In this document: positions 1 to 64,000 of the stretch, piece by piece
Position numbering within the stretch: the stretch's first letter is position 1
Layout of the letters: every line of letters starts with the position of its first letter
DNA from: Pseudomonas phage sp. 30-2
DNA length: 64,000 nucleotides
Direction: 5' to 3' (one strand)
Sequence record: LC727697.1
Position numbers and translations under genes: made by a program
The notes under the pieces: generated by a model
Told to the model about the DNA's origin: nothing
Databases searched by the model: none
Seen by the model: the letters and a program-made list of their open reading frames with translations, nothing else

Positions 1-563
1 TTTGCTTTTTGTTTAAATATTCCATGTATTGGACATTTAATAGATACATCTTTTGTTAAGAATGTAAAATCAGTAGATACAGAATAATCATAAAAATTAT
101 TATGTATTTTAGAACACTGCGTTTTCCAGTTATTGAAGTTATCTAGACTTACTTTACGCTCAGCTGAACATTTTTGGCATTTGTGACCTTTTAGTCTAGA
201 ACTAAGTTTTTGAACAATTATGCCGTGTTTAGTGCATCTGTATGTTATATTGTCAGATGTCGGAATATATCCATCCCACACACAATATATGTATTGGTCA
301 TCATCTATGCATTTTATAAATTTATCAAATGAATACTTGTGTTTATTATATTTGCATTCTGTGTGATATTCTGCTTGTTTTGCCGAAACAGTTATTCTAT
401 TACCACATTCTTTACATACAGGCGGCGATATTCCTTCTATATAATACTTGAATGCAACCCATTTATCAAATACGGGCTCATACAAAGAAAGAATACGATT
501 GTATTCTTTCTTATTATTCTTTTTTAATTCTTTTGCGTATGACTGATAATAATCTTTATTCAT
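1..563 (-). CDS. Putative free-standing homing-endonuclease-like protein with Cys/His zinc-ribbon repeats. Partial: N-terminal ~187 aa, C-terminus beyond window start.
   Basis: Manual reverse-complement translation from the ATG at 563-561 gives an open frame to position 1: MNKDYYQSYAKELKKNNKKEYNRILSLYEPVFDKWVAFKYYIEGISPPVCKECGNRITV...YRCTKHGIIVQKLSSRLKGHKCQKCS...IKCPIHGIFKQKA. It carries a CxxC pair and repeated Cys-containing [KP]xHGI[IF] motifs. The ATG overlaps the last codons of the polymerase/IntN ORF (tATGAAtaa). Sitting between intein halves is typical of a homing endonuclease gene. Confidence 0.45.
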   Translation of the reverse strand, partial: MNKDYYQSYAKELKKNNKKEYNRILSLYEPVFDKWVAFKYYIEGISPPVCKECGNRITVSAKQAEYHTECKYNKHKYSFDKFIKCIDDDQYIYCVWDGYIPTSDNITYRCTKHGIIVQKLSSRLKGHKCQKCSAERKVSLDNFNNWKTQCSKIHNNFYDYSVSTDFTFLTKDVSIKCPIHGIFKQKA

Positions 564-2967
564 ATACAATAGATAATATTATATCACTGTCTGTTAAATC
601 TGTGGGTTTAACTTCTAACAGTTCTGCATTACGTATAACCATAATAGAATGATCTTCGGTTACTATAACTTTATTTCCGTTGTTGTCTTCTATTTCGAAT
701 AACTCTTTTTCTACTTCGTGGCGGTACACATAGTTTATATGCCCCATATATGGTTGTTTTGCAGAATTGTCCCACGACATTACCATAACATCTTCATTCG
801 AAGCAAATTCTTTTTCTGCATGAACTACATGCTTGTCAGACACATTAAACAATTCTTCTATAGTTATTTTACCTAGAGAAGTATTTAGGATAGTTGATCC
901 ATCTACACTATCTGTATCACCATAAATTACACAATCGCCTTCGTGATCGTAAATGCCAGTGAACATTTCGTTTGTTTTAGAAGCCATATGTCTAGTGATA
1001 CAGCGCCCTGTGAGTGTAGTACTCTGCCCTAGTCTTTTATCGTAGAATCTAGAATGTTCGTTAAGTAGTCCGCCATATAAGCTGTTCAATCCAATTTTAC
1101 GAACTAACTGGGCTTTATCCCAATATTCGTAATATTCGTTTTGCATATGGGAATCTGACATAACAATTGAATTGTCAGACGACACTTCTAGACCATACTT
1201 TTTCATATATATTGCTACTTCTTGCCAATTTTTTGATTCGACAAGATTTTTTAATGTAGCTGCAACATATACATCATTAATATTATAATGGTCTGCTAAT
1301 TCAACTTCGCCTACGCATATTCCATCTAATACCGATTTATCTTCTAAAAATACAGTTTTGTCGCTATGGTGTTCTTTATCTAAAGAATTATAATCTGATG
1401 CAATTTTCTGCATCCCTTTACGTTCTGCATACCATCTTGTAAGTAGTAACGGAATTACACCTGCTCTGTCTTGTGTAAATATAGTTCCGTTAGCACTGAT
1501 ATGCCAATTCTGACCACTGTTGAATACTAATTCGTATATTTCGGCACCTGACAGTTCAAACGAGCGCCCGTCTGCCATATCTAACGTTAATATAGTACCC
1601 CTGTCTTTGTTTAACACATATTCCATTTCTAAAGTGGTAAACCTATCGTTCCACCATGCAGCAAATGTATGTTTTGTTCCGCCTTTTGCACACCATTCTT
1701 CGATTGCAGGGTTAGTAAGTGTTAACCGAATTTGTCCTATAATAGTTTCTGGGCTCATGTTTAGTGCCCTTAACACAGAAGGATACAGAGAATTTAAGTC
1801 ACTGGAGCCAATATCTCTATGCAGTCCTACTTTAGGATATGCTACCCAGCCGCCTGCAGCTTTAAGTGTATCATTATTTTTAAAACGTTGCCTAGATGGC
1901 ACTACCATGCCGTTATTATGTGCTTCGATTATAATTGCTTGTTCGGTTGTAGCTACTGCACCCATAACTGTAGGGATAGGAATGCAATTACTATGTGCAA
2001 TAGTAGAAGCCAGATCTATATATTTTAATTTTCTATCTAACTTATCTAGGAGTCGAGTATCTTGAATGTTATATTCTAAAAACTTTTTAAAATCATATTT
2101 ATAAAGTTTGTCTAATGTTCCGTTGTATGGAACTTTTCGTTCACCTAGTTCAATTTCCGAAATAGAATCTAACGAGTAACTATGACGTTCTTCGTAATTA
2201 TATTTTTTATACAATTGGAGATAATCTAAATGTATTCTACCAGACGTTTCGAATGTAACAAAACTACTGCCGCCTTCTTGTTCAATATTGCGCTTCTTGG
2301 GCATAAGATTCCAAAGGCATAATTTTCTTAGTTCATTCTTACCTAATAATTTTACAATTCTGTTAAAAGTATAGGGAATATCGAAACGTTCTGAGTTCCA
2401 ACCTGATAAAATATCTGCATCTTCTACTAAGTCAATAAACATACTTAGCATTTCTTTTTCATTTTTACATATAATTGTTTCGCCTACTTCCGATGCTATG
2501 CGTTGTGCATCTTCTGGCAATATAGTCTCTGGTGCTAATGCTAAGCAAACCATTTGCTGCATCCATTGCAAATATACAGATATTGATATAATGGGATTAA
2601 AAGGATCAGCCGGGTCAGCATAACCGCGTTTTTGATCAAACGCGGTCTCGATATCGAAGAATGCAACATGTAAATCTGGCATAGGTGCATTCTTATAGTT
2701 TACTTCCAGGCATCTAAATTCTGGCCTGACGTCTATTTCGCACGTTTGCGAAAAATCTAGCATTTTCATTTGAGTCATTTTTTCATTTATGCTAGATGGC
2801 TTAATTGCTTTAGCATTATTACCGAATATATCTTTATACGGTCCGTTTGCATCTAATATGTAATACGTATGATCTATAGGGTATTGTTTGTATATTCGTT
2901 TGCCTGCAGATCGTTCTGCAACTAGAAGTATTTCATTTTTCTTATCTTCGAAAATATCGATGTACAT
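556..2967 (-). CDS. g43: T4-type family B DNA polymerase (gp43-like) N-terminal extein (~686 aa, exonuclease plus palm through motif C) fused to a split-intein N-fragment (IntN, 117 aa).
   Basis: Exo I motif FDIETAF. Near-identity to T4/RB69 gp43 segments (ILSGWNSERFDIPYTFNRI, YSLDSISEIELGE, DLNSLYPSVLRALNMSPETI, LNSLYGG, VIYGDTDS). After YGDTD the sequence switches to SVDGSTILNT...GNKVIVTEDHSIMV...ELLEVKPTDL, matching intein blocks A and B and aligning with the Npu DnaE IntN, then stops. The KKRY/thumb region is absent. The track start at 3003 is a GTG upstream; the likely true start is the ATG at 2967 (MYIDIFEDKK) preceded by an AGGAC RBS. Confidence 0.85.
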   Translation of the reverse strand: MYIDIFEDKKNEILLVAERSAGKRIYKQYPIDHTYYILDANGPYKDIFGNNAKAIKPSSINEKMTQMKMLDFSQTCEIDVRPEFRCLEVNYKNAPMPDLHVAFFDIETAFDQKRGYADPADPFNPIISISVYLQWMQQMVCLALAPETILPEDAQRIASEVGETIICKNEKEMLSMFIDLVEDADILSGWNSERFDIPYTFNRIVKLLGKNELRKLCLWNLMPKKRNIEQEGGSSFVTFETSGRIHLDYLQLYKKYNYEERHSYSLDSISEIELGERKVPYNGTLDKLYKYDFKKFLEYNIQDTRLLDKLDRKLKYIDLASTIAHSNCIPIPTVMGAVATTEQAIIIEAHNNGMVVPSRQRFKNNDTLKAAGGWVAYPKVGLHRDIGSSDLNSLYPSVLRALNMSPETIIGQIRLTLTNPAIEEWCAKGGTKHTFAAWWNDRFTTLEMEYVLNKDRGTILTLDMADGRSFELSGAEIYELVFNSGQNWHISANGTIFTQDRAGVIPLLLTRWYAERKGMQKIASDYNSLDKEHHSDKTVFLEDKSVLDGICVGEVELADHYNINDVYVAATLKNLVESKNWQEVAIYMKKYGLEVSSDNSIVMSDSHMQNEYYEYWDKAQLVRKIGLNSLYGGLLNEHSRFYDKRLGQSTTLTGRCITRHMASKTNEMFTGIYDHEGDCVIYGDTDSVDGSTILNTSLGKITIEELFNVSDKHVVHAEKEFASNEDVMVMSWDNSAKQPYMGHINYVYRHEVEKELFEIEDNNGNKVIVTEDHSIMVIRNAELLEVKPTDLTDSDIILSIVYE
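559..909 (-). mobile_element. Split-intein N-fragment (Hint blocks A and B) inserted at the pol-c site (YGDTD|S) of the gp43 polymerase. Together with the downstream HEG-like ORF (1..563) it forms a fractured-gene mobile insertion.
   Basis: The last 117 codons of the polymerase ORF begin with Ser directly after YGDTD. Block B-like GNKVIVTEDHSIMV is present. The ORF terminates as split IntN fragments do, and an endonuclease-like ORF follows with an overlapping start. Confidence 0.6.
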
Positions 2968-2977
2968 AATTGTCCTA

Positions 2978-3008
2978 CAAAATAAAAAGCCGCGCAAAAG
3001 CACGGCTT
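2978..3008 (-). terminator. Hairpin plus U-run terminator between the 99-aa gene and the polymerase gene.
   Basis: Minus-strand aagccgtgcttttgcgcggctt followed by tttattttg. Confidence 0.45.
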
Positions 3009-3020
3009 GTTTTGAAAATA

Positions 3021-3296
3021 TTAACGACCTTCTTTAATTGCGTCTAGAATCTCTTCTACTTCATTAATCTTATCTAGTTCTTCGTTTAAAGAACGTTTAT
3101 GTGCGATTTTAATAACTTTATTAAGCTGGGAAGGCTTAACATTTACTTCTTCTGCAATTGCTTTAACTGTTTCTGCTAGTCCGGTTTTTAAATCTTCAAT
3201 TTCTTGCATGACTTGCATGCCTTCGGAAACTAACTGTTTAATTCGCCGGACGTCTTCAGCAGAGTAGTGGCGAGAATTTGGATTAATGTCAGTCAT
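3021..3296 (-). CDS. Hypothetical small coiled-coil protein.
   Basis: ORF 3021..3320. The second in-frame ATG (MTDINPN..., 3296) has a GGAG RBS while the first does not. Protein is helical/charged (EEVNVKPSQLNKVIKIAHKRSLNEELDKINEVEEILDAIKEGR). Confidence 0.5.
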   Translation of the reverse strand: MTDINPNSRHYSAEDVRRIKQLVSEGMQVMQEIEDLKTGLAETVKAIAEEVNVKPSQLNKVIKIAHKRSLNEELDKINEVEEILDAIKEGR

Positions 3297-3322
3297 TGTT
3301 AACTCCGTTAAACATTGCATAT

Positions 3323-3351
3323 ATTATACTAGTGTAAACGGAGTTAGTCAA
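3323..3351 (-). promoter_or_regulatory. Near-consensus sigma70-type (T4 early-like) promoter driving the 99-aa gene, possibly with read-through toward the polymerase.
   Basis: Minus strand reads TTGACT, a 17-nt spacer, then TATAAT (cattgactaactccgtttacactagtataatatATG). The -35 is at 3346-3351 and the -10 at 3323-3328. Confidence 0.5.
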
Positions 3352-3376
3352 TGAAATTTTTCCTAATTTAAAGGAC

Positions 3377-5287
3377 TTATTGTTGTATTTTTACAGAAGT
3401 TATTTGTATATTAGATTTGGTCCCACATACTGCAAACTTAGTATTCTGTGTTATTGTAGAATCTAGACTTGTAGTAACAGATTGTCCTTGTGCAGTGCCA
3501 GAAGTAACTTCATAAGTAAACTGATTATTTTCGAAATCATATGTTATTTTAAAGGTATGGTTGGCAGTAGAATGAGGCAAACTACCTATAACACTACCTT
3601 GTTTAACTATTTGAATGACACTGTTAATTCTATCGGCATACGCATATGGGAATATACCGGAATTAAAATCAGATTCTGACTCTGCAAATGTGGTAGGAGT
3701 TGTGTTTGTTAAGCCATATCTCATTTGTTGTGTTGAATCTGAAGATATGGTATTTCCTATTATTTCTACTTTTTTAGAACCATATATAAAATATTTTTGA
3801 TAGCCGCCACCGGATGTTTGTCCGGAGGAATTAAATTGTATAATATTTCCCATAGCATCTGCTGTAGTAGTTGTGCCAGACAATACAGAGCGCGAATAAC
3901 TACCTGTATTTGTTAATAAATTGGGAAATGTAGGTAAACGAACCGGCGGAACGAAACCGTTTATATCATACATTGCTTTAGAAATACATCTTATATTCCA
4001 GCGTTCTGCTAATGCATAACCATCTGCTGGCGCAGTCCATGTGTTTCTAATAGGTATTTGACTATTCCATAGTGGCCTTGCCTCGTTTACTTGGGCTAGT
4101 CTAACACCATCTACAAATAATCCTATTACCCCATTTTTCCGCATTGCACATACATGGGTATCTTTGTTTAATACTAAAGTACCATTGGGTGCTTGCAATA
4201 CTCCGGAATTACCGTTTGCTTGGTCGTATAATCCGTCAGTGGAATAGAAATGTCTGACGCTTCCATTTTGTTGCATAGAGATAGACCATCCGATGTCAGT
4301 GCCACCCGAAGATGTCCATTGACCTATTAGTATGGCGCCGCCGGCGCCTACTGTAGATAAGTTTATATATAATTCTATTGTGTAATCGCCCGATTGCCAA
4401 TTTGTTACAGGAGAAAATTGGAAGCCAGAAGTATTATTAGTAGTTGTTACAAATCGTCCTGTTGTAGAATTAGATAAACCTGTAAGTAGTAAAGTAGGAG
4501 TATTCATAGTTTCTTGGAACAATGAATTTCGTTTACATGTTATTTGACCTACTACTAAGCTAGCATCTTCCGGGGTATAGTAGTCTGGCTTTACATCAGC
4601 CATAGTTACGCTAGCTAGTGTGAATGGTGCAACATACAATGCCTTGTCATTTACTATTCTAATATTTTTTCTATATCCATTAAAATAGTTATTTGTGGTG
4701 GCCATGCTTCTTGTAGAGAATATAGACCCCGATACAACATTAGTATGCCCTGCAAATGACACTTCAAACGAACCTGCTAGTTGTCCATTTACAAATCCAT
4801 ATAACATAGTGTCATCCCTACATACGGCTAAATGAACGTCTTGGTCTGAAGGTACTTGTACATTACTGAATGTAAATACTTGTCTAGTACCGGCAGTAGC
4901 AGTTCCATTATTCCATTGAAATACTAAATTGTTGTTAATTACAGATAACAACCAAAATTCGTTAGATGAATTCCATGTACCTATTATATTACTAGTAGAC
5001 GGAATTTCGCCTTCTGACCTTATTGTTAGTTCTATTGTAAATTTGGTATTTTTAAGTATACTAGGTAACTTTCTATAGAAATAATTGTTTACTGTGCTAC
5101 CGGAAGTATACAACGAACTATTTTGTATAGAAACTGTACCAGACGAAATCGACATCGATTCTGTTGCTTCGTCTAATGGTTCATTTGCTAGAAATTTATA
5201 TTGTAGGACAGGACCTACATCGACTAACGGCGCCGGTCTATATTTTATATGTAAATTTCCGTTATGATTAAATTTTCCTAATTTCAT
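3377..5287 (-). CDS. Structural/receptor-binding-like protein with two concanavalin-A/LamG-like lectin domains.
   Basis: 636 aa. Two segments resemble LamG/pentraxin cores (HLAVCRDDTMLYGFVNGQLAGSF and THVCAMRKNGVIGLFVDGVRLAQ). Ser/Thr/Asn-rich, in the fiber gene block. Confidence 0.55.
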   Translation of the reverse strand: MKLGKFNHNGNLHIKYRPAPLVDVGPVLQYKFLANEPLDEATESMSISSGTVSIQNSSLYTSGSTVNNYFYRKLPSILKNTKFTIELTIRSEGEIPSTSNIIGTWNSSNEFWLLSVINNNLVFQWNNGTATAGTRQVFTFSNVQVPSDQDVHLAVCRDDTMLYGFVNGQLAGSFEVSFAGHTNVVSGSIFSTRSMATTNNYFNGYRKNIRIVNDKALYVAPFTLASVTMADVKPDYYTPEDASLVVGQITCKRNSLFQETMNTPTLLLTGLSNSTTGRFVTTTNNTSGFQFSPVTNWQSGDYTIELYINLSTVGAGGAILIGQWTSSGGTDIGWSISMQQNGSVRHFYSTDGLYDQANGNSGVLQAPNGTLVLNKDTHVCAMRKNGVIGLFVDGVRLAQVNEARPLWNSQIPIRNTWTAPADGYALAERWNIRCISKAMYDINGFVPPVRLPTFPNLLTNTGSYSRSVLSGTTTTADAMGNIIQFNSSGQTSGGGYQKYFIYGSKKVEIIGNTISSDSTQQMRYGLTNTTPTTFAESESDFNSGIFPYAYADRINSVIQIVKQGSVIGSLPHSTANHTFKITYDFENNQFTYEVTSGTAQGQSVTTSLDSTITQNTKFAVCGTKSNIQITSVKIQQ

Positions 5288-5289
5288 GT

Positions 5290-6237
5290 TTAACCTTTAA
5301 AGAAATATATTTCGTTATATCTGGGGGCAGTAAAATAGTTGGCAGCGCCAGGATAAGAACTACTACCGCCTATCATATATACACCGGTTTCTGTAACTAC
5401 ATATTCTGCAGACCAGCGGCGAGGCAACCCGGTATCTAAAATTTCCCATGTCATTTTATTTAAATCTAATATTTTAAATAAAAGCGTATTAGAAGAAGAT
5501 GACGCGCCGTATACAGCATATTGTTTATATACAAACCCGCCGAACCAGCTAGAAGGTGCTCCCGGAATTGTAGTAGGTAAAGTTGTCCACGTATTAGTAG
5601 ATATGTTGTATTCTAGAACGTCTGAAAGATTGTTTGATGTTTCGTTCCAGCCACCTAGTACATATATTTTCCCGTTATACGATCCTATGGTATGACCATT
5701 TCTTGGCGATGGCATACTTGTTCTTACTGTCCATGCTCTTGTACTAGCATTAAATCTATAACACAATGCATTTGTTATATTATTTTGCCCAATACCTCCT
5801 ATAACAAATACGTTTAGATTATCTACTGATGCGGTTCTTCCTTGTCCTCTAGAACCGCCGGCCATATCTGTATATCGTGTACCTGTTGCAGTGGAAGGGT
5901 TTATCTGAAAATACGAAGTATTATATCCATTGTTAGAACCACACAGCGCCCAAAAACTTCCATTGTAATAGCCGCCTCCTCCCCATGCCCAGGCTCCTAT
6001 GTTTCCGCTAGGACTTAACCAAGTATTAGTTGCTATATTGTATCGTCTATATATTTGTATTTGGCCTACACTAGGAACAGCTTCGCCCCCGAATATATGC
6101 AACATTCCGCCACCATATCCTGCAGTAAAATTTGCAATGTTTTGTGGCATCGTAGTAACTAAGGTTTTAGTTAAAAACGGTCTATTAATTGTTGCTGATA
6201 TTTTGCCTACGGATGGACTTCCTTTTATTTTCAACAT
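5290..6237 (-). CDS. Kelch-repeat beta-propeller protein.
   Basis: 315 aa with repeated Kelch-like blades (IYVLGGWNETSNNLSDVLEYNISTNTWTTL, VFVIGGIG, YMIGGSSS, W-containing repeats). Abuts the LamG protein (stop/start 5287/5290). Confidence 0.6.
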   Translation of the reverse strand: MLKIKGSPSVGKISATINRPFLTKTLVTTMPQNIANFTAGYGGGMLHIFGGEAVPSVGQIQIYRRYNIATNTWLSPSGNIGAWAWGGGGYYNGSFWALCGSNNGYNTSYFQINPSTATGTRYTDMAGGSRGQGRTASVDNLNVFVIGGIGQNNITNALCYRFNASTRAWTVRTSMPSPRNGHTIGSYNGKIYVLGGWNETSNNLSDVLEYNISTNTWTTLPTTIPGAPSSWFGGFVYKQYAVYGASSSSNTLLFKILDLNKMTWEILDTGLPRRWSAEYVVTETGVYMIGGSSSYPGAANYFTAPRYNEIYFFKG

Positions 6238-6239
6238 AT

Positions 6240-6812
6240 TTAATTATCCATTAATCTAGTTTGAAGCAGCAAAAATAAATTTCTTTTTTCTGCAATATCG
6301 TCGGATGGTATTAATTCAGAAAATAGTTCAAAGTTGTTTTCTAAGACTAATTTTCTTGCTTTAGATGCACTTACACCTTCTATAGAAGTACTCTCTTCTA
6401 GTCTATTACCAGACGATATTATATCTAATTCTATGCCTATACTTTTTGCATATGCAGGCATATTTCTCTTGTAATCTTCTAATCTATCACTTCCTGCAAT
6501 AAAGGTTACGTGTTTATATTTTTTCGAAAGTAAATCTAATGCAGAAAACGGATTATTTATTTTAGATTCGTTAATATTTACCCCAGGAAAAAACATTTTC
6601 ATATATGATACTTTTTCTTCCCAAAGTAATGGATTTTTTTTATTTCCAGAAGAGTGAGACAAAAACACACAATGCGCAGCATTATATTCTTTTGCTATCT
6701 TTAGCATTTCTGATATAACTTTTCCGTGCCCTATTGTAGGGGGATTCATTCTACCATAAACAAACACTACTGAATTTAAAGTATTATTTAATATAGAGGT
6801 AAGTATGCTCAT
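6240..6812 (-). CDS. HxGH-motif nucleotidyltransferase (cytidylyltransferase superfamily, NMN/NaMN adenylyltransferase-like).
   Basis: N-terminal VFVYGRMNPPTIGHGKV (G-x-F-x-P-x-H-x-GH type) and C-terminal ISSGNR...SASKAR (ISST/R motif) are typical of the (H/T)xGH nucleotidyltransferase fold. 190 aa. Confidence 0.6.
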   Translation of the reverse strand: MSILTSILNNTLNSVVFVYGRMNPPTIGHGKVISEMLKIAKEYNAAHCVFLSHSSGNKKNPLLWEEKVSYMKMFFPGVNINESKINNPFSALDLLSKKYKHVTFIAGSDRLEDYKRNMPAYAKSIGIELDIISSGNRLEESTSIEGVSASKARKLVLENNFELFSELIPSDDIAEKRNLFLLLQTRLMDN

Positions 6813-6919
6813 TGTCTAATCCAATTAAAGAGCTGACCCAAACGGGTCAGCTAACAAATTCCGACTTGTATTCTTGCACCAAGTAGCTATATGTGATACA
6901 ATGTTATGTGTGACTGTCA

Positions 6920-6956
6920 GCTATTAATTAAAAATACTTAAGCCTGGTCTGGGCTT
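6920..6956 (-). terminator. Putative rho-independent terminator downstream of the 2-TM protein gene.
   Basis: Minus-strand aagcccagaccaggctt followed by aagtatttttaatt. Confidence 0.4.
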
Positions 6957-7019
6957 GGGTATTCTATTTAAGTTCTACCAAAACCCCGAATGGTTAAAAC
7001 TGTGTATGTATTATTCATT

Positions 7020-7361
7020 TTAAGAGCCAGATGATTTGGTACGTTGTCTAATTTCGCCAAACACTGCCGCACCTGTTATTATAGTGCCAAATGCAATATG
7101 AAACAACCCTGCGTTTTGTAATGTTAATGGTTCCCATTTCTGTAATTTTAAAACTTCTGTTTTTTCTAGAACAAGATTTTGCTCAGATAAGTTAGAAATT
7201 TTAGATAACATTTCTTTGTTGTATTGATGGACTAGGACCGGCATAACAACAAAATCCATAACGCAGATAAACAAATAGACTAATGCCGCCAGCGGTTTCC
7301 AATTAAGCATTTTGTCCGAAGTTAGGGGTTTAGTGTTCTCTGACATTTTTTGTTTCCTCAC
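7020..7361 (-). CDS. Small membrane protein with 2 predicted TM helices; holin-like topology.
   Basis: Hydrophobic segments LAALVYLFICVMDFVVMPVLV and LFHIAFGTIITGAAVFG with a charged C-terminus (RQRTKSSGS). Relatively GC-rich DNA. Confidence 0.45.
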   Translation of the reverse strand: MRKQKMSENTKPLTSDKMLNWKPLAALVYLFICVMDFVVMPVLVHQYNKEMLSKISNLSEQNLVLEKTEVLKLQKWEPLTLQNAGLFHIAFGTIITGAAVFGEIRQRTKSSGS

Positions 7362-7469
7362 GAAAGAACCCCATGCTCTGGAGCCTCTACTCCGAGCAGG
7401 AACTCCTGTGCATAGTATTTTACTATACGAAAGTATTTATGAGTTTATTGTGTTTTGTGATCTGCTCTG

Positions 7470-7503
7470 TTTATACATAAATAAAGGGCCCTAGGGCCCT
7501 TTA
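7470..7503 (-). terminator. Perfect 9-bp palindromic hairpin terminator after the 894-aa fiber gene.
   Basis: aaagggccc-ta-gggcccttt (7483-7502) flanked by A/T-rich runs. Confidence 0.5.
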
Positions 7504-7519
7504 TTTAATTTAAAACAAC

Positions 7520-10204
7520 TTATAGAATTGTATATTGGAGTAATACAGTAACAGTACCTGTACTTGCGCCATGTGCAGCTATAGTTAGAGTAATATCTTG
7601 TCCGGCGACCGAATTAGAGAACACGTCCACTTGATATAATCCAGCTACCTCCGGATCATTAGTTGTGTCTGATGCTAGTGTAACTGAGTTATGAGTTACA
7701 GTAGCCCAGGCAGCAGTATCAGCAGCAGTATTTACTTTAAATATTATACTATTGATAATAATGCCGTTTGCAGGTAGATCGGTGCCTTCTATTATAGGAG
7801 TCGAACTATCAGTATCAAATGGAATATTTTCTAATTTTACAGTACGAACTGAACCTGCAGCAGAACCCAGTTGTGCAATAGCATCGGTATTAATTTTAAT
7901 CTGTGCATCTAATAACTTGTCTGCATTAGCTAAACTTGTAGCAGTAGTTATATAGTTAGTAGTTGCATCGGCAGTATAAGTACCATCTGTATTGAGCCCG
8001 GCGCCTGTTTCTATAGCATCTACTTCTGTTTGGTTGGCTTTTAGTGCTATATCGTCTTCGTTGGACTTTATTTGTGTATCTAGCAAAATAGTTGCTTGTT
8101 TTATACTAGTTGCAGAATTTAAATAATTTGTTCCAGTATAAGGTGCTAGTGTGCCATCTGTTCCTAAGCCAACAGCAGTCTCTATGGCATCTACTTCGGT
8201 TTGATCTGCTTTATCTAATATATCGTCTGCATTAGTTTTTACTTGTGCGTCAAGTAAAGTAGTAGCCTGTCTTATACTAGTTGCAGAGTCTAAATAGTTT
8301 GTTCCGGTATATGCAGAAAGAGTTCCGTCAGTGTTTAATCCCACAGATGTCTCTATGGCATTTACTTCTGTTTGTAGTGCTGTTATGTTGCTAGAAGCAC
8401 TCGAAACAGCAGTATCTACATATAGTTTGTTAACTAACGATGCGTCAGTTAAACCAGAAGAATATGCAGATGCAGTTACGCCGGTAACAACAATTTTTCC
8501 TGTGCCTTTTACTCCTAAGTTTAGGCCTAAGTTTGTATCTGAACCTAATGCAGTAATAGACGGGTTTGAACTCGCAGCAGCACCGGCAATAGCTATATTA
8601 TTTGCTAATGTAGAATAGAATATAGTATTAGTTTCTGTTGCAGTAATATAGTCTACTGTGTTTGCAGTGTTTCCTATAATAACACCGTCACCGCGTAGAC
8701 TTAGTTGTTCACCTAGTTCTGCACTTATTTCTGCATTACCATTGCCTTGTATTACTACTTCGCCTGTACCGTTTGGCGCAATAATTATGTTTCCGTTTGT
8801 TTCTGTTGTAGAAATTGTACTAGTAGCACTATCTACAGTCAGTGATCCTACATTCAGTATACCTGCAGAAAAAGTAAGAGCAGAGTTATCTTCTAAATGA
8901 CCGGAAGTTCCTGCCAGTACTATTCTTCCGCTAGTTAAGTTACTTGCAGTTAAATTAGACGAAGTAAGACCTGCAGAAGTAATAGTAGCAACAGCAGTAT
9001 TATCAGCAGTAAAGGTAATTGTACCGTTAGATCCTGTGTCTGTTACTACAACAGAACTGTCTAATTGAGAAATACTATTAGAAGAAAAACCAGATGTAAA
9101 TTCGGCAGCTAATTGGCTTATAGAAACCTTTTTGTTACTAGTTCCATCGTATATTGGGAGGACATCAGTATCGTTTAGTGCAGAGGAAACGGCAGTCAAT
9201 CCATTTACATCTAACCCTACTGTTATATTTCCTGCAGAACCGTCTGTATTAGATACAGCAATACCTAATTTATTGCCAGTAGTATCTGCAACTATAGTTC
9301 TACTTACATAGCTAGAACCAGATTTTACTATAACACCGTCGGTTTGTCCTAACGCAGTAACAACTCCTAAATCAGTAAATAATTTATTTACTGTTAATTT
9401 ATTATTAGTTGTACCGTTAGATACTGCTAGAGATAATGTATCAGCAGCAGTGCCTGTAAAATCCGATAAAGTAGGAATACTTAACGAAAATTCATTATCC
9501 GACAACGCTAGGCCAGCGCCAGCAGTATATGTTGCGCCTGCAGAAGTGTATTTTACCCAGAATTGCGGATCAACGTTCATCTGGTTAGGAGGAGTAACTT
9601 CTGAACCACCGTATTGTGCAGTTAAAGTATAACCGTCGCCTGCAGAAGTACCGTTTTCTACAAGAACATATGAGCCAAATATAAACTCATTATCTTCGTC
9701 CGAATCTGGTGCCCTGTCTAATGTAACTGTATTGTTTTCCGTGTCTACGTTAGTAACAATATAAATACCGTTTCTAGCTGCGCCAGCATCGTTGACAGTA
9801 GGTGTGTCACCTGTTATAGTTATACCTTCTAGTCTAACTAAAACACGACTTCCCATTTCCAGTACATGTCCGTCTACTGTTCTGGGGAAATCACTAAATA
9901 CACCGGCAGCCCAAGTTGCACCTGTTCCCGGATTAGTATTATTACCGTCTACAGTATATGACTGTTGTGTAGAAACTGAAACACTTTGGAGTGGTTTTAT
10001 TCCGCCGCTTATAGAATCTACATATGCTTTAGTTGCTAAATGTTCTGGTTGTAGGGGTGTTCCGCCTATAACGGGTGCATAGTTAGTACCGCCCAGGTCG
10101 CTAGTGAATGCAAATACACCGCTTGTAAAAGAGAGGCGGCCGCCTTTTTTGCCTAGCTGGACATCGCGTCCGATGCCACTTATGCTAAAATTTTTAATAG
10201 CCAT
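7520..10204 (-). CDS. Tail-fiber-like structural protein with three 43-aa tandem repeats.
   Basis: 894 aa, Ser/Thr/Gly/Asn-rich. N-terminal motif QLGKKGGRLSF...ATKAYVDS is shared with the next gene. Internal tandem repeats TEVDAIETxxGLxTDGTLxxYTGTNYLxSATSIxQATxLLDxQxK. The ATG at 10204 was verified. Confidence 0.6.
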   Translation of the reverse strand: MAIKNFSISGIGRDVQLGKKGGRLSFTSGVFAFTSDLGGTNYAPVIGGTPLQPEHLATKAYVDSISGGIKPLQSVSVSTQQSYTVDGNNTNPGTGATWAAGVFSDFPRTVDGHVLEMGSRVLVRLEGITITGDTPTVNDAGAARNGIYIVTNVDTENNTVTLDRAPDSDEDNEFIFGSYVLVENGTSAGDGYTLTAQYGGSEVTPPNQMNVDPQFWVKYTSAGATYTAGAGLALSDNEFSLSIPTLSDFTGTAADTLSLAVSNGTTNNKLTVNKLFTDLGVVTALGQTDGVIVKSGSSYVSRTIVADTTGNKLGIAVSNTDGSAGNITVGLDVNGLTAVSSALNDTDVLPIYDGTSNKKVSISQLAAEFTSGFSSNSISQLDSSVVVTDTGSNGTITFTADNTAVATITSAGLTSSNLTASNLTSGRIVLAGTSGHLEDNSALTFSAGILNVGSLTVDSATSTISTTETNGNIIIAPNGTGEVVIQGNGNAEISAELGEQLSLRGDGVIIGNTANTVDYITATETNTIFYSTLANNIAIAGAAASSNPSITALGSDTNLGLNLGVKGTGKIVVTGVTASAYSSGLTDASLVNKLYVDTAVSSASSNITALQTEVNAIETSVGLNTDGTLSAYTGTNYLDSATSIRQATTLLDAQVKTNADDILDKADQTEVDAIETAVGLGTDGTLAPYTGTNYLNSATSIKQATILLDTQIKSNEDDIALKANQTEVDAIETGAGLNTDGTYTADATTNYITTATSLANADKLLDAQIKINTDAIAQLGSAAGSVRTVKLENIPFDTDSSTPIIEGTDLPANGIIINSIIFKVNTAADTAAWATVTHNSVTLASDTTNDPEVAGLYQVDVFSNSVAGQDITLTIAAHGASTGTVTVLLQYTIL
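7870..8390 (-). repeat. Three tandem in-frame ~129-bp (43-aa) coding repeats inside the 894-aa fiber gene.
   Basis: The protein repeats QTEVNAIETSVGLNTDGTLSAYTGTNYLDSATSIRQATTLLDAQVKTNADDILDKAD / QTEVDAIETAVGLGTDGTLAPYTGTNYLNSATSIKQATILLDTQIKSNEDDIALKAN / QTEVDAIETGAGLNTDGTYTADATTNYITTATSLANADKLLDAQIKINTDAI. The DNA copies are recognisably similar. Confidence 0.6.
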
Positions 10205-10228
10205 TGTTATTAGTCCTTCGATATATTA

Positions 10229-10248
10229 TACCGATATTTATCGGTATT
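10229..10248 (-). promoter_or_regulatory. Perfect 8-bp-arm palindrome overlapping a GATAAATA (T4 late-promoter-like NATAAATA) motif, just upstream of the 894-aa fiber gene start.
   Basis: ataccgat-attt-atcggtat. The minus strand reads CCGATAAATATCGGTATAATATATCG about 25 nt upstream of the ATG at 10204. Confidence 0.3.
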
Positions 10249-10270
10249 TTTGTATTTTTACTTGCTAAGA

Positions 10271-10906
10271 TTATAATCTAGTCATAACTAACTGGGAACC
10301 TGCGTATGCAGAACACGACGTGCCAGATGACGACGAAGCAAGAGATATAGTTAGTGTGTCTGGAGACCCACTAGAATTTTCTATAAAACCTTGAACCCAA
10401 ACATTATACAAATTATTTGCAATAGCAACTGTAGTTACTGTAATAGTTGCACTTGCTCCTAAAACAAAACCGTTTACAAGTGTCGATGCTGTTCCTGTTT
10501 TTGCATTTTCTACACTAGAAAAAGATCTGGTCAATGATCCATTTGTCATTAATTGATATTTTATACCAGCAGCAGTATTATCGGAAGAATATAACAATAA
10601 TAACGTGTATGAATATGTTGTATTTGCTTCTAGTGGGATACTAGTAAAATCTGTTATTGCGCTTAATGTAGAACCGGAAACTGTTTTGTCAGCTTGCATT
10701 GTGTACTTTGTAGTTCTTCCATCTACATAACTTTTAGGAACGGCATGTGTGGATGCAGTTGCCGTTCCTACGGCGATCGGACATAATACATTGCTATCCG
10801 TTTCTACTTTAAAACTAGATGTTTCAGGCGTATATGTTATTTTTCCACCTTTTTTTCCAAACTGTAAAACATTAGATACAGCACTAAGAAGAAAACTTTT
10901 TATCAT
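10271..10906 (-). CDS. Fiber-associated structural protein sharing the N-terminal KKGG motif with the upstream fiber gene.
   Basis: The track start at 10915 is a TTG; the ATG at 10906 (MIKSFLL) is more likely. N-terminal LQFGKKGGKITYT...VPKSYVDG parallels QLGKKGGRLSF...ATKAYVDS of the 894-aa protein. Confidence 0.5.
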   Translation of the reverse strand: MIKSFLLSAVSNVLQFGKKGGKITYTPETSSFKVETDSNVLCPIAVGTATASTHAVPKSYVDGRTTKYTMQADKTVSGSTLSAITDFTSIPLEANTTYSYTLLLLYSSDNTAAGIKYQLMTNGSLTRSFSSVENAKTGTASTLVNGFVLGASATITVTTVAIANNLYNVWVQGFIENSSGSPDTLTISLASSSSGTSCSAYAGSQLVMTRL

Positions 10907-10943
10907 TTTATACAATCCGTGTTAATAAAGATATTTACCTGTC

Positions 10944-12917
10944 TTATGTGTATGATACAATTATCTTTACTCGTCCGGTAGTAGAACCGTTACTATCCAA
11001 ATAAGCTACAATTTCTGTATCGGTTCCAGAATCGAAATATACATTAGGTGTTATAAAATAAGTGTCTTCTACAGTTAAATCTATAAAATCAGAACTCATT
11101 AATATGTCTGTGTTATTAATATCTGTTCCTATGGACAATGTTGCATTTTCGTTACTGAATATTTCTTCTACAGTAATAGATATTTGCGTAACTTTAGAAT
11201 TATTACTCATTTTTCCTATAGTAACAGCTTCTGAGGAATTATACTGTATTTCTAGTTCTATAGAACTTGCATCTGTTTTTGCAGAATCTTCATCGGCTGT
11301 TTTTATCCAACTATTTCCGTTCCATAAATATAGTGCCCATTCACCTGCCTTGGATCCGTTTGGTAACATTCCGTCAATTACATATGCTTGATCGCCCGTT
11401 AACGGGGTTAATGCATCTCTTGCAGATATATTTGCTACTACATACGTGTCTGCCGTTCTTATGCCGTTAGCAACTGACATAACATATGCAGGCATTCCAT
11501 TTTCGTTAGATAGTAAACCGAGTTCGTCTATTGGATTTCCTAATATATTTTTAAATATAATTCCGGTGCCCGTTAAACTAACAAATTTCATAAAACTGTT
11601 AGTTGCAGCAGGTGTGTATAACGGCAAACCGGTTGCAGAATTCGGACCTGCTATAGGAGAACCAAAACTTTCATTACTTATATTTTCTATAACTATCTCT
11701 GTTCCTAACGTATTAGTTAATGTAACTTGCCCGTTCTCTGCTATTGCCACTATGCCAGGTATGTTTGCATTATTAATAGCTATAGCAACATCATTTGCTT
11801 CACCCCATTGACCTGGGCTAGCAGTGTCGCTATTGAATATTATTTCAACATTGTTTATTTTTGCTGAACCCGGCGGAGTTATACCAACGAATATACCACC
11901 GAATGCCATATCAGCTGTATTTGACACACAACTAGCAGGTGCCAACTGCAAAGAGCTTTCTATTCCTGTATCAATAGTAAATGTATTAATTCTATCTACG
12001 AGATCTTGAATATTAGTAGAAGGTATAACTATGTTAGAATTATTTAGAGAAAATGTGTTTCCTACAACAATTGTCATATTATCTGTGCTTTTTGTTGTAA
12101 TAGATGTTCCTTGTATTGCATTTGTTATTTTTACATATGCAGGAACACCCGTATTTTCGGTAGTTAACTTTCCGGGATCTGTATCAGAAATATATAAAGT
12201 GTCACCGATTTGGCCTAATACAGATGCTTGATAGTTTTTACTAAAAACATTTACAGGAGAAACTATGAAATCATTTGGTCCCGGTCCCGAACTGTATACT
12301 GTCCCTAAAATTTTATGAGTAATGTTATTGTCTGATAAGATGTATCCCGCAGCGGGATCTAAAGATAATATATCGCCTTTTATAAATCCGTTATTTTCTT
12401 TATATAATTGTAATATTTCATTTTTCTTTTCTTTTCTAAATCTACTATCTAACGATGAAACAAAACCATATTTGTTTATAGAAGCCGGTAATGGATCTAA
12501 TAATGGCATTCCATCTACACTAAGAGTGAATAATATATTATTACCTAATTGGGGACTTATTAATCCATCTTGTGAAATTGCAGAAAATGTATTATACCTA
12601 AATGTATCTCTAATTACTGCAACTAATGATGTTTCTGTTTTTTCAGTTATAGAAATAATTTCAAAAGCTTGCGGTATATCAGTGTTAGATATCCAATCCC
12701 CTACATTTAAATCTAAACCGTTATATGTATATGGTTCTCTTGTGTTTTCGTAACTATGAAACTGCGGAATAACGGTTGCAGATATAATCCATGTATAAAA
12801 TCTGGGAGAACTTCCGTTTTCCCAGAATTCGTCACCTTGATTGTACGGCCAATAGTCTTTACCAACTGCTGATTGTATATTCAGTTGAATTACTTTATTA
12901 GGTATAGATAAAATCAT
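10944..12917 (-). CDS. Large structural protein (baseplate/fiber-associated), function unknown.
   Basis: 657-aa ORF within a contiguous block of late-type structural genes. Thr/Ser/Asn-rich, with abutting neighbours. Confidence 0.5.
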   Translation of the reverse strand: MILSIPNKVIQLNIQSAVGKDYWPYNQGDEFWENGSSPRFYTWIISATVIPQFHSYENTREPYTYNGLDLNVGDWISNTDIPQAFEIISITEKTETSLVAVIRDTFRYNTFSAISQDGLISPQLGNNILFTLSVDGMPLLDPLPASINKYGFVSSLDSRFRKEKKNEILQLYKENNGFIKGDILSLDPAAGYILSDNNITHKILGTVYSSGPGPNDFIVSPVNVFSKNYQASVLGQIGDTLYISDTDPGKLTTENTGVPAYVKITNAIQGTSITTKSTDNMTIVVGNTFSLNNSNIVIPSTNIQDLVDRINTFTIDTGIESSLQLAPASCVSNTADMAFGGIFVGITPPGSAKINNVEIIFNSDTASPGQWGEANDVAIAINNANIPGIVAIAENGQVTLTNTLGTEIVIENISNESFGSPIAGPNSATGLPLYTPAATNSFMKFVSLTGTGIIFKNILGNPIDELGLLSNENGMPAYVMSVANGIRTADTYVVANISARDALTPLTGDQAYVIDGMLPNGSKAGEWALYLWNGNSWIKTADEDSAKTDASSIELEIQYNSSEAVTIGKMSNNSKVTQISITVEEIFSNENATLSIGTDINNTDILMSSDFIDLTVEDTYFITPNVYFDSGTDTEIVAYLDSNGSTTGRVKIIVSYT

Positions 12918-12920
12918 ATA

Positions 12921-15900
12921 TTACCACCCAAATATCACATATGCATGCGTAGGCTGAAGAGGACCATAACTTTGGGCTCCAGTAGTTGATACCCTGCACT
13001 GGAATCCTGATAATTTTCCAGTTCCTGTCCCAAATGGATTTTCAGTAGTTGTAAGCTCTAACGTATGCGGATGACTAGTAGTATCTTGCATTTTTAATAC
13101 ATATCTGCCTTGTGTTACTAAGTAACCATACCACATCCACCCAGCAGGCGGGTATGGTCTATTTGCAAATACTAAATCTAAAGTAAGATTATTATTTGCA
13201 ACATTATCTACTATAGTGTATGATATGTTAGGCGAACACTCAATTGTACCTATTAAATTACCAGGGGTATAATTGATTTTTAACCATTCGCCGGGGAAGC
13301 CGCCCGGAGACGGACTAGTACCGCTTTGATCTCCAGGAATCCACTTTCCTAGTGCTGCACTATATATGAGTACTTGACCGTCAGTAGGTGCAGTAGATGT
13401 ATCTACATCATTTAAATCACTTATATTTTCTGGAATAGAAGGTAAATTAGTTAAGTCGTTGTAGTCTCCAGTTGTAGCAACAGTAGATAATCCTGTTATA
13501 CTACTAGCAGAAATAGACTGAACATATTCTACTGAATTCCCGGTTGAGTTCCATTTTAAGAATGCGTTCGGAATAGCAGAATTATCCGTGTCGTTCAACC
13601 CAACCAAGCTAAAGCTATTATTTACGGGTATACTAGGTGTATTTAAAATATCATCATAATCGATTTGTGTATTAATCCACAAATTTTGTGTATTGTCATA
13701 CGATAATACTTGATTGTTAGTAGGAGTAGTTAAGTTAACGTCAGTTAATGATGCTAGTGTGCTCGAACCGCTTCCAGCATTGCCTGCCAACCAATACGTA
13801 CCGTTGTATACTAAAGCCTGACCTGTTACAGGAGGTGTAACTAAATTCACATCGGTTAAGTCGTCTAACATAACTGGTATGTTAGGTGTATTAGTTAAAT
13901 CGCTATAATCACCGGTAGTAGCAACAGTAGCCAAACCAGAAATAGATTCTGAAGGTATTGATTGTACATAAGATATAGATGTTCCTTGTGCATTCCATTT
14001 TAAAAATCCATTTGGTAGGGAAGGAGTATCAGTATCTGATAATCCAATAAATGTTCCTATATTAGAAGGTTTATCTAATAAGTCATTATAACTACCAGAA
14101 GTAGCAACTACAGATAAAGTGGGTAGACCTTGGAGTTGACTATATGATAACTTAGAAGAAGACCATGATGACCCGTTAGCTACTAACACATTCCCCGAAG
14201 TAGGAGTGGCACTAGATACATCAGTTAAATCTTCAAGCGACTGGTTACCTGTTCCAGACCCGTCTTGACCCTTGAGTGCAATAATACCCCAAATAGAAGA
14301 ATCGGTAGGCAAAATACCAGTAACAGGACCGTTGCCAGGACTAACAATGTATGAAGATCCTCCATAACTAACAACGTCTTGGTCTTGATAAGTTTCCGAA
14401 TTATTATATTCATTTTTGTAAGTAAAACCACTGCCTGTTCCTCCAGAGCCAGCTAACGCTAATATACCCCATTTAGATTGGTCAGTAGGGGTGATTCCTG
14501 TAATAGGTCCTTGCCCGTCTAACACTACATAAGATGAACCGTTATAATAAACTACATCTTTATCTACATATTCGGTATTAGAATCATAAGTTCCCTTATA
14601 AGTAAAGAATGATCCGTCTTCACCTTTTAGTGCTAGTATATTCCAATTTAAGTTTGTACTGCTAGGCGGAATAGAAATATCGCCGCCAGCTACTTCAGCA
14701 ACACATATATAACTAGAACCAGCATAACTTACTGCGTCGTTTATATTATAACTAGTTTCTTCCCATTCGCCGCGCCAGGTTATGAGTATAGTAGTTCCAC
14801 CGGACGATACTGTTATAAATGAGAGATTTCCATTTCCGTCTGTAGCTAAAACTTGACCGCTCGTTCCGTCAGTTGTAGGCCAAGATAGTTCATTTAAATA
14901 TAAATTGCTACCTGTTAATTTTAAACTAGTTTCCGATATTATTTCCGGAGATTGACCTTCGACGACAATCTTACCGCTGCCACCGAGAATGACATTTACA
15001 TTTCCGGATCCAGGTCCGGTTTTTAAAACTAGCTCGTCTACTAATTCTTCAGTATTAATATACGTATTACCGTCTGTACTAAAAATAGCAGTAGGATCAC
15101 TTGTTCCGCCGCCAGTCGATGGCGTAGTAGGAACCCATGTGCTAGAAGAGGAATTATATGTTAGAACCTGGCCATTAGATACACCACTGACATTCACATC
15201 TACTAAATTGGATAATAAGCCAGTTGTTGCAACATTGGCTAATCCTGTTATAGCAGACGAAGGTATTGAAGTAACATATTCTATTTCTGTACTTAAATTG
15301 TTCCATTTTAAAAACCCATTTGCTTCCGGTATATCGTTAGTATCGGATAAACCTAAGAATGTAAATGAATCGTTTTGCGGTATAGTAGGAGTATTTGACA
15401 AATCGTTGTAATTTATTACAGAACCGATCCATTGTCCTGTTCTAAAAACTAGTACACTTCCTTCTTGAGTAGAAGCACTGACAGAAACATCTGACAAATC
15501 ACCTAAATGTGTAGGAATAACGGGTGTGTTTATTAAATTATTAAAATCTACAGATCCGTTATACCAGGTTGATCCATTAAATAGCAGTGTTTGGTTTATT
15601 GAGGGTGTTGTAATAGCAACATTAGATAAATCGTCTAACGAAATAGAACTACTGGCAGGCATACCCACCCATTTTGTTCCGTTAAATTGTAGTACATATC
15701 CGGCTATAGTACCGGCAGTGTCTACATCATCTAATCCACTTAATGTGTTTGATATAGACGGAAGATTAGATAAATCATTGTAGCTAAGTTTTCTGTTTAC
15801 CCAGCCTGTGTTGTCAAAAACAAGGGTTTGACCGTTAGTTGGACTAGCTACAGAAACGTCTACTAAGTCGTCTAGTCTTTTAACTTCGGCTCCCCCGCCT

Positions 15901-15941
15901 TCTGATCCACTTGATCCAAAAAAATCATTTAAATTAGACAT
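12921..15941 (-). CDS. Long tail-fiber-like protein (1006 aa) with internal repeats.
   Basis: N-terminus MSNLNDFFGSSGS is shared with the 128-aa gene upstream. Repeated xDLSN(L/T)PSIPxN and three YxGSSY(I/V)V...GPxTGIxPTDxSxWGIxAL(A/K)G repeats. Confidence 0.6.
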   Translation of the reverse strand: MSNLNDFFGSSGSEGGGAEVKRLDDLVDVSVASPTNGQTLVFDNTGWVNRKLSYNDLSNLPSISNTLSGLDDVDTAGTIAGYVLQFNGTKWVGMPASSSISLDDLSNVAITTPSINQTLLFNGSTWYNGSVDFNNLINTPVIPTHLGDLSDVSVSASTQEGSVLVFRTGQWIGSVINYNDLSNTPTIPQNDSFTFLGLSDTNDIPEANGFLKWNNLSTEIEYVTSIPSSAITGLANVATTGLLSNLVDVNVSGVSNGQVLTYNSSSSTWVPTTPSTGGGTSDPTAIFSTDGNTYINTEELVDELVLKTGPGSGNVNVILGGSGKIVVEGQSPEIISETSLKLTGSNLYLNELSWPTTDGTSGQVLATDGNGNLSFITVSSGGTTILITWRGEWEETSYNINDAVSYAGSSYICVAEVAGGDISIPPSSTNLNWNILALKGEDGSFFTYKGTYDSNTEYVDKDVVYYNGSSYVVLDGQGPITGITPTDQSKWGILALAGSGGTGSGFTYKNEYNNSETYQDQDVVSYGGSSYIVSPGNGPVTGILPTDSSIWGIIALKGQDGSGTGNQSLEDLTDVSSATPTSGNVLVANGSSWSSSKLSYSQLQGLPTLSVVATSGSYNDLLDKPSNIGTFIGLSDTDTPSLPNGFLKWNAQGTSISYVQSIPSESISGLATVATTGDYSDLTNTPNIPVMLDDLTDVNLVTPPVTGQALVYNGTYWLAGNAGSGSSTLASLTDVNLTTPTNNQVLSYDNTQNLWINTQIDYDDILNTPSIPVNNSFSLVGLNDTDNSAIPNAFLKWNSTGNSVEYVQSISASSITGLSTVATTGDYNDLTNLPSIPENISDLNDVDTSTAPTDGQVLIYSAALGKWIPGDQSGTSPSPGGFPGEWLKINYTPGNLIGTIECSPNISYTIVDNVANNNLTLDLVFANRPYPPAGWMWYGYLVTQGRYVLKMQDTTSHPHTLELTTTENPFGTGTGKLSGFQCRVSTTGAQSYGPLQPTHAYVIFGW

Positions 15942-16020
15942 ATGTTTCCTTTTACACTTAGCTAAAATCTATTATATTGTTATCACAATATTTACCAGAT
16001 TTTAGTAGTATTTTAACATA

Positions 16021-16054
16021 GGTAAAATATAATAAAAGGGCTTAAAAGCCCTTT
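16021..16054 (-). terminator. Palindromic hairpin terminator downstream of 16057..16443.
   Basis: aaagggctt-aaa-agcccttt with a U-run (tattatatttt) on the minus strand. Confidence 0.55.
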
Positions 16055-16056
16055 TA

Positions 16057-16443
16057 TTAACTAAGAGATATTGGTGCAAAATATGTGTTTGAACTAAACA
16101 TCATATCTGTTGCAGATGTATTATGTACTGTAAGGGTTGCTGTACCTGAACCTAATAAAAATGCAGGTTGATTTGTATTAAAATTACCAGTTATTGTTTC
16201 GAAATCTATTACTATATTAGATCCTATTTTTATATAAAGTTCGTATGTGTCTGTTTGGTTACCTATTATTGTAGAAACAGCGAGGAATAACACAGCACCT
16301 GATGATACTCCTAAAATAAAGTCTCTAGTTTCGCCAGATGTAATAGTAGTTGCAGAAGTATTAATTCTTTTTGCAGGAATAGCACTGGGATAACTTCCAG
16401 TGCTATTAGATGTTCCGCCGAAATAATCATTTAAATTAGACAT
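16057..16443 (-). CDS. Small fiber-associated protein, paralogous at its N-terminus to the 1006-aa fiber.
   Basis: The N-terminus MSNLNDYFGGTSNS matches MSNLNDFFGSSGS of 12921..15941. 128 aa. A terminator hairpin lies immediately downstream. Confidence 0.5.
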   Translation of the reverse strand: MSNLNDYFGGTSNSTGSYPSAIPAKRINTSATTITSGETRDFILGVSSGAVLFLAVSTIIGNQTDTYELYIKIGSNIVIDFETITGNFNTNQPAFLLGSGTATLTVHNTSATDMMFSSNTYFAPISLS

Positions 16444-16444
16444 A

Positions 16445-19400
16445 TTATAATCCTATGTAACCTTTTTGTAATTCTGTATTAGATCCATGAGCAGGATTAC
16501 AAACAACTGCTAATGGTATATTTGTACTGCCTGCAGGTTCGTTTATGTTGATTACAGACATGCCTGTTGCATTTACTTCTAAATTGCCCGTTATTGTTCC
16601 AGATACAATAGCTGATCTAGCATCAACTGTACTATGTCTAGTTGCAGCTATCATTATGCCTTCTGAGTTTTTAACTTCAAAATTAGCAGTAGATATACTT
16701 GTATCTAACGACAGGATTGTGCCGGATTTGATATTATTGAATATCACAAATACAAACGATTGACTAGTATCGTCGTTGTGTATTAGTTTACTTCCGTGTT
16801 TTAACACAATACCATCTTGTGCTTGGTTTGCAATATAAACGGATTGTCCGGCATTAAATGACAATATAGAACCGTCTGCACGGATTGCAGCGCTGGCTTG
16901 CCTGCATAGATTTCCTGCCAATACTACACTAGAACCCGGTATAGATTGTATTGCAGTTTCGTATCCATATACTGCAAAGTTTGCACCTAAACCAACATAC
17001 GCAGGTCCATCATATATACCTGTGGTATATGTTCTTCCTACAGTAAGTGCAGTTCCTAAACCAGTATCGTCTACTAACGCTATGTTATCTATGAAACCTA
17101 ACGAATATCCGCCAGCTACATACATGTTTGTATTTTTAAATACTGTAGTGAATTTAGATATAGTTCCGGTGTACCCAGTATAGTCAGATACATCTGCTAA
17201 TACACTATTAGGAATTACTATCTCTAAAGTATTAGATCCTGTGTTTATTGCTGTTACAATTTCAACACATTCTAACATAGTTGCTGCTGACGTAATCTTT
17301 ATAATGTCCCCTACTTCGTAGTCACTGACAGAAGAAAGTTGCATTGTTACCGTTGCCAATCCTGCATTATTGGTTATATTAGTAACAGTAAATGAACTAC
17401 TTGCTTGGGGCAATTCGCCTATAAGTTTTACATTCATCCCTTGAATGTGACTAAACGCAATAGGATTGGTAGGTTCGTAGACACCTTCTGCAACACGAAC
17501 TATAATTTCTGCAGAACTATTTACAAATTTGCCATCTAGACTAAGGAAAGCAGCATTTAATGTAGCAAATGGAGATTCTTCGGTTCCACTTCCTGTAGTG
17601 TCGTTACCATCTGTAGCTACATAAACTATTATATCCGAATCAGATGCAATATCAGTTTTTCTACCTAATTCACCTATGCCGTCTGTTACTTTCCAACCTA
17701 CTACCGAATCGACGTATGTAAATTCTATAGAAGCATTTTCGTTTGCAATTTCTAATATTTCGTTTTTACCCATTATTGGGTTGCCGTTGCCATCTACAAA
17801 GCAACTTGCTTTATCGTAAGTACCTAACAAGTCAGCTATTCTAACAACAGCGTTAACACTTGCTCCTGTCGGTAATTTAACAGTTACTGCACCATTGTTG
17901 GTATTAACATAAATTGCTTCGCCCGGTTGAGCTATTAGCATAGCAGGAGTGCTAGATGAATCTACAGTACGCCAATTCGTAACTGGAATGTTTTGTTTAG
18001 ATATCTCACCTATACCATCTGTTATTTTCCAACCGTACGTTGTGTCTACAAATGTTAACTCTATACTTGCATTTTGGTTCTGAATAGTTAGTGTGTTATC
18101 CATGCTGGCACCCATTAAAGGCATGCCATTAGTATTCACTACGCAACTATTTGTTCTAAATGTACCTTTCCAATCAGCAATACGAATTACCATATTTTCG
18201 GTAGGGGCAACAGGCAGAGTAATTGTTACACTAGCAGAAGTTGTATCTACCAATAAATATTCTGAACCAGTTACAGTATAGTTGCCATTTATCTTTGTCC
18301 ACGAAGTTACTACCGGCGATCCTGAACTATTTTTGTTTATCCAGCTATTTGTTACAGCATCATAAGTAAGAACTTGTCCGTCTTCTACTGAATTTAGATT
18401 TACGTCTACTAAACTTCCTAGTATTCCGTTAGTAGCAACCGGAGCTAGGTTATCTATGTCAGTTAGTGCATTTATGCTACTTACATATTCGAGTATAGGA
18501 TTAACATCGTCTATATCACTACCGGGCGGAATAGTAAACGCAGGATATTTTATAAATGTATTAGGCTGCGGATTTCCTGCGTCAGCTAACTTCCTAAAAT
18601 AATACGAATTATTTTCCGGTTTATTGGATAAATCGTTAAAATCACCACTTATAGCTACACTAGATAATCCTATTATATCAGAAACATTAATAGATGATTG
18701 ATATAAAACCTCATCACCGCTTGCATTCCATCGCAAGAATCCGTTAGGTAGTGCAGTATCTGCAGTGTCAGTTAGATCTAGTATAGATGTAGTAGATCCT
18801 GATGGCTTATTAGTTAAATCATTATAATCACCACTGAATGCAACTAACGCAAATGTAGGTAAATCTGTTAATTCAGAATACGTAACTGGTTCGTTTACCC
18901 ATGTAGTGCCGTTGTATTTTAAAACATCACTAGCAGCTAGATCAGATAGAGATACATCTGTTAGATCAGCTAGGGCTGTACTACCAGATGGGTTAGTTGC
19001 AGGTTCTTTTGCAATCCAATTATTTGAACTACTATCCCATGTTAATACATATCCGTTTGTAGGAACAGGATTAACGGTATTAACATCTGCTAAATCGTTA
19101 ATTGATGCCGGTATAGCAGGTTTATTAGATAAGTCATTATAATTTCCACTGGTAGCAACCGGAGCTAACCCAGTTATATCATTTGTACTTATTGTAGTAA
19201 TATACTGAACTGTGCTACCCGATGAATCCCACCGCAAGAATCCATTAGGTACAGCAGATGAACTAGTATCAGTTAATTGCAACAGACTCATACTTATAGT
19301 TCCAGTTAAGTCACTATAAGATAGTTGTTTATTCTGCCAAACAATACTATTGTCTGGCTGCACAGTTGCTCTAAGAACATTACCGTCAACTACAGGGAAA

Positions 19401-22400
19401 GTAAGAGTAACATCAGTTAAGTCATTTAATGCTACTACCGTGGATCCGCCCGAACCTGCTATATTACGTAAATTGTAATTTATCCAACGTTGATTTTGAC
19501 GATCCCATATTAAACCCCAAACAGCTTGTGTAGCTGGATTGTTCATATCAGGTAAATTTACATTTACATTTATTAAATCGTGCAAATCTCCTGTGGTTGC
19601 TACTTCTGCTAATCCGGCAATTACGCTTGCAGAAATACTATCTTCGTATATAATTAGATTTCCGGTAGTATCCCAACGTAAGTATGCATTAGCCCTATCT
19701 TCCGGCAATGTTATATTTTGGGTATCGCTTAAACCTATAAAAGAAGAACTAGTGTTCGGTCGTGCTTGCCATATTCCGTTAGAATATGTTAACACATCCT
19801 CTGGTTGTGCTAAATAATTTCCATTAGTATCACGCATACGAACGTCAGCAAGTCCGTTTAGTTCAGTTACTAATGTGGGTTTATTAGTTAAGTCATTATA
19901 ATTTCCACTAGTAGCAACTGTAGCTAATTGAGAGGGTTTAACTACCGTTTCAAACGATAGTTGGCCAGCTCCATTTGTAACTACTGCTTGCCCAACTGTA
20001 CCGTCGGTCATTGGATAACTTATATTACCTAATGATATGCCAGTAGATGAATCTAATTTTATTCTAGAAGTAGAAGAAATAAGAGCATCTACGTTATTAG
20101 CAACTGGATTTAGAATAATTGAGCTATTTGTATTTCCTAACTCGAATATTATATTTCCAGTAGTAGGTCCTGCTGTTAGAACAATGCTATCTAAAATATC
20201 GTTAGTAGAAACTTTTGTATTTCCGCTCTCTATGTAGGCTTGTATTTGATTAGGATTATAAGGTACAGGTACCCATGCAGAACCATTCCATTGCAATACT
20301 TCATTCTGGTTCAAACCTATTAAATCTACATCACTCAGTGAAGATAGTTTACCTATAGTCGCAACAGTAGCTAATCCAGAAACAGATTGTGCATCGATTG
20401 TATTTGCATATATTACCTGATTTGCACTGGAATTCCAACGCAATATACCATCTGCAACTGGTGTATTATTTGTATCATTTAACCCAAGTAAACTAAAACT
20501 GCCATTAGTAGGTATGGATGGTTTATTGTTTAGATCATCATAGCTGCCTGTAGTTGCAACATTAGCAAACGACGGTTTATTAGATAAATCATCATAACTT
20601 CCGCTAGTAGCAACAGTAGCTAATCCACTTATTTGAGAAACGTTATGGACATGAACTGTCGGTGTAAATTGCGTAGGAATACCCAACAAATCCGAATATT
20701 GTCCTGTTGTAGCTACATCTGACAGATCAGTTTTATTAGCATACACACTTAAATCGGGTGCATTTATTAAATCTGAATATTCTCCAGTTGTAGCTATGTC
20801 AGCTAATGATACAGATAAAACATAGTCAGATAAATCCGGTGTTCCTTGCAAATCTGCATACTGGCCAGATGATGCGACAGGAGCCAATCCAGTTATTGCA
20901 TTTACAGGAATTGTTTGAATATATTCAACACTACTTCCAGATGCATTCCAGCGTAAGAATCCGTTTGCAACAGGTACAGAATTAGTATCTGATAATCCCA
21001 CTAATGAATATGAACTATTAGTAGGTGCGTTAGTTAAATCATTATAATCACCACTAAATGCATCAGAGGTATTTAATTTATTATCTAGGGATGCCTGTAA
21101 TCCGGATACGTCTGCTATATTGTGGGTATGTTCGGCTGGATTAAATTCAGCAGGAATATTTATTAAATCAGTATAACTACCTGATGAAGAAACTGTAGCT
21201 AATAACGGTTTGCCTAATAAATCCGAATATTGTCCGGTTGTAGACACAACAGACAATCCTGCTACATCTGTTGCAGGAATGTTTGCTGACGATACAACAA
21301 ATGAACCGTCTAAGTTCCATTTTAAATAGCCGCCGGGCTGAACAGTGGGACTTACATCATTCAAACCTATAAATTTAAAATCAAAATTAGTAGGAATAAA
21401 CGGTTTATTTGTTAAACTATCATAATCGCCGTCAAACGCAGGCGGCGCATCAATTAAGTCGCTATAACTCCCGGTTATAGCAACAGTCGATAAGGAAGGG
21501 GTACCCAATAAATCCGAATACTGACCTGATATAGCAACGTCCGACAATCCTGAAATATCTTGCGGATATATATAATCTTGATATGCAACTAAGGTACCTA
21601 AATTATTCCACCGTAAGAATCCATTAGGTACAGCAGGACTAAATGTATCTTGAAGATCTATTAACCCCGGCTTATTTGTTAAACTATTATAATCGCCGTC
21701 GAATGCAATATTTGCGTCAAGTTTGCTGTCTAGTAAACTTTGCAGGCCTAGTACGTCTACTACGTCGTGTGTATGCGCAGCGGGGCTAAAAACGCTTGGT
21801 TTATTGCTTATATTAGCCCAATCTATGCTTGCTTGTGTTATTGCACTAGCAACCCATGCTGTTCCGTTCCAGGTTAATACGTTCCCTGTTTGTTTAGAAG
21901 AAACATCTACATCTAATAAGTCGTTTAAATTTTCTACTAACTCGGGTTTATTTATTAAATCAGAATATCTGCCAGTTGTAGCAACAGTAGATAATTCTGA
22001 ATCAGTAACATAGTTATCTAAGTTAGGAGTACCGGAAATATCAGTATAAGATAATTGCTTGTTTATCCATGAAGTGCCGTTAAAATAAATAACATCTTTT
22101 GGAAGTCTAGTAGTTAAATTGACAGTCAATTTACTATCTAGCGAATTTTGCAATCCTATAATATCAGATATAGCATGCGTATGTGCGGTTGGCGCCATTG
22201 CAGTCGGTTTATTAACTAAATCGTTATAATCGTTGCTAGTAGCTACAGATGCCAATCCTGTGATTTGTGCAGCCGGGTGAGTATGCGCACTTGGTGCAAA
22301 TGTCAAAGGCACATTGTTCAAATCAGAATAATTACCGGTGGTTGCAACAGTGGAAAATTCAGTTCTAAGCGGATACACTGACAAATTAGGTTTTCCTAAT

Positions 22401-23155
22401 AAGTCATTATAATTTCCACTAGTAGCAACTGGAGCTAACCCGGTTATTACAGTAGCAGAAATTGAAGTAATAAATTCTACCTCATCGCCACTTGCGTTCC
22501 AGCGCAAGAATCCGTTGGGTAGTGCAGTATCGTTAACATCTGTTAATCCAACTATAGTATTAGAAGTTGCACTGGGAATATTTACTAAATCATTATAATC
22601 ACCACTGAATGCAACTGATGACAATTCGCTAGATCTAACTACATCACTCAAATCTGGTTTGTTTGTTAGTGATGTATAATCTATTTTCTTATTTGTCCAA
22701 GAACCTGATTCCCATGCTAATACATCATCAGCTGTAGGGGAGATAACAGAGACATCTGATACATCATTTAACGTTATATTACTATTAACCCATGCAGAAC
22801 CGTCCCATTTAAGATATTGGGTTATAGTAGGAGATACTATATTTGTGTCTAGTAATTCATCTAGACTAGGTAATTGGCCACCGCTGCCAGGTACTGGTAA
22901 AAATGCCATTCCGCCCGCGGAAGTTATAGTTAGTACGTATCCAGGCACTTTATTACCAGATATTGCAAGTTTATCAATTGTTATAGAACCGTCTAATATA
23001 TTAGACGAATCTAATACGATTCTGGGATTTGTGCTATTTACAAATGCCTGGACAGTATCGTCATAAACTAAAAATTGACCATTAGTTGGTGTACTATCTA
23101 TTAGAAAATCTGGAACAAATTGATTTAATACAGAAGGACCTGATTGTATACTCAT
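16445..23155 (-). CDS. Giant fiber-like structural protein (2236 aa) built from dozens of ~30-40-aa repeats.
   Basis: A single uninterrupted ORF of 6.7 kb. Pervasive repeats of the form (L/V)A(T/P)VAT(T/S)GxYxDLxNKPxxx and LxDVxxxxPxxGQ(V/F)LxWxxxxWV. The C-terminal ~450 aa are non-repetitive. Confidence 0.65.
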   Translation of the reverse strand: MSIQSGPSVLNQFVPDFLIDSTPTNGQFLVYDDTVQAFVNSTNPRIVLDSSNILDGSITIDKLAISGNKVPGYVLTITSAGGMAFLPVPGSGGQLPSLDELLDTNIVSPTITQYLKWDGSAWVNSNITLNDVSDVSVISPTADDVLAWESGSWTNKKIDYTSLTNKPDLSDVVRSSELSSVAFSGDYNDLVNIPSATSNTIVGLTDVNDTALPNGFLRWNASGDEVEFITSISATVITGLAPVATSGNYNDLLGKPNLSVYPLRTEFSTVATTGNYSDLNNVPLTFAPSAHTHPAAQITGLASVATSNDYNDLVNKPTAMAPTAHTHAISDIIGLQNSLDSKLTVNLTTRLPKDVIYFNGTSWINKQLSYTDISGTPNLDNYVTDSELSTVATTGRYSDLINKPELVENLNDLLDVDVSSKQTGNVLTWNGTAWVASAITQASIDWANISNKPSVFSPAAHTHDVVDVLGLQSLLDSKLDANIAFDGDYNSLTNKPGLIDLQDTFSPAVPNGFLRWNNLGTLVAYQDYIYPQDISGLSDVAISGQYSDLLGTPSLSTVAITGSYSDLIDAPPAFDGDYDSLTNKPFIPTNFDFKFIGLNDVSPTVQPGGYLKWNLDGSFVVSSANIPATDVAGLSVVSTTGQYSDLLGKPLLATVSSSGSYTDLINIPAEFNPAEHTHNIADVSGLQASLDNKLNTSDAFSGDYNDLTNAPTNSSYSLVGLSDTNSVPVANGFLRWNASGSSVEYIQTIPVNAITGLAPVASSGQYADLQGTPDLSDYVLSVSLADIATTGEYSDLINAPDLSVYANKTDLSDVATTGQYSDLLGIPTQFTPTVHVHNVSQISGLATVATSGSYDDLSNKPSFANVATTGSYDDLNNKPSIPTNGSFSLLGLNDTNNTPVADGILRWNSSANQVIYANTIDAQSVSGLATVATIGKLSSLSDVDLIGLNQNEVLQWNGSAWVPVPYNPNQIQAYIESGNTKVSTNDILDSIVLTAGPTTGNIIFELGNTNSSIILNPVANNVDALISSTSRIKLDSSTGISLGNISYPMTDGTVGQAVVTNGAGQLSFETVVKPSQLATVATSGNYNDLTNKPTLVTELNGLADVRMRDTNGNYLAQPEDVLTYSNGIWQARPNTSSSFIGLSDTQNITLPEDRANAYLRWDTTGNLIIYEDSISASVIAGLAEVATTGDLHDLINVNVNLPDMNNPATQAVWGLIWDRQNQRWINYNLRNIAGSGGSTVVALNDLTDVTLTFPVVDGNVLRATVQPDNSIVWQNKQLSYSDLTGTISMSLLQLTDTSSSAVPNGFLRWDSSGSTVQYITTISTNDITGLAPVATSGNYNDLSNKPAIPASINDLADVNTVNPVPTNGYVLTWDSSSNNWIAKEPATNPSGSTALADLTDVSLSDLAASDVLKYNGTTWVNEPVTYSELTDLPTFALVAFSGDYNDLTNKPSGSTTSILDLTDTADTALPNGFLRWNASGDEVLYQSSINVSDIIGLSSVAISGDFNDLSNKPENNSYYFRKLADAGNPQPNTFIKYPAFTIPPGSDIDDVNPILEYVSSINALTDIDNLAPVATNGILGSLVDVNLNSVEDGQVLTYDAVTNSWINKNSSGSPVVTSWTKINGNYTVTGSEYLLVDTTSASVTITLPVAPTENMVIRIADWKGTFRTNSCVVNTNGMPLMGASMDNTLTIQNQNASIELTFVDTTYGWKITDGIGEISKQNIPVTNWRTVDSSSTPAMLIAQPGEAIYVNTNNGAVTVKLPTGASVNAVVRIADLLGTYDKASCFVDGNGNPIMGKNEILEIANENASIEFTYVDSVVGWKVTDGIGELGRKTDIASDSDIIVYVATDGNDTTGSGTEESPFATLNAAFLSLDGKFVNSSAEIIVRVAEGVYEPTNPIAFSHIQGMNVKLIGELPQASSSFTVTNITNNAGLATVTMQLSSVSDYEVGDIIKITSAATMLECVEIVTAINTGSNTLEIVIPNSVLADVSDYTGYTGTISKFTTVFKNTNMYVAGGYSLGFIDNIALVDDTGLGTALTVGRTYTTGIYDGPAYVGLGANFAVYGYETAIQSIPGSSVVLAGNLCRQASAAIRADGSILSFNAGQSVYIANQAQDGIVLKHGSKLIHNDDTSQSFVFVIFNNIKSGTILSLDTSISTANFEVKNSEGIMIAATRHSTVDARSAIVSGTITGNLEVNATGMSVININEPAGSTNIPLAVVCNPAHGSNTELQKGYIGL
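18600..22700 (-). repeat. Dispersed ~35-50-bp near-identical direct repeats within the giant fiber gene.
   Basis: Recurrences of ttagttaaatcattataatcaccactgaatgcaac (around 18813, 21031 and 22586). Recurrences of aagtcattataatttccactagtagcaac(t/c)ggagctaa (around 19131, 19891 and 22411). They encode the VATxGxYxDLxNKP motif units. Confidence 0.5.
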
Positions 23156-23168
23156 ATTCTTTTTAACC

Positions 23169-23603
23169 CTACATTGCTAACAGCACTTTATCTACACTAC
23201 CCATATCTTCGTTTGTTACAAGCACAGGCGGCGGTATATATCCTTCCCACGATACAACTGCTCTTAGATAAGTAAAATTACCTATAAAAGTAAATGCCTT
23301 TGTACCAGTATCGCCATTTTTCTCGCCTGTGGGATGCGCCGGATCTTCGGGGAAACGTAAAACAGTGGTTCTTCTATTTCGTTCAGTTACATCTATATTA
23401 AACCAATCCGACTCTTCTGGATTCATAGATAGAGTTCCTTGAAGCATAAAGTATCCTTTAAAATTATAATAAGACATAGATACTGTATGAATTCCGTCAG
23501 TAAAACCGAAAAAGTTGTCAGCCCTAACTCTTTCACCTACTATTTTCATTTCTCCGTCAAAACTTGCACCTTGCAGCATTAATACAGATTTTCTAATACT
23601 CAT
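23169..23603 (-). CDS. Hypothetical protein (144 aa).
   Basis: ORF between the giant fiber gene and the ClpA-like gene. No recognisable motifs. Confidence 0.45.
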   Translation of the reverse strand: MSIRKSVLMLQGASFDGEMKIVGERVRADNFFGFTDGIHTVSMSYYNFKGYFMLQGTLSMNPEESDWFNIDVTERNRRTTVLRFPEDPAHPTGEKNGDTGTKAFTFIGNFTYLRAVVSWEGYIPPPVLVTNEDMGSVDKVLLAM

Positions 23604-23679
23604 TTTGACCTCTATTATTATGCAGTATTTATCAGTGTACGTAATTGTATTGAATTAGTACGTTACTGAAACTTGTTGT

Positions 23680-23711
23680 CAAAAAAATAGCCCCGTTTGG
23701 GGCTATTTTTA
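23680..23711 (-). terminator. Bidirectional hairpin terminator downstream of clpA.
   Basis: aaaaaaa-atagcccc-gttt-ggggctat-tttt. Confidence 0.7.
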
Positions 23712-23720
23712 GGAGTAGTG

Positions 23721-25940
23721 TTAAACTACAGTTTGGTCTATTTTCTTTTTAGCTTTAGTAGCAGGGGCAATTGCTTGTATAACTACAACTTCGTCTGCTA
23801 CTACCCTGACTTCTGCGTGACCGCCATTTTTAAGATCGCCAAGTAGCATCAGCTTTGACAGCGGCAACTTGACTTTCTCTTGGAACAGCCTCGCGAGCGG
23901 CCGGGCTCCCATCTTAGGATCATATCCATCTGTTGCTAATTTTTGACGTGCTTCTTGGGTAAGGATCAACGATACGCCTTTTTCTAGTACACTTGCTTGC
24001 ACTTTAGCAAACTCAGTGTCTACAATCTTAGACATTTCGTTAATAGTGAGCGCAGAGAACTTAACAATGCCGTCGAGCCTGTTCCGGAATTCAGGCGCAA
24101 ATCCTTTTGTAACTGCGCTATCTATTGCACCGTCGTTAAAATTATTTCCAAATCCAATTGATGCTTTAGCAGCTTGAGCAGCGCCGGAGTTAGATGTCAT
24201 TAGTAGCAAAACGTTACCAAAGAATACAGTTTTGCCAGTTGACGAAGTTAGCCGGGCGTCATCCATCACCTGAAGGAACGTACTAAATACCTTCGGGTGT
24301 GCTTTTTCGATTTCGTCTAGCAACAAGATGCAGTTGGGATTTTTTTCAATCTCAGAGATTAACTGCCCTGCGCCAGCTTCACCTTCGCCGTGCCCTACAT
24401 ATCCGGGCGGCGCGCCCAGCAATCGGGCGACGCTATGCTGTTCTTGGTATTCAGACATATCGAACCGCACTAAAGGAATACCCATATGTTGGGATAGTTT
24501 TTTTGCCAAGAACGTTTTGCCAGTACCGGTCGGACCCACTAATAAGAAGTTACCAATCGGCTTATTGGCATCTCGAAGTCCTGCTTTGTGTACCATTACT
24601 GCTTCGCAGAGCTTGTTAATAGCTTCGTCTTGCCCGAACACATCGTGTTTGAGATTACCTTCTAGACGAGCAATGGTGTCGTTTTCGGTGTTATCCAACA
24701 TTTCCGGACGCATATGAGCTAATTTAGCTACAGTTTCTATGACCATACGCTCGGTAATAGTAGAGATCCCTGCTAATTTAGCTCTGGCGCCGACCAGGTC
24801 TATTGCATCGATTGATTTGTCGGGCTGGTGCCGAGTTTTGATGTATCGTTCGGTCAAATCGACTGCTAGATCTAGAGTCCCTACGTCGTATTTGACGCCA
24901 TGGAACTCTTCGTAATATTGCTTTAATCCGGCAACTATTTTTTTAGTGTCACCTACACTAGGCGGCGGAACATCCACTTTTTGGAACCGGCGCATTAACG
25001 CCCGATCTTTTTCGAAGTGTGTACTATATTCGTCGTAGGTAGTTGCGCCTATGCAACGAAGTGTTCCTTTTGCTAATTCTGGCTTGAGCAGGTTAGCAGC
25101 GTCTACCGACGAGCCATTACTTGCACCAGCGCCCATGATCATATGTATTTCGTCGATGAAGACGATGGCATTTTTCATTGCTTTTAGTTCGTCTAGTAGC
25201 GCTTTCATGCGCTCTTCGAACTCGCCGCGATATTTAGTGCCTGCCATCATCGCGCCGATATCGAGTGAAATAACTTGTTTGTCAGAAATTGCTTCGGGCA
25301 CCTCACCATTGACGATTTTCATCGCCAACCCTTCGGCAATTGCTGTCTTACCCACACCTTCTTTGCCGGTAAGAATGCAATTGTTTTTTCGCCGGCGGGC
25401 AAGGGCTTCGATAACTTCTTCTAGTTCAGTTTCCCGGCCGATAACCGGATCGATTTTGCCCTCAGATACTTCGTCGTTAAGATTGCGAGTAAACGACTTT
25501 ATAAGGGATTCTGCTTCTGCAGATTTCTTCGCTTCAGTTACTACAGCAGTAGTAACACCGTAGTGCGCGAGAAGCTGGCTTGCATTGCAACTGGTGTCTT
25601 TGATGAGTGCATCGAGCATATCGACATACGTCATTGCTTTGTTAGGATCTAATGCAATTTTAGTTGCCAATTGCTGGCACCAGCGACTAAGAGAGGGACT
25701 GATATCAATATTCATATCAGTTATGTGTCGGGATTTTCCCAATTGGGTAACAAGGAAATCAGATACTGCTTTAGTTAATTGATCCGGGTCTGCATTGCAG
25801 TTTTTAACACAGTCCTTTACTTCGTCGTATCCTAATAAAACATATAATACATGATCTGAAGTAATGGCTTCGTGTTGGTGACTTACTGCAAGTTTTTTGG
25901 CTTCAGTAAGTACAGTATTCAGTTTCTTTTGGCTATCCAT
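23721..25940 (-). CDS. clpA: ClpA-like AAA+ unfoldase (Clp_N domain plus two AAA+ modules).
   Basis: 739 aa. N-terminal Clp_N repeat. Walker A motifs ILTGKEGVGKTAIAEG (D1) and LLVGPTGTGKTFLAKK (D2). No ClpB middle domain. IGF docking tripeptide (KASIGFGNNF). The ATG at 25940 was verified. GC content is markedly higher than surrounding genes. Confidence 0.85.
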   Translation of the reverse strand: MDSQKKLNTVLTEAKKLAVSHQHEAITSDHVLYVLLGYDEVKDCVKNCNADPDQLTKAVSDFLVTQLGKSRHITDMNIDISPSLSRWCQQLATKIALDPNKAMTYVDMLDALIKDTSCNASQLLAHYGVTTAVVTEAKKSAEAESLIKSFTRNLNDEVSEGKIDPVIGRETELEEVIEALARRRKNNCILTGKEGVGKTAIAEGLAMKIVNGEVPEAISDKQVISLDIGAMMAGTKYRGEFEERMKALLDELKAMKNAIVFIDEIHMIMGAGASNGSSVDAANLLKPELAKGTLRCIGATTYDEYSTHFEKDRALMRRFQKVDVPPPSVGDTKKIVAGLKQYYEEFHGVKYDVGTLDLAVDLTERYIKTRHQPDKSIDAIDLVGARAKLAGISTITERMVIETVAKLAHMRPEMLDNTENDTIARLEGNLKHDVFGQDEAINKLCEAVMVHKAGLRDANKPIGNFLLVGPTGTGKTFLAKKLSQHMGIPLVRFDMSEYQEQHSVARLLGAPPGYVGHGEGEAGAGQLISEIEKNPNCILLLDEIEKAHPKVFSTFLQVMDDARLTSSTGKTVFFGNVLLLMTSNSGAAQAAKASIGFGNNFNDGAIDSAVTKGFAPEFRNRLDGIVKFSALTINEMSKIVDTEFAKVQASVLEKGVSLILTQEARQKLATDGYDPKMGARPLARLFQEKVKLPLSKLMLLGDLKNGGHAEVRVVADEVVVIQAIAPATKAKKKIDQTVV

Positions 25941-25949
25941 GTGTACCCC

Positions 25950-26639
25950 TTACGAGATTGTGTATGGTTTTGCTTTGTACGTTAGTAGTATACTAGTATC
26001 GCTACTTTTAGTCAAACGAACTTTTGTGAACATGTTGACAGTTATATACAAATGACCTGTTATGGTTTCTAAAATATTGTTTACTGTATATGTATTCTTA
26101 ATACCTTTGTTCTTCACTAGTATTTTAGATCCAGATACAAATGATGTAGGTATACCTACTTTTATCTTATTTCCGTACGGATGCTCAACTATTATTTCTG
26201 TGCCCATAATTATGTCGAGACTTTCTACAGAAATAGTTGCATATACATCTATGCCATTTTGAGCTATAGAAAATGTATCATGTATGAATATTACGGTAAC
26301 TAATAATATAGAATTGTTTACTATTATTATTTTTTGTGAATTATGAGGGAAATGTGGCGGAATTTCTATAATAAATTTATGATTAGCTGTCTTGAATTTG
26401 CCGCCTTTATTTTGGTATTTTAATGGAATATATACTGTATCTGTGTATTGTTCTGTTTTAATAGAAATCCATTTTATTGCATATTCGTATGCTTCCCTTA
26501 CTTGTTTAAACATGTTTTCTGCATCTTTATCTTTATTTCTGTCAGGATGATATTTTGATGCAAGTTTTCTGTATGCAGTCTTTATCTGTTTTTCTGTGGG
26601 ATTAGCAGATACGCCAAGGATTGTTTGCCAATTCTTCAT
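25950..26639 (-). CDS. J-domain (DnaJ-like) co-chaperone.
   Basis: N-terminal J domain with an HPD motif ([47 protein letters not shown]). No G/F or zinc-finger region. 229 aa. Confidence 0.8.
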
Positions 26640-26646
26640 GATAGTT

Positions 26647-26673
26647 AAAGCACTTATCGAAAATAAGTGCTTT
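26647..26673. terminator. Perfect 11-bp-stem hairpin between 26678..27379 and the J-domain gene. Terminator or attenuator.
   Basis: aaagcacttat-cgaaa-ataagtgcttt followed by ttgatta on the plus side. Confidence 0.4.
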
Positions 26674-26677
26674 TTGA

Positions 26678-27379
26678 TTATAATTTGGCTATAATAGGTT
26701 GCTTAGATTGGTGTTGAAGTATTATATATTCGTTTAGTTTATATACTTCCCATTTTTTACCTAAAAATGCCGATAATAAAGCAACATTACTATCTACATT
26801 AGATAGTTCTATAGCACATTCATTTAGTTTTAAACTATTAAATGCTTTTTCGCCTATATACAATGGCTCAAAACTTACTGTTCTATGAGAATTAGATATG
26901 TATATTCTAGAATCATCTATGTGAGCAGAAGATATATCACTGTCAGTAAGCATAGATATTACACTTTCTGTTATTGATGCTTCTTCGTCATCTAGTAATA
27001 TTATATAATCTAATAGTCTTTCGTCATCGTATGGTAGTAATTCGTTACAAAGATATGCTTTAACTAACCAGTCTTGCTTTCCAGACACATTTTCTACATC
27101 TTTTATAATCTTGTAAAATTTTTCAAAGAAGCCTGCTTTTCTTTTTAATTCTACAAATACTAAATAATTTCCGTTTTCGTCGGGATTGGGACTTACATCG
27201 ACATCTAATACTTCTATAAAACTTTTTTCTATAAAATCGTCTAAATCAAACGCAGGGTCTTCGTCAATGGTATAGAATGCAATGACTATAACTTCTTCCT
27301 GTGTTCCAGATTTAGGCATATACTCATCCACCGAAATTATAGGTAATACAGTTCCTTTCAATGAGTGTCTAGCTAACAT
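26678..27379 (-). CDS. Hypothetical acidic protein (233 aa).
   Basis: ORF only. Asp/Glu-rich. Confidence 0.45.
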
Positions 27380-27408
27380 TATATACCCCTTTATAATATG
27401 GAATAATT

Positions 27409-27930
27409 TTATAGATTTCCATCTACATCGTTTATTCCGTTTTCGCCTGCTGCTTCTACATCAGCTATTGCACTAGGATCTATATCATCTACGTTAGAGA
27501 AATCCTGCATGCCATCTATTATTGCTTCGTCTATAAATTTCCTAGGCATAGTTATTGTCACTAACCAAATAGGCAATTCTTCTATTTTTGCTTGCTTAGT
27601 AGCTGGGTTTTCGTAGTCAGGTCTACCTGTTACTTTTTTTGGTTCTAAAAAAACATCCCTTTCGTACTTTACTTTGCAACCGTATTTTAGTAAACGCAAT
27701 CCTGCATCGGGATCTGGCATATCTTTTTCATTGTACATCCAGGTAGTAGTAACCCAATATCTAGAAATAAAGGGTCCGGCAACTAATTCTCCTTTATTCC
27801 AATTTGCATAAGAAAAAACATTACAGTTATCTAATGTTTTTTCTAATTCTATGAGCATATCTAATACTTTATTATTTCCTGCTATTTGAACTAAATTCTC
27901 TCTAGCAGTATCTGCATTGTGTTTGTTCAT
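27409..27930 (-). CDS. Hypothetical protein (~173 aa).
   Basis: The track start at 27942 is a TTG; the ATG at 27930 (MNKHNADTA) is more likely. Confidence 0.45.
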   Translation of the reverse strand: MNKHNADTARENLVQIAGNNKVLDMLIELEKTLDNCNVFSYANWNKGELVAGPFISRYWVTTTWMYNEKDMPDPDAGLRLLKYGCKVKYERDVFLEPKKVTGRPDYENPATKQAKIEELPIWLVTITMPRKFIDEAIIDGMQDFSNVDDIDPSAIADVEAAGENGINDVDGNL

Positions 27931-28014
27931 TTTACTATCCAAATAATATATTATATTTATCTACACATTAATCTTAATATTTAAAATTAGATGTAGATTT
28001 TTCTTAAGTCTTAA

Positions 28015-28022
28015 TGTATAAT
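28015..28022 (+). promoter_or_regulatory. Extended -10 element (TGTATAAT) in the divergent AT-rich region upstream of phoH.
   Basis: TGnTATAAT match with a weak -35 (TAGATT) 17 nt upstream. The same TGTATAAT element occurs on the minus strand upstream of clpP (plus-strand attataca, 39261-39268). Confidence 0.3.
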
Positions 28023-28106
28023 AACACACATAAATAACAATGTAAAGATTAGATCTTTATACATATTATCACACTAAAAATAAGATTTTAACCAGGAGTC
28101 ATACTT

Positions 28107-28880
28107 TTGAAACAACGTGATAAGCGCAAAGCTCGAGCAAGCGAAGGTCCTAACAGTACCTTTCATCTAGTAACTAACAATGTTGTTCAACCGTCTACTA
28201 ATACTAAACAAGTAAGATCTATACAAAGAAAACAAGAAGTTAAGCTAATACCAAAAAGCTTAGCACAAGAAGAATATGTAAACGCATTAGAAGACGATAC
28301 ACAGCACATTGTATTTGCAACAGGTCCAGCAGGATCTGGAAAAACATTACTAGCATCTATGTATGCAATTAAAGCATATAAAGAAGGTAAATGCGATAAG
28401 ATTGTAATTACTAGGCCAGCAGTATCAGTAGACGAAGAACACGGTTTTTTGCCAGGCACGCTAATAGATAAAATGGCTCCTTGGGTAATACCAATAATGG
28501 ATGTGTTTAAAGAATATTATTCCCCTGTCGAAATAGAACAAATGCTTATGGAAGAAATTATAGAAATTGCTCCCCTTGCATATATGAGAGGCAGAACATT
28601 TAAAAATTGTGTTATATTAGCAGACGAAATACAGAATACAACGCCTAACATGTCTAAAATGCTTTTTTCAAGAATAGGTGAGAATTGTAAAATGATAGTC
28701 ACTGGCGATATAGAGCAACACGATCGGGGCTTCGAAATAAATGGACTAAAAGATTTCTTAGAAAGACTCGATAAAGCAGGCGGCAATAAACACATAAGTG
28801 TCATTAAATTTACTTCAAAGGATATTAAACGTCATCCACTGATTGAAGATATTTTAGAAATGTATAAGGACATTAATTAA
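28107..28880 (+). CDS. phoH: PhoH-like ATPase.
   Basis: Walker A motif VFATGPAGSGKTLLA. PhoH signature PLAYMRGRTFKNCVILADEIQNTTP. TTG start at 28107 with an AGGAG RBS 7 nt upstream. A strong terminator follows. Confidence 0.85.
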   Translation: MKQRDKRKARASEGPNSTFHLVTNNVVQPSTNTKQVRSIQRKQEVKLIPKSLAQEEYVNALEDDTQHIVFATGPAGSGKTLLASMYAIKAYKEGKCDKIVITRPAVSVDEEHGFLPGTLIDKMAPWVIPIMDVFKEYYSPVEIEQMLMEEIIEIAPLAYMRGRTFKNCVILADEIQNTTPNMSKMLFSRIGENCKMIVTGDIEQHDRGFEINGLKDFLERLDKAGGNKHISVIKFTSKDIKRHPLIEDILEMYKDIN

Positions 28881-28883
28881 ATA

Positions 28884-28910
28884 AAAGGGGCATATGCCCC
28901 TTTTATTTTG
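28884..28910 (+). terminator. Rho-independent terminator of phoH.
   Basis: aaagggg-catatg-cccctttt-attttg directly after the stop. Confidence 0.75.
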
Positions 28911-28925
28911 TCTAATTATTAAACC

Positions 28926-28960
28926 CAAAATAAAACCCTAACTAGTTAGGGTTTTATTTT
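28926..28960 (-). terminator. Bidirectional palindromic terminator downstream of the HAD phosphatase gene (convergent with phoH).
   Basis: aaaaccctaactagttagggtttt flanked by A/T runs. Confidence 0.65.
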
Positions 28961-28962
28961 TG

Positions 28963-29559
28963 TTAGTTTACAATATTTTCTATTTCGGTCCAAAGTTTGT
29001 CTATATCAATCCTTATAATATTTTTAGAAGTTTTTACATTTGTATTATGAGGATGAAGTGCAAGAACAGTTTTTATACCGAGTTTATGACCTAATTCTGC
29101 GTTACCCGGATGGTCTTCTATCCAGAGAATTGCATCTTTAGAATATTTCTTTAACAATTCTTCTTTACTTAGTCCAGGCTCTATGCAATGGACTTCATCA
29201 AACACTTCTTTGCCGAATACTTCAGAGATATTGTATTTTCTATTATCTAGTGCATGTTCTTTCCCACTTAAGCTACTAATAGCAACAAAACTAAATCCTT
29301 TATCTTTTAATTTATTAATAGCATCTACTGCGTTATCCATGGGAGACAGATATCGCATTGCACTAGAATTATTAAACTCTGTTATAAGTTCATTAATGGC
29401 ATCTTTATCTAATTTTAAGTCAGATGCCATATCATACGTAGATGCAACAATATTACTATCTTGCGGTATAAGGTTTTTAGATTTCAAAAAATTTAAAAAT
29501 TCGGGATACCATTTTAAAAGTACACCGTCAACATCTACTAGTATAAGATTATTGCTCAC
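28963..29559 (-). CDS. HAD-superfamily phosphatase/nucleotidase.
   Basis: Motif I LILVDVDGVLLKW (DxDG). 198 aa. A terminator hairpin lies downstream. Confidence 0.6.
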   Translation of the reverse strand: MSNNLILVDVDGVLLKWYPEFLNFLKSKNLIPQDSNIVASTYDMASDLKLDKDAINELITEFNNSSAMRYLSPMDNAVDAINKLKDKGFSFVAISSLSGKEHALDNRKYNISEVFGKEVFDEVHCIEPGLSKEELLKKYSKDAILWIEDHPGNAELGHKLGIKTVLALHPHNTNVKTSKNIIRIDIDKLWTEIENIVN

Positions 29560-29911
29560 TAGATTCTGTCTCGCTAATTTTGGATTCTGTAGTTTCTTCG
29601 CTAGCAGTATTTGATTCTTTTATTGCAAACGGATTCTCTTTACCTAAAAGGCTATAAAATTGCCCAAACTGAATGGGATATTTTTCAGCAACATATTTTG
29701 CAATTTCGTTATATGACGCATTGCCTTCTGTTCTATTTTTATATACAGTTTCTGCCTTTGCATCTAAAATAACAGACGATTGAAGCAACACAGAATTCGG
29801 CAACTTATTAAGAAATGAACACTCTTCTGTTACTTCCCATTGGTCTTTAGTGTATTTCTTTAGTGAATATCGATGAGTCAGTACAATGTATGCTCGTTTA
29901 GTTGAAACCAT
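29549..29911 (-). CDS. Hypothetical protein; possibly the clamp-loader small subunit (gp62-like), by position only.
   Basis: Lies immediately downstream of, and start/stop-coupled to, the gp44-like gene, as the 44-62 pair is in T4. No sequence motif was recognised. Confidence 0.35.
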   Translation of the reverse strand: MVSTKRAYIVLTHRYSLKKYTKDQWEVTEECSFLNKLPNSVLLQSSVILDAKAETVYKNRTEGNASYNEIAKYVAEKYPIQFGQFYSLLGKENPFAIKESNTASEETTESKISETESSEQ

Positions 29912-29912
29912 A

Positions 29913-30842
29913 TTAAAGTCCTCGTCTGTTTCGTTCTAATTCTATAATTGTTGCTGATAAGTTTATTTCCGGATCAGCAACTAATGAGTGTTTAGATAAG
30001 CCATTTCTAATAATAAGAATTGCACTATCTTTTTGATCATCAGTGTCACCCCAAAGATCTAAATTATCATACATAAACCTATACATATCATCATACTCTT
30101 CTTGTCGTATTTGTTTACATATAAGTTGCCTTGCTTCGGAATATTTTCCATTTTTAAACAGAGCAATTGCACTAATCTTATAATCTTCTGTTGTTACACT
30201 AGATGCTTGCGGTATTTCTAATACACCACTAGTTGTATTCTGCTGAAGTACATTAATGCATTTTCTAAGATCAGGATACGTAGATTTTACGAAATCGTCT
30301 AACACTTCTAATTCAAAACTAATGCCTTCATTTAAAAGTATAGTCGCCATTCGTGTAGTAAATTCGACTTCATCTACTTTTTCTACGTGGAAACTCTGAC
30401 AACGACTATGTAATGCAGGGATAATTTTATTTTGATAATTACCTGTAAGAATAAATCTACAAGAATTTGAATATTGCTCTAATATTCCACGAAGTGTTGC
30501 TTGTGCATTTATACTTAAATGGTCACACTCGTCTAGTATAATATATTTAAAATCACCGAACGGTAATGTAGAAGCAAACCCACTAACTGTGTCCCTAATA
30601 AAATCTACACCGTTATCTCTAGATGCGTTAATGAACAGACAATCGGCATCCATTACTCCTAATTCATTTAACAGTAACCTAGCTAAAGTAGTTTTGCCTA
30701 CACCGGGTGTACCGGTAAGCAAAAGATTTCCGATACTTTTATTGTCTATCCAACTTTGTACTTGCTTCTTTTGTTGTTCACTAGTAAATACGTAATCTTC
30801 TACTTTTTTAGGACGATATTTTTCTGTCCATAATTCTTTCAT
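29913..30842 (-). CDS. g44: Clamp-loader ATPase subunit (T4 gp44 / RFC small-subunit-like).
   Basis: Walker A LLLTGTPGVGKTTLARLL. DEAD-like ILDECDHLS. 309 aa, typical for the gp44 family. Confidence 0.8.
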   Translation of the reverse strand: MKELWTEKYRPKKVEDYVFTSEQQKKQVQSWIDNKSIGNLLLTGTPGVGKTTLARLLLNELGVMDADCLFINASRDNGVDFIRDTVSGFASTLPFGDFKYIILDECDHLSINAQATLRGILEQYSNSCRFILTGNYQNKIIPALHSRCQSFHVEKVDEVEFTTRMATILLNEGISFELEVLDDFVKSTYPDLRKCINVLQQNTTSGVLEIPQASSVTTEDYKISAIALFKNGKYSEARQLICKQIRQEEYDDMYRFMYDNLDLWGDTDDQKDSAILIIRNGLSKHSLVADPEINLSATIIELERNRRGL

Positions 30843-30855
30843 TAGATATTATGCC

Positions 30856-31182
30856 TTAATTATAAACTCGTGTTTCTACTATTATATTGTCTTCTGGCTC
30901 TTCATCGGATATCAATAAAATAGAATCTATTTCAGCACAGTAATATACATTTTGCTCTGTAGTGTGTACTGGACGGGACCAGCGACCGTGCTTAATTAAC
31001 ACCCATTGGCCTACAACAAATGTATCTTTTTGATCTTCTCTTATATGGGATACTTGTGCCCACCGAGCGCGGATGCCGTGTGACTTACCGTTATCATCTG
31101 TAAAAATAATACCGCCTACAGTGCGTTCGCCTTTTTTAAAATTAGTTACAATAATGTTGTTATGAAGTGGTATTATATTCAT
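30856..31182 (-). CDS. GroES/Cpn10-like co-chaperonin (T4 gp31 analogue).
   Basis: The N-terminus MNIIPLHNNIIVTNFKKGERTVGGIIFT parallels GroES [28 protein letters not shown]. The C-terminal half is divergent. Confidence 0.55.
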   Translation of the reverse strand: MNIIPLHNNIIVTNFKKGERTVGGIIFTDDNGKSHGIRARWAQVSHIREDQKDTFVVGQWVLIKHGRWSRPVHTTEQNVYYCAEIDSILLISDEEPEDNIIVETRVYN

Positions 31183-31183
31183 T

Positions 31184-31525
31184 TTAAATATCTTTATTAC
31201 TATCTTCTGTTATAGTAATGTTCCCTTCGTCATCTATAATTTCTTTCTTACGTTTTTCTTTTGTAACTTTTTTAGATTGTACTACTTCTTCGTGCTCATC
31301 TTCTTCATCTAGATTGGGTTTGATAGAAGCTGTTGCAGTTTCTGTTTGATGTTCAGAATGGTATCTGTGAACTCGCTCGGCAGCAGTTTCTATAATTTCG
31401 CCGCCTGGACCCAACTTGTCGCCTTTTGCGTTAACATTCATGTTTCCTACTGCAACTACATTTTCATTTTGAATACGGAGTGAATCCATATCTACTAATA
31501 CGCCATTGTTAGATTTTTTTTGCAT
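31184..31525 (-). CDS. Hypothetical acidic protein.
   Basis: ORF only. Glu/Lys-rich C-terminus. Confidence 0.4.
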   Translation of the reverse strand: MQKKSNNGVLVDMDSLRIQNENVVAVGNMNVNAKGDKLGPGGEIIETAAERVHRYHSEHQTETATASIKPNLDEEDEHEEVVQSKKVTKEKRKKEIIDDEGNITITEDSNKDI

Positions 31526-31537
31526 AATTAACTCCTT

Positions 31538-32047
31538 TTATTTTAGAAATTCTTTTATATCTAAATTATATTTTAGTGAATCTACTTTATGCACGCCTAT
31601 TAAAAATAATACATAAGACGCAACACTAGACCCGCGACCCACACCCCAGATAAGGCAATTTTCCCTCATATATGATACAAAATATATCATAAATCTTAGC
31701 ATATTGTATAAACCGCGTTCTTGAAAGAGTTTCAGTTCCATTAATACTCTTTCTTTTTGTGCATCAGTGTCACATAAATTTAATATAAAAGAATCTATAT
31801 CTATATTTTTAAATTCCGGTGGCATAAACCATTCTGAAGACATTTTTTCATGAAATTCATCAACAGAACAAGTTAAGTGTTTCGTCGTATTAAGTTTATG
31901 CAACCCTAACACTTGTTCTACGTGCATATTATACTTGTTTATGTCTTCGTTGTCAACAAAGAGTGGATCTCCCAGCTGGTTCCCTTGCAAAAGGATATTT
32001 ATGCCTGTTGTTATAGTTATTTCTTTTCTATTATATTTGTCGTTCAT
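31538..32047 (-). CDS. DnaE (DNA Pol III alpha) palm-region fragment; truncated. Likely a remnant pseudogene or repurposed fragment.
   Basis: ERVLMELKLFQERGLYNMLRFMIYFVSYMRENCLIWGVGRGSSVASYVLFLIGVHKVDSLKYNLDIKEFL aligns with the DnaE hallmark segment (RLxYELxVIxxMGFxGYFLIVxDFIxWAKxNxIxVGPGRGSAAGSLVAYxLGITxxDPLxxxLLFERFL). The ORF stops just before the catalytic PDFDxDF aspartates would occur. No PHP domain is present upstream. Confidence 0.5.
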   Translation of the reverse strand: MNDKYNRKEITITTGINILLQGNQLGDPLFVDNEDINKYNMHVEQVLGLHKLNTTKHLTCSVDEFHEKMSSEWFMPPEFKNIDIDSFILNLCDTDAQKERVLMELKLFQERGLYNMLRFMIYFVSYMRENCLIWGVGRGSSVASYVLFLIGVHKVDSLKYNLDIKEFLK

Positions 32048-32738
32048 TTAAAACATCAACTATGTCTACAACATTGTCTTCAGTTTCTACATTTATACCT
32101 AATTCTTCTTTTATTGCAGCTTCGAACTTATCGTTAATATCATTTAACACATGTCTTGTACAAACAGACATTTGTACTTCTTCTAATGTACGATTTTCTA
32201 AATCAGGAACATAATCAAATGTATCTACATCAACCCTATCCCACCACGGCACGTCCCATATAGGTTTTTCATCTTCATTAGGAAACATATCGTCTATTGT
32301 AGGAAGATCATATATTTCATCTACATGTTTTCCGAATGTGTAACTAAAATTACTATCGTCTGATATAATAATGTCACCTATAGATAGCTTACCATCTGTT
32401 ATAGATGAAATCTTAGAATGAAAAACCATTGCTAGTGTTTTTAAATCTTTAGGAAAACTAGGAACACCTATTATGTTATTTTCTGCTATATCATACAACA
32501 TAGAAATTCTAGTATCGCTCATATCGACGATAATACTGCCTTCTACGTAATTAGAAATCCAGTAATCTATTATATTTTTTTGAACTTCAAAATCAATTAA
32601 ATCTTCACCGTTGCTTGCATCCTTTGCAGGAACGAATCCAATTATAATTTCCCATTCAGTTTCTTTCAATACAGAAGTAAGAACGTGTGTTTTAAATTTT
32701 CTTTTAAAAGAATAAAACCCTTGTACGTCAGCAAACAT
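32031..32738 (-). CDS. Hypothetical protein (235 aa).
   Basis: ORF only. Acidic. Confidence 0.45.
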   Translation of the reverse strand: MFADVQGFYSFKRKFKTHVLTSVLKETEWEIIIGFVPAKDASNGEDLIDFEVQKNIIDYWISNYVEGSIIVDMSDTRISMLYDIAENNIIGVPSFPKDLKTLAMVFHSKISSITDGKLSIGDIIISDDSNFSYTFGKHVDEIYDLPTIDDMFPNEDEKPIWDVPWWDRVDVDTFDYVPDLENRTLEEVQMSVCTRHVLNDINDKFEAAIKEELGINVETEDNVVDIVDVLNERQI

Positions 32739-33035
32739 TTATTTGTTCCTTTTTGTTATACGGTCTAATGCAGTTGGGTCACCCGATACTTTACCTAAAT
32801 TAATAGGAGCGAGGGGATCTATACCTTTTGCCATATTTTCTTTTGTTAATTGCTCATTACGTGCCTTGGTCATCCTGTATTCGTATTCTTCTTCTAGTTG
32901 TGCCAGTGTTATTTCTACACTGTGTATTAAGGTATGATGGCCAGCCATATGTGCTTGATTTAAATATTCCCTTGCTTTCATCAATCTAGACTGTAATTCT
33001 TCATCTGTTAATTTAGACCAATCGCCGTTAATCAT
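32739..33035 (-). CDS. Hypothetical protein (98 aa).
   Basis: ORF abutting the previous gene. Confidence 0.45.
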   Translation of the reverse strand: MINGDWSKLTDEELQSRLMKAREYLNQAHMAGHHTLIHSVEITLAQLEEEYEYRMTKARNEQLTKENMAKGIDPLAPINLGKVSGDPTALDRITKRNK

Positions 33036-33063
33036 ATAGAAATTCCTTTTCCTATATTATATG

Positions 33064-33094
33064 GCAAAAAAAGGGCACCTGTCAAGTGCCCTTT
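33064..33094 (-). terminator. Hairpin terminator downstream of the GC-rich membrane-protein gene.
   Basis: gcaaaaa-aagggcac-ctgtcaa-gtgccctt. Confidence 0.6.
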
Positions 33095-33110
33095 TACAAC
33101 TATGCAGGTC

Positions 33111-33611
33111 TTAGCTGCGTCCGGAAAAGTGCTTGAGCCAGTCGTCCAACTCATCTTCACTAGCATCGGCAACTGTTTGCCGTTTTGAATCCGAACTACT
33201 AGTACCTACTAGGACTTGTTCTCCGGACTTATATGCTTCCGTCTCTGCTAGCTGTCGCTCTAGGTTCTCTCGGAGCACAGCAGCAGAAACAGCTCGGTAA
33301 GTAGACGGTTTGCCAGTTAGTTCTAACTCAACTAGGCCGAAGGTCATAATCCCTATCAAGCCACGGAGAAAAAATGCAGCGTTGAGCCACATAGTATTTC
33401 GCCAATGAATTAGATGATGCTTAGTAAAACGAATACTGCAAATTTTTTCCTTTAATTCGGCGAAAAAATATTTCAGTCGCAATACTCGCATTTTACGAGC
33501 AATAGCTTTTTTCTCTTTTTCCCCGATTACCTTGCGGTGCGCTAGTGGATCTGCATTTGCATCGGTAGCTTGGGTATTTACAGAAGTATTTTTTTGGTTC
33601 ACAGTTGCCAT
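33111..33611 (-). CDS. Hypothetical membrane-anchored protein on a GC-rich island.
   Basis: One TM helix (MWLNAAFFLRGLIGIMTFGLV). Local GC is about 50% versus about 30% background. A terminator hairpin lies downstream. Confidence 0.5.
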   Translation of the reverse strand: MATVNQKNTSVNTQATDANADPLAHRKVIGEKEKKAIARKMRVLRLKYFFAELKEKICSIRFTKHHLIHWRNTMWLNAAFFLRGLIGIMTFGLVELELTGKPSTYRAVSAAVLRENLERQLAETEAYKSGEQVLVGTSSSDSKRQTVADASEDELDDWLKHFSGRS

Positions 33612-33633
33612 TGCATGTCTCCAGCGGCGGTTA

Positions 33634-33936
33634 TTAAAGTATATGCGTAGTATAAAGCGTATAATGTACGTCGTCTAGTGGCAATTTATATGTACTAATA
33701 TAGGTAATATTTGTAAGTTCTATAATTCTGTTTAGTATGTCTGAGTATGTCGGTTTCGCATCGATCCCGATGGCTTCATAATCTTTAAACCAAGCCATTT
33801 TAGTAAATATTATAGAATCTTCTGTAGAATATAATTCTTGTATTGTTCGTTTTATTTTTGCCACAAGGAAAAATACATTTCCGTCTTCGCCGCCTATATC
33901 TACAGAATACTTTGATAGGTCCCAGTGTTTAGTCAT
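33634..33936 (-). CDS. Hypothetical small protein.
   Basis: First of five serially overlapping small ORFs. Confidence 0.4.
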   Translation of the reverse strand: MTKHWDLSKYSVDIGGEDGNVFFLVAKIKRTIQELYSTEDSIIFTKMAWFKDYEAIGIDAKPTYSDILNRIIELTNITYISTYKLPLDDVHYTLYTTHIL

Positions 33937-34264
33937 TTGTCGTTATATGAAAAAGTAAACCAGTGCGCCATACATATACTCTAGTAAATTCAGATCCAAC
34001 ACTTAGTGTAAAATACACAGCATCGTCATGATTCTTAAAAGCAATATATTTGAAGTCATTGGCGTCTACAGCTACTCCAACAAATTCAGAAGTCCGCCGC
34101 ATATCTTTTATTATATTATCTATTTTTCTTCTATATGAATCTATTTCATCATTAGAGTAATCCTTACAAGCAGGCGACCATCTACTATAATAAACAGGTT
34201 TAGTGCTCATGTACATCAAGGGATTATCTTCGGATACTAAATAATCGGAATATAATTTTTTCAT
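33929..34264 (-). CDS. Hypothetical small protein.
   Basis: Start overlaps the downstream gene by 8 nt. Confidence 0.4.
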   Translation of the reverse strand: MKKLYSDYLVSEDNPLMYMSTKPVYYSRWSPACKDYSNDEIDSYRRKIDNIIKDMRRTSEFVGVAVDANDFKYIAFKNHDDAVYFTLSVGSEFTRVYVWRTGLLFHITTND

Positions 34265-34518
34265 GTTCTTTCTGATATTCCATTAATAAATATATATGGA
34301 TATTTTATCCTAGCTATTATTTCAGATTCGGGTGAATTAAAATAAAATACTTCGTATCGTTCACCGTCTTTAAACGTGTCGTGCCACCCTATATCACTTC
34401 TAAATTCAGTAAATAGCCATTTTCTAATTTTTCTTGTATTATTATAATCAGATTTAATTGTAATTTTTAGCATCTTTCTTTTCAAAAAGTTGCCTAAGGT
34501 TTCAGTGACAAAATCCAC
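34261..34518 (-). CDS. Hypothetical small protein.
   Basis: 4-nt ATGA-type overlap with its neighbour. Confidence 0.4.
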   Translation of the reverse strand: MDFVTETLGNFLKRKMLKITIKSDYNNTRKIRKWLFTEFRSDIGWHDTFKDGERYEVFYFNSPESEIIARIKYPYIFINGISERT

Positions 34519-34778
34519 GAATCTAGAAATTTTTTATAAATAATTTCATCACTAGCAGTAGCAAATGATGCATCTATATTTGATTGATCCCTTAAATTTA
34601 CTATATGAGTACGCCCATATTTTGTTAGAATTTCTATTCTAATTTTTCCAGATATAAAAGAAACTACATACTCTTCTGTGGATTTCTGGTACTTAACTTC
34701 AGCAATTGTGTTTAGTGGTATTATTGTTGAGTCTTCCGTGACTAATACTTTCATTCCCTTACCTTTTATTATAAACAA
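34494..34778 (-). CDS. Hypothetical small protein.
   Basis: Overlapping small ORF. Confidence 0.4.
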   Translation of the reverse strand: MFIIKGKGMKVLVTEDSTIIPLNTIAEVKYQKSTEEYVVSFISGKIRIEILTKYGRTHIVNLRDQSNIDASFATASDEIIYKKFLDSWILSLKP

Positions 34779-35038
34779 AGTTTTATTAGAACAAGAATAT
34801 GTTCAGCATCCATGTCGGTATTGTACACACGAACCGGAAACGGCTTTTTAGTTCTAACAAACCGGGCAGAACGCTGCGAGAGAATCCGTTTAATAGAATA
34901 CCGCGGCGATCCTGCCGACCAATTTTTTCTGCCATGACCAAACTGACTGTTCATAAAAGAAACAAATTTATTAAACTGCTCAACGTCGTCGAAGTCGATT
35001 TCGAACTTAACATCCTTGGCGTTGCTGTTCGTAGACAT
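34769..35038 (-). CDS. Hypothetical small basic protein (GC-rich).
   Basis: ORF with elevated GC. Overlaps the previous ORF by 10 nt. Confidence 0.4.
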   Translation of the reverse strand: MSTNSNAKDVKFEIDFDDVEQFNKFVSFMNSQFGHGRKNWSAGSPRYSIKRILSQRSARFVRTKKPFPVRVYNTDMDAEHILVLIKLCL

Positions 35039-35085
35039 TGCGTTGATACCCGGTAGTTATGTTGATTTGTACTTATAATATATTA

Positions 35086-35523
35086 TTACTGCGCATGTTG
35101 CAACATATATTTTGTCCAAGCCAAGATAATTGCGTGTTTCACTATAGCATAATTTTGAAAATAGAATTCCTCACCTAAACATTCTCTATAATTATCAGGT
35201 GACACATCAACCCCATACCATGCAGTTCCACCCTGTGTTTTGCAATTTATATAAAGCTGTGCTTGGTTATCTGAGATTATATCCACAATTCCTACGTCGC
35301 AATCGACCGTAACCTTTTCAGAAAGTTCTAATATATTGCATAACGGTACAATCCTTCCGCATACTGTTTTGACAAAACATATGTGTTCTGCTACATCAAA
35401 ATGAGTCATTAACGGATTATTATATAATTTAAATAGATCACTAGATACGTCTCTTTGACCACTTATATCTTTATAAATATTGTTATATATCGGATTCTTT
35501 CCGAACTTCGGATTCATAGACAT
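35086..35523 (-). CDS. Hypothetical protein (145 aa).
   Basis: ORF only. Confidence 0.4.
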   Translation of the reverse strand: MSMNPKFGKNPIYNNIYKDISGQRDVSSDLFKLYNNPLMTHFDVAEHICFVKTVCGRIVPLCNILELSEKVTVDCDVGIVDIISDNQAQLYINCKTQGGTAWYGVDVSPDNYRECLGEEFYFQNYAIVKHAIILAWTKYMLQHAQ

Positions 35524-35890
35524 TAAATTTTCCTCCCGGATACCGTGCCTCTAGTTTTTCCACGTTCATGCCGATTATTTCATCTAGGGAAATATCGAGT
35601 GCAATACAAGCCGAAACAACATAGAACATTACGTCGCCTAATTCTCGTTTTAGATGATATACCACATCATCTGTATATTCTTTTCCTTGATATTTAAGTT
35701 TCTTAACAATTTCCCCAAATTCACCCGATTCTGCTAGCATACCCTGGCTTGCAGTATCTAATGTTTCTATCTTACAGCCATTTGCTTTGAGCTTTTTTAG
35801 TGCATCAATATATGCATCGAAATTAGAACTCGGTTCACTAAGTAGTTTCTGTACAAATTTAGTATAATTATTGTTTGTGCTCATTGTCAT
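35483..35890 (-). CDS. mazG: MazG-like nucleoside triphosphate pyrophosphohydrolase.
   Basis: Motif KRELGDVMFYVV (EExxD/ELGDxxxY MazG helix) plus EFGEIVKKLKYQGKEYTDDV. Confidence 0.7.
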   Translation of the reverse strand: MTMSTNNNYTKFVQKLLSEPSSNFDAYIDALKKLKANGCKIETLDTASQGMLAESGEFGEIVKKLKYQGKEYTDDVVYHLKRELGDVMFYVVSACIALDISLDEIIGMNVEKLEARYPGGKFNVYESEVRKESDI

Positions 35891-36344
35891 CCCCTGACGT
35901 TAATACTGTTACGTTTGCTTGATTAAATAGCCATTTAGATACTTTTAATTCTTCTGTCCATCGGTCATTATATCCAGTGTCTTGTATTAATATAGATTCG
36001 TCTATTATAACATGTGTTATACCGGACTGAATAATAGCCCTTGCACAAGATGCACACGGATGATGAGTTGTATATAAAACACATCCTTTTAATGATACAG
36101 TGGCTTGATATATTGCATTTCGCTCTGCGTGCTCGCACGCTAATAACTTAAACTCTCTATTATTATAAAGAGATTCGTCGTCATCTACTCCCTTCGGAAA
36201 TCCATTAAACCCAAAACTAACAGGTTCTCCGATTTTAGTTACAATTAATGCACCCGTTTTAGTAGATGGATCTTTAGACCAAGACGCTATTAATTTAGTT
36301 AATTCTATTAACCTGGTTTTCCATTTTTTATCTAATATGTTCAT
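35868..36344 (-). CDS. cd: dCMP deaminase (zinc-dependent cytidine/deoxycytidylate deaminase).
   Basis: Zinc-binding motifs HAERNAIYQA (H-A-E) and PCASCARAI (PCxxC). Confidence 0.8.
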   Translation of the reverse strand: MNILDKKWKTRLIELTKLIASWSKDPSTKTGALIVTKIGEPVSFGFNGFPKGVDDDESLYNNREFKLLACEHAERNAIYQATVSLKGCVLYTTHHPCASCARAIIQSGITHVIIDESILIQDTGYNDRWTEELKVSKWLFNQANVTVLTSGDDNEHKQ

Positions 36345-37378
36345 TATTTAAATTTAATATTCAAATATCCGTGTTCTGTTGTACTTGGCAATGGATTTCT
36401 AGAATTCCATTCTACAGATAATTTATGCGTGCCATCCGGTTTAAATATATAATAATTATAATTGCGTCTACCAAGTGTAAAATGTCCCATTACGTGGTAC
36501 ATTAATTTTATAGAATATGCATGTTCGTCTATATCACTAGATACATTTACATTTTCTATTTCTACTTTTTTGTTAAATGCACCAAAGATATTAAAAGGCA
36601 CAATACAATCGTATTTGTCTAGTTTAGTGTATTGATCTGATGCAATTTTATTAAAATTATCCCTATTTACATCTTTGTCACTAAACTCATCTAATACATT
36701 ACCTACAGTTGCAATCTTATTTGTAGATTCTATAAAATATGTTAATGTATTACTAATATTATCTATTTTTGCAAAGAGCAATTTTTTCTTTGCAGTAGAT
36801 AGTAATTCATATGAATGACTCTTAGTTTGATAATAATATTGTCCGCAAAGTTCTATAAAATTAAATGATCCTAGATATACGCACTCTACTTTAGATTTTA
36901 ATTTCACCCAAGATCCTATAGGAACTTCGGATAATTTAATTTTCGACTCTAATAGTTTAGTATTTTCTCTGGCAGATTTATATAGACTAGACGATTCTGG
37001 TATTAACACGTTTTCGCCAGAATCATATCCCCACACACATTTGTCTTGGATTAATCCTTCTGAGATGCTGCCACAACTTAGAATAGAAGTAATGTTGTTT
37101 GAACTTATCTCTATTGTAAATCCTCTAGGATCACATACAGTCCACAGACTAGTATTTCCTCGCCAAGTTGATGATTTAATTATAGTAAATCCCGGCAAGG
37201 GCTGGTTTGCGTATACAGTAGTGCTATTTTTATAATATCTATTTATAGACTCCATTTTCTGGTGTCTTGTTTTTTCGTAAGGACACATTCCACCTGCAGG
37301 AATTTGGTTAGTTTTTTGTGTTCCTGATGTATTGGGAATTCTAGTTCCTACAAAAATTTCTTCCGGTATTCTAATCAT
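36344..37378 (-). CDS. Hypothetical protein (344 aa).
   Basis: ORF only. Confidence 0.45.
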   Translation of the reverse strand: MIRIPEEIFVGTRIPNTSGTQKTNQIPAGGMCPYEKTRHQKMESINRYYKNSTTVYANQPLPGFTIIKSSTWRGNTSLWTVCDPRGFTIEISSNNITSILSCGSISEGLIQDKCVWGYDSGENVLIPESSSLYKSARENTKLLESKIKLSEVPIGSWVKLKSKVECVYLGSFNFIELCGQYYYQTKSHSYELLSTAKKKLLFAKIDNISNTLTYFIESTNKIATVGNVLDEFSDKDVNRDNFNKIASDQYTKLDKYDCIVPFNIFGAFNKKVEIENVNVSSDIDEHAYSIKLMYHVMGHFTLGRRNYNYYIFKPDGTHKLSVEWNSRNPLPSTTEHGYLNIKFK

Positions 37379-37632
37379 TTATGTATTAATCCAAATGTTA
37401 CTGCTTCTTCTTTATTTCTAAAAGTAAATATATATCTAGTAATTTTACCTGAATTATGTTCTACATCTAATTCCCATTTATATCTACAATTTTCATTACA
37501 CCAGAGTATAAGTTTGTGTAATGTTTCTGCAGTGTGGGGATTAGGATCTATGCGTATTGTTGATGAATTCTCGTGAGATTTGCCTAATACGCTCATTAGT
37601 TGTTGAACAAAGTATTTCAACATCTTTATCAT
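37375..37632 (-). CDS. Small protein of the conserved WCxEN paralog family (copy 1).
   Basis: LHKLILWCNENCRYKWELD...YIFTFRNKEEAVTFGLIHK shares a W-C-x-E-N...KW...F.F...EA..F.L motif with 37757..38014 and 53966..54181. Confidence 0.5.
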   Translation of the reverse strand: MIKMLKYFVQQLMSVLGKSHENSSTIRIDPNPHTAETLHKLILWCNENCRYKWELDVEHNSGKITRYIFTFRNKEEAVTFGLIHK

Positions 37633-37756
37633 AACAATACCTATTATCTTCTAATAGCTTACTGTAAGTTTCTTGGAAAATATACAAATCTTCTAAACTA
37701 GAAGAATTTATAATTTGCAATTTATCGTCTAGGCTCATCATTGTTATTAGCTCCTA

Positions 37757-38014
37757 TTAAAGTCCAAACTGTAATTTGAACATTAGCGCTTCCGAGCCAT
37801 CTTCGAACCCAAATTTAGATCCGCCGAGCATGGTCCATTTAGATTCTACGTTTTCATCACACCAAATTACCAAAGATTTATTTACAATATCAGATAAATC
37901 TAGTTCTAGATCTACAAAAGTCCATTCTGTATTTTTATTTTTAAAAATAGTAGTAGCCTGTACATAGTTTCCTGTAGTGGTGTATTGTTTCTTAGGAAGA
38001 TTACTAAAATCCAT
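37757..38014 (-). CDS. Small protein of the conserved WCxEN paralog family (copy 2).
   Basis: LVIWCDENVESKWTMLGGSKFGFEDGSEALMFKLQFGL. Confidence 0.5.
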   Translation of the reverse strand: MDFSNLPKKQYTTTGNYVQATTIFKNKNTEWTFVDLELDLSDIVNKSLVIWCDENVESKWTMLGGSKFGFEDGSEALMFKLQFGL

Positions 38015-38024
38015 TTGACTTACT

Positions 38025-38054
38025 CCTTTTTATTATGCTAGAATTATAACATAA
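38025..38054 (+). promoter_or_regulatory. Sigma70-like promoter for plus-strand gene 38102..38332.
   Basis: TTGACT (38025-38030), 18-nt spacer, TAGAAT (38049-38054). An AGGAAAA RBS precedes the ATG. Confidence 0.35.
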
Positions 38055-38101
38055 TTTTATACAAAAGCAAGTTGTTTTCGTTTAATATATAGGAAAATAC
38101 A

Positions 38102-38332
38102 ATGTCTGAAGAGCAAAAAACATACAGTGAATCTTATATGCATGCAAAAACATATATTACAAACTGGAATTCTTGGGGAAACAACCAATTACAGTTTAAA
38201 AATATAAAAGATGCTATAGATGTAGTAGCAGAGCTCGGAATAAACAAATGTGTTAGGCTAGGAACCCGTGTAAGATTTAAAGAATATGATGAGTTGGTAT
38301 TTCAACGCATTAAATATTACATAGACGAGTAG
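38102..38332 (+). CDS. Hypothetical small protein on the plus strand.
   Basis: ORF with an upstream sigma70-like promoter, an AGGAAAA RBS and a downstream terminator hairpin. Confidence 0.5.
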   Translation: MSEEQKTYSESYMHAKTYITNWNSWGNNQLQFKNIKDAIDVVAELGINKCVRLGTRVRFKEYDELVFQRIKYYIDE

Positions 38333-38390
38333 CATTTTTAACACAATTTAGCGTATGATGTTTATGTGTTTGCGCTGTAACACAATTACT

Positions 38391-38417
38391 AAAAACCCCG
38401 CATTATGCGGGGTTTTT
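38391..38417 (+). terminator. Terminator of plus-strand gene 38102..38332.
   Basis: aaaaaccccgcattatgcggggttttt. Confidence 0.7.
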
Positions 38418-38490
38418 AATGCATTTAAAACACTACACACAACATTTATATAGTGTTATTTAATTTACCTTAAACAAATAATGCTCACAC

Positions 38491-38514
38491 AAAAAAAGGG
38501 GACCGAAGTCCCCT
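38491..38514 (-). terminator. Terminator downstream of clpP.
   Basis: aaaaaaa-ggggac-cgaa-gtcccc. The A-run gives a U-run on the minus strand. Confidence 0.65.
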
Positions 38515-38541
38515 TAAATTATCACCAGCTACAGTGAATAG

Positions 38542-39213
38542 TTACTTCAGGTCAGCTTTAGTGCGGAATACTTTGTCTGCCAACCCGAACTCAACTGCTT
38601 CTTGAGCAGAGAGGAATGTGTCGAATTTCATAATTTCGATAAATTCGTCGAACGTCTTGCCAGCAGTGTTATGATGAACATACAGCTCAGTGAGACGCTT
38701 GTTAATTTTAGATAGTTCTGCCGCATGGCGGACAGCATCTTCAATTCCTAACTCAACTTGTTGAGTTGTGCCGCCGAATCCCCCGAAGCCGCCGCTGGCT
38801 CGATGAATCATAGTGCGGGATTCGCTAGACACGTAACGATGCCCCGGAGTACCTGCTTGTGCTAGGAAAGACCCCATACTGCATGCTTGGCCCAACACGA
38901 TGGTATTAACGGGACACGAAATATATTCCATCGTGTTATAAATAGACAAACCAGCAGTAACGCTGCCGCCCGGAGAGTTAATATACATCGAAACGGGCTG
39001 TTCTGCCGATTCCGATTCGAGGAAAAGAAGCTGGGCAACAATTACGGATGCCATCTCGTCGCGAACTGGACCATTAAGAAAAACAATACGCTCTTTTAGA
39101 AGACGGGAATAAATATCCCAACTACGTTCGCCGTTGCCGTTATTTTCGACAACCATGGGGATCAAACCAGCTTCGGTAGGATATTGTCCTTGTGCTGTAT
39201 AATTGTAGCTCAT
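38542..39213 (-). CDS. clpP: ClpP serine protease subunit.
   Basis: Active-site Ser context [14 protein letters not shown] and His context MIHRASGG. 223 aa. GC-richer than background. The ATG at 39213 was verified. Confidence 0.85.
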
Positions 39214-39294
39214 ATAATAAGTCCTGTGTTTGTTTACGTTGTGTATATAATAGCAATGTTATTATACATCGTCTAGTTATAATTAAAGTTTAGT

Positions 39295-39681
39295 ATGATA
39301 AATATTGTTATGAAAATAAAAGAAATAATACTAGAAAATAAAACACATATAGAATTGTACGGTGCTGCAAACACTGACATTGATGCATTTTACAATCCAG
39401 AATTATATACTAATAATCAAAAACAGATTAAGAGATATGCAGTTTTGGGTATGACAGGTGACGGACCGACTCCTGTATTTAAAACTATTCCGAAAAATCC
39501 TGCCAACAAACCATTTAATAATCATCCAAAAAACGACGATACACAATCTCCTGGTTTTAGAGGTTTACAAATGGCAAAAGAACGTGCAGGATTACCGTTT
39601 GAGCCTTACCAAAAAATAGATCCTAGTTATAAACAATACAACGATATTCCATATGGTCCCGGAAATATTATGGATAGATAA
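39295..39681 (+). CDS. Hypothetical protein on the plus strand.
   Basis: ORF ending at a bidirectional terminator shared with the convergent exonuclease gene. Confidence 0.45.
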   Translation: MINIVMKIKEIILENKTHIELYGAANTDIDAFYNPELYTNNQKQIKRYAVLGMTGDGPTPVFKTIPKNPANKPFNNHPKNDDTQSPGFRGLQMAKERAGLPFEPYQKIDPSYKQYNDIPYGPGNIMDR

Positions 39682-39705
39682 AAATGCCCCGTACGGGGCA
39701 TTTTT
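39681..39705. terminator. Shared bidirectional terminator for convergent genes 39295..39681 (+) and 39704..40477 (-).
   Basis: aaaatgcccc-gtac-ggggcatttt. Both stop codons lie in the flanking A and T runs. Confidence 0.7.
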
Positions 39706-40477
39706 ATATCTTGTCGCTCAAATATTGTTCTAATGTATACGCTAAGTCTCTATTATATTCGGGTTTTGTTTCGTCTAATGCATCTAAATTATTTAATGCC
39801 CAAATCCAATAGTCCATTGGAACTTCATCTAAGGGTTTATCTTTATGTTTGCCAAATGGCATAGACGAAAGCATTAACGGCTTATTAGATATTTCTATAA
39901 GTTGATCTGCATACGGTATATCACTATCTAATTTATTCTTAGACTCTAAATCAGTTACTATTCGTTCCAATAATACACCGCACATATATGCATCTTCTCC
40001 TGCTCTATGCGCTACGAAATCGTCAGGAATATCTAACATTAATTTATATCTTAGATAAGATAATTTAAATTCTTCAAAAGTAGGATCGGTTTGATATGCA
40101 TATCGTGCAAGTTTTAAAGTACACAACCAATTAGTGCTAGATGCTATGTTATATCTCTCTAATACCTTTTTATCATACGGAGCATTGTGTGCAACTATTA
40201 GTTGGCAGCTTGTAATAGATTTGTATTGGTCGACTACATCGGCAAAAGTAGGTTTTCCTTCTACCATACGATCTGTTATGCCAGTTATAGAACTTATTTT
40301 AGGAGTTATTTGCGCATGATTAACTCTGGGTTTAAATAATTCACTACTATAAGTCCATTTGTTAGTATAAGACGCTATACCTAATTCTATTATTTCTGCT
40401 ACACGAGTATCTAAATGTGTAGTTTCTGTATCTAAAATTATAAGTGATTCTAGTAATTCCTTTAAACGTGGTGTCAT
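39704..40477 (-). CDS. DnaQ-like DEDDh 3'-5' exonuclease.
   Basis: Exo I motif ILDTETTHLD. Exo II LIVAHNAPYD. Exo III YH-type motif AHRAGEDAYMCGVLL. Confidence 0.7.
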   Translation of the reverse strand: MTPRLKELLESLIILDTETTHLDTRVAEIIELGIASYTNKWTYSSELFKPRVNHAQITPKISSITGITDRMVEGKPTFADVVDQYKSITSCQLIVAHNAPYDKKVLERYNIASSTNWLCTLKLARYAYQTDPTFEEFKLSYLRYKLMLDIPDDFVAHRAGEDAYMCGVLLERIVTDLESKNKLDSDIPYADQLIEISNKPLMLSSMPFGKHKDKPLDEVPMDYWIWALNNLDALDETKPEYNRDLAYTLEQYLSDKI

Positions 40478-40542
40478 TATAATATTCTCTTGTTATTGTA
40501 TACATTATAACACCAAATATATAAAATATATACACAATTATG

Positions 40543-40575
40543 ATAAAATAAAAGGGCTCAATGCCCTTTTATTTT
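40543..40575 (-). terminator. Hairpin terminator downstream of 40574..41083.
   Basis: aaaataaaagggc-tcaat-gcccttttatttt. Confidence 0.65.
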
Positions 40576-41083
40576 ACACAATTTGCACCATTTGAACCGA
40601 AGATACAGGGAATGGATTTGTACCATTCCAGGTCCATCCGTATACTGTATTACCTCCCAAATCTGAAGTATATTGTGTTGGTGCACCTAAATAACCAGTT
40701 ACAGAACTCCAGAAATTAGTTACTAAGTTGGTTGGTGCATTAGTTTGATCGACACCTATTCCTAGCACTTTATCGTAATCATTCCATGCAACTATAGTTA
40801 AATTGTATCCTTTAAAAACAATATTGTTTATTTTAGAACCTGTTGCAAACACTCTATATCCATATTGGGCATTCGGTGCAGCTTGCAACTGAGCAGAAGT
40901 TAATATATATTGTCCTGTTGGCATTCTACCATATGCGCCAGCAATACTTACTTGCCCTGTAGTTGCTGCACCACATAATATCCTCATTTCGGCAGCGTTT
41001 ACATCTAACCGAGCATCTTGTGGATTTCCTAATTCAACGTTAATTTGCTGTGTAGAAAGAGAACCCGAAGAAGGTAATGTCAT
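40574..41083 (-). CDS. Hypothetical Gly/Thr-rich protein (169 aa).
   Basis: ORF only. Confidence 0.4.
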   Translation of the reverse strand: MTLPSSGSLSTQQINVELGNPQDARLDVNAAEMRILCGAATTGQVSIAGAYGRMPTGQYILTSAQLQAAPNAQYGYRVFATGSKINNIVFKGYNLTIVAWNDYDKVLGIGVDQTNAPTNLVTNFWSSVTGYLGAPTQYTSDLGGNTVYGWTWNGTNPFPVSSVQMVQIV

Positions 41084-41102
41084 AATAATATATCCTTTTT
41101 TA

Positions 41103-41264
41103 TTATTTATTACTCAACTCTAAGTCGCCTTTGCCTATTTCTATTTCGTTACCGTCTTCTAATTCTACTATAGCAATAGTTTTATTAGATATAAATTTTA
41201 TAACAATGCCGCTTGTCTCGCCAAATTCGGTTTTAATAATAACATCGTCGCCTACATTTATCAT
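41103..41264 (-). CDS. Small (53-aa) beta-rich protein with a KOW-like GDDVIIK...G motif. Below the ORF-track size cutoff.
   Basis: Manual translation gives MINVGDDVIIKTEFGETSGIVIKFISNKTIAIVELEDGNEIEIGKGDLELSNK. It fills the gap between the ligase stop and the next gene. Confidence 0.35.
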   Translation of the reverse strand: MINVGDDVIIKTEFGETSGIVIKFISNKTIAIVELEDGNEIEIGKGDLELSNK

Positions 41265-41273
41265 AAAATATCC

Positions 41274-42644
41274 TTATTTTATATCTTTGCTAGAATCTGC
41301 TTCAAATTTATCTGTTCTTATTTCTAAAAATCTAGGAAGAAAAAGAGAATCAACACCTATTCGGTCTACGCTTTTAATTCTTTCATTATACATAACACTC
41401 ACTATGCTATGTTTCCATTTATTTTCAAAATTTGCTGTTGCATCATCGCGTTCGCTGTCAGTTAAACCAGATATGTTGACTATTACCTTACCGTCTGAGC
41501 TTTCACATATTAATGATCCAACTTTATGTTCTGTTTTAGTACCTACTGTTCCGTAATTAAACCCAGTTACAATTAATTCGCATACTTTTTCTGATTTATA
41601 TTTTAATACTAACTTACTTCGTTTATTTTCCCATATACTATCAGGACATTTTACCATTATGCCTTCTTCGTTTCTAGATATTGCTTCGTCGAAGAAGATT
41701 TTTACTTCCTCTTTGCTATAAAGGAGACGAGTTTCTGCTAACCTAATTTGCCCTATATTTCCTAAAATAGTATTATATATTTTACTTTCTATATAATCAT
41801 CATCTACTTGCAATTTATGTATTGCATTTGATAAACTTTCGAATCTACTAGAATAGGGTGTAGTGCATTTATGTTCATTAAAACATCTAAGAGGAATACA
41901 ATCCCAAAGAATTGCTCTTACATTCTTTATTTCATTATCTGTAATGGTATCACTTTGTGCTTTACTTATGATACCGTTTCCTGTCCGTCTGGGGAGTATA
42001 TTATTATTAGAATCTACAACTATTAATTCGCCATCAAAAACCATATCTTCGTCGAAATATTTAATTAGCGAAACAAATGCGTCATCTAAAATATCTTTAA
42101 AATCGTATGATTTACCCGATCTTCCATAAAATGAAACAATTCCGGATTTACTAACATGAATATTAATTCTAGTTCCGTCTGATTTTATCTGAGAATAATA
42201 TGGTAACTTGCATTTACTAAGAAGATTTTCTGTTGCAGGTTCTGCTAGCAAGCACGGATATTTAGGTACTAGATCCTTCCATATTTTATTAACTGTAGCA
42301 TCTTGTATCCCTGCGCGTAAATCCTTTCTAATAATCCGGATAATTACATTTGCATCGTCATCTGTTAAACTAGAAAGAATATATGTTAGATGCAATATTG
42401 CGGCATTACCTGTTTTTATTCTATCAGATAGAACAGATAATTCGGTTAGTGCTTGTTCTAAGGTAAGAATAGTATCTGTTCGCGTGAATTCTGGTATTTT
42501 CTTTATATAAAAGTTAATAAATGGATTTAATGCCAAATGTATTACTTTTTTTAATGTGTCATTATCCTTGTTTCTTTCTAGAATAGCTAATTTAGTAGTT
42601 CGTTTAGTAGTATTTCCGATTTCGTCTAAAATTGTACGAATCAT
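41274..42644 (-). CDS. ATP-dependent DNA ligase.
   Basis: Adenylation motif I KSDGTR (KxDG). 456 aa with nucleotidyltransferase plus OB-fold organisation. Confidence 0.75.
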   Translation of the reverse strand: MIRTILDEIGNTTKRTTKLAILERNKDNDTLKKVIHLALNPFINFYIKKIPEFTRTDTILTLEQALTELSVLSDRIKTGNAAILHLTYILSSLTDDDANVIIRIIRKDLRAGIQDATVNKIWKDLVPKYPCLLAEPATENLLSKCKLPYYSQIKSDGTRINIHVSKSGIVSFYGRSGKSYDFKDILDDAFVSLIKYFDEDMVFDGELIVVDSNNNILPRRTGNGIISKAQSDTITDNEIKNVRAILWDCIPLRCFNEHKCTTPYSSRFESLSNAIHKLQVDDDYIESKIYNTILGNIGQIRLAETRLLYSKEEVKIFFDEAISRNEEGIMVKCPDSIWENKRSKLVLKYKSEKVCELIVTGFNYGTVGTKTEHKVGSLICESSDGKVIVNISGLTDSERDDATANFENKWKHSIVSVMYNERIKSVDRIGVDSLFLPRFLEIRTDKFEADSSKDIK

Positions 42645-42671
42645 AATAGTGCCTTATTTAATTACTTAATA

Positions 42672-44402
42672 TTATGCAAGAACTTGTTCTACTTCTGCAC
42701 AATCTATTGTTTCTTTTTCCATTAACAAGTCTGCTACAAGTTTTAATTCAGCCTTTTTATCCGAAAGTAATGTTATGGCCTTATTGTACGCATCTTTTAC
42801 TAGAATTGCTGCATCTTGTTCTGCACTAGATTGCAAACTAGACAGGGTCGATGTCGCAACCGGTCCTATACTACCGAAACCACACGATGTAGTCATGTAT
42901 ACTGCAAGTTCGGTTGCTCTCTTTATATCTGAACTAGCGCCAGTGGATATTGCAGATTCACCGTATATGAGTTCTTCTGCTGCGCGGCCTGCCATTAACG
43001 TAACTAATTTATTCATGAGCTGCTCTTTGCTAACAGAAGGCTCTTCGTTAGGAAGAAATACAGTTACACCTAGTGCTAGACCTCGAGGAATGATAGATAC
43101 TTTATGCAAGTTATCATTAGATTTGTAAATTACACCCGATATTGCATGACCGGCTTCATGATATGCAGTACGAAGCAATTCTTCTTGGGTATATTTCTTT
43201 GTCGAATTTTCACCCATTAACACCTTATCTTTTGCTCGTTCTACATGCTCCTGGGTAATTACAGTTTGCCCAGACCTTACTGCATAGATTGCAGCCTCAT
43301 TGACTAGTTTAGCTAACTCAGCACCAGAGAATCCCGGAGTTCCTTTTGCTATTACTGAAAAATCTACATTGTCTTCAAATGTTTTTCCATTTGCATTTAT
43401 TTCTAAAATCTTCTGTCTAATCCCCACATCAGGTAAACTTAGTTGAACAATTCTGTCAAATCGTTTAGGACGAATAACAGCCGGGTCTAATATATCTAGT
43501 CTATTAGTAGCTGCAAGAATTGTAATACCATCGTTATCTTGCATTCCATCCATTTCTACTAATAACTGATTGAGTGTTTGGTCTGATCCATTAGATATTT
43601 TAGTAGAACGTTGCTGTGCAAGTGCATCAATTTCGTCTATGAAAATAATGCACGGCGCAGCTTCCTTTGCTTTTTTAAACATATCTGTTACACGGTTTGC
43701 ACCTACACCGACAAATGTATCATTAAACTCAGATCCAGCAACATAGAAAAAATTAACATTTGCCTCTTTTGCCATTGCCTTTGCTAAAAGTGTTTTCCCG
43801 ACGCCCGGACTGCCGTGCATTAGAATTCCACGAGGCACATCTATTCCCATGCTAGAATACTTAGTTCGATGAGCAATAAAATCAACTAACTCTTTTACTT
43901 CATTTATTTCGTGAGTATGGCCAGCTACATCGTTAAACGTTACTTCAATGTCTTTTGGTTCTATCTTGCGAAGTTTGGATTTACTTTTTGCATCTAATGA
44001 AGAACCAGGACCTATTCGCTTCAAAACGAATACCATTAAAATTAAAAATACTAACATTACTATAAGTCCAGACACCAAACTAGTAAGGAATGGACTAGGG
44101 GTAGAAGGTTCTTCGGTTACTACAGGAACACCTGCTTTAAGAAATGATTCTATTAATTTACTGGTATCTCCGGGGAATGTTACTTTTCTTCTGTCTGATG
44201 TATTAGTAACATACTGTAGTGTTTGTCCATCTTCTTTTAATTTAACACTAATTATTTTACCGCTCGTTGCGTCTGATAAAAAGGTGTTTATAGACACACT
44301 AGTCGGCTTGTAATTAATCGTTAACGCAAGTCCAGTTATGCATATTACAAGAAATAAAATAATAAATCTGTTATTTTTTATGAACTTAACAATATGTTGC
44401 AT
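42672..44402 (-). CDS. ftsH: FtsH-like membrane-anchored AAA+ zinc metalloprotease.
   Basis: Two N-terminal TM helices. Walker A GSPGVGKTLLAKAMA. SRH TNRLDILDPAVIRPKRFDR. HEXXH zinc site YHEAGHAI. The ATG at 44402 was verified. Confidence 0.85.
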   Translation of the reverse strand: MQHIVKFIKNNRFIILFLVICITGLALTINYKPTSVSINTFLSDATSGKIISVKLKEDGQTLQYVTNTSDRRKVTFPGDTSKLIESFLKAGVPVVTEEPSTPSPFLTSLVSGLIVMLVFLILMVFVLKRIGPGSSLDAKSKSKLRKIEPKDIEVTFNDVAGHTHEINEVKELVDFIAHRTKYSSMGIDVPRGILMHGSPGVGKTLLAKAMAKEANVNFFYVAGSEFNDTFVGVGANRVTDMFKKAKEAAPCIIFIDEIDALAQQRSTKISNGSDQTLNQLLVEMDGMQDNDGITILAATNRLDILDPAVIRPKRFDRIVQLSLPDVGIRQKILEINANGKTFEDNVDFSVIAKGTPGFSGAELAKLVNEAAIYAVRSGQTVITQEHVERAKDKVLMGENSTKKYTQEELLRTAYHEAGHAISGVIYKSNDNLHKVSIIPRGLALGVTVFLPNEEPSVSKEQLMNKLVTLMAGRAAEELIYGESAISTGASSDIKRATELAVYMTTSCGFGSIGPVATSTLSSLQSSAEQDAAILVKDAYNKAITLLSDKKAELKLVADLLMEKETIDCAEVEQVLA

Positions 44403-44442
44403 TATTTGATCCTATAAGGGGTTATGTGTGTAATATAACTGT

Positions 44443-45117
44443 TTACCGCTTATATGTAAATAGTTTTAAAAGTTTCTCTATAGACTCCATTATTGTATCG
44501 TACCAAAATAATACTACAGTTGTAGATAGTTTTTGCATAGATATATTTTCACATTTTTCGTTTATACAATCTTCTAATGTTTTGAGTATTACCACGCAAT
44601 TAATCACGTTTATTATCATACTGCCTATACAATAACTGACTGATAAATCTAATAGTATAGACATTACTATGGTCACAAGCAAAGTCATTGCTATAGAAAC
44701 ATTAAATGACGACGCGAAACTAAAAATGTTTTTTGACATAATTGCGTTTGCACAAAGAAACATATATAAAAACGAACTTATAGTAAACATAACTAAAACT
44801 AATAATGGCGCTACTTCCCCCAGTAACGCAGTTAATCCATTCCCTAATGTTATTCCTTGCCAAAATAATAAAAATACACTCCCTACAATAGACACATACA
44901 CATTTGTTCTAATACAATCTATAATAAACATTATAGCAAAATATGAAAATATACACACAAGTAAATTCATATTAAGAATTGGCATAGTTAATGCTAAATA
45001 TGCGCCGGCGGCTGCAAATATTCTAGTTAACATTAAAGTTGCAAATGTTCCTATTATAGATTTCTGTTCATTTGTTTTAAGTTCCAATTTTATCTCCTTA
45101 TAAAACAATCCCCGCAA
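44443..45117 (-). CDS. Polytopic integral membrane protein (5-6 TM), immediately upstream of FtsH.
   Basis: Multiple hydrophobic segments. 41 nt from the FtsH start with no intervening terminator. Confidence 0.5.
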   Translation of the reverse strand: MRGLFYKEIKLELKTNEQKSIIGTFATLMLTRIFAAAGAYLALTMPILNMNLLVCIFSYFAIMFIIDCIRTNVYVSIVGSVFLLFWQGITLGNGLTALLGEVAPLLVLVMFTISSFLYMFLCANAIMSKNIFSFASSFNVSIAMTLLVTIVMSILLDLSVSYCIGSMIINVINCVVILKTLEDCINEKCENISMQKLSTTVVLFWYDTIMESIEKLLKLFTYKR

Positions 45118-45133
45118 TTGCGGGGATTGTTTT
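45102..45133 (-). terminator. Palindromic terminator overlapping the stop of 45133..45360.
   Basis: aaaacaatccccgc-aatt-gcggggattgtttt. Confidence 0.7.
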
Positions 45134-45360
45134 TACTCTTCTTCGATTACCACAGGCATTTCTTTTTCTAATTTCTTTAACTGTGCTTCTGTTTGTTTAT
45201 CTAACATTTCTTCAGAAATATTAACATATGCCTTTTTAAAGTGTTCTAAACAATATGCTTTTCCTTCTATAGGTTTTGCTCCGCATTGTGTTTTAGAATT
45301 TCCTTTCCATTCACACTGTTTAGCTCTATATACTCCAAAAGTAAAATCAAATGTTTTCAT
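45133..45360 (-). CDS. Hypothetical small Cys-containing protein.
   Basis: ORF with CxxxxxxC...C..H spacing. A terminator hairpin overlaps its stop. Confidence 0.4.
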   Translation of the reverse strand: MKTFDFTFGVYRAKQCEWKGNSKTQCGAKPIEGKAYCLEHFKKAYVNISEEMLDKQTEAQLKKLEKEMPVVIEEE

Positions 45361-45427
45361 TTATAATCCTTATTACGTCATGCGTTTGTGTCGATCTTCA
45401 AGCTTCTTGTTGCAAAAGCTATCCATA

Positions 45428-45721
45428 TCAGTCTGTATATAAATCTTGTATTATTAATAATTGTTTATTATTTTGTAATGTTTCTTTTATTAAATGTTCT
45501 AAGTTAATAGTTTCCGAATAATTAGTATGCCAGTGATATGGTTTAGTTGGTTTAATTTGTTCACAAACATAAATTACATATTGGTCTATAGGTTGAGTTA
45601 TAGAATATGGTTTTATATTGCGTAAAATATCTTTATAAAATACCACACTAACTGTTACAGATACACCATTTCTTTTATTGATTACTGTGTAATCTTTTCC
45701 AATAGTGTGTATATCTATCAT
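45428..45721 (-). CDS. Hypothetical protein.
   Basis: ORF only. Confidence 0.4.
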   Translation of the reverse strand: MIDIHTIGKDYTVINKRNGVSVTVSVVFYKDILRNIKPYSITQPIDQYVIYVCEQIKPTKPYHWHTNYSETINLEHLIKETLQNNKQLLIIQDLYTD

Positions 45722-45730
45722 TTATTTGCA

Positions 45731-46015
45731 TTACCTGTCATGAAATAGAATTGTGTTACCCTTATAGGTAGATACGTATACTCCTAATAAATCTTTAAAC
45801 AATAACGAATTAGCCCAACACTCTGGACCTTCGCCCCACATAATAGCTGCATCAGCTTTTACATATTTATGAATTTGTTTTTTCGACAATACTTTAATAC
45901 CGTTTGGATTAAATCCTGCTTGCTTGGCAAATTCCTTTAATTCAAATGCCATGTGTTGTGCAGTTTCATAAGATAAAGAAAAGAGGCATTCATCCCAATG
46001 CTTTTTAGTTCTCAT
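45731..46015 (-). CDS. Hypothetical protein.
   Basis: ORF only. Confidence 0.4.
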   Translation of the reverse strand: MRTKKHWDECLFSLSYETAQHMAFELKEFAKQAGFNPNGIKVLSKKQIHKYVKADAAIMWGEGPECWANSLLFKDLLGVYVSTYKGNTILFHDR

Positions 46016-46034
46016 AAGTATTCACCGAAGTTAT

Positions 46035-46583
46035 TTATTGAGAATACATACCCTCCAGATATTCCCAATTAAATATATTCCATATATTCTCGTAGTATGA
46101 CTTCTTGTCTGCTTTATAATCGAGCATATATGCATGCTCCCAACAATCAATAAGTAAGAATATATCGTCTCTTACTTCGTGATTTGGGATTTCCTTTATT
46201 ACAAGGGTATTAGAAACATAAATCCATCCAGAACCATGAACATCCATACATGCAGATATAACCTCATTTTTAAATTTAGAAAATGAAGTAAATTTAGATT
46301 TTATATCTTTTAATAATATCCCGGAAGGAGAATATCTTTTTTGAGAATCAGTAAATTGACTAAAATAAATCCCATGCAAGTATGCACCTGCAAATGAAAA
46401 TTTATTACTAGGGTCTTTGTTTACTGAAGATATGTAATTAGAATATAGTGTTCCGTAATGTAGTTCTACTAAATCTTTAGAGAAAGTAGGACTAAGACTA
46501 CTTACGGAATACGGGATAGGAATTTTCTTTACGGACGATGCAGCTTCTGCAATAGATATGTATTTCTTTATGGAATCATTCAT
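46035..46583 (-). CDS. Fe/Mn-type superoxide dismutase.
   Basis: C-terminal signature DCWEHAYMLDYKADKKSYYENIWNIFNWEY (compare [28 protein letters not shown]). The candidate metal ligands (H in ELHY, H in AYLHG, D and H in DCWEH) are present. Confidence 0.75.
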   Translation of the reverse strand: MNDSIKKYISIAEAASSVKKIPIPYSVSSLSPTFSKDLVELHYGTLYSNYISSVNKDPSNKFSFAGAYLHGIYFSQFTDSQKRYSPSGILLKDIKSKFTSFSKFKNEVISACMDVHGSGWIYVSNTLVIKEIPNHEVRDDIFLLIDCWEHAYMLDYKADKKSYYENIWNIFNWEYLEGMYSQ

Positions 46584-46657
46584 AATTCTTATATCCCTAT
46601 ATGCTTTATTTATTATAATAGGGAAGGGGGCAGGTGTCTACCCCCGTTTTTGCTGTA

Positions 46658-46993
46658 TTACGATTCTTCTACAGTTACTTTAAAATCAGGATAACCGTTG
46701 TTAATGGCAAGTTGAACAGATTTAGACTGTTTCGATTCTGCAATTTCTTTTGTATAGCTGCCTACAATCTTTGCGCCGCGTTCATGCACTTCCATCATTG
46801 TATTGTATGCGCTAGATGCATCGTAGTCATATATATATACTAACAATTGCATAACAAATTCCATAGTGGTTTTGTTATCGTTGTGAAAAACTACATTATA
46901 TTTCTTAGGTTGAAATACAGTAGACGAAGTTTCAACTTTATTAGCTACCTTTACAGTCATTTTTAAATCCCAAGTTGATCGTAATTGATACAC
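46658..46993 (-). CDS. clpS: ClpS N-degron adaptor.
   Basis: YNVVFHNDNKTTMEFVMQLLVYIYDYDASSAYNTMMEVHERGAKIVGSYTKEIAESK is collinear with E. coli ClpS [57 protein letters not shown]. Confidence 0.8.
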   Translation of the reverse strand: MYQLRSTWDLKMTVKVANKVETSSTVFQPKKYNVVFHNDNKTTMEFVMQLLVYIYDYDASSAYNTMMEVHERGAKIVGSYTKEIAESKQSKSVQLAINNGYPDFKVTVEES

Positions 46994-47040
46994 ATTATTA
47001 TATATGTTTAAACAGTGTCGTCAAGTTATATAGCAAAAAT

Positions 47041-47066
47041 AAAAAGCTGGAATACCAGCTTTTTAT
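47041..47066 (-). terminator. Terminator downstream of the sHSP gene.
   Basis: aaaaagctgg-aata-ccagcttttt. Confidence 0.7.
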
Positions 47067-47075
47067 TTGTAAACA

Positions 47076-47507
47076 TTATTCTATATCAATTACTTTTCGT
47101 TGTGATTCTGCAGGACTCGGCGGTTGAATTTTTATTGTTAGAATGCCATTTTTCATACCGCACGAAGATATATTTATAAGATCGTCTACAAGCCTGAATT
47201 TGACAGAAAAATCTTTACTAGAAATACCTTTGTGTTCGTATTCTACTTCAGTTTTAAAAATTCGTTCCGGTTTTGTTTCTATTACTAACAGTCGTTCTCT
47301 GCTATCTACATAAACATCTAGCTCGGATTTATCATAACCGGCAAGAGCTAATTCAAGACAATAGCTACCGTCTGCATTCTTTATCAAATTATGGGGAGGA
47401 AACTTCTGGCTACTAAGTTCATTAGTAATAGTATTAAGTAAATCAGTTGCACCTAGTGCATATCTATAATTAGCTAGGTTAGATGACATTATAACATGTT
47501 TTTGCAT
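47076..47507 (-). CDS. Small heat-shock protein (Hsp20/alpha-crystallin family).
   Basis: Alpha-crystallin domain features (DGSYCLELALAGYDKSELDVYVDSRERLLVIE...NGILTIKI). 143 aa. A terminator lies downstream. Confidence 0.75.
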   Translation of the reverse strand: MQKHVIMSSNLANYRYALGATDLLNTITNELSSQKFPPHNLIKNADGSYCLELALAGYDKSELDVYVDSRERLLVIETKPERIFKTEVEYEHKGISSKDFSVKFRLVDDLINISSCGMKNGILTIKIQPPSPAESQRKVIDIE

Positions 47508-47590
47508 TTTTAATCTCCTTTACGCAAGATATAGTGTGAGCCCAATAAGGCACTCGTTGTATAGTATTCCTCATGGAATACTAATGTTAT

Positions 47591-48061
47591 TTATCTTTTA
47601 AATGTTGACTTATACGTTTCATATATAGCAGAATTGTTTTCGTGTTCCCATATTTCTATACTATGGACCCAACATCTTCCGCCAGAATGTTTTTCTATAA
47701 TGGGATTTAAATAGTCAAACAGATGCTTACATGAACCTTCTATTCCGGGACCATGGCCTTTTTTAACATCCATTATATTTAATTTAACTAGACCTTCTTG
47801 TTCCATTTGTTTAAGGATATTTAACTTGGGATCATCAGATGCAACTAAAACATTATGATCCCATTGTTCTTCCAACCATTTCCTAAAATCTTTCAATCCA
47901 CCAAAATCTACTACCCACATTTTATCATCTAATGTAGTAGCAGAAAAAACAATCTTCACTGTTCTTCCATAGCCGTGTATTCTACTGCAATGACCTGTAT
48001 CTTTCCATTGACGATGGCCAGTGGAAATAGGTCCAAATCTCTTAGTTGAAAAATATGCCAT
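47591..48061 (-). CDS. QueD/6-pyruvoyl-tetrahydropterin-synthase-family paralog with an altered zinc motif (HGY).
   Basis: GHCSRIHGYGRT where PTPS/QueD have CxxxHGH. The N-terminal His is retained. Confidence 0.6.
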   Translation of the reverse strand: MAYFSTKRFGPISTGHRQWKDTGHCSRIHGYGRTVKIVFSATTLDDKMWVVDFGGLKDFRKWLEEQWDHNVLVASDDPKLNILKQMEQEGLVKLNIMDVKKGHGPGIEGSCKHLFDYLNPIIEKHSGGRCWVHSIEIWEHENNSAIYETYKSTFKR

Positions 48062-48062
48062 A

Positions 48063-48398
48063 TTAAATTATTAATCCGCAATAAATGCATTTTTCTGCAT
48101 CTGTATTTGTATGATAATTAGTATTGTGATACACAAACTTATGATTGCAATACCGACGGATATACTGCATAGTTTTATCTATACAGATTATACGTTGTTC
48201 AAGTCTACTGCATTCGGATATAGCATCTTTATACGATTGGAGCTGTTCTATATCCATTTTTATGCTGGAAATAAGTAAAGAATCTGCAGGATCTGCAGGG
48301 ATGTCAACTTTATCCAATTGCCGTAGGCTATAATAGAGTTTATTCCTACGATTTCTGCAAAACATAAGTTCATTATTTAAAATCCTGCAAAGGTCCAT
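48063..48398 (-). CDS. Hypothetical Cys-rich protein.
   Basis: ORF with CxxC-like pairs (CSRLEQRIICID...CIYCG). Confidence 0.4.
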   Translation of the reverse strand: MDLCRILNNELMFCRNRRNKLYYSLRQLDKVDIPADPADSLLISSIKMDIEQLQSYKDAISECSRLEQRIICIDKTMQYIRRYCNHKFVYHNTNYHTNTDAEKCIYCGLII

Positions 48399-48400
48399 TA

Positions 48401-48607
48401 TTATATTTTTTTCTTTTTCTGGCGTTGAATTGCTGCTTTTTTAGCTTTTGTCTTTTTTACAGAAGGCTTTTCATAGAATTCGCGTTCTCGAACTTCTTTT
48501 AATTTTCCTGAATTTTGAACCTTTTTAGTAAAAGTTCTAAGTGCTTGGTTAAAGTTATCGTGTCTTACTTCTACAGTAAGACCAGTAATTATATTAAATG
48601 TCTTCAT
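48401..48607 (-). CDS. rpsU: Ribosomal protein S21 homolog.
   Basis: GKLKEVREREFYEKPSVKKTKAKKAAI matches the bacterial S21 core ([29 protein letters not shown]). 68 aa, basic C-terminus. The ATG at 48607 was verified. It overlaps the ClpX start by 14 nt. Confidence 0.75.
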   Translation of the reverse strand: MKTFNIITGLTVEVRHDNFNQALRTFTKKVQNSGKLKEVREREFYEKPSVKKTKAKKAAIQRQKKKKI

Positions 48608-49820
48608 TTTGCCCTTTTATGAAATTATGTTTTCCTAGTTCGTGTATAATAATCTTGCTAAACCCTTCTCGTCTTATAGAAGGCAATCTATATGCTATAC
48701 TAGATAGTTCTTTTTCTAAAATAGTTCTTAAACCACGAGCGCCTGTTTTCCTATTAAACGCTGTAGTAGCAACAGATTTTATAAAATCTTCATCGAATTC
48801 TAATTCAATGTTATCTAATTTAAACATAGTTTGATATTGTTTAAGTATAGAACTTTTAGGCTCTACTAGAATTCGACGAAGCATAGTCTCTGTTACATCA
48901 TGAAACGCAATAAGAACAGGAAATCTCCCTACAAATTCTCTTATAAAACCGTATGTATACAAATCTTCCGGTTCTACATAGAATAAACTACCTTCTATGG
49001 GTTTACCAGCTTCTGAACCAAATCCCATTTGAGATTTAGTAGAACTAAGTCTTTTATTTATTACTGCATCCAGTCCTATAAATGCGCCGCCAACTATAAA
49101 CAAAACGTTAGTTGTGTCAAACATAATTTCCTGCCTAGGACTAAACATACTGTTAGAATTTAGTTCTAATTTAATCGTTGTTCCTTCTAACACCCGAAGT
49201 AAAGACTGTTGAACACCCTCGCCGGAAACATCAGATCCTGCAGAATTTGTTCCTTTTTTAGAACGCTTCTTATCTATTTCATCTATAAATACGATTCCAC
49301 GTTGCGCTAGTTCTATGTCACCATTTGCTTCTGCGATTAATCTAGTAAATATAGTCTCTACATGATCGCCGACATATCCTGCCTCTGTTAGCGAAGTAGA
49401 ATCTACAGAAACAAAAGGTATGTTTAACAATTTAGATATACTAGATATTAAAAATGTCTTACCGCTGCCTGAAGGTCCCAGTAGCATTATGTTAGATTTA
49501 GATAACTCTACATCATGTTCAGTAGTGTTATAGTTTACCCGTTTATAATGATTATACACTGCTAGACTTAGTAATTCTTTTGCGTGATCTTGCCCTACAA
49601 TGTCTTTATCTAGCAATTCCTTTAGTTCTTCAGGTGTGTATTTTATTTCTAATTTATTAGATTCCCGATCATTTGTTTCAGCAGTTTCTAAAAAATTGTT
49701 GCACTGAGTTACACACTGGTCACATATATATACATTTGATCCATATTTAGCAGGGCTACGAAACAACTTAGACACATCATCTTTGCCTTTATTGCAATAA
49801 GAGCATGTTTCTTTCGACAT
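48594..49820 (-). CDS. clpX: ClpX AAA+ unfoldase.
   Basis: N-terminal C4 zinc finger (CSYCNKGKDDV...ICDQCV). Walker A LLGPSGSGKTFL. MGF variant of the IGF ClpP-docking loop (QMGFGSE). 408 aa. Confidence 0.85.
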   Translation of the reverse strand: MSKETCSYCNKGKDDVSKLFRSPAKYGSNVYICDQCVTQCNNFLETAETNDRESNKLEIKYTPEELKELLDKDIVGQDHAKELLSLAVYNHYKRVNYNTTEHDVELSKSNIMLLGPSGSGKTFLISSISKLLNIPFVSVDSTSLTEAGYVGDHVETIFTRLIAEANGDIELAQRGIVFIDEIDKKRSKKGTNSAGSDVSGEGVQQSLLRVLEGTTIKLELNSNSMFSPRQEIMFDTTNVLFIVGGAFIGLDAVINKRLSSTKSQMGFGSEAGKPIEGSLFYVEPEDLYTYGFIREFVGRFPVLIAFHDVTETMLRRILVEPKSSILKQYQTMFKLDNIELEFDEDFIKSVATTAFNRKTGARGLRTILEKELSSIAYRLPSIRREGFSKIIIHELGKHNFIKGQNEDI

Positions 49821-49837
49821 TTATATCTACCTTTATA

Positions 49838-50356
49838 TTATGCAATATATGTTGCACAAGCTTTATCAGTTTCCCACCATTCTACTTTAGAAACAGTTAT
49901 ACCTTTTTGTTCTAAAATGCTTTCAGCATATTCCCAAATCCATTTAGCTAAATTTTCTGCAGTAGGAACAAAATCTACTATTACAAAACTATCTGCATGT
50001 TCCTTTTCGTGTTCTACTGTCTCTTCAGATGTATCGAATATTCCATAGTGCTCAAAACTTATAGTAGAATATTTAGATGCATTGGTTATCTTACTAAAAT
50101 TAGGATCGTTTGCATCTATAATAAACTTATGGTCGATTACGTCATCTATAAATTTTTTAAGAAAACCTAAATGCTTAAAATCAGTTACCATACCGTTTAC
50201 TAAAGAAGTTCCAGTTAAATGAATAACTATTTTACCTGTATGTCCGTGTAAATGCCTGCATTTGCATTTGGTGTCTTCAACTAAATCTGCATCTAAGTGT
50301 TGATTATGGACTCTGTGAGCATATGCAAAACTGAAACTTTTATTAATCTGCCACAA
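49838..50356 (-). CDS. queD: QueD / 6-carboxy-(6-pyruvoyl)-tetrahydropterin synthase.
   Basis: CKCRHLHGHT (CxxxHGH). C-terminal ENLAKWIWEY matches E. coli QueD EVLAKWIWDQ. Confidence 0.75.
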   Translation of the reverse strand: MWQINKSFSFAYAHRVHNQHLDADLVEDTKCKCRHLHGHTGKIVIHLTGTSLVNGMVTDFKHLGFLKKFIDDVIDHKFIIDANDPNFSKITNASKYSTISFEHYGIFDTSEETVEHEKEHADSFVIVDFVPTAENLAKWIWEYAESILEQKGITVSKVEWWETDKACATYIA

Positions 50357-50423
50357 TTTTATATTCCTTATTAATATGCTATGTGTAACTACTATGGATA
50401 GGTCCTATCCATAGTAGTTTTTG

Positions 50424-51113
50424 TTATTTTACAAGAGACATAAATTCTGCACGGGTGGCAGGATCGTTGCTAAATGCACCACTTAATTTAGAAGTTATCG
50501 TACTCGAACTTGTATCTTCTACACCCCTAGATTCCACACACAGATGCCTTCCGTTAATTAAAACAGCAACATCGTCTGTTTCCAGAATATACCGTAATGC
50601 ATGAAATATTTGCAATGTGAGTCGTTCTTGAACTTGAGGTCTCTTGCAGAAAAATTCTGCTACTCTATTTAATTTAGAGAGACCTATTACTTTATTTTTA
50701 GGAATATAAGCAACTGATATTCCGCCTCGACCGGAAGATGATCCAGAAATTATTGGTAAAATATGATGTTCGCACTGAGAATATAAATCTATATCTTTTA
50801 CTAAGACCATTTCATTTGCATTAAATTTATTTTCAATAGTGGTGCATTTAGGAAATGCCTCATAATCCAAGCCATAAAATATCTCAGATACATACATTTT
50901 TGCTACTCGACGAGGCGTTTCTGCAAGACTATCGTCGGAAAGATCCAACGCAAGTGCATTCATAATTTCAACAAAATGAGATTCAATTTTATCTATCCGC
51001 TCTTTAACGTTTAGAGTTTGCTCTTGCATAGGAGTTTCTACTCCTTGTTGGATTAAATATTGCTGTACTTTTTTGCCTAGTTCGGCATCAGTTTTAGTTT
51101 TGTTTAACGACAC
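50424..51113 (-). CDS. folE: GTP cyclohydrolase I.
   Basis: Active-site motif QCEHHILP plus surrounding FolE-like sequence. GTG start with an AGGAGG RBS 6 nt upstream. Confidence 0.8.
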   Translation of the reverse strand: MSLNKTKTDAELGKKVQQYLIQQGVETPMQEQTLNVKERIDKIESHFVEIMNALALDLSDDSLAETPRRVAKMYVSEIFYGLDYEAFPKCTTIENKFNANEMVLVKDIDLYSQCEHHILPIISGSSSGRGGISVAYIPKNKVIGLSKLNRVAEFFCKRPQVQERLTLQIFHALRYILETDDVAVLINGRHLCVESRGVEDTSSSTITSKLSGAFSNDPATRAEFMSLVK

Positions 51114-51143
51114 GATTTCCTCCTGAAATCATTTTAGTTTGAT

Positions 51144-51170
51144 AAGCAAAGTGCCGCCTGCACTTTGCTT
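51144..51170. terminator. Strong 11-bp-stem hairpin between 51262..51573 and folE. Terminator or regulatory structure.
   Basis: aagcaaagtgc-cgcct-gcactttgctt followed by taattatttg. Confidence 0.4.
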
Positions 51171-51261
51171 TAATTATTTGTATAGTATACTATACGTTTT
51201 CTTCCGTGTCAACCCAATGACAAAGATATTTAGATACGTTTTAACATCATTAACTACATAG

Positions 51262-51573
51262 TTAAAATAAATGCGGAATATAAGGCAACGGGGTTGTTTT
51301 AGGCATTGATACAATTGCATCTTTAATAGAATTAACTGTATTTTTTATCAATGATATGTCTGTTTGAATTTCATTTATGCGGGCACACATAGTAGTTAGC
51401 ATACTTAGCAAAGACTCAGATGTATATACATGATCTTCGCCTTTTAATTTATCCATTATATTTTCTTTTTCTAAAATGTCTATAATATCTGGCGTAGATA
51501 ATAATTGCTCTACTTTTTTTAAAGTTTCCACTACATCAACGATATCGTATGTTACATTGATCGGAGTTTTCAT
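51262..51573 (-). CDS. Hypothetical protein.
   Basis: ORF only. Confidence 0.4.
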   Translation of the reverse strand: MKTPINVTYDIVDVVETLKKVEQLLSTPDIIDILEKENIMDKLKGEDHVYTSESLLSMLTTMCARINEIQTDISLIKNTVNSIKDAIVSMPKTTPLPYIPHLF

Positions 51574-52469
51574 TATATAGCCATCCTAGGTTTATTAGAA
51601 ACATCTGGATTACATTTGTAATTTTCTAGTTCTATATCTTCGAATTCAAGTGACAATATATCATCTAAAGTCTTTAAATCCTTTTTAATTATAAGTTTAG
51701 GTAAGTCATGCCAGGTCCTGGTTATTAATTCTTTTGCCATGTCCATTTGGTTGTTGTAAATATGGACATCCATTCCAGAATAGTATAATATTCCCGGTTC
51801 TATTCCGAGTACATTTGCTATAAAATGATTTAATAGAGAATAAAACATTATATTAGTGGGTGTACCGAAGCATATATCTTGACTTCTTGCAACAAAACTA
51901 CTATTTAATTTTCCATCAAGAATTTGATACTGATGATATAAATGACAACTAGGTAAGGCAGCATCATCTAATTGGGTAGGATTCCAGTGTAAAACAATGT
52001 GTCTTCTAGAGTGTGGATCCTTAGTTAAAGATTCTATTAAATTTTTTATCTGATCTATGCCAGTATTGTCAAGTTTACTGTAATCTGTGATTCCGTTTAC
52101 AGTAGAATAATGACCTCCAAAATTTCTCATCTGGAATCCATATCCTTTACCGATATGGCCTACTGGCAAATAATTTAATTTTCTACTATCTAAAAATTCT
52201 CTAGTAGTATTTCCTTCCCAGATGTTAATGTTTTTATTTTTTAAAATTGTAGAATCTACTTGCCCTCTTAGCATCCACATAAGTTCTTCAAACGCAATTC
52301 TCAATGATGCACGTCGTGAAGTTTGAATAGGAAATCCTTCCGTTAAGTTTATGTGCATATTTGCACCCCAAATGGCCCTGGATCCTATTCCGGTCCTATC
52401 ATCCCTATCTATACCTGTATCTAAAATAGTTTTAATTATGTTTAAATATTGCGGATCGTAATTATTCAT
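51573..52469 (-). CDS. thyA: Thymidylate synthase family enzyme (ThyA-type; pyrimidine C5 methylase or hydroxymethylase).
   Basis: RTGIGSR...FPIQTSRR...EELMWMLRG. Catalytic Cys in ALPSCHLYHQYQ. Asn retained in GTPTNIMFYS (compare GVPFNIASY), suggesting dUMP specificity. Confidence 0.75.
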   Translation of the reverse strand: MNNYDPQYLNIIKTILDTGIDRDDRTGIGSRAIWGANMHINLTEGFPIQTSRRASLRIAFEELMWMLRGQVDSTILKNKNINIWEGNTTREFLDSRKLNYLPVGHIGKGYGFQMRNFGGHYSTVNGITDYSKLDNTGIDQIKNLIESLTKDPHSRRHIVLHWNPTQLDDAALPSCHLYHQYQILDGKLNSSFVARSQDICFGTPTNIMFYSLLNHFIANVLGIEPGILYYSGMDVHIYNNQMDMAKELITRTWHDLPKLIIKKDLKTLDDILSLEFEDIELENYKCNPDVSNKPRMAI

Positions 52470-52789
52470 TATTTTTTAAGCTTGTTAAATGTTCTGTATT
52501 TTTGAATATAGTTCGAATTTATTATTTGTTTTGTTATAAAAACCAATACGTGTTGTAATACAATAATTGCCCAGAATGCAGTATATAATAACGGAATAAA
52601 ACAGAATAAAAATTGTCCTATTGCTAGCCAAAACCAATCGAACAGATGTTTGTTTATTTTTTCAGATAAAGTGTCTTCAGTTTCATCGTCAGCTATAATA
52701 TAAATCATCTTAATAAACGATACAATAACCACTATGGCAAAAACAACAAAATTAATTATTTGGCCATAGAACATAAAACTATCATTCAT
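52469..52789 (-). CDS. Small membrane protein (3 TM).
   Basis: Hydrophobic helices. Confidence 0.45.
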   Translation of the reverse strand: MNDSFMFYGQIINFVVFAIVVIVSFIKMIYIIADDETEDTLSEKINKHLFDWFWLAIGQFLFCFIPLLYTAFWAIIVLQHVLVFITKQIINSNYIQKYRTFNKLKK

Positions 52790-53150
52790 ACAACTCCTTT
52801 CCTTTAAAAATTATTATATCTTTATTTTGACTTTTAGCTATATAGAAGCTGTGTTTTGTTCCTTTACTGACGCCATCCCAGAATGCAACACCAGAATGTG
52901 CGTTATCCCATATTTCTACATTTCTTTTGAAACCTGCAGATTTACCGTATTGTTTCCAGTCTGGTTTTATTTCTAGTAATGGTATATTATTTAAGTTTGC
53001 GTATATAGCAGCTATTTCATCGGGACTATTTTTACATCCGCCCGATACTATACCTTCGTACATATATTCTGTAAAAAGTGCATCCAATACCAAGAATATA
53101 AAGTCAGAATCTATGTACCCTCTACTGCCAACTACAGCCAAGTATTTCAT
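52782..53150 (-). CDS. SLOG-family (DprA/LOG-like Rossmann, DUF2493-type) protein.
   Basis: YLAVVGSRGY...VSGGCKNSPDEIAA...KRNVEI fits the GSR / SGGAxGxD / RN pattern of the SLOG fold. Confidence 0.4.
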   Translation of the reverse strand: MKYLAVVGSRGYIDSDFIFLVLDALFTEYMYEGIVSGGCKNSPDEIAAIYANLNNIPLLEIKPDWKQYGKSAGFKRNVEIWDNAHSGVAFWDGVSKGTKHSFYIAKSQNKDIIIFKGKELYE

Positions 53151-53908
53151 ATTGCTATAAATTTCTCTAATCTAATAACAGATTGTATATCCAATATTGC
53201 ACAACTAAGCTTACCTTCCGGTATTTTCCCGCACGACGTGTCCATAAAGATAGTCCTACCTTTATTATTGTTTACATGTATTACGGGGTGTGTTATTTTC
53301 TTTCCGTGAAAAGGTGCTCTATCGTGTCCTACTATACACCATTTACCCGAAGGGACATAATCCGTCCAACTATAAAGTCTAACGGGAAAGCCTGTATTAT
53401 CACGTTGACCATTGGTTTGACCGTACAGTAACATATACCTCTCGTACTTCGATACTGCTACAGGATAATCCCACATTGATTCTGCTACTGCACCGTGAGC
53501 AAATAACCAATTGTTTAAATATGCATAGTAGTATGCATTGCAATTGGTTATAATGTCTGTTATGCAATCGGAAAATTCAGAAATTAAATAATCGCCTATG
53601 CTTTCTAATGTAGATTGCTGTTGGTTACCCAACACAACTTCGTTGCCTTGCGCCCAGCGATAGAATTTGTCATCATGATTTCCTATAATTAATGCACCGC
53701 AGTTACTCTCTATTACCGATTTTACCATTAATAGAGTTTCCATAGGTTTTGCATTAACTACACCGTCGACTAAATCGCCGAGAAATACAACAAACATGTC
53801 ATGTTTAGTTGCATAGTCTAACGCTTGTTTTAGTTTGTCAGCTGCCGAATGAATATCACTAATAACTAGCATTTTCGAATAGCCTGAAGTACAGTGTGCT
53901 AAGTTCAT
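53147..53908 (-). CDS. Calcineurin-like metallophosphoesterase (Ser/Thr phosphatase / ApaH-like).
   Basis: Motifs ISDIHS (DxH), FLGDLVDG (GDxxDRG-like) and GNHD. Confidence 0.65.
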   Translation of the reverse strand: MNLAHCTSGYSKMLVISDIHSAADKLKQALDYATKHDMFVVFLGDLVDGVVNAKPMETLLMVKSVIESNCGALIIGNHDDKFYRWAQGNEVVLGNQQQSTLESIGDYLISEFSDCITDIITNCNAYYYAYLNNWLFAHGAVAESMWDYPVAVSKYERYMLLYGQTNGQRDNTGFPVRLYSWTDYVPSGKWCIVGHDRAPFHGKKITHPVIHVNNNKGRTIFMDTSCGKIPEGKLSCAILDIQSVIRLEKFIAI

Positions 53909-53965
53909 GTTTATTCATCCAGTTGTACTAATATAGTTACATTATACAACTGTTGTAGTAGAAAG

Positions 53966-54181
53966 TCAATGTCTATAAATATTACTGTCAGGGATAGAAA
54001 AGTATAACATAAACATAAGTGCATCACTTTCTTCAAAGAACGCAAAAGTAATACATATTCTGTAATTTTCACTATCATACGACGACATGATATAATAATC
54101 TGCAGGACTAACGTTCTCAGAACACCACAACATCATGTCGCGTTTATTTTCATCTAGTATAGGTATTTGGATTTTAACCAT
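53966..54181 (-). CDS. Small protein of the WCxEN paralog family (copy 3).
   Basis: MMLWCSENVSPADYYIM...ICITFAFFEESDALMFMLYF. Confidence 0.45.
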   Translation of the reverse strand: MVKIQIPILDENKRDMMLWCSENVSPADYYIMSSYDSENYRICITFAFFEESDALMFMLYFSIPDSNIYRH

Positions 54182-54398
54182 TTAGTCTCTTTTCAGACGT
54201 AGAAATAAACGAATTAAGCTTTTTTGCTACTTCTATTACTTCATCTGCCGAAATGTCTATACATTCTGTTATGACAACACTTCCAGACGAATGTATGCTT
54301 TTACTTATATAATCTGCTTGTTTTTTATCTCTTACGATTTTATAAGCAAGTTCTAAAATATTAAGTCTAATTTCGTACGGTGTTTTACTAGCAGACAT
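54174..54398 (-). CDS. Hypothetical small protein.
   Basis: ORF only. Confidence 0.4.
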   Translation of the reverse strand: MSASKTPYEIRLNILELAYKIVRDKKQADYISKSIHSSGSVVITECIDISADEVIEVAKKLNSFISTSEKRLNG

Positions 54399-54439
54399 TT
54401 TTTTCTCCTTGTGTGTTTGTGTCTAGTTAATGTATTTAG

Positions 54440-55462
54440 TTAACGCATTTTCTTTAATCCGGGACTATATTGATTCTGATACATAGTCATTACCCTAGTA
54501 GCAGACGTTTCGCCGGTCCTTGCGTATGCGATGTGTATCCAAGGCATGTTGCCATGCTCCCATATAAGTTGTTTGTACGGGACATTATCTTTTACCCACA
54601 AAACCATTTGCCATAATTGATCATACGACTTTCCTGGCCATTGTAAATCGGCAGCAAAACCCTTTTCGTGATCAGACTTACCGTTTTGTACATTCCTGAA
54701 ACCGGAATTTATTCTAGCTCCCGGATATTGTGCTATAATAGGTTCTAAGCAATGCTCTGCTAAACTTTTAAGATTACATACTATTTCATTTACAGTTAGA
54801 CCACGTTGTGCTTTTATAGCATGAGGAAATGTGGCTTTTATAGATAAATCCCCTATTGTAAAATTAGGACTTAATCTAATAGAATAATCTATGCTACCTG
54901 TTATGACCGGACATTCAGTGGGTATCGGTGGACGTGCCGGGGGAATATTATTATTTTCATCTACAGGAGGTTTAGATATGGGCGGCGGTGGTGTTGTTTG
55001 GGGTAGGGGAGGATAATGTCCTCCCCCTGAATTTGTTTCATATTCGTCTGCAATAGGATCGCCTTCCTGATAATCTAAAGGACCGCAAGGAAGAATTCCT
55101 ACTGCGTTGATATATTCATTCTGGTCTTTAGGTAATATTACATCATCTACTATTATAGGATCAGTGTTGCCGTTATTAATAAAAACGTTAGGACTACCCT
55201 GAGCTGCCAACGAAGTGCAACCGACTAAATCGCCTAGCCTAGCAGCAGGAAGATTATTTACCCAGACGTTAGGGGATCCTACTGCCATCGTACTATTGTG
55301 ACAGGACCCGGCGGGACTGCAATGCACATCCCACTTATCTGTTACTCGGTGTTCTGGCAAATTATTCACGAATACGTTAGGACTACCCTGAACATTCGGG
55401 CGCGGCGGATATCCAATTTGATGACCGCTACATATATCCCCTAATCTTACTGCTTCTGGCAT
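54440..55462 (-). CDS. PAAR-repeat spike-tip domain fused via a Pro-rich linker to a peptidase-M15 (VanY / L-alanyl-D-glutamate peptidase-like) cell-wall hydrolase.
   Basis: N-terminus: AVRLGD...GSPNVFVNNLPEHRVTD...GSPNVWVNNLPAARLGD...GSPNVFINN (literal PAAR repeats). Linker PPLPQTTPPPPISKPP. C-terminus: INSGFRN...SDHEKGFAADL...WIHIAY (M15 SxHxxGxAxD and terminal His). Confidence 0.7.
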   Translation of the reverse strand: MPEAVRLGDICSGHQIGYPPRPNVQGSPNVFVNNLPEHRVTDKWDVHCSPAGSCHNSTMAVGSPNVWVNNLPAARLGDLVGCTSLAAQGSPNVFINNGNTDPIIVDDVILPKDQNEYINAVGILPCGPLDYQEGDPIADEYETNSGGGHYPPLPQTTPPPPISKPPVDENNNIPPARPPIPTECPVITGSIDYSIRLSPNFTIGDLSIKATFPHAIKAQRGLTVNEIVCNLKSLAEHCLEPIIAQYPGARINSGFRNVQNGKSDHEKGFAADLQWPGKSYDQLWQMVLWVKDNVPYKQLIWEHGNMPWIHIAYARTGETSATRVMTMYQNQYSPGLKKMR

Positions 55463-55486
55463 ATGAACTCCTGTATTTTAATTTAT

Positions 55487-56626
55487 TTAGTCTAAACTAA
55501 ATCCTGTATTATAAATTTCAGAAATATCATTTTTTACTCCGCCCTGAGTATACGAAGTAATTTCCTCTTCTTGCGGCGCTACTTGGGTTGTTTTAGAACC
55601 AATCCAATGCTCTGTCCACGGAAGTGGATTACTAGCATGTTTGTATATTTTTTGCATACCTAATGCATGCAAACGTCTATCTGCAATAAACTCAACATAC
55701 TGTTTTAGTATGGCAGACGATAAACCTACGATAGAACCATCTTTAAACAAATAATCTGCCCATTCACGTTCTTGTTGAACAGCTTCTTCATACATAGCAT
55801 AAACCTCATCTTTGCAATTTTCTGCAATTTGTTTCCATGCTTCGCCTTCTGAGCCATCTGCAAACTTTTTAAGAATAGTAGTAGTAACTGCCAAGTGTAC
55901 GTTTTCGTCTCTGCAAATCATTTTAATTATTTTTGCAGATTTATTCATTAATTTTAACGATTCACTATATGCCCACGTACATGCAAACGAAACATAAAAT
56001 CTGACACCTTCTAGTATGTTTATGGCTACCATCATTTTATAGAATAATGTCATTAATTTTTTCGGATTTATATCTATTTCTTTACCGTTTACAATATGAT
56101 TACCATAACCTAGCATATTGTACCAATTACCATATTCTATAAACTCGTCATAGTATTTTGTAACTGCACTGGCACGTTCGATGATGGGTTCTATTTTTAC
56201 TACATTATCTAACACATCTTTTGGATCATGATACACATTCCTAATTAAGTGAGAATAACTTCTCGAATGTATACTTTCCATAAAAGTCCATGCAAGAATA
56301 AATCCTTCTAACTCCGGAATAGACACAAACGGAGTAAGTGCAATATTAGGTGCTCTACCCTGAACAGAATCTAGCAAAATCTGATAACTGAGATTTGATG
56401 TAAAAATATGTTTGCCGGCTGCGTCTAATTTGCGATGAAAATCATCTTTATCTTGATCCATTGCTATTTCTTCTGGTACCCAGAAGAAACCTATCTGTTT
56501 TCTAGTTTGCTTTTCGAAAAATGAATATTTTTGTCTATCAAACCTAGATACGTTTATTGGCCGACCGAAGAACATAGCTTCTTTAGTAGCATCAAACTGT
56601 TCTGGTTCAAATGTTTTAAATTTCAT
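55487..56626 (-). CDS. nrdB: Ribonucleotide reductase class I beta subunit.
   Basis: Di-iron/radical-site motifs (EEIAMDQDKDDF, ILEGVRFYVSFA, DENVHL). 379 aa. Confidence 0.85.
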   Translation of the reverse strand: MKFKTFEPEQFDATKEAMFFGRPINVSRFDRQKYSFFEKQTRKQIGFFWVPEEIAMDQDKDDFHRKLDAAGKHIFTSNLSYQILLDSVQGRAPNIALTPFVSIPELEGFILAWTFMESIHSRSYSHLIRNVYHDPKDVLDNVVKIEPIIERASAVTKYYDEFIEYGNWYNMLGYGNHIVNGKEIDINPKKLMTLFYKMMVAINILEGVRFYVSFACTWAYSESLKLMNKSAKIIKMICRDENVHLAVTTTILKKFADGSEGEAWKQIAENCKDEVYAMYEEAVQQEREWADYLFKDGSIVGLSSAILKQYVEFIADRRLHALGMQKIYKHASNPLPWTEHWIGSKTTQVAPQEEEITSYTQGGVKNDISEIYNTGFSLD

Positions 56627-56650
56627 GTATGTTATCCTTATATTGTGTGT

Positions 56651-56677
56651 AATAAAGGGAACAATGTTCCCTTTTTA
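56651..56677 (-). terminator. Terminator downstream of nrdA.
   Basis: aaagggaaca-atg-ttccctttt(t). Confidence 0.7.
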
Positions 56678-56679
56678 TA

Positions 56680-58965
56680 TTATATTTTGCAAGAATCGCA
56701 ATCTTCTTCGTCAGCAATAGCAGATGAAATATCAGCCTCTACGTCGTCTGTTTGACCATCGTATGTATTATGGTAATAAAGTGTTTTTAAACCCATTTTA
56801 TATGCATATAGCAGATCTTTGATCATTACTGATTTCGGAATTTCATCATTCTCGTAGTGTTCTGGATTATAAAATGTATTTGTAGAAATTGCCTGATCTA
56901 GATATTTCTGTGCAACTGCTACTAGATTTAAATAACCAGTACAACTCTTCATATCCCATAACAGTTCGTATCTATTCTTTAGTTTAGGGAATCCAGGTAC
57001 CACTTGCTTAAGTCTACCTTCGCCCGATCCTTTTACACTAATAAATGCTCTGGGCGGTTCTATGCCATTAGTTGCATTACTTATTTGCGCAGATGTCTCC
57101 GATGGCATAAAACTAGATAAATTACTATTATACATGCCATATTGTGCTACTTGTTCTCTCAGTTCATCCCATGGCATTCTTTGTACATTTTTAACTAATT
57201 GGTCTACACTTGTTTTATAAGTATCTATAGGGAAAATATTCCTGCTATATTTTATATTATCCCATCCCGGTATTGTAGCATTTTTTTCTTTTGCTATATC
57301 CGAACTAGCTTTAATTAAATAATACTGGAATGCTTCCATTAACTCATCCCATGCTTCTAATCCGCTGTTATCAGTATATTTGAAATTATTTTTAGCTAAC
57401 CAATATGCAAGATTAATAACTCCTATTCCCAACGGACGATATTTAAGTGTAGAATTTTTTGCGGCAGGAATCGGATAATTTTGATAATCTAGTAACTCGT
57501 TTAAACCTCTCACTAATATTTCGGCAGGTCGTTGCAAATCTTCTTTTTTCTTAACTAAACCTAAATTAATTGCTGCAAGTGTACATAACGCTATTTCACC
57601 TTCTTCATCATATACATGTTTAAGAGGTTTAGTTGCAAGTGTAATTTCGGTACACAAATTTGTCATTTTAATCGGTGCAAATTCGGGAATAAATGCACCA
57701 TGATCATTTGCATGATCAATATTCATTAAATATATACGGCCAGTTTCTTTTCGTTCTGTTATAAACTTATCAAATAGTTCTTCAGCACTAATAGTATGCT
57801 TAATAATTCCCTTAGTATTTTCGTATTTTACATAAAGACGTTCAAATTCTTTTTGATCATCATAAAACGCTTTTTGTAAATCAGGCACTTCGTTCGGACT
57901 GAATAATGTTATATTACCATTTTCTAACAATCTAGAATATGCAAATCTGTTAAACAGTATGCAATAATCCATGTGTCTGACCGAATTCTCTTCAGTTCCT
58001 TTATTATTTTTAAGATTAAGAATTGTTTCAATTTCTAGATGCCAGTAGGGAGCAGAAAGTGTAGCGGCGCCGCCTCGTACGCCGCCTTGAGAACAAGATT
58101 TAACAGCAGCCTGGAACATTCTATAAAACGGAGTTACGCCAGTATGTTTTGTATCACCATTTCTTATCTTTGCCCCTAATGCACGTATATGACCGCCGTG
58201 TATGCCTATCCCTGCCTTTTGACTAATATATTTAACAATAGAACTAGTTGTAGCATTTATGGAATCTAAGCTATCATCAGTTTCGATTAATACACATGAA
58301 CTAAATTGTTTTACAGAGGTTCTAAGACCTGCCATAATAGGTGTTGGCAAGGAAATTACACCAGTACTTAATAAATCATAACATTCTTTTACTATAGCAA
58401 CTCGTTCTTTTCCTGTATATTTATGGAACATAGTTGCTGCAACTAAAAGATTTAGGTATTGAGGGGTTTCAAATACTTTCTTAGTAACTCTATCTTGAAC
58501 TAAATATTTTCCACGAAATTGTTCCATACCTGCATAGGCATGGTTAAAATCCCTCGAATGATCTATTACATTATCGAAATGATCCCATTCTTCCTTTGTA
58601 TACCAATCTAACAACTCTTTTGTATAATATCCTAATTTGATATTTCTTTGTACTAAATCATAAACAGGAATGGTATCATACTGACCTAATGCTTCTTTTC
58701 TAATTTGAAACAGTCGAAGCCTTGCTGCAACCCATTGGTAATTAGGACTTTCTTCAGAAATTAATTCATGTGCAGCAGCAATTAAAATTTCATGAATAGT
58801 ATCAGTTGTGATGCCGGGGTATAATTGCAATTGTGCCTTCATTTCTAAATGAGACACAGATACACCTGTTAGACCCTCGGTTGCCCAATATAAAATTTTA
58901 TGAATTTTTTCTGGATCAAATTCTTCTTTGGTACCGTCACGTTTAATAACAAAAATCCCTTTCAT
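56680..58965 (-). CDS. nrdA: Ribonucleotide reductase class I alpha subunit.
   Basis: N-terminal ATP-cone (VIKRDGTKEEFDPEKI). Active site NLCTEI. C-terminal CDSCKI redox pair. 761 aa. Confidence 0.85.
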   Translation of the reverse strand: MKGIFVIKRDGTKEEFDPEKIHKILYWATEGLTGVSVSHLEMKAQLQLYPGITTDTIHEILIAAAHELISEESPNYQWVAARLRLFQIRKEALGQYDTIPVYDLVQRNIKLGYYTKELLDWYTKEEWDHFDNVIDHSRDFNHAYAGMEQFRGKYLVQDRVTKKVFETPQYLNLLVAATMFHKYTGKERVAIVKECYDLLSTGVISLPTPIMAGLRTSVKQFSSCVLIETDDSLDSINATTSSIVKYISQKAGIGIHGGHIRALGAKIRNGDTKHTGVTPFYRMFQAAVKSCSQGGVRGGAATLSAPYWHLEIETILNLKNNKGTEENSVRHMDYCILFNRFAYSRLLENGNITLFSPNEVPDLQKAFYDDQKEFERLYVKYENTKGIIKHTISAEELFDKFITERKETGRIYLMNIDHANDHGAFIPEFAPIKMTNLCTEITLATKPLKHVYDEEGEIALCTLAAINLGLVKKKEDLQRPAEILVRGLNELLDYQNYPIPAAKNSTLKYRPLGIGVINLAYWLAKNNFKYTDNSGLEAWDELMEAFQYYLIKASSDIAKEKNATIPGWDNIKYSRNIFPIDTYKTSVDQLVKNVQRMPWDELREQVAQYGMYNSNLSSFMPSETSAQISNATNGIEPPRAFISVKGSGEGRLKQVVPGFPKLKNRYELLWDMKSCTGYLNLVAVAQKYLDQAISTNTFYNPEHYENDEIPKSVMIKDLLYAYKMGLKTLYYHNTYDGQTDDVEADISSAIADEEDCDSCKI

Positions 58966-58973
58966 ATATTTCC

Positions 58974-59408
58974 TTAGTTTAGTTCTCTTATGTGTTCTTT
59001 ACTGTAAATGTCTATTACAGTTATATTTGTTAGATTATTTAATTCTATTACATCTCTCGGATAATAATTTAATACCATACCATCTACAACAGGTACCATA
59101 AATCTTTGTTCTGTATCATCTATAACATACATTTTAATATTTGCATCAGGGAATACAGAAATAACAGTGTAGTACATCATTAATGATATAGAATTTTCAC
59201 AAAATTTAATATCAGCAAGAATGTCCCACGGATCTGGCCAAGTATTAGGATTATAAAAATCAATGGTTCTAGGTCCTAATGGCATATCTGCAAAAAAGTT
59301 TGCAATTTCTAGTAATGCTTGATTAATGGGTAGAGTTTTTAAGGAGAGTCTATGCTGTCTCCAGGCAGCAATCCGTTTATCTGCCCGGAGATTATTCCAA
59401 TCTGTCAT
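58974..59408 (-). CDS. Hypothetical protein (144 aa).
   Basis: ORF only. Confidence 0.4.
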   Translation of the reverse strand: MTDWNNLRADKRIAAWRQHRLSLKTLPINQALLEIANFFADMPLGPRTIDFYNPNTWPDPWDILADIKFCENSISLMMYYTVISVFPDANIKMYVIDDTEQRFMVPVVDGMVLNYYPRDVIELNNLTNITVIDIYSKEHIRELN

Positions 59409-59424
59409 TTATTATTTCTATTTG

Positions 59425-60624
59425 TTAATTCTGAACTGATTCGTTATCCCACGAAATCCAACGCTTTGTAGTTAATTTAAGAAGTACCCTCGACGGAAAA
59501 TTATGCCTGTATGTTATATTTACTGTGTTAGGTGCTACATATTCTCCACTAAAATCTACATCAGCGTCGTATCCCACCGAAGATCTATGCTCAACAGATG
59601 TGTCTGAAACAACTACAGTTTCTGATCCTTTAGATAAAATAATATTTAATGTTCCGGTTTGAACAAACCTGCCATCGCTGCCCATAACTGGGCCTTGCAT
59701 GTCATCAAAACTTATAGAATAATCTATATTAAATGTATCAGATACCGAACCATCAAACGTCATTGGACTAGTTTCGTAGTTACCGCCGTTTATTATATCT
59801 ATAGTTTTTACTAAAGTAAACGAATTAGAAGGCTCTAATTCGTATGTTATAGGACTATTTACTATTACATCTGTACTACTAGTAGTTTTAAAGTATTCTG
59901 TTAGTATTTCTACGTTTTGTTTTGTAGTTACATATGCTTTGTCACTGTCTGTAGTAATATATTCATTTATTAATACACTTAAACTAGCAGATTCGTATAC
60001 AGTATCAGTAAATAATATCCCTGCGTCCATTACTATACCGTTATTGTATGCAGAGTTTACAGTATTATCTATAATATACGAATTGTTAGCTATAGTTGTC
60101 AGATTAAACGAATCAGGCGGTTGGCATCCTGCAAAAAATTTAAACGTATACTGATCAGAGGAATCAATAGTCCACGAATACATCAATGTATATCTAATAT
60201 CAGAGGCGCTACCTGTTGACTGGAGTACAGACGTCTTAACACTACGAATAATCTCTATATTTCGTTCGTATTCATTAATGCTTTCTCTGTTAGTATCAGA
60301 AACATAATATAGCTGCGGGAATTTAGCCAATTCTGCTAGATTTTGCTTTTCAGCATCAGTTAATGTAGTTGGCTCCGATACAAAAGTAAAAATATTGTGT
60401 AATAACGTTTGGTTAACTAAATCTTGGGATCCAAGAGGTTCTCCCCTAAACAATTCAACGGCTGCTACTGCATCTTCGTCAGACACGCCAATAAATAATT
60501 GCTTAGTATCCATACACCAACCGAGTTCTCCCGGTCTTAGTGGTTGCGGCAAGTTAACACGACGACCTCTTCTGTTTTCTATTCGTGCTACTATTATATC
60601 TTGTGTTAAATACGGATCGGCCAT
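59425..60624 (-). CDS. Hypothetical protein (399 aa).
   Basis: ORF only. Confidence 0.45.
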   Translation of the reverse strand: MADPYLTQDIIVARIENRRGRRVNLPQPLRPGELGWCMDTKQLFIGVSDEDAVAAVELFRGEPLGSQDLVNQTLLHNIFTFVSEPTTLTDAEKQNLAELAKFPQLYYVSDTNRESINEYERNIEIIRSVKTSVLQSTGSASDIRYTLMYSWTIDSSDQYTFKFFAGCQPPDSFNLTTIANNSYIIDNTVNSAYNNGIVMDAGILFTDTVYESASLSVLINEYITTDSDKAYVTTKQNVEILTEYFKTTSSTDVIVNSPITYELEPSNSFTLVKTIDIINGGNYETSPMTFDGSVSDTFNIDYSISFDDMQGPVMGSDGRFVQTGTLNIILSKGSETVVVSDTSVEHRSSVGYDADVDFSGEYVAPNTVNITYRHNFPSRVLLKLTTKRWISWDNESVQN

Positions 60625-60655
60625 GCTAAAAATTCCATTTTATTTTGTATTATAT

Positions 60656-61321
60656 TTATGCCAATACTACTTCAGTATAATATCTCATAACATCATCAAA
60701 CCACATATTCTTATATTCAGAATATTCATCTGCTTCTATAATAAATTCCTGAAACATTCCTGTTTGTGTTGCCATAAGTATAACACCAGTAGTTATATTA
60801 GTTCCATACATGATGTTGTGAGCTTCTGCATATGCAACTAATTGCTTAAAATAATTTTCAATCCATTCTTTTTTCCTAACATTTCTTGCATTTTTAAAAT
60901 CTATTATTGATTCTCTATCCTTATATACACCAACTAAGTCTGTAGTACCTGCATATAATTCAGGATAATATAATGGGACTTCAGTACCCCATGCTTCTGA
61001 TAGATGTTTCAGTCCGTTCTGTTTAATTAAACCAAACATCATTTTAGCCATAGGATTTCCGTTAATTTCGGAACTACCGTTAAGAAAATTTTCTAAGTTT
61101 TGGTGCAAATGCGTTCCTGTGTATGAAGACGACTCTGTTATTTTAGCTGCGTTTTCTTCACCTTCCCTTTCACGCCAATCAGTTAGAAATGACTTATCGG
61201 TAACAAAATCTAATATAGTAGTAACAGAAGGCAATAATTTTCCGTCTGGTGTTTTGTATTTTCTACCTGCCGGAGAATCTACACGATCGCAAAAAGTATA
61301 ATTGAATTTTTGTATTAACAT
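60656..61321 (-). CDS. Putative PD-(D/E)xK-family nuclease.
   Basis: GTTDLVGVYKDRESIIDFKNARN contains a D...(D/E)xK-like arrangement (D..IIDFK). Tentative. Confidence 0.35.
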   Translation of the reverse strand: MLIQKFNYTFCDRVDSPAGRKYKTPDGKLLPSVTTILDFVTDKSFLTDWREREGEENAAKITESSSYTGTHLHQNLENFLNGSSEINGNPMAKMMFGLIKQNGLKHLSEAWGTEVPLYYPELYAGTTDLVGVYKDRESIIDFKNARNVRKKEWIENYFKQLVAYAEAHNIMYGTNITTGVILMATQTGMFQEFIIEADEYSEYKNMWFDDVMRYYTEVVLA

Positions 61322-61384
61322 AGCCTGTATTATAATATAAGGCTATAAATATGTCAAGAACAGACAATGAAAATTAGTGGTATA

Positions 61385-61720
61385 TTACCAAGTAATATAC
61401 CACTGAAGGCTAGATTGAGTGTTAGGATTTAACTGAAGTTTGATTACATATCCCAAATCAGTAAAGTATTGTGTTATGAATTCGAACTGATCAGTGATGG
61501 CCCTATCTGTTTTTTGTTTCATAAATACTTTATAGTAATCTTTATCGGGTGTGTCATTAGTTATAGGTGTACCCGATTTAACATAGACGCTTAGTTGCTT
61601 CATGTCTATTGCTGTTAGTATTGCTTGCTGAATTCCGCATATTTCTGTAAAGATAGTTTTATTATCTCTACTCATTATCCTTGCATCTTCAGCACGTATA
61701 AATCCAGATCCACAACTCAT
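61385..61720 (-). CDS. Hypothetical protein.
   Basis: ORF only. Confidence 0.4.
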   Translation of the reverse strand: MSCGSGFIRAEDARIMSRDNKTIFTEICGIQQAILTAIDMKQLSVYVKSGTPITNDTPDKDYYKVFMKQKTDRAITDQFEFITQYFTDLGYVIKLQLNPNTQSSLQWYITW

Positions 61721-62034
61721 TATTTTAGATCCTGCATAGCTAATTTAGATACTTCTTTAGAAAACTTATCATCTTCTTTGTCAGTAATATCTGTTGTGTT
61801 ACCTATTGTTATGACTTGCCCATTTACACTAGTAATGCCGGGTACATTTTCTAATTGAGAAACAACTTGATCAGGTGTAACAGAATAACCCATAGAAATT
61901 AATTTGTCTGTTACCCTTTTTGTACTAATAGTGGACAAACCGGCAGCTTTTGCTGCCGTTATAATATCAAACAAAGAACTTTCTAGTCTATCTACATATT
62001 CGTCTGATTCGACTAATATATCTTTAATCTTCAC
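61720..62034 (-). CDS. Hypothetical protein.
   Basis: ORF only. Confidence 0.4.
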   Translation of the reverse strand: MKIKDILVESDEYVDRLESSLFDIITAAKAAGLSTISTKRVTDKLISMGYSVTPDQVVSQLENVPGITSVNGQVITIGNTTDITDKEDDKFSKEVSKLAMQDLK

Positions 62035-63222
62035 TTATTGTTTCCTAGAAGATTTCAATTTATCTATAGATGCCTGTAATGAAACTAAACTTTCAGATAA
62101 TTTTTTTAGTTTATTACTTCTTGTTGAGTTAGATTCTTTCATGGAACGACCTAACGGTTCTTCAGTGTCGGCTGCACCGAAATTATCCTCTATTCCCAGT
62201 CCTAAATCGTCGCCTATTTCTAGTTGATCATCCATATCGACATCAGTGCCAGCAGTTTCTATTCCATCCATATCGGTATATGTACTTCCAGTAGAAAGCA
62301 TATCTACTGCATTATCGATGCGGTCTTTTGTACTGCGTAAGGTGTCTACTATACTATTGAAATCAGCAAGTAATTCTGACTGGAATCTATTTGCTGTAGC
62401 GGCGCCGTAAGTTTGACGCATTTGATCAGATACTGCACCTAAGTCTTCGTTCATAAGTCTGCCTAACTTTTCTACCATAGTTTGCAGTTCTTGACCGAAA
62501 CCTTTAGCAGCAATAACTACTTCTGCTTGTTCTACTTCGTTTTCATTTAATTTTCTAGATTCTTTCACTGAAATACCTTTAGTTAGGCTGGGATGTTTGT
62601 ATATTTCACGACCATGGCGTTCAAAGTCTGCTCGGTCGCCGTATGGCTCTAATTCTAAATCAGCCAATTTACTTCCTTTTTGTTTCAATAATTCGTTTGC
62701 TGCATCTCGTTGAGATTGCGATACAGTTGACCAATCATACGAATCAGTTAACATAGTATCATCTGAGTTAGAATTTAAATAATGTTCTAATCTAGCTCTT
62801 AAATCTAATGCTATATCGTCATCTTTAAATCTGTATGAACTAGAACGATACGAATTTAATGTGGATCTCATAGCATCGTCTATGTCATCGCCTTGTTTTA
62901 ATAAATTTACTGCATCTTTAAATAGAGTAGATAATACATTATTATATGATGCCGAATCTACCCTACCATCTACTGATCTATGCATTTCTAACAAAGTATC
63001 AATGCCTTCTTTCATTAAAATGCATTTAGCATGCTCGGGTGACGATGCAGAAATATTATTGATTCTATTATTAATAATTGATTTTACAACAGATTCTTTG
63101 AGTTTTTCTAGTTCTTCGACAGACGCCGACTCAGATAATGATACACCGTAACTCGATTTTAACATCGAATTTATTTTCTTAAATTTTTTTGATTCTGTAA
63201 TTTTAACGTCTTTCAAAAACAT
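62035..63222 (-). CDS. Hypothetical acidic protein (395 aa).
   Basis: ORF only. Asp/Glu-rich. Confidence 0.45.
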   Translation of the reverse strand: MFLKDVKITESKKFKKINSMLKSSYGVSLSESASVEELEKLKESVVKSIINNRINNISASSPEHAKCILMKEGIDTLLEMHRSVDGRVDSASYNNVLSTLFKDAVNLLKQGDDIDDAMRSTLNSYRSSSYRFKDDDIALDLRARLEHYLNSNSDDTMLTDSYDWSTVSQSQRDAANELLKQKGSKLADLELEPYGDRADFERHGREIYKHPSLTKGISVKESRKLNENEVEQAEVVIAAKGFGQELQTMVEKLGRLMNEDLGAVSDQMRQTYGAATANRFQSELLADFNSIVDTLRSTKDRIDNAVDMLSTGSTYTDMDGIETAGTDVDMDDQLEIGDDLGLGIEDNFGAADTEEPLGRSMKESNSTRSNKLKKLSESLVSLQASIDKLKSSRKQ

Positions 63223-63258
63223 AGCTAAATTACCTTATAATTTTGTATATATTTATCA

Positions 63259-63714
63259 TTATTTATTAGATAACCTAAAGGATCTAATTGCGCGCTTTAG
63301 CTTAACTATGTTGTGTTTAGCAACAGAAATTCTGTCATCATACATACAAGTATCTTCTAAATTAGCAAATCGTTTAGAATACGAATAATGAACTATATCA
63401 TTTAAATGTTTTGTGTAACTAGATTCCCAATTTAGAACTTTTCTTTTTCCGTTTATTAAATTCTTTTCCATACACATAGCATAGCAGTATGCCGTACTGT
63501 ATAAGTTAAAAGAAATGTTTTCTTTTCTTGCTGTATCGGAATTAACTATTATCCACTTATCATTTTTATATTTAATTACATAACTACCATATACAGATTC
63601 ATTCTTTTTATCTGCTAATAATTCTAACTCATCTTCATTTAATGATAGTATAGTAGATGATATTACTTCATCAAATGTCTCTAATATTTTCTTTTTGTTT
63701 ATTTTTTTAGGCAT
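63259..63714 (-). CDS. Hypothetical protein (151 aa).
   Basis: ORF only. Confidence 0.4.
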   Translation of the reverse strand: MPKKINKKKILETFDEVISSTILSLNEDELELLADKKNESVYGSYVIKYKNDKWIIVNSDTARKENISFNLYSTAYCYAMCMEKNLINGKRKVLNWESSYTKHLNDIVHYSYSKRFANLEDTCMYDDRISVAKHNIVKLKRAIRSFRLSNK

Positions 63715-63715
63715 A

Positions 63716-64000
63716 TTACTTTTTTGGTTTGGGACCGGGCTTTTTAGGTTTCTTATGTCTACGTTTTATTTCACCTAATGGAGTTACTACACCACTTATA
63801 GCAGCAGATGACATAAATGATGATTCATCTACAGCCGAATCATTAGATATACCGGCTAATTTTTTTATACGATCGATTTCTTTTGTTGCATCGTCTGCAG
63901 ACATGTTAGGAGTAACCGGAATTATACTATCGCCCGATTGAACAATCGAACCGCCGTCGGAAGTATTAATAGTAATAGTATTGCCTGCTATTGTTTTATT
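63716..64000 (-). CDS. Hypothetical protein with a basic C-terminus (KRRHKKPKKPGPKPKK). The reading frame stays open upstream to the window end, so it is probably 5'-partial.
   Basis: Manual check shows the frame upstream of the annotated ATG (63904) continues without a stop to position 64000. Confidence 0.4.
   Translation of the reverse strand, partial: NKTIAGNTITINTSDGGSIVQSGDSIIPVTPNMSADDATKEIDRIKKLAGISNDSAVDESSFMSSAAISGVVTPLGEIKRRHKKPKKPGPKPKK

Follow-up and report, generated by a model that had tools for sequence, protein, structure and literature searches.

The window analysed here, a stretch of 64,000 nucleotides from Pseudomonas phage sp. 30-2 (LC727697.1), carries a group of protein quality-control genes that is probably a conserved Wroclawvirus proteostasis region, one that goes back to the shared ancestor of a larger clade of jumbo phages, most of them uncultured, and is made up of a self-sufficient Clp set, FtsH and helper chaperones. 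A preliminary description of the sequence had named eight such genes (for ClpA, ClpX, ClpP, ClpS, FtsH and J-domain, GroES-like and Hsp20 proteins). All eight were found at the coordinates listed in Table 1, all on the minus strand, and each identification was backed by profile searches. While the gene and motif calls of that description stood, its evolutionary reading mostly did not. The genes had been called dispersed, but nine genes within 26 kb of an approximately 287-kb genome are clustered.

Table 1. Protein quality-control genes and neighbouring features of the window
Feature	Length (aa)	Position	Strand	Evidence
ClpA-type double-ring AAA+ unfoldase	739	23721..25940	-	Pfam, NCBIfam, PDB alignment, PHROG 4871
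J-domain co-chaperone	229	25950..26639	-	Pfam DnaJ 3e-17, DnaJ_C 5e-7
GroES/Cpn10-like (T4 gp31-like) co-chaperonin, divergent	108	30856..31182	-	Pfam Cpn10, family profile, PHROG 931
ClpP peptidase	223	38542..39213	-	Pfam CLP_protease 8e-60; PDB alignment
Membrane FtsH AAA+ zinc metalloprotease	576	42672..44402	-	Pfam FtsH_ext, AAA, AAA_lid_3, Peptidase_M41
Polytopic membrane protein		44443..45036 (ORF to 45117)	-	Hydropathy scan, ~5-7 hydrophobic segments
ClpS N-degron adaptor	100	46658..46960	-	Pfam ClpS 1.1e-21
Hsp20/IbpB-like small heat-shock protein	143	47076..47507	-	Pfam HSP20 2.9e-10; PHROG 432
Ribosomal protein bS21		48401..48607	-	Pfam Ribosomal_S21 1.1e-15; PHROG 21469
ClpX unfoldase	408	48594..49820	-	Pfam, NCBIfam equivalogs, PDB alignment

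The source phage belongs to Wroclawvirus (the PA5oct/MIJ3/Paride/Deifobo group), with nucleotide identity of 98.7-99.0% to ten Wroclawvirus genomes as computed over positions 23000-47000 of the window. Published genomes of the genus include PA5oct (NC_071039/MK797984), MIJ3 (LR588166), PAC2 (PP408249) and Paride, Cassandra, Deifobo and Ettore (OR805292-5). The ClpA, ClpP, ClpS and ClpX proteins encoded by these genomes were 99.3-100% identical to those of the window and the FtsH proteins 99.0-99.8%; there is essentially no difference between them and the window, which represents another isolate of the genus. Replication in deep-dormant P. aeruginosa has been reported for no phage group other than PA5oct/Paride.

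The gene set is not new, every gene being already annotated in GenBank; Wroclawvirus records list ClpA, DnaJ, a chaperonin, ClpP, FtsH, an FtsH-interacting membrane protein, ClpS, Hsp20 and ClpX. The FtsH of MIJ3 and PA5oct has already been published, and in the text of the Wroclawvirus papers the host-like genes discussed were FtsH and TilS only, with no mention of the Clp or chaperone genes. The earlier claim of an unusual combination was thus overstated, the same genes being annotated in ten public genomes, and its rarity holds for FtsH alone, which among genuine phage records was found in Wroclawvirus and Microcystis phage MaAM05 and, further, on one IMG/VR contig. ClpA, ClpX, ClpP and ClpS also occur together in the Agrobacterium jumbo phage Atu_ph07 and the Sinorhizobium phage Phosso, at identities to the window proteins of approximately 43% for ClpA, 43-44% for ClpX, 55-57% for ClpP and approximately 34% for ClpS. 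The Clp set of Atu_ph07, in which DnaJ is directly beside ClpA, has been proposed to clear aggregates, control replication and act in assembly (PMC6102473), and jumbo-phage ClpP, ClpS, ClpA, ClpX, DnaJ, Hsp10 and Hsp20 have been catalogued (PMC7824862). Atu_ph07 differs from the window in the presence of ClpB and the spread of its Clp genes over 490 kb, and a search of this phage for an FtsH homologue found none, whereas the window holds its set inside 26 kb together with FtsH and a membrane partner.

The window proteins share with the ClpXP, ClpAPS and FtsH systems of E. coli and P. aeruginosa their domain architectures and pore loops, docking loops of the IGF type, the catalytic triad of ClpP, the HEXXH motif of FtsH and, in ClpS, both the N-degron pocket and the residues that contact ClpA. 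Thus, the Clp_N domain, two AAA modules and IGF loop ascribed to ClpA were all recovered by Pfam (Clp_N 30.4 bits, AAA, AAA_lid_9, AAA_2 2.8e-52 and ClpB_D2-small) and by alignment with E. coli ClpA (1ksf, 606 bits), in which IGF was aligned with the E. coli IGL docking loop. KYR and GYVG pore loops accompany the D1 and D2 modules, and the N-domain is divergent and weakly conserved (12 bits against E. coli), with E23 retained. ClpX contained the expected C4 zinc finger and AAA_2, with GYVG as its pore loop and MGF in the position of the IGF docking loop. The RKH loop, which is required for ssrA-tag recognition by E. coli ClpX, was absent from the phage protein, in which PDB alignment indicated its replacement. 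Catalytic Ser, His and Asp of ClpP were intact in alignment with solved ClpP structures and the N-terminal axial-loop region was present, but the handle region carries a 10-residue insertion that E. coli ClpP does not have. ClpS aligned without gaps to E. coli ClpS and kept N34, D35, T38, M40 and H66, with D36 replaced by N; its N-degron pocket is essentially intact as judged from this alignment, and the ClpA-contacting residues E79 and K84 are retained. ClpX scored above both NCBIfam equivalog cut-offs (456 > 359 and 416 > 371), whereas, in a further difference from the bacterial systems, most window proteins scored below theirs. ClpA (791 bits against 993 for TIGR02639), ClpP (213 against 309), ClpS (64 against 143) and FtsH (548 against 600 for FtsH_fam) are therefore divergent, and their partners or specificity could differ. 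Taken together, ClpX or ClpA, ClpP and ClpS would form a self-sufficient Clp protease set.

FtsH was confirmed by Pfam, sequence and hydropathy as a membrane protease with an AAA module, HEAGH, FVGVG and two hydrophobic transmembrane segments, and it is shorter at the C-terminus than bacterial FtsH. Its gene is transcribed throughout infection and is flanked on one side by a DNA ligase gene (41274-42644, identified by Pfam). The co-oriented gene for a polytopic membrane protein noted earlier is directly upstream of ftsH on the other. This protein may be BI-1/YccA-like, from a Pfam Bax1-I match (E 2.8e-4, 21.2 bits) below the GA of 34.1; it had no match in PDB, PHROG or NCBIfam, its AF2 model was of low confidence, and its counterpart in PA5oct and PAC2 is annotated as 'FtsH-interacting integral membrane protein'.

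The J-domain protein has the HPD motif, as first described, and a DnaJ_C-like C-terminal domain without a G/F region; it lacks cysteines and therefore a zinc finger. The GroES-like protein matched Pfam Cpn10 marginally (21.6 bits, GA 21.1), and a 16-sequence profile of its family matched GroES/Cpn10 chains only in PDB (best 4.3e-5). Hsp20 matched NCBIfam IbpB at 9.6e-20, under the cut-off. Small GroES-like and Hsp20 proteins are also found in other large myoviruses, as with T4 gp31, phage Hsp10 and cyanophage Hsp20, and are thought to work with host GroEL (PMC7824862); unlike these, the chaperones of the window are part of a conserved block that is larger and also holds AAA+ proteases. Searches of the Wroclawvirus records for DnaK and GroEL homologues found none, and the co-chaperones of a phage without Hsp70 or Hsp60 would therefore depend on host DnaK and GroEL.

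Relatives of these genes were numerous in IMG/VR, where ClpP at 62-69% identity was present in more than 574 stretches and ClpA relatives in more than 597. The genes of the window fall into two blocks, FolE-QueD-ClpX-bS21-Hsp20-ClpS-(SOD)-ligase-exonuclease-ClpP and GroES-clamp loader-PhoH-DnaJ-ClpA, and the first as far as the ligase, like the whole of the second (with RFC as clamp loader), was kept in dozens of IMG/VR loci. The gene for bS21, a conserved clpX neighbour rather than a quality-control protein, overlaps the clpX 3' end by 14 nt at its start and adjoins clpX in 37 related loci, while the GroES-like gene adjoins the clamp loader in 20. The order PhoH(-)...DnaJ-ClpA was found on uncultured viral contigs, with DnaJ-ClpA adjacency kept in L006, L007 and L094, and ligase-RNaseT-ClpP also occurred on marine contigs of up to 207-335 kb. 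One 113-kb contig (L094+L231) carries the complete set, with FtsH at the position it has in the window. Since the same order recurs in dozens of uncultured viral contigs, the set was already present in the ancestor of a broad clade of jumbo phages. The preliminary description had instead proposed a pathway built by independent captures of host genes at different times, those of clpA and clpP recent and those of clpX, clpS and ftsH old, an account that now appears highly improbable. As it had stated, clpA and clpP were GC-rich (GC3 0.415 and 0.442; mean 0.244, sd 0.057) and were the strongest GC3 outliers among 70 ORFs; this excess is specific to the Wroclawvirus lineage, being missing in relatives (+0.004 for clpA and +0.026 for clpP relative to locus GC). 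Also in keeping with capture, FtsH relatives with readable context were mostly gammaproteobacterial (approximately 43% identity), so that an ultimate bacterial origin is likely. The positions and order shared by dozens of contigs from uncultured viruses nevertheless speak against several independent acquisitions and point to ancestral slots. Moreover, the closest relatives of ClpP (66-69%) and ClpA (50-54%) were on viral contigs, the window ClpP shares its insertion with ClpPs of viral-type metagenome contigs but not with E. coli ClpP, and GC3 values of 0.42-0.44 are far from the composition of P. aeruginosa, whose genome is approximately 66% GC. Rather than fresh bacterial capture, the clpP excess fits an allele swapped in from another phage, and a tentative but quite possible account is that the slots are ancestral while clpP, and perhaps clpA, was replaced in place by distant-phage alleles of approximately 41-47% GC. 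Thus, in a comparison by identities rather than trees, loci with the best ClpP (63-69%) had distant FolE (34-36%), ClpX (39%) and ligase (25-36%), whereas loci with the closest FolE (53-58%) and ClpX (45-49%) had ClpP at merely 54-61%. The handle insertion is common to the distant group and missing in the closest relative, L231, and the composition was matched in relatives, both for clpP (L003-5, GC 0.467, GC3 0.44) and clpA (L090, GC 0.451, GC3 0.437). However, the best sampled ClpP, at 68% amino-acid identity, is not a close donor, the rate of ClpP change may differ between lineages, and clpA showed no incongruence because the best ClpA contigs include L094, the closest overall relative. Inheritance of the set does not account for the clpA GC3 excess.

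With regard to function, virus-directed degradation of specific proteins, as first suggested, is plausible. It is unlikely that the proteases serve chiefly as a counter-defence or takeover device, directed at particular defence or regulatory proteins of the host. Patchy phage peptidases, including ClpP and ClpS, have been argued to target host proteins (PMC7824862), and loss of RKH from ClpX with D36N in ClpS suggests altered specificity, but wide conservation and fixed synteny in very different marine and freshwater relatives fit housekeeping better than an arms race. It is less likely still that ClpP works in head maturation as a prohead protease and that the chaperones act in capsid and tail assembly only, even though ClpP falls in PHROG 94 'head maturation protease' and is so labelled in RefSeq, the GroES-like protein is in PHROG 931 'head morphogenesis' and virion-assembly roles have been suggested for phage ClpA and ClpX (PMC7824862). 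ClpP was also detected in virion preparations by ESI-MS/MS, the PA5oct ClpP and FtsH both carrying the flag that marks 93 virion-linked proteins; their occurrence there could reflect a structural or injected role, or contamination. In opposition to a head-maturation role, ClpP is full length and canonical, matching across the whole Pfam model and scoring 236 bits against ClpP models as opposed to 89 against the ClpP-related head-maturation model (cut-off 120). It is accompanied by docking-loop unfoldases and ClpS, its gene is among replication and nucleotide-metabolism genes rather than head genes, and a different protein, gp152, is the T4-type prohead protease of PA5oct.

For the conserved proteostasis region, the observed gene identities, motifs, conservation and synteny suggest complexes, substrates and a physiological role as follows. 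The phage ATPases would unfold selected proteins of both host and phage, passing them to phage ClpP, with ClpS redirecting ClpAP to substrates with bulky N-terminal residues, while FtsH would deal with membrane and regulatory proteins and the co-chaperones would enlist host folding machines for the more than 450 proteins of the phage. The net effect would be turnover of the proteome, release of amino acids and support of folding, by a system that may keep running once host gene expression is shut off or in a starved host.

Across positions 23000-47000 the window was 98.7-99.0% identical in nucleotide sequence, over the full length, to ten Wroclawvirus jumbo phages (among them Deifobo, PAC2, 30-3, Cassandra, PA5oct, Ettore, MIJ3, Paride and Callisto), and the finding thus belongs to a known, cultured phage group. 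The GC content of the window was 34.8% and nearly all genes were on the minus strand. Host contamination as the source of the region was ruled out by the ten independent phage genomes and by the region GC of 35%; the genome of the host, P. aeruginosa, is about 66% GC.

Profile searches supported every gene named in the preliminary description, i.e., those for ClpA, a J-protein, ClpP, FtsH, ClpS, Hsp20 and ClpX and, marginally, a GroES-like protein. The 739-residue protein was identified as ClpA rather than a generic AAA protein from Pfam matches to Clp_N (30.4 bits, GA 20.7), AAA, AAA_lid_9, AAA_2 (2.8e-52) and ClpB_D2-small (9.5e-21) and from an aligned docking loop, phage 'SIGFGNN' lying opposite E. 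coli 'SIGLIHQ' with IGF in place of IGL. This IGF/IGL loop, which docks ClpP, is located in D2 and is absent from ClpB. The ClpA model was the best in NCBIfam (ClpB scored 646), and TIGR02639 aligned nearly end to end (model positions 2-733 of 734) at 791.5 bits, under the equivalog cut-off of 993; the protein was accordingly classed as a divergent ClpA member. Residues 138-714 matched E. coli ClpA at 606 bits, both pore loops (KYR and GYVG) were found and conservation of the N-domain was weak. Like ClpA, the predicted ClpP, FtsH, ClpS and Hsp20 scored under NCBIfam equivalog cut-offs and therefore appear to be divergent members of their families. ClpX exceeded both of its equivalog cut-offs (NF003745, 455.7 vs 359; TIGR00382, 415.9 vs 370.75). 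The C4 zinc finger (zf-C4_ClpX, 2.3e-10; Cys6, Cys9, Cys33 and Cys36) and MGF loop described for ClpX were both present, the latter at the IGF position, together with AAA_2 and the GYVG pore loop. The RKH loop, which recognizes the ssrA tag in E. coli-type ClpX, was not found in the alignment (reference 'GGRK-HPQQE' vs phage 'SNSMFSPRQE'), which suggests that phage ClpX would not read ssrA tags in the manner of E. coli ClpX.

The match of ClpP to CLP_protease (8.1e-60) covered model positions 2-181 of 182, and in alignments to solved ClpP structures GQACSMG, MIHR and KFDTFLS supplied the catalytic Ser, His and Asp, so that the complete triad was seen. Just after the catalytic His, at ClpP residues ~133-150, there was a handle insertion of 10 residues, because of which formation of a tetradecamer and its activation by ClpX or ClpA are uncertain. 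ClpS aligned without gaps to E. coli ClpS, with N34, D35, T38, M40 and H66 kept, D36 replaced by N, and E79 and K84 also kept. Based on published structures, we take N34, D35, D36, T38, M40 and H66 to form the N-degron pocket and E79 and K84 to contact ClpA.

FtsH was found as described, with FtsH_ext, AAA (3.1e-42), AAA_lid_3 and Peptidase_M41 (3.3e-45) domains, hydropathy-predicted transmembrane segments at residues 13-31 and 109-127 flanking a periplasmic domain, and readable HEAGH, FVGVG and SRH motifs; the NCBIfam score of 548 bits was slightly under the cut-off of 600. The co-oriented polytopic membrane protein reported beside FtsH was also found; a DNA ligase gene forms the other flank of ftsH. 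Against Pfam Bax1-I (the BI-1/YccA family of FtsH modulators) the membrane protein scored 21.2 bits, under the GA of 34.1, and it had no match in NCBIfam, PDB or PHROG, the PDB search giving a chance hit only (E 0.5). A single-sequence AF2 model contained 7 helices at an unreliable pLDDT of 48.

The J-protein matched Pfam DnaJ (3e-17), with HPD within 'KYHPDRN', and fell far below the cut-off of every NCBIfam DnaJ equivalog. The G/F region and CxxCxGxG zinc finger of class I proteins were not found in its sequence, which contains no cysteine, and the product is thus best described as a J domain plus C-terminal-domain protein and not as a DnaJ orthologue. The weakest gene call of the set is that of the GroES-like protein, which falls in PHROG 931, 'head morphogenesis'; a profile of 16 members of its family matched 13 PDB chains below E 0.1, all of them GroES/Cpn10. 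Hsp20 matched PHROG 432 at 2.7e-25.

Predicted protein quality-control genes of the window and the features on which the assignments were based
Product	Coordinates	Strand	Features
ClpA	23721-25940	minus	Clp_N, two AAA modules, AAA_lid_9, D2-small domain (Pfam)
J-protein	25950-26639	minus	J domain with HPD, DnaJ_C-like domain
GroES-like	30856-31182	minus	Pfam Cpn10 21.6 bits vs GA 21.1, N-terminal two thirds only
ClpP	38542-39213	minus	CLP_protease, Ser-His-Asp triad
FtsH	42672-44402	minus	FtsH_ext, AAA, AAA_lid_3, Peptidase_M41 (Pfam)
Membrane protein	44443-45036	minus	~5-7 hydrophobic segments; adjoins FtsH
ClpS	46658-46960	minus	Pfam ClpS 1.1e-21
Hsp20	47076-47507	minus	Pfam HSP20 2.9e-10, 40.6 bits vs 20.8
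ClpX	48594-49820	minus	C4 zinc finger, AAA_2, GYVG, MGF (Pfam, NCBIfam, alignment)

The frequency of these genes among phages was determined by tblastn against 50,697 phage records; many of the records with ClpX, ClpP, FtsH or DnaK matches were contaminated by host DNA and did not count as phage occurrences. The totals were 193 records for ClpA-like genes (the 121Q/PBECO4 group, Atu_ph07, Phosso and SCTP-2 among them), 128 for ClpX (with Atu_ph07, Phosso, phage G and Lak phages), 146 for ClpP and 18 for ClpS, and all four Clp components were present in Atu_ph07 and Phosso, as in the window. Wroclawvirus and Microcystis phage MaAM05 were the only genuine phages with FtsH. Thus, of the combination described as unusual, FtsH is the rare element and the Clp set is uncommon but not unique. 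Many phage-named records, such as Listeria phage LM 4-14-1, Acinetobacter phage MD-2021a and Pseudomonas phage Y6, are short or multi-contig assemblies in which host housekeeping genes (ftsH, clpX-clpP, dnaK, groL) are present at host-like identity, and apparent counts of phage chaperones are inflated by them.

Claims of novelty for the complete set were not upheld, the annotations of PA5oct and PAC2 already listing ClpA, DnaJ, a chaperonin, ClpP, FtsH, an FtsH-interacting integral membrane protein, ClpS, Hsp20 and ClpX. Nearly all proteins in the first 50 kb of the PAC2 annotation are hypothetical. The RefSeq names in NC_071039 (PA5oct) are misleading, ClpA and ClpX being called 'porphyrin biosynthesis' and ClpP 'head maturation protease'; we attribute these names to transfer of the labels of PHROG 249 and PHROG 94. 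FtsH, with TilS, was singled out as host-like in the MIJ3 and PA5oct papers and reported there to be transcribed throughout infection; Clp and chaperones are unmentioned in the text of these papers. The Atu_ph07 paper contains a section on phage ClpX, ClpA, ClpB, ClpP and ClpS, notes that DnaJ adjoins ClpA and describes ClpA as conserved in Rak2-like phages (PMC6102473), and ClpP, ClpS, ClpA, ClpX, DnaJ, Hsp10 and Hsp20 are listed in a survey of 224 jumbo phages (PMC7824862). With the genes deposited and named and comparable jumbo-phage sets discussed before, the inventory itself adds nothing; the additions are modest and consist of the conserved module, the ClpX-bS21 linkage, the ClpP insertion subfamily and a possible link to dormancy.

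The genes had been considered dispersed and independently acquired. Nine genes within 26 kb of a genome of ~287 kb represent clustering, however, and conserved synteny in uncultured viral loci did not bear out assembly by the phage from several acquisitions. In scans of IMG/VR, >574 ClpP stretches, >597 ClpA stretches and 75 ClpX loci were detected, with contigs of 200-580 kb among those retrieved. The nearest ClpP relatives (66-69% identity) were on marine metagenome contigs of up to 335 kb that share the order of the window (ligase ... RNase T exonuclease - opposite-strand ORF - ClpP). The nearest ClpA, 54% identical, was preceded by a DnaJ gene and by PhoH on the opposite strand, also matching the window. 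Local tblastn of window proteins against all 244 fetched loci revealed two conserved blocks, FolE-QueD-ClpX-bS21-Hsp20-ClpS-(SOD)-ligase-(RNase T)-ClpP and GroES-clamp loader-PhoH(-)-DnaJ-ClpA. Among non-self loci, S21 adjoined ClpX in 37, and ClpS was found in 41, Hsp20 in 36, the GroES-like gene in 20 and PhoH in 42. On one 113-kb IMG/VR contig, 3300033066_001786 (loci L094 and L231), were ClpX (49%), bS21, Hsp20, ClpS (44%), FtsH (591 aa, 42%, in the same slot as in the window), RNase T, ClpP (61%), the GroES-like protein (43%), DnaJ and ClpA (50%). FtsH as a lone query on IMG/VR gave two 42% matches only, both on short contigs, and it was local tblastn that recovered the syntenic FtsH of L231; the strongest non-self FtsH match (P0242, 880 aa) proved to be bacterial, a double-AAA FtsH with an ExbBD/TonB neighbourhood, and was set aside as uninformative. 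From the shared blocks and the full set on 3300033066_001786, the genes are read as a module that the window phage inherited, along with a broad and largely uncultured clade of jumbo phages, and did not put together itself. The observation in the preliminary description stood, and its interpretation was supported in part.

The first 14 nt of the bS21 gene (48401-48607, minus strand) lie within the 3' end of clpX; this overlap and the pairing in 37 uncultured viral loci suggest a conserved, possibly translationally coupled ClpX-bS21 pair. Two QueD/PTPS paralogues and GTP cyclohydrolase I flank clpX (47591-48061, 49838-50356 and 50424-51113, minus strand), and the FolE-QueD-ClpX order is kept in relatives. 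We take these to be 7-deazaguanine (queuosine-precursor) enzymes and, from their known roles, read the ClpX block as having this pathway embedded in it. Between the FtsH block and clpS is a gene for an Fe/Mn superoxide dismutase-like protein (46035-46583, minus strand; Sod_Fe_C 1.2e-21, N-domain weak). This gene recurred at that position in 5 related loci, and its product has an ESI-MS/MS flag in PA5oct (gp223). A neighbouring 94-residue product (45731-46015, minus strand) gave a sub-threshold match to the Tox-MPTase3 metallopeptidase toxin domain (E 3.5e-4, 21 bits vs 25). The product of 34494-34778 (minus strand), named 'polyubiquitin-like protein' in PA5oct and PAC2, had no Pfam match at E <= 0.01.

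The GC richness reported for clpA and clpP was confirmed. Across 70 ORFs, GC3 averaged 0.244 (sd 0.057), and the values of 0.415 for clpA and 0.442 for clpP exceed this average by ~3 and ~3.5 sd. In relatives, GC of clpA and clpP was close to that of the surroundings (+0.004 and +0.026), and the excess thus appears specific to Wroclawvirus. Two small minus-strand ORFs, 33111-33611 (166 aa) and 34769-35038 (89 aa), were also GC3 outliers (0.371 and 0.433), the former being flagged as a structural protein by ESI-MS/MS in PA5oct (gp199). For clpP, replacement in situ, with another phage as the donor of the allele, would be consistent with three findings. Loci with the best ClpP matches were distant in FolE, ClpX and ligase, and those closest in FolE and ClpX had ClpP of only 54-61%. 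The handle insertion, which would mark a distinct phage ClpP subfamily, was common to the distant group of marine-type viral and metagenome contigs, but neither E. coli ClpP nor that of the closest relative, L231, has it. Finally, some relatives matched in composition, e.g., clpP of the marine relatives L003-5 (GC 0.467, GC3 0.44). Since identities alone were compared, without trees, replacement is offered only as a tentative possibility and not as the probable history of clpP. No incongruence across loci was found for ClpA that would link the GC excess of clpA to such a replacement.

In the PA5oct record, ClpP and FtsH bear the ESI-MS/MS flag that marks 93 virion-linked proteins, and may be packaged in virions or be contaminants. 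That ClpP is purely a head-maturation protease is unlikely, given that it scores 236 bits with ClpP models but 89 bits with a ClpP-related head-maturation model, that PA5oct has a separate T4-type prohead protease and that clpP is located among replication genes. With regard to a proteolytic role, the Clp part would be self-sufficient on paper, judging from two unfoldases with docking loops, a ClpP with intact triad and axial N-terminus, and a ClpS with degron pocket and ClpA contacts. When DnaK and GroEL served as tblastn queries, no homologue of either was detected in Wroclawvirus records, as read from the organism and host tallies of both searches, which left no room for the ten records; the J-protein and GroES-like protein would therefore have to work via host DnaK and GroEL. 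Recruitment of host Hsp60 and Hsp70 by phage co-chaperones was proposed in the jumbo-phage survey (PMC7824862). A Cpn60/GroEL gene (11912-12621) and RtcB were noted a few kb from clpP in L003-L005, marine relatives whose ClpP gave the best matches, and the chaperone complement thus varies within the clade.

Paride, Cassandra, Deifobo (99.0% identical to the window) and Ettore are the only phages recovered replicating on deep-dormant P. aeruginosa, which requires host RpoS and (p)ppGpp and which the authors suggest involves mobilization of stored resources by the phage (Paride paper); Clp, FtsH and chaperones are absent from the text of that paper. The proteolysis/chaperone module, which the phage bS21 gene adjoins, is an obvious candidate for this trait, as a hypothesis only. 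ClpXP/ClpAPS and FtsH, possibly with co-transcribed bS21 and the co-chaperones, might break down proteins of the stationary phase and so supply amino acids, enabling the Paride/PA5oct group to replicate lytically in starved, deep-dormant P. aeruginosa; more broadly, the block would be an adaptation of the jumbo-phage clade to slow-growing hosts. This proposal is speculative and rather unlikely to be correct, and is further qualified by the presence of the same module in many relatives. If true, it would show how resources of a dormant cell are made available to a virus, which bears on phage therapy against antibiotic-tolerant infections. Since the module is deeply conserved and syntenic, with relatives of ClpP and ClpA on hundreds of IMG/VR contigs, self-encoded AAA+ proteolysis would be a stable part of the lifestyle of this clade and not a curiosity.

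Follow-up and report, generated by a model that had tools for sequence, protein, structure and literature searches.

The window analysed here is a 64,000-nt stretch of DNA from Pseudomonas phage sp. 30-2 (LC727697.1), and the feature under study is an open reading frame (ORF) of 169 aa, which we refer to as the N-unit, within a run of genes on the minus strand (Table 1). It lies next to clamp-loader and GroES-like genes, as a first-pass annotation of the sequence had pointed out. The co-chaperonin gene, the third in a conserved gene run, also matched phrog_931 (E 3.8e-7) and phrog_3188 (E 1.3e-5). A small gene occupied its position in all six genomes compared and is annotated as a chaperonin in 121Q, Vibrio 2.275.O and PA5oct and as head morphogenesis in Atu_ph07, with no annotation in SCTP-2 and XacN1. 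The clamp-loader gene had Pfam matches to AAA, DNA_pol3_delta2 and Gp44_lid. The ORF upstream of the N-unit had no PHROG match and a best Pfam E of 0.097 (SepRS_C). The window also holds a piece of the family B polymerase (PolB), the main replicase of the phage, with matches to DNA_pol_B_exo1 (E 2.8e-23), DNA_pol_B (E 1.7e-20) and Intein_splicing (E 2.6e-09) that are found in PA5oct too.

Table 1. Features of the N-unit locus and of the partner gene (window positions unless PA5oct is named; E, E-value).
Feature	Position	Strand	Size or residues	Evidence and remarks
PolB, N-terminal piece with terminal intein half	556..3003	minus		Pfam
Clamp-loader large subunit (gp44/RFC-like AAA+)	29913..30842	minus		phrog_168, E 2.4e-81
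GroES/gp31-like co-chaperonin	30856..31182	minus		Pfam Cpn10, E 2.2e-4, 21.6 bits (cut-off 21.1)
Small gene, phrog_14844	31184..31525	minus	113 aa	E 3.1e-11; directly downstream of N-unit
Probable N-unit of split minimal Pol III alpha	31538..32047	minus	169 aa	ORF list; ATG start
Pfam-matching stretch of N-unit	31544..31765	minus	residues 95-168	PF07733 profile positions 21-94 of 260
GVGRGS motif of N-unit	31628..31645	minus	residues 135-140	corresponds to E. coli G359-S364 (numbering from the real dnaE gene)
N-terminal extension of N-unit	31832..32047	minus	residues 1-72	outside the structural alignment, which starts at about 70/73
Upstream ORF	32031..32738	minus	235 aa	overlaps N-unit start by 17 nt
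C-unit, PA5oct EST35_0220	143938-144540 (PA5oct)		200 aa	phrog_11778 'DNA polymerase', E 1.7e-63

Over 7 kb, the window was 98.4-98.9% identical in nucleotide sequence to PA5oct-like records (10 of 10 matching records), and it was collinear with PA5oct up to the window end. The source is a PA5oct-like Pseudomonas jumbo myovirus. Of its earlier description as a PolB-replicating T4-like phage, the part concerning PolB was right, whereas 'T4-like' applies to the replication genes and not to the phage in the narrow sense. Contigs from all four RNA-Seq libraries of one study covered the N-unit stretch (30800-32800), although contigs are no proof of transcription. Searches of the supplements of the PA5oct omics paper gave no row for the N-unit gene or its partner gene.

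The N-unit ORF holds the quoted WGVGRGSSVASYV...YNLDIKEFLK stretch, and the claim that it is a palm-domain piece of DnaE (Pol III alpha) was borne out. Pfam PF07733 (DNA_pol3_alpha), the profile suggested as a check, matched with E 4.1e-09 and passed the gathering threshold (36.9 bits against a cut-off of 23.9). The protein also matched phrog_11127 (E 8.4e-46, over 13-171 of 171), and its PA5oct counterpart, EST35_0288, was 99.4% identical. The Pfam-matching residues take in the helices of the palm and its first strand, then the GS loop and the pair of helices that leads up to the aspartate strand. Searches of PDB chains with phmmer aligned residues 96-175 of the read-through translation with Thermus Pol III alpha 382-461 (E 0.0012) and residues 98-175 with E. 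coli Pol III alpha 322-399 (E 0.0036). The tblastn search with DnaE that had been proposed gave no match in the window with the E. coli protein (best E 0.28) and missed the N-unit ORF itself; it is thus too insensitive, and profiles were needed.

In the AlphaFold model of the N-unit (pLDDT 90.6), residues 73-169 fitted onto 279-393 of E. coli Pol III alpha (Z 9.2, rmsd 2.5 Å, 92 aligned residues). Of 64 chains, 10 aligned, and each of the nine entries listed with a Z of at least 2 was a Pol III alpha or a PolC. Foldseek by itself returned 65 matches at E≤10, none of them at E≤0.001 (best E 0.05), and although its ranks 1-8 were all Pol III alpha (E 0.05-1.7), it was too weak on its own for this model, so that structural re-alignment was required. 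The GVGRGS motif is the G[GS] motif of the Pol-beta-type nucleotidyltransferase fold, and G135, G137, R138, G139 and S140 were invariant in 120 of 120 N-unit sequences, with V136 kept in 119. The arginine position of the bacterial ERFL motif was Glu in 118 of the 120. In solved Pol III alpha chains nothing aligned with residues 1-72, which were less conserved. As first reported, the ORF stops just before the catalytic aspartates: its last residues, FLK, correspond to F391-L392-N393 of E. coli, seven residues ahead of D401 (real dnaE sequence). Nor does a PHP domain precede it, a point on which the first reading was likewise correct; neither the N-unit nor the upstream ORF matched one in Pfam or PHROG, and the model aligns only from E. 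coli ~279 onward.

A palm-domain piece without the catalytic residues could be what is left of a captured or ancestral DnaE, a gene in decay that does nothing by itself; such a relic had been proposed. The family to which it belongs argues strongly against this. phrog_11127 comprises 483 representative clusters at E≤1e-30, and the best 150 of 2735 representative matches were all 157-196 aa long, with matches ending 0-8 residues from the C-terminus; longer versions, for which the annotation had proposed a comparison with related phage genomes, were absent among these 150. The best 120 of 5542 near-length matches spanned 169-182 aa. Judged by sequence, N-units are conserved stand-alone proteins with a common end point. 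The neighbourhood order is kept in Pseudomonas, Agrobacterium, Vibrio, Xanthomonas and Salicola phages at only 33-38% protein identity, the frame is intact, the motif residues are invariant, and a matching second half exists that starts at the break. As far as conservation goes, a relic is already contradicted, and we consider this origin extremely improbable.

The small gene directly downstream (EST35_0289 in PA5oct) encodes a protein with a conserved 45-residue N-terminal motif followed by a charged, variable tail. It was found at the same position in six of six phage genomes, and directly downstream on the same strand in all 76 viral N-unit loci with at least 400 nt of downstream DNA. The protein had no PDB relative at E≤10, and the ESM Atlas returned only viral clusters without names. 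In the window the N-unit and this 113-aa ORF share a frame and lie 12 nt apart, and G8 and D12 of the small protein are invariant; one might therefore read it as a continuation of the polymerase behind a single TAA, with VDMD as the catalytic DxD. However, the Pfam match did not cross the stop (with TAA read as X, it extended to no more than profile position 97), the coordinates place the two genes in the same frame in only four of six genomes, the second acidic position of VDMD varies (Gly, Ala, His and Glu were seen), and an AAGGAG lies 7 nt ahead of the ORF's own ATG. Profile-profile comparison of the small protein with the true partner by hhalign gave a probability of 0.1, and the half that does bear DxDxD is located elsewhere in PA5oct. 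The read-through continuation was dropped on these grounds, and we give it virtually no credence. On these comparisons, the phrog_14844 protein is not a piece of DnaE, and it always accompanies the N-unit.

We sought the partner, termed the C-unit, in the public PA5oct record with the profile of full-length DnaE (phrog_405), which matched a second place in that genome, 144091-144486. The gene at this place is 43 kb from the N-unit and ~11 kb beyond the window. A C-unit profile run over the six frames of the window found nothing (best E 0.22), which together with the DnaE tblastn upholds the claim that no continuation lies nearby. Pfam assigned no family to the C-unit protein, and PF07733 searched over the whole PA5oct record matched the N-unit only. 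The C-unit opens with the DxDxD strand; further along come KxD, on the strand where the third aspartate sits, and a finger core in reduced form. Its profile aligned with Mycobacterium tuberculosis DnaE1 413-424, 566-665 and 773-788, in that order, and its model (pLDDT 89.3) with DnaE1 415-835 (Z 9.5), E. coli 396-808 (Z 8.0) and PolC. In this structure comparison the best 16 rows were all C-family polymerases and the next row had Z 3.5. D7, D9 and D11, preceded by six residues, correspond to E. coli D401, D403 and D405, and D70 in KxD corresponds to D555 in KFD (real dnaE gene). D7, D9, D11, K68, D70, R137, P138, K167 and H170 were invariant in 120 of 120 partner sequences.

The C-unit was present at ≥99% identity in 10 of 10 PA5oct-like records. 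From these records and the collinearity with PA5oct, we infer that the genome of phage sp. 30-2 carries it as well. C-units of the PA5oct lineage carry an acidic linker, and their C-terminal tail, of the form aromatic-Leu-Phe, resembles the C-terminal end of the phage's PolB. As such a tail occurred in only 3 of 120 partner sequences, it is a feature of the lineage and not of the family.

The break points of the two proteins are complementary: the last N-unit residue matches E. coli N393, and the C-unit begins directly at the junction, with no extra residues. Both halves were present in seven of seven phage genomes checked, PA5oct and Vibrio 2.275.O among them, and phrog_11778 occurred once in each of the five other N-unit phage genomes and in none of 14 control cellular genomes. 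The C-unit was found in 95 phage records, whereas the N-unit search returned 119, a number that includes full-length DnaE of unrelated phages. The genes are 4 to 224 kb apart across genomes, the N-unit in a clamp-loader module and the C-unit in a primase-helicase module. No N-unit lay within ~4 kb of the C-unit in 80 partner loci and no C-unit within ~3.5 kb of the N-unit in 80 N-unit loci, so adjacent forms numbered 0 of 160 viral loci; the best 150 of 2735 representatives included no fused form. Pfam found no intein family in either half. As there is also no additional residue at the junction, any assembly of the halves would be non-covalent.

Prediction of the N-unit/C-unit complex gave ipSAE values of 0.87, 0.87 and 0.88 in three runs, compared with 0.37 for the best control. 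The predicted complexes had 173-177 contacts and a partner pLDDT of 87, and the runs agreed in at least 96% of contacts. Among solved complexes, 116 of 157 came up to that mark, as did 2 of 215 mismatched pairs; these counts apply here only approximately, since the prediction ran on our own alignments. The interface includes N-unit residues 130-143 (strand and GS loop) and partner residues 2-14 (aspartate strand), and from the N-terminal extension residues 2, 5-8, 10, 14-15, 18, 23-28, 63, 66-67, 69-70 and 72. Since this fold has been solved as one chain, the score may reflect likeness to solved Pol III alpha, and the prediction speaks for compatibility of the halves rather than for binding.

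The co-occurrence of the halves also bears on whether the N-unit could be a domesticated fragment working by itself against the host, with the Pol III holoenzyme as the target of a decoy or poison. We found nothing that specifically supports the suggested interference with the host replicase; at most, residues 1-72 have no assigned role outside the predicted interface. Instead, the complementary half accompanies the N-unit in all seven genomes checked, and the phages infect both Gamma- and Alphaproteobacteria, a range that does not suit a decoy, which should track the enzyme of one host. The N-unit matches E. coli alpha 279-393, which, going by the domain ranges in the 2006 structures, we take not to be the PHP, clamp-binding-motif or C-terminal-domain stretch. 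A decoy is therefore very unlikely, if slightly less so than a relic, and the term 'domesticated' fits only in the sense of a functional gene, one better described as a subunit of a two-gene enzyme.

Together, these data make it likely that the product of the ORF is the N-terminal subunit, bearing the GS motif, of a C-family polymerase core that is stripped down and divided between two genes in jumbo phages of the Rak2/121Q/PA5oct type. The N-unit would supply the nucleotide-binding part (palm helices, first palm strand and GRGS loop), and the C-unit the remainder, with DxDxD on one strand, the third catalytic aspartate on the KxD strand, and the reduced finger core. The two proteins probably join without a covalent link into one Pol-beta-fold active site and may form an active enzyme. 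Such an enzyme might be a DNA-templated polymerase, or a related nucleotidyltransferase, working beside PolB.

The assembled core would be far from a complete C-family alpha subunit, which carries the GS motif and all three aspartates in one polypeptide together with an N-terminal PHP domain, thumb, full fingers, clamp-binding and OB domains. In the phage, the equivalents of D401, D403 and D555 sit on the C-unit and not on the N-unit, and the combined halves cover only E. coli ~279-808, with large deletions and without PHP. E. coli 404-555, including the thumb, is cut to 61 residues, and 642-752, including the RRAMGKK segment, to ~23. As nothing extends past the equivalent of E. coli ~808, there is no clamp-binding or OB domain. 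What the window does have are marks of the split minimal Pol III alpha, namely an N-unit of ~170 aa that ends before the aspartates, a PolB and a T4-type clamp loader.

These losses, among them the RRAMGKK segment of the fingers, together with the exchange of the ERFL arginine for Glu, would also suit halves that assemble into something other than a DNA-templated polymerase, be it another nucleotidyltransferase, such as a terminal or untemplated transferase or a primer-processing enzyme, or a non-catalytic part of the replisome that has kept the fold. Full-text literature searches brought up only a comparative paper from 2021 and no biochemical or genetic test or activity data. However, invariance in 120 of 120 sequences extends to all three aspartates that bind metal, to the GS loop and the KxD lysine, and to RP.K and FKK.H in the fingers, which argues for catalysis and for a retained template-binding core, and the positions of the genes in clamp-loader and primase-helicase modules fit DNA synthesis. 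We therefore think a non-polymerase product improbable, though it deserves far more weight than a decoy or a relic.

A bolder version of the two-gene polymerase would make it a second working polymerase in three parts that rides on the phage sliding clamp, with the phrog_14844 protein as an obligatory accessory subunit. The small protein might then replace the missing thumb or DNA-binding parts, and the PolB-like tail of PA5oct-lineage C-units would look as if both polymerases competed for one clamp. We offer this as a speculative extension that is probably wrong. If it were true, there would be phages with two polymerases that mix bacterial-type and archaeo-eukaryotic-type enzymes.

Among known systems, the closest is the 'minimal split Pol III alpha' of group 2.2 jumbo phages, described computationally for phages like 121Q, RaK2, Atu_ph07 and PA5oct (Iyer et al. 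2021, Viruses 13:63, PMC7824862). There, a stand-alone N-terminal unit binds NTP and a C-terminal one binds Mg and the template; their genes lie far apart, in genomes that also encode a PolB. On that description the N-unit reported here is the same thing, with no difference in kind, and as the arrangement has been published, the finding itself is already known. The flagged ORF is a member of a published, widespread family and no oddity of this genome, and its 'missing' catalytic residues lie on the partner gene outside the window. Our analysis adds the junction at residue level, a controlled complex prediction, the linkage to the small gene and the tail of the PA5oct C-unit, some of which may already be recorded in other parts of the 2021 paper. 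Elsewhere, the MIJ3 paper mentions no polymerase III, DnaE or alpha subunit, and a 2026 jumbo-phage review mentions neither Pol III or DnaE nor a family B polymerase. In a 2026 survey of bacterial polymerases, none of the seven passages on split, minimal, truncated or phage forms deals with a split phage polymerase, and jumbo phages are not mentioned anywhere in it.

With bacterial Pol III alpha (DnaE; E. coli, 1160 aa; PDB 2HNH, 5FKU) and PolC, the phage halves share the fold of the palm, its motifs GRGS, DxDxD and KxD, and the finger core motifs RP and F.KSH..Y. However, the bacterial enzyme unites PHP, thumb, complete fingers and the clamp-binding and OB domains in a single chain exceeding 1100 aa, whereas the phage version consists of two chains of 169 and 200 aa.

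To our knowledge, there is no smaller C-family polymerase-like module than these ~370 residues over two proteins. Cyanobacterial split DnaE resembles it as a C-family polymerase made from two distant genes, but its halves bear inteins, are split at a different site and are spliced into one full-length chain; the phage halves have no intein match and would assemble non-covalently. The same phage also carries a second polymerase gene in pieces, its PolB, in which adjoining halves with intein motifs reflect a split by a mobile element. The Pol III-like split differs from it in polymerase family, in being ancient and free of inteins, and in the wide separation of its genes.

If active, the phage core would show which parts of Pol III alpha catalysis truly needs, and it would offer a tractable model for the origin of such enzymes, an idea put forward by Iyer et al. 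2021 (PMC7824862). It also raises the question of why phages with a T4-type PolB keep a split core across hundreds of lineages.

The window comes from a PA5oct-like Pseudomonas aeruginosa jumbo phage. Its bases 29000-36000 are 98.4-98.9% identical to all ten matching records (PA5oct, MIJ3, Paride, Deifobo and others), and bases 58000-64000 are collinear with PA5oct 155563-161563 on the opposite strand. The flagged ORF, here termed the N-unit (the N-terminal, GS-motif half), is annotated as 'hypothetical protein' in PA5oct and as 'DNA polymerase' or 'DNA polymerase III alpha' in sister records. Its first-pass annotation as a DnaE palm piece was borne out: in the Pfam check proposed there, DNA_pol3_alpha matched residues 95-168 (profile positions 21-94 of 260; E 4.1e-09) with 36.9 bits, above the cut-off of 23.9. 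In a sequence comparison with the PDB, this stretch paired with residues 382-461 of Thermus Pol III alpha (E 0.0012) and residues 322-399 of the E. coli enzyme (E 0.0036).

An AlphaFold model of the N-unit from 120 homologues reached a pLDDT of 90.6. Foldseek alone returned no match to this model at E<=0.001, its ranks 1-8 nonetheless being Pol III alpha. Upon re-alignment, model residues 73-169 superimposed on residues 279-393 of E. coli Pol III alpha (Z 9.2, rmsd 2.5 Å, 92 residues), and all nine entries listed at Z>=2 (10 of 64 chains) were Pol III alpha or PolC. With E. coli numbers taken from the actual dnaE gene sequence, GRGS of the phage protein falls on R362-G363-S364 plus the Gly before them, and the terminal FLK on F391-L392-N393. 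As E. coli D401 comes seven residues after this end, the N-unit stops one loop before the catalytic strand, just short of the catalytic aspartates as the first reading had it. No part of the solved Pol III alpha chains aligned to residues 1-72 (window 31832-32047, minus strand), which are confidently modelled. Residue 166 (window 31550-31552, minus strand) is Glu in 118 of 120 N-units, where the bacterial ERFL motif has Arg.

The N-unit matches family phrog_11127 from end to end (E 8.4e-46). The profile of this family, run against a library of 1.84 billion representatives, had 2735 protein hits at E<=0.001, of which 483 were at E<=1e-30. Longer versions, which the first pass proposed to look for, are absent among the best 150 of the 2735: these are all 157-196 aa long, with the match stopping 0-8 residues short of the C-terminus. 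Among near-length relatives, the best 120 of 5542 measure 169-182 aa, and G135, G137, R138, G139, S140, S144 and H153, together with other residues, are invariant in all 120. Short homologues occur in Escherichia phages 121Q and PBECO4, Klebsiella phage RaK2 and Agrobacterium phage Atu_ph07, and also in phages of Cronobacter, Erwinia, Xanthomonas, Ralstonia, Sinorhizobium, Vibrio and Salicola.

Searching PA5oct with phrog_405 (full-length phage DnaE) recovered the N-unit and a second site at 144091-144486 (E 3.2e-4 and 0.02). This site lies in the gene of the partner, the aspartate-bearing half, which has no Pfam family. Its motifs run from a DxDxD strand at the start (D7, D9, D11) through a KH..GVYF strand, a G..KxD strand and IRP.K to FKK.H..Y, and its family profile matched M. 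tuberculosis DnaE1 in the same order (413-424, the DIDID strand; 566-665; 773-788). D7/D9/D11 correspond to E. coli D401/D403/D405 and D70 to D555, within KFD of the actual sequence; all 120 partner sequences share D7, D9, D11, K68, D70, R137, P138, K140, K167 and H170. In the partner model (pLDDT 89.3), residues 1-200 align to DnaE1 415-835 and Thermus 457-865 (both Z 9.5), PolC 967-1353 (Z 9.0) and E. coli 396-808 (Z 8.0); C-family polymerases fill the 16 best rows, before a drop to Z 3.5 in the next. With the N-unit covering E. coli 279-393 and the partner starting at ~395, the break is clean, with zero overlap and zero loss, and Pfam matched no intein in either half.

Coordinates of the two Pol III-like halves and associated genes (L012, a PA5oct stretch)
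Feature	Location	Strand	Length	Remarks
N-unit ORF	window 31538-32047	-	169 aa	PA5oct EST35_0288
Partner, EST35_0220	PA5oct 143938-144540 (L012:1348-1950)		200 aa	phrog_11778 'DNA polymerase', E 1.7e-63
Small downstream gene	window 31184-31525	-	113 aa	phrog_14844
PolB N-terminal piece	window 556-3003	-		ends in intein-splicing domain, Pfam E 2.6e-09

At its C-terminus, the PA5oct partner carries an acidic linker and a short aromatic-Leu-Phe tail resembling the end of the phage PolB (C-terminal piece, PA5oct stretch L006:1048-2184). Such a tail is present in only 3 of 120 partner sequences, those of PA5oct and its two closest relatives, which hints at a putative clamp-binding tail that may have been gained in the PA5oct lineage only.

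Both halves are present in PA5oct and Vibrio phage 2.275.O, and the partner family occurs once each in all five further N-unit phage genomes (SCTP-2, Slickus01, 121Q, Atu_ph07, XacN1) and in none of 14 control cellular genomes. For the partner, there are 95 phage records, whose counts per genus come close to those of the N-unit. The two genes are constantly separated: by their coordinates, they lie at least 4.2 kb (RsoM2USA) and at most 224 kb (Phosso) apart, no N-unit lay within ~4 kb of the partner at 80 viral contig loci, and no partner within ~3.5 kb of the N-unit at 80 loci. A small convergent ORF overlaps the end of the partner gene in PA5oct (142-148 kb, stretch L017), 121Q (L020) and Atu_ph07 (L021), where genes annotated as primase and/or helicase follow 1.3-2.5 kb downstream; PA5oct and 121Q have a virion structural protein gene in between. 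Alishewanella phage Slickus01 (141.6 kb; L018) carries both halves 10.8 kb apart (13713-14225 and 25064-25675), near RFC-like and primase/helicase genes, and therefore the system is not confined to genomes >200 kb. Given the collinearity with PA5oct and at least 99% partner identity in 10 of 10 PA5oct-like records, the partner of phage sp. 30-2 should lie ~11.0-11.6 kb past the 3' end of the window.

Complex predictions from both family alignments gave ipSAE values of 0.87, 0.87 and 0.88 (best control 0.37), with 173-177 contacts, at least 96% contact agreement among runs and a partner pLDDT of 87. Of solved complexes, 116 of 157 reach this ipSAE mark, as do 2 of 215 mismatched pairs; these counts are rough because own alignments were used. 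The predicted interface includes N-unit 130-143 (first palm strand and GS loop) and partner 2-14 (aspartate strand), as would be expected for a rebuilt palm sheet, and also takes in parts of N-unit residues 1-72. Solved structures have the two halves in a single chain, so the high score may stem from likeness to that fold, and the prediction shows compatibility rather than binding.

The surroundings described in the first-pass annotation hold up. Neither Pfam nor PHROG detected a PHP domain in the ORF, and the upstream 235-aa ORF (32031-32738, minus strand), which overlaps the N-unit start by 17 nt, has no family in either; other phages have genes of 103-251 aa at this position. Six-frame searches with profiles of both halves and tblastn with E. 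coli DnaE found no further DnaE-like sequence within the window, in line with the claimed lack of a local continuation. GroES-like and clamp-loader genes lie near the ORF (Pfam, PHROG), and the phage indeed encodes PolB, the window holding the N-terminal piece of an intein-split form. RNA-Seq contigs from all four libraries of one study span 30800-32800 with 19 differences in 2001 bases, which shows presence in RNA libraries, short of proven transcription.

In six inspected phage genomes, the N-unit is followed by a small ORF and then, at the GroES position, by another small ORF, which four of the genomes annotate as chaperonin or head morphogenesis. Beyond it comes a clamp-loader gene in five, and Vibrio 2.275.O has none within the flank examined. 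The phrog_14844 gene follows the N-unit in 6/6 phage genomes, and on the same strand at all 76 viral loci with enough downstream DNA (median frame distance 11 nt); no relative was detected in Slickus01. At the N-terminus, its product has a strongly conserved 45-residue motif, in which G8, D12, A25, G27, N28, N32, A33, G35 and D36 are the same in all 42 sequences; a charged, variable tail follows. The protein showed no PDB relatives at E<=10 and did not resemble the partner, and its neighbours in the ESM Atlas were all viral and unnamed. The split polymerase may have a third component in this protein, which may instead belong with the GroES-like gene after it.

A split minimal Pol III alpha system was already reported by Iyer, Anantharaman, Krishnan, Burroughs and Aravind (Viruses 2021, 13:63, PMC7824862), whose data set includes PA5oct, and the finding is thus known as a computational description. 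In passages of that article, the split enzyme is proposed as a model of an ancestral form and as a possible helper of PolB, acting in repair or in the synthesis of one strand. Relative to these passages, the phrog_14844 linkage, the PA5oct partner tail and Slickus01 with both halves are added here. No experimental work on the system surfaced in full-text literature searches or in look-ups in the MIJ3 paper, a jumbo-phage review of 2026 and a bacterial-polymerase survey of the same year.

The pair combines homology of both halves to Pol III alpha, a complementary break, invariant motifs, co-occurrence and constant separation, and the N-unit is probably a functional half of a two-protein enzyme. 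The first-pass annotation had read it as a relic of an ancestral or captured DnaE gene; a stand-alone family of uniformly short best representatives, invariant motif residues and the existence of a second half speak against decay. Its other proposal, a domesticated fragment interfering with the host replicase, found no support. As a functional half, the N-unit would supply the GS loop, and the partner the three aspartates and the KxD lysine, to one active site assembled non-covalently from two chains. That the product is a DNA-templated polymerase is less certain: provided that the N-unit is a functional half, templated DNA synthesis seems about as probable as another nucleotidyl-transfer or structural role. 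Compared with bacterial Pol III alpha, the phage pair (369 residues combined) lacks the PHP domain. Relative to the E. coli enzyme, the thumb is missing, with 404-555 reduced to 61 residues, as is the RRAMGKK finger segment, with 642-752 reduced to ~23 residues, and everything past ~residue 808 is absent; the Glu at the ERFL position adds to these differences. In published Pol III alpha structures, the segments missing from the phage pair have a role in dNTP and DNA binding.
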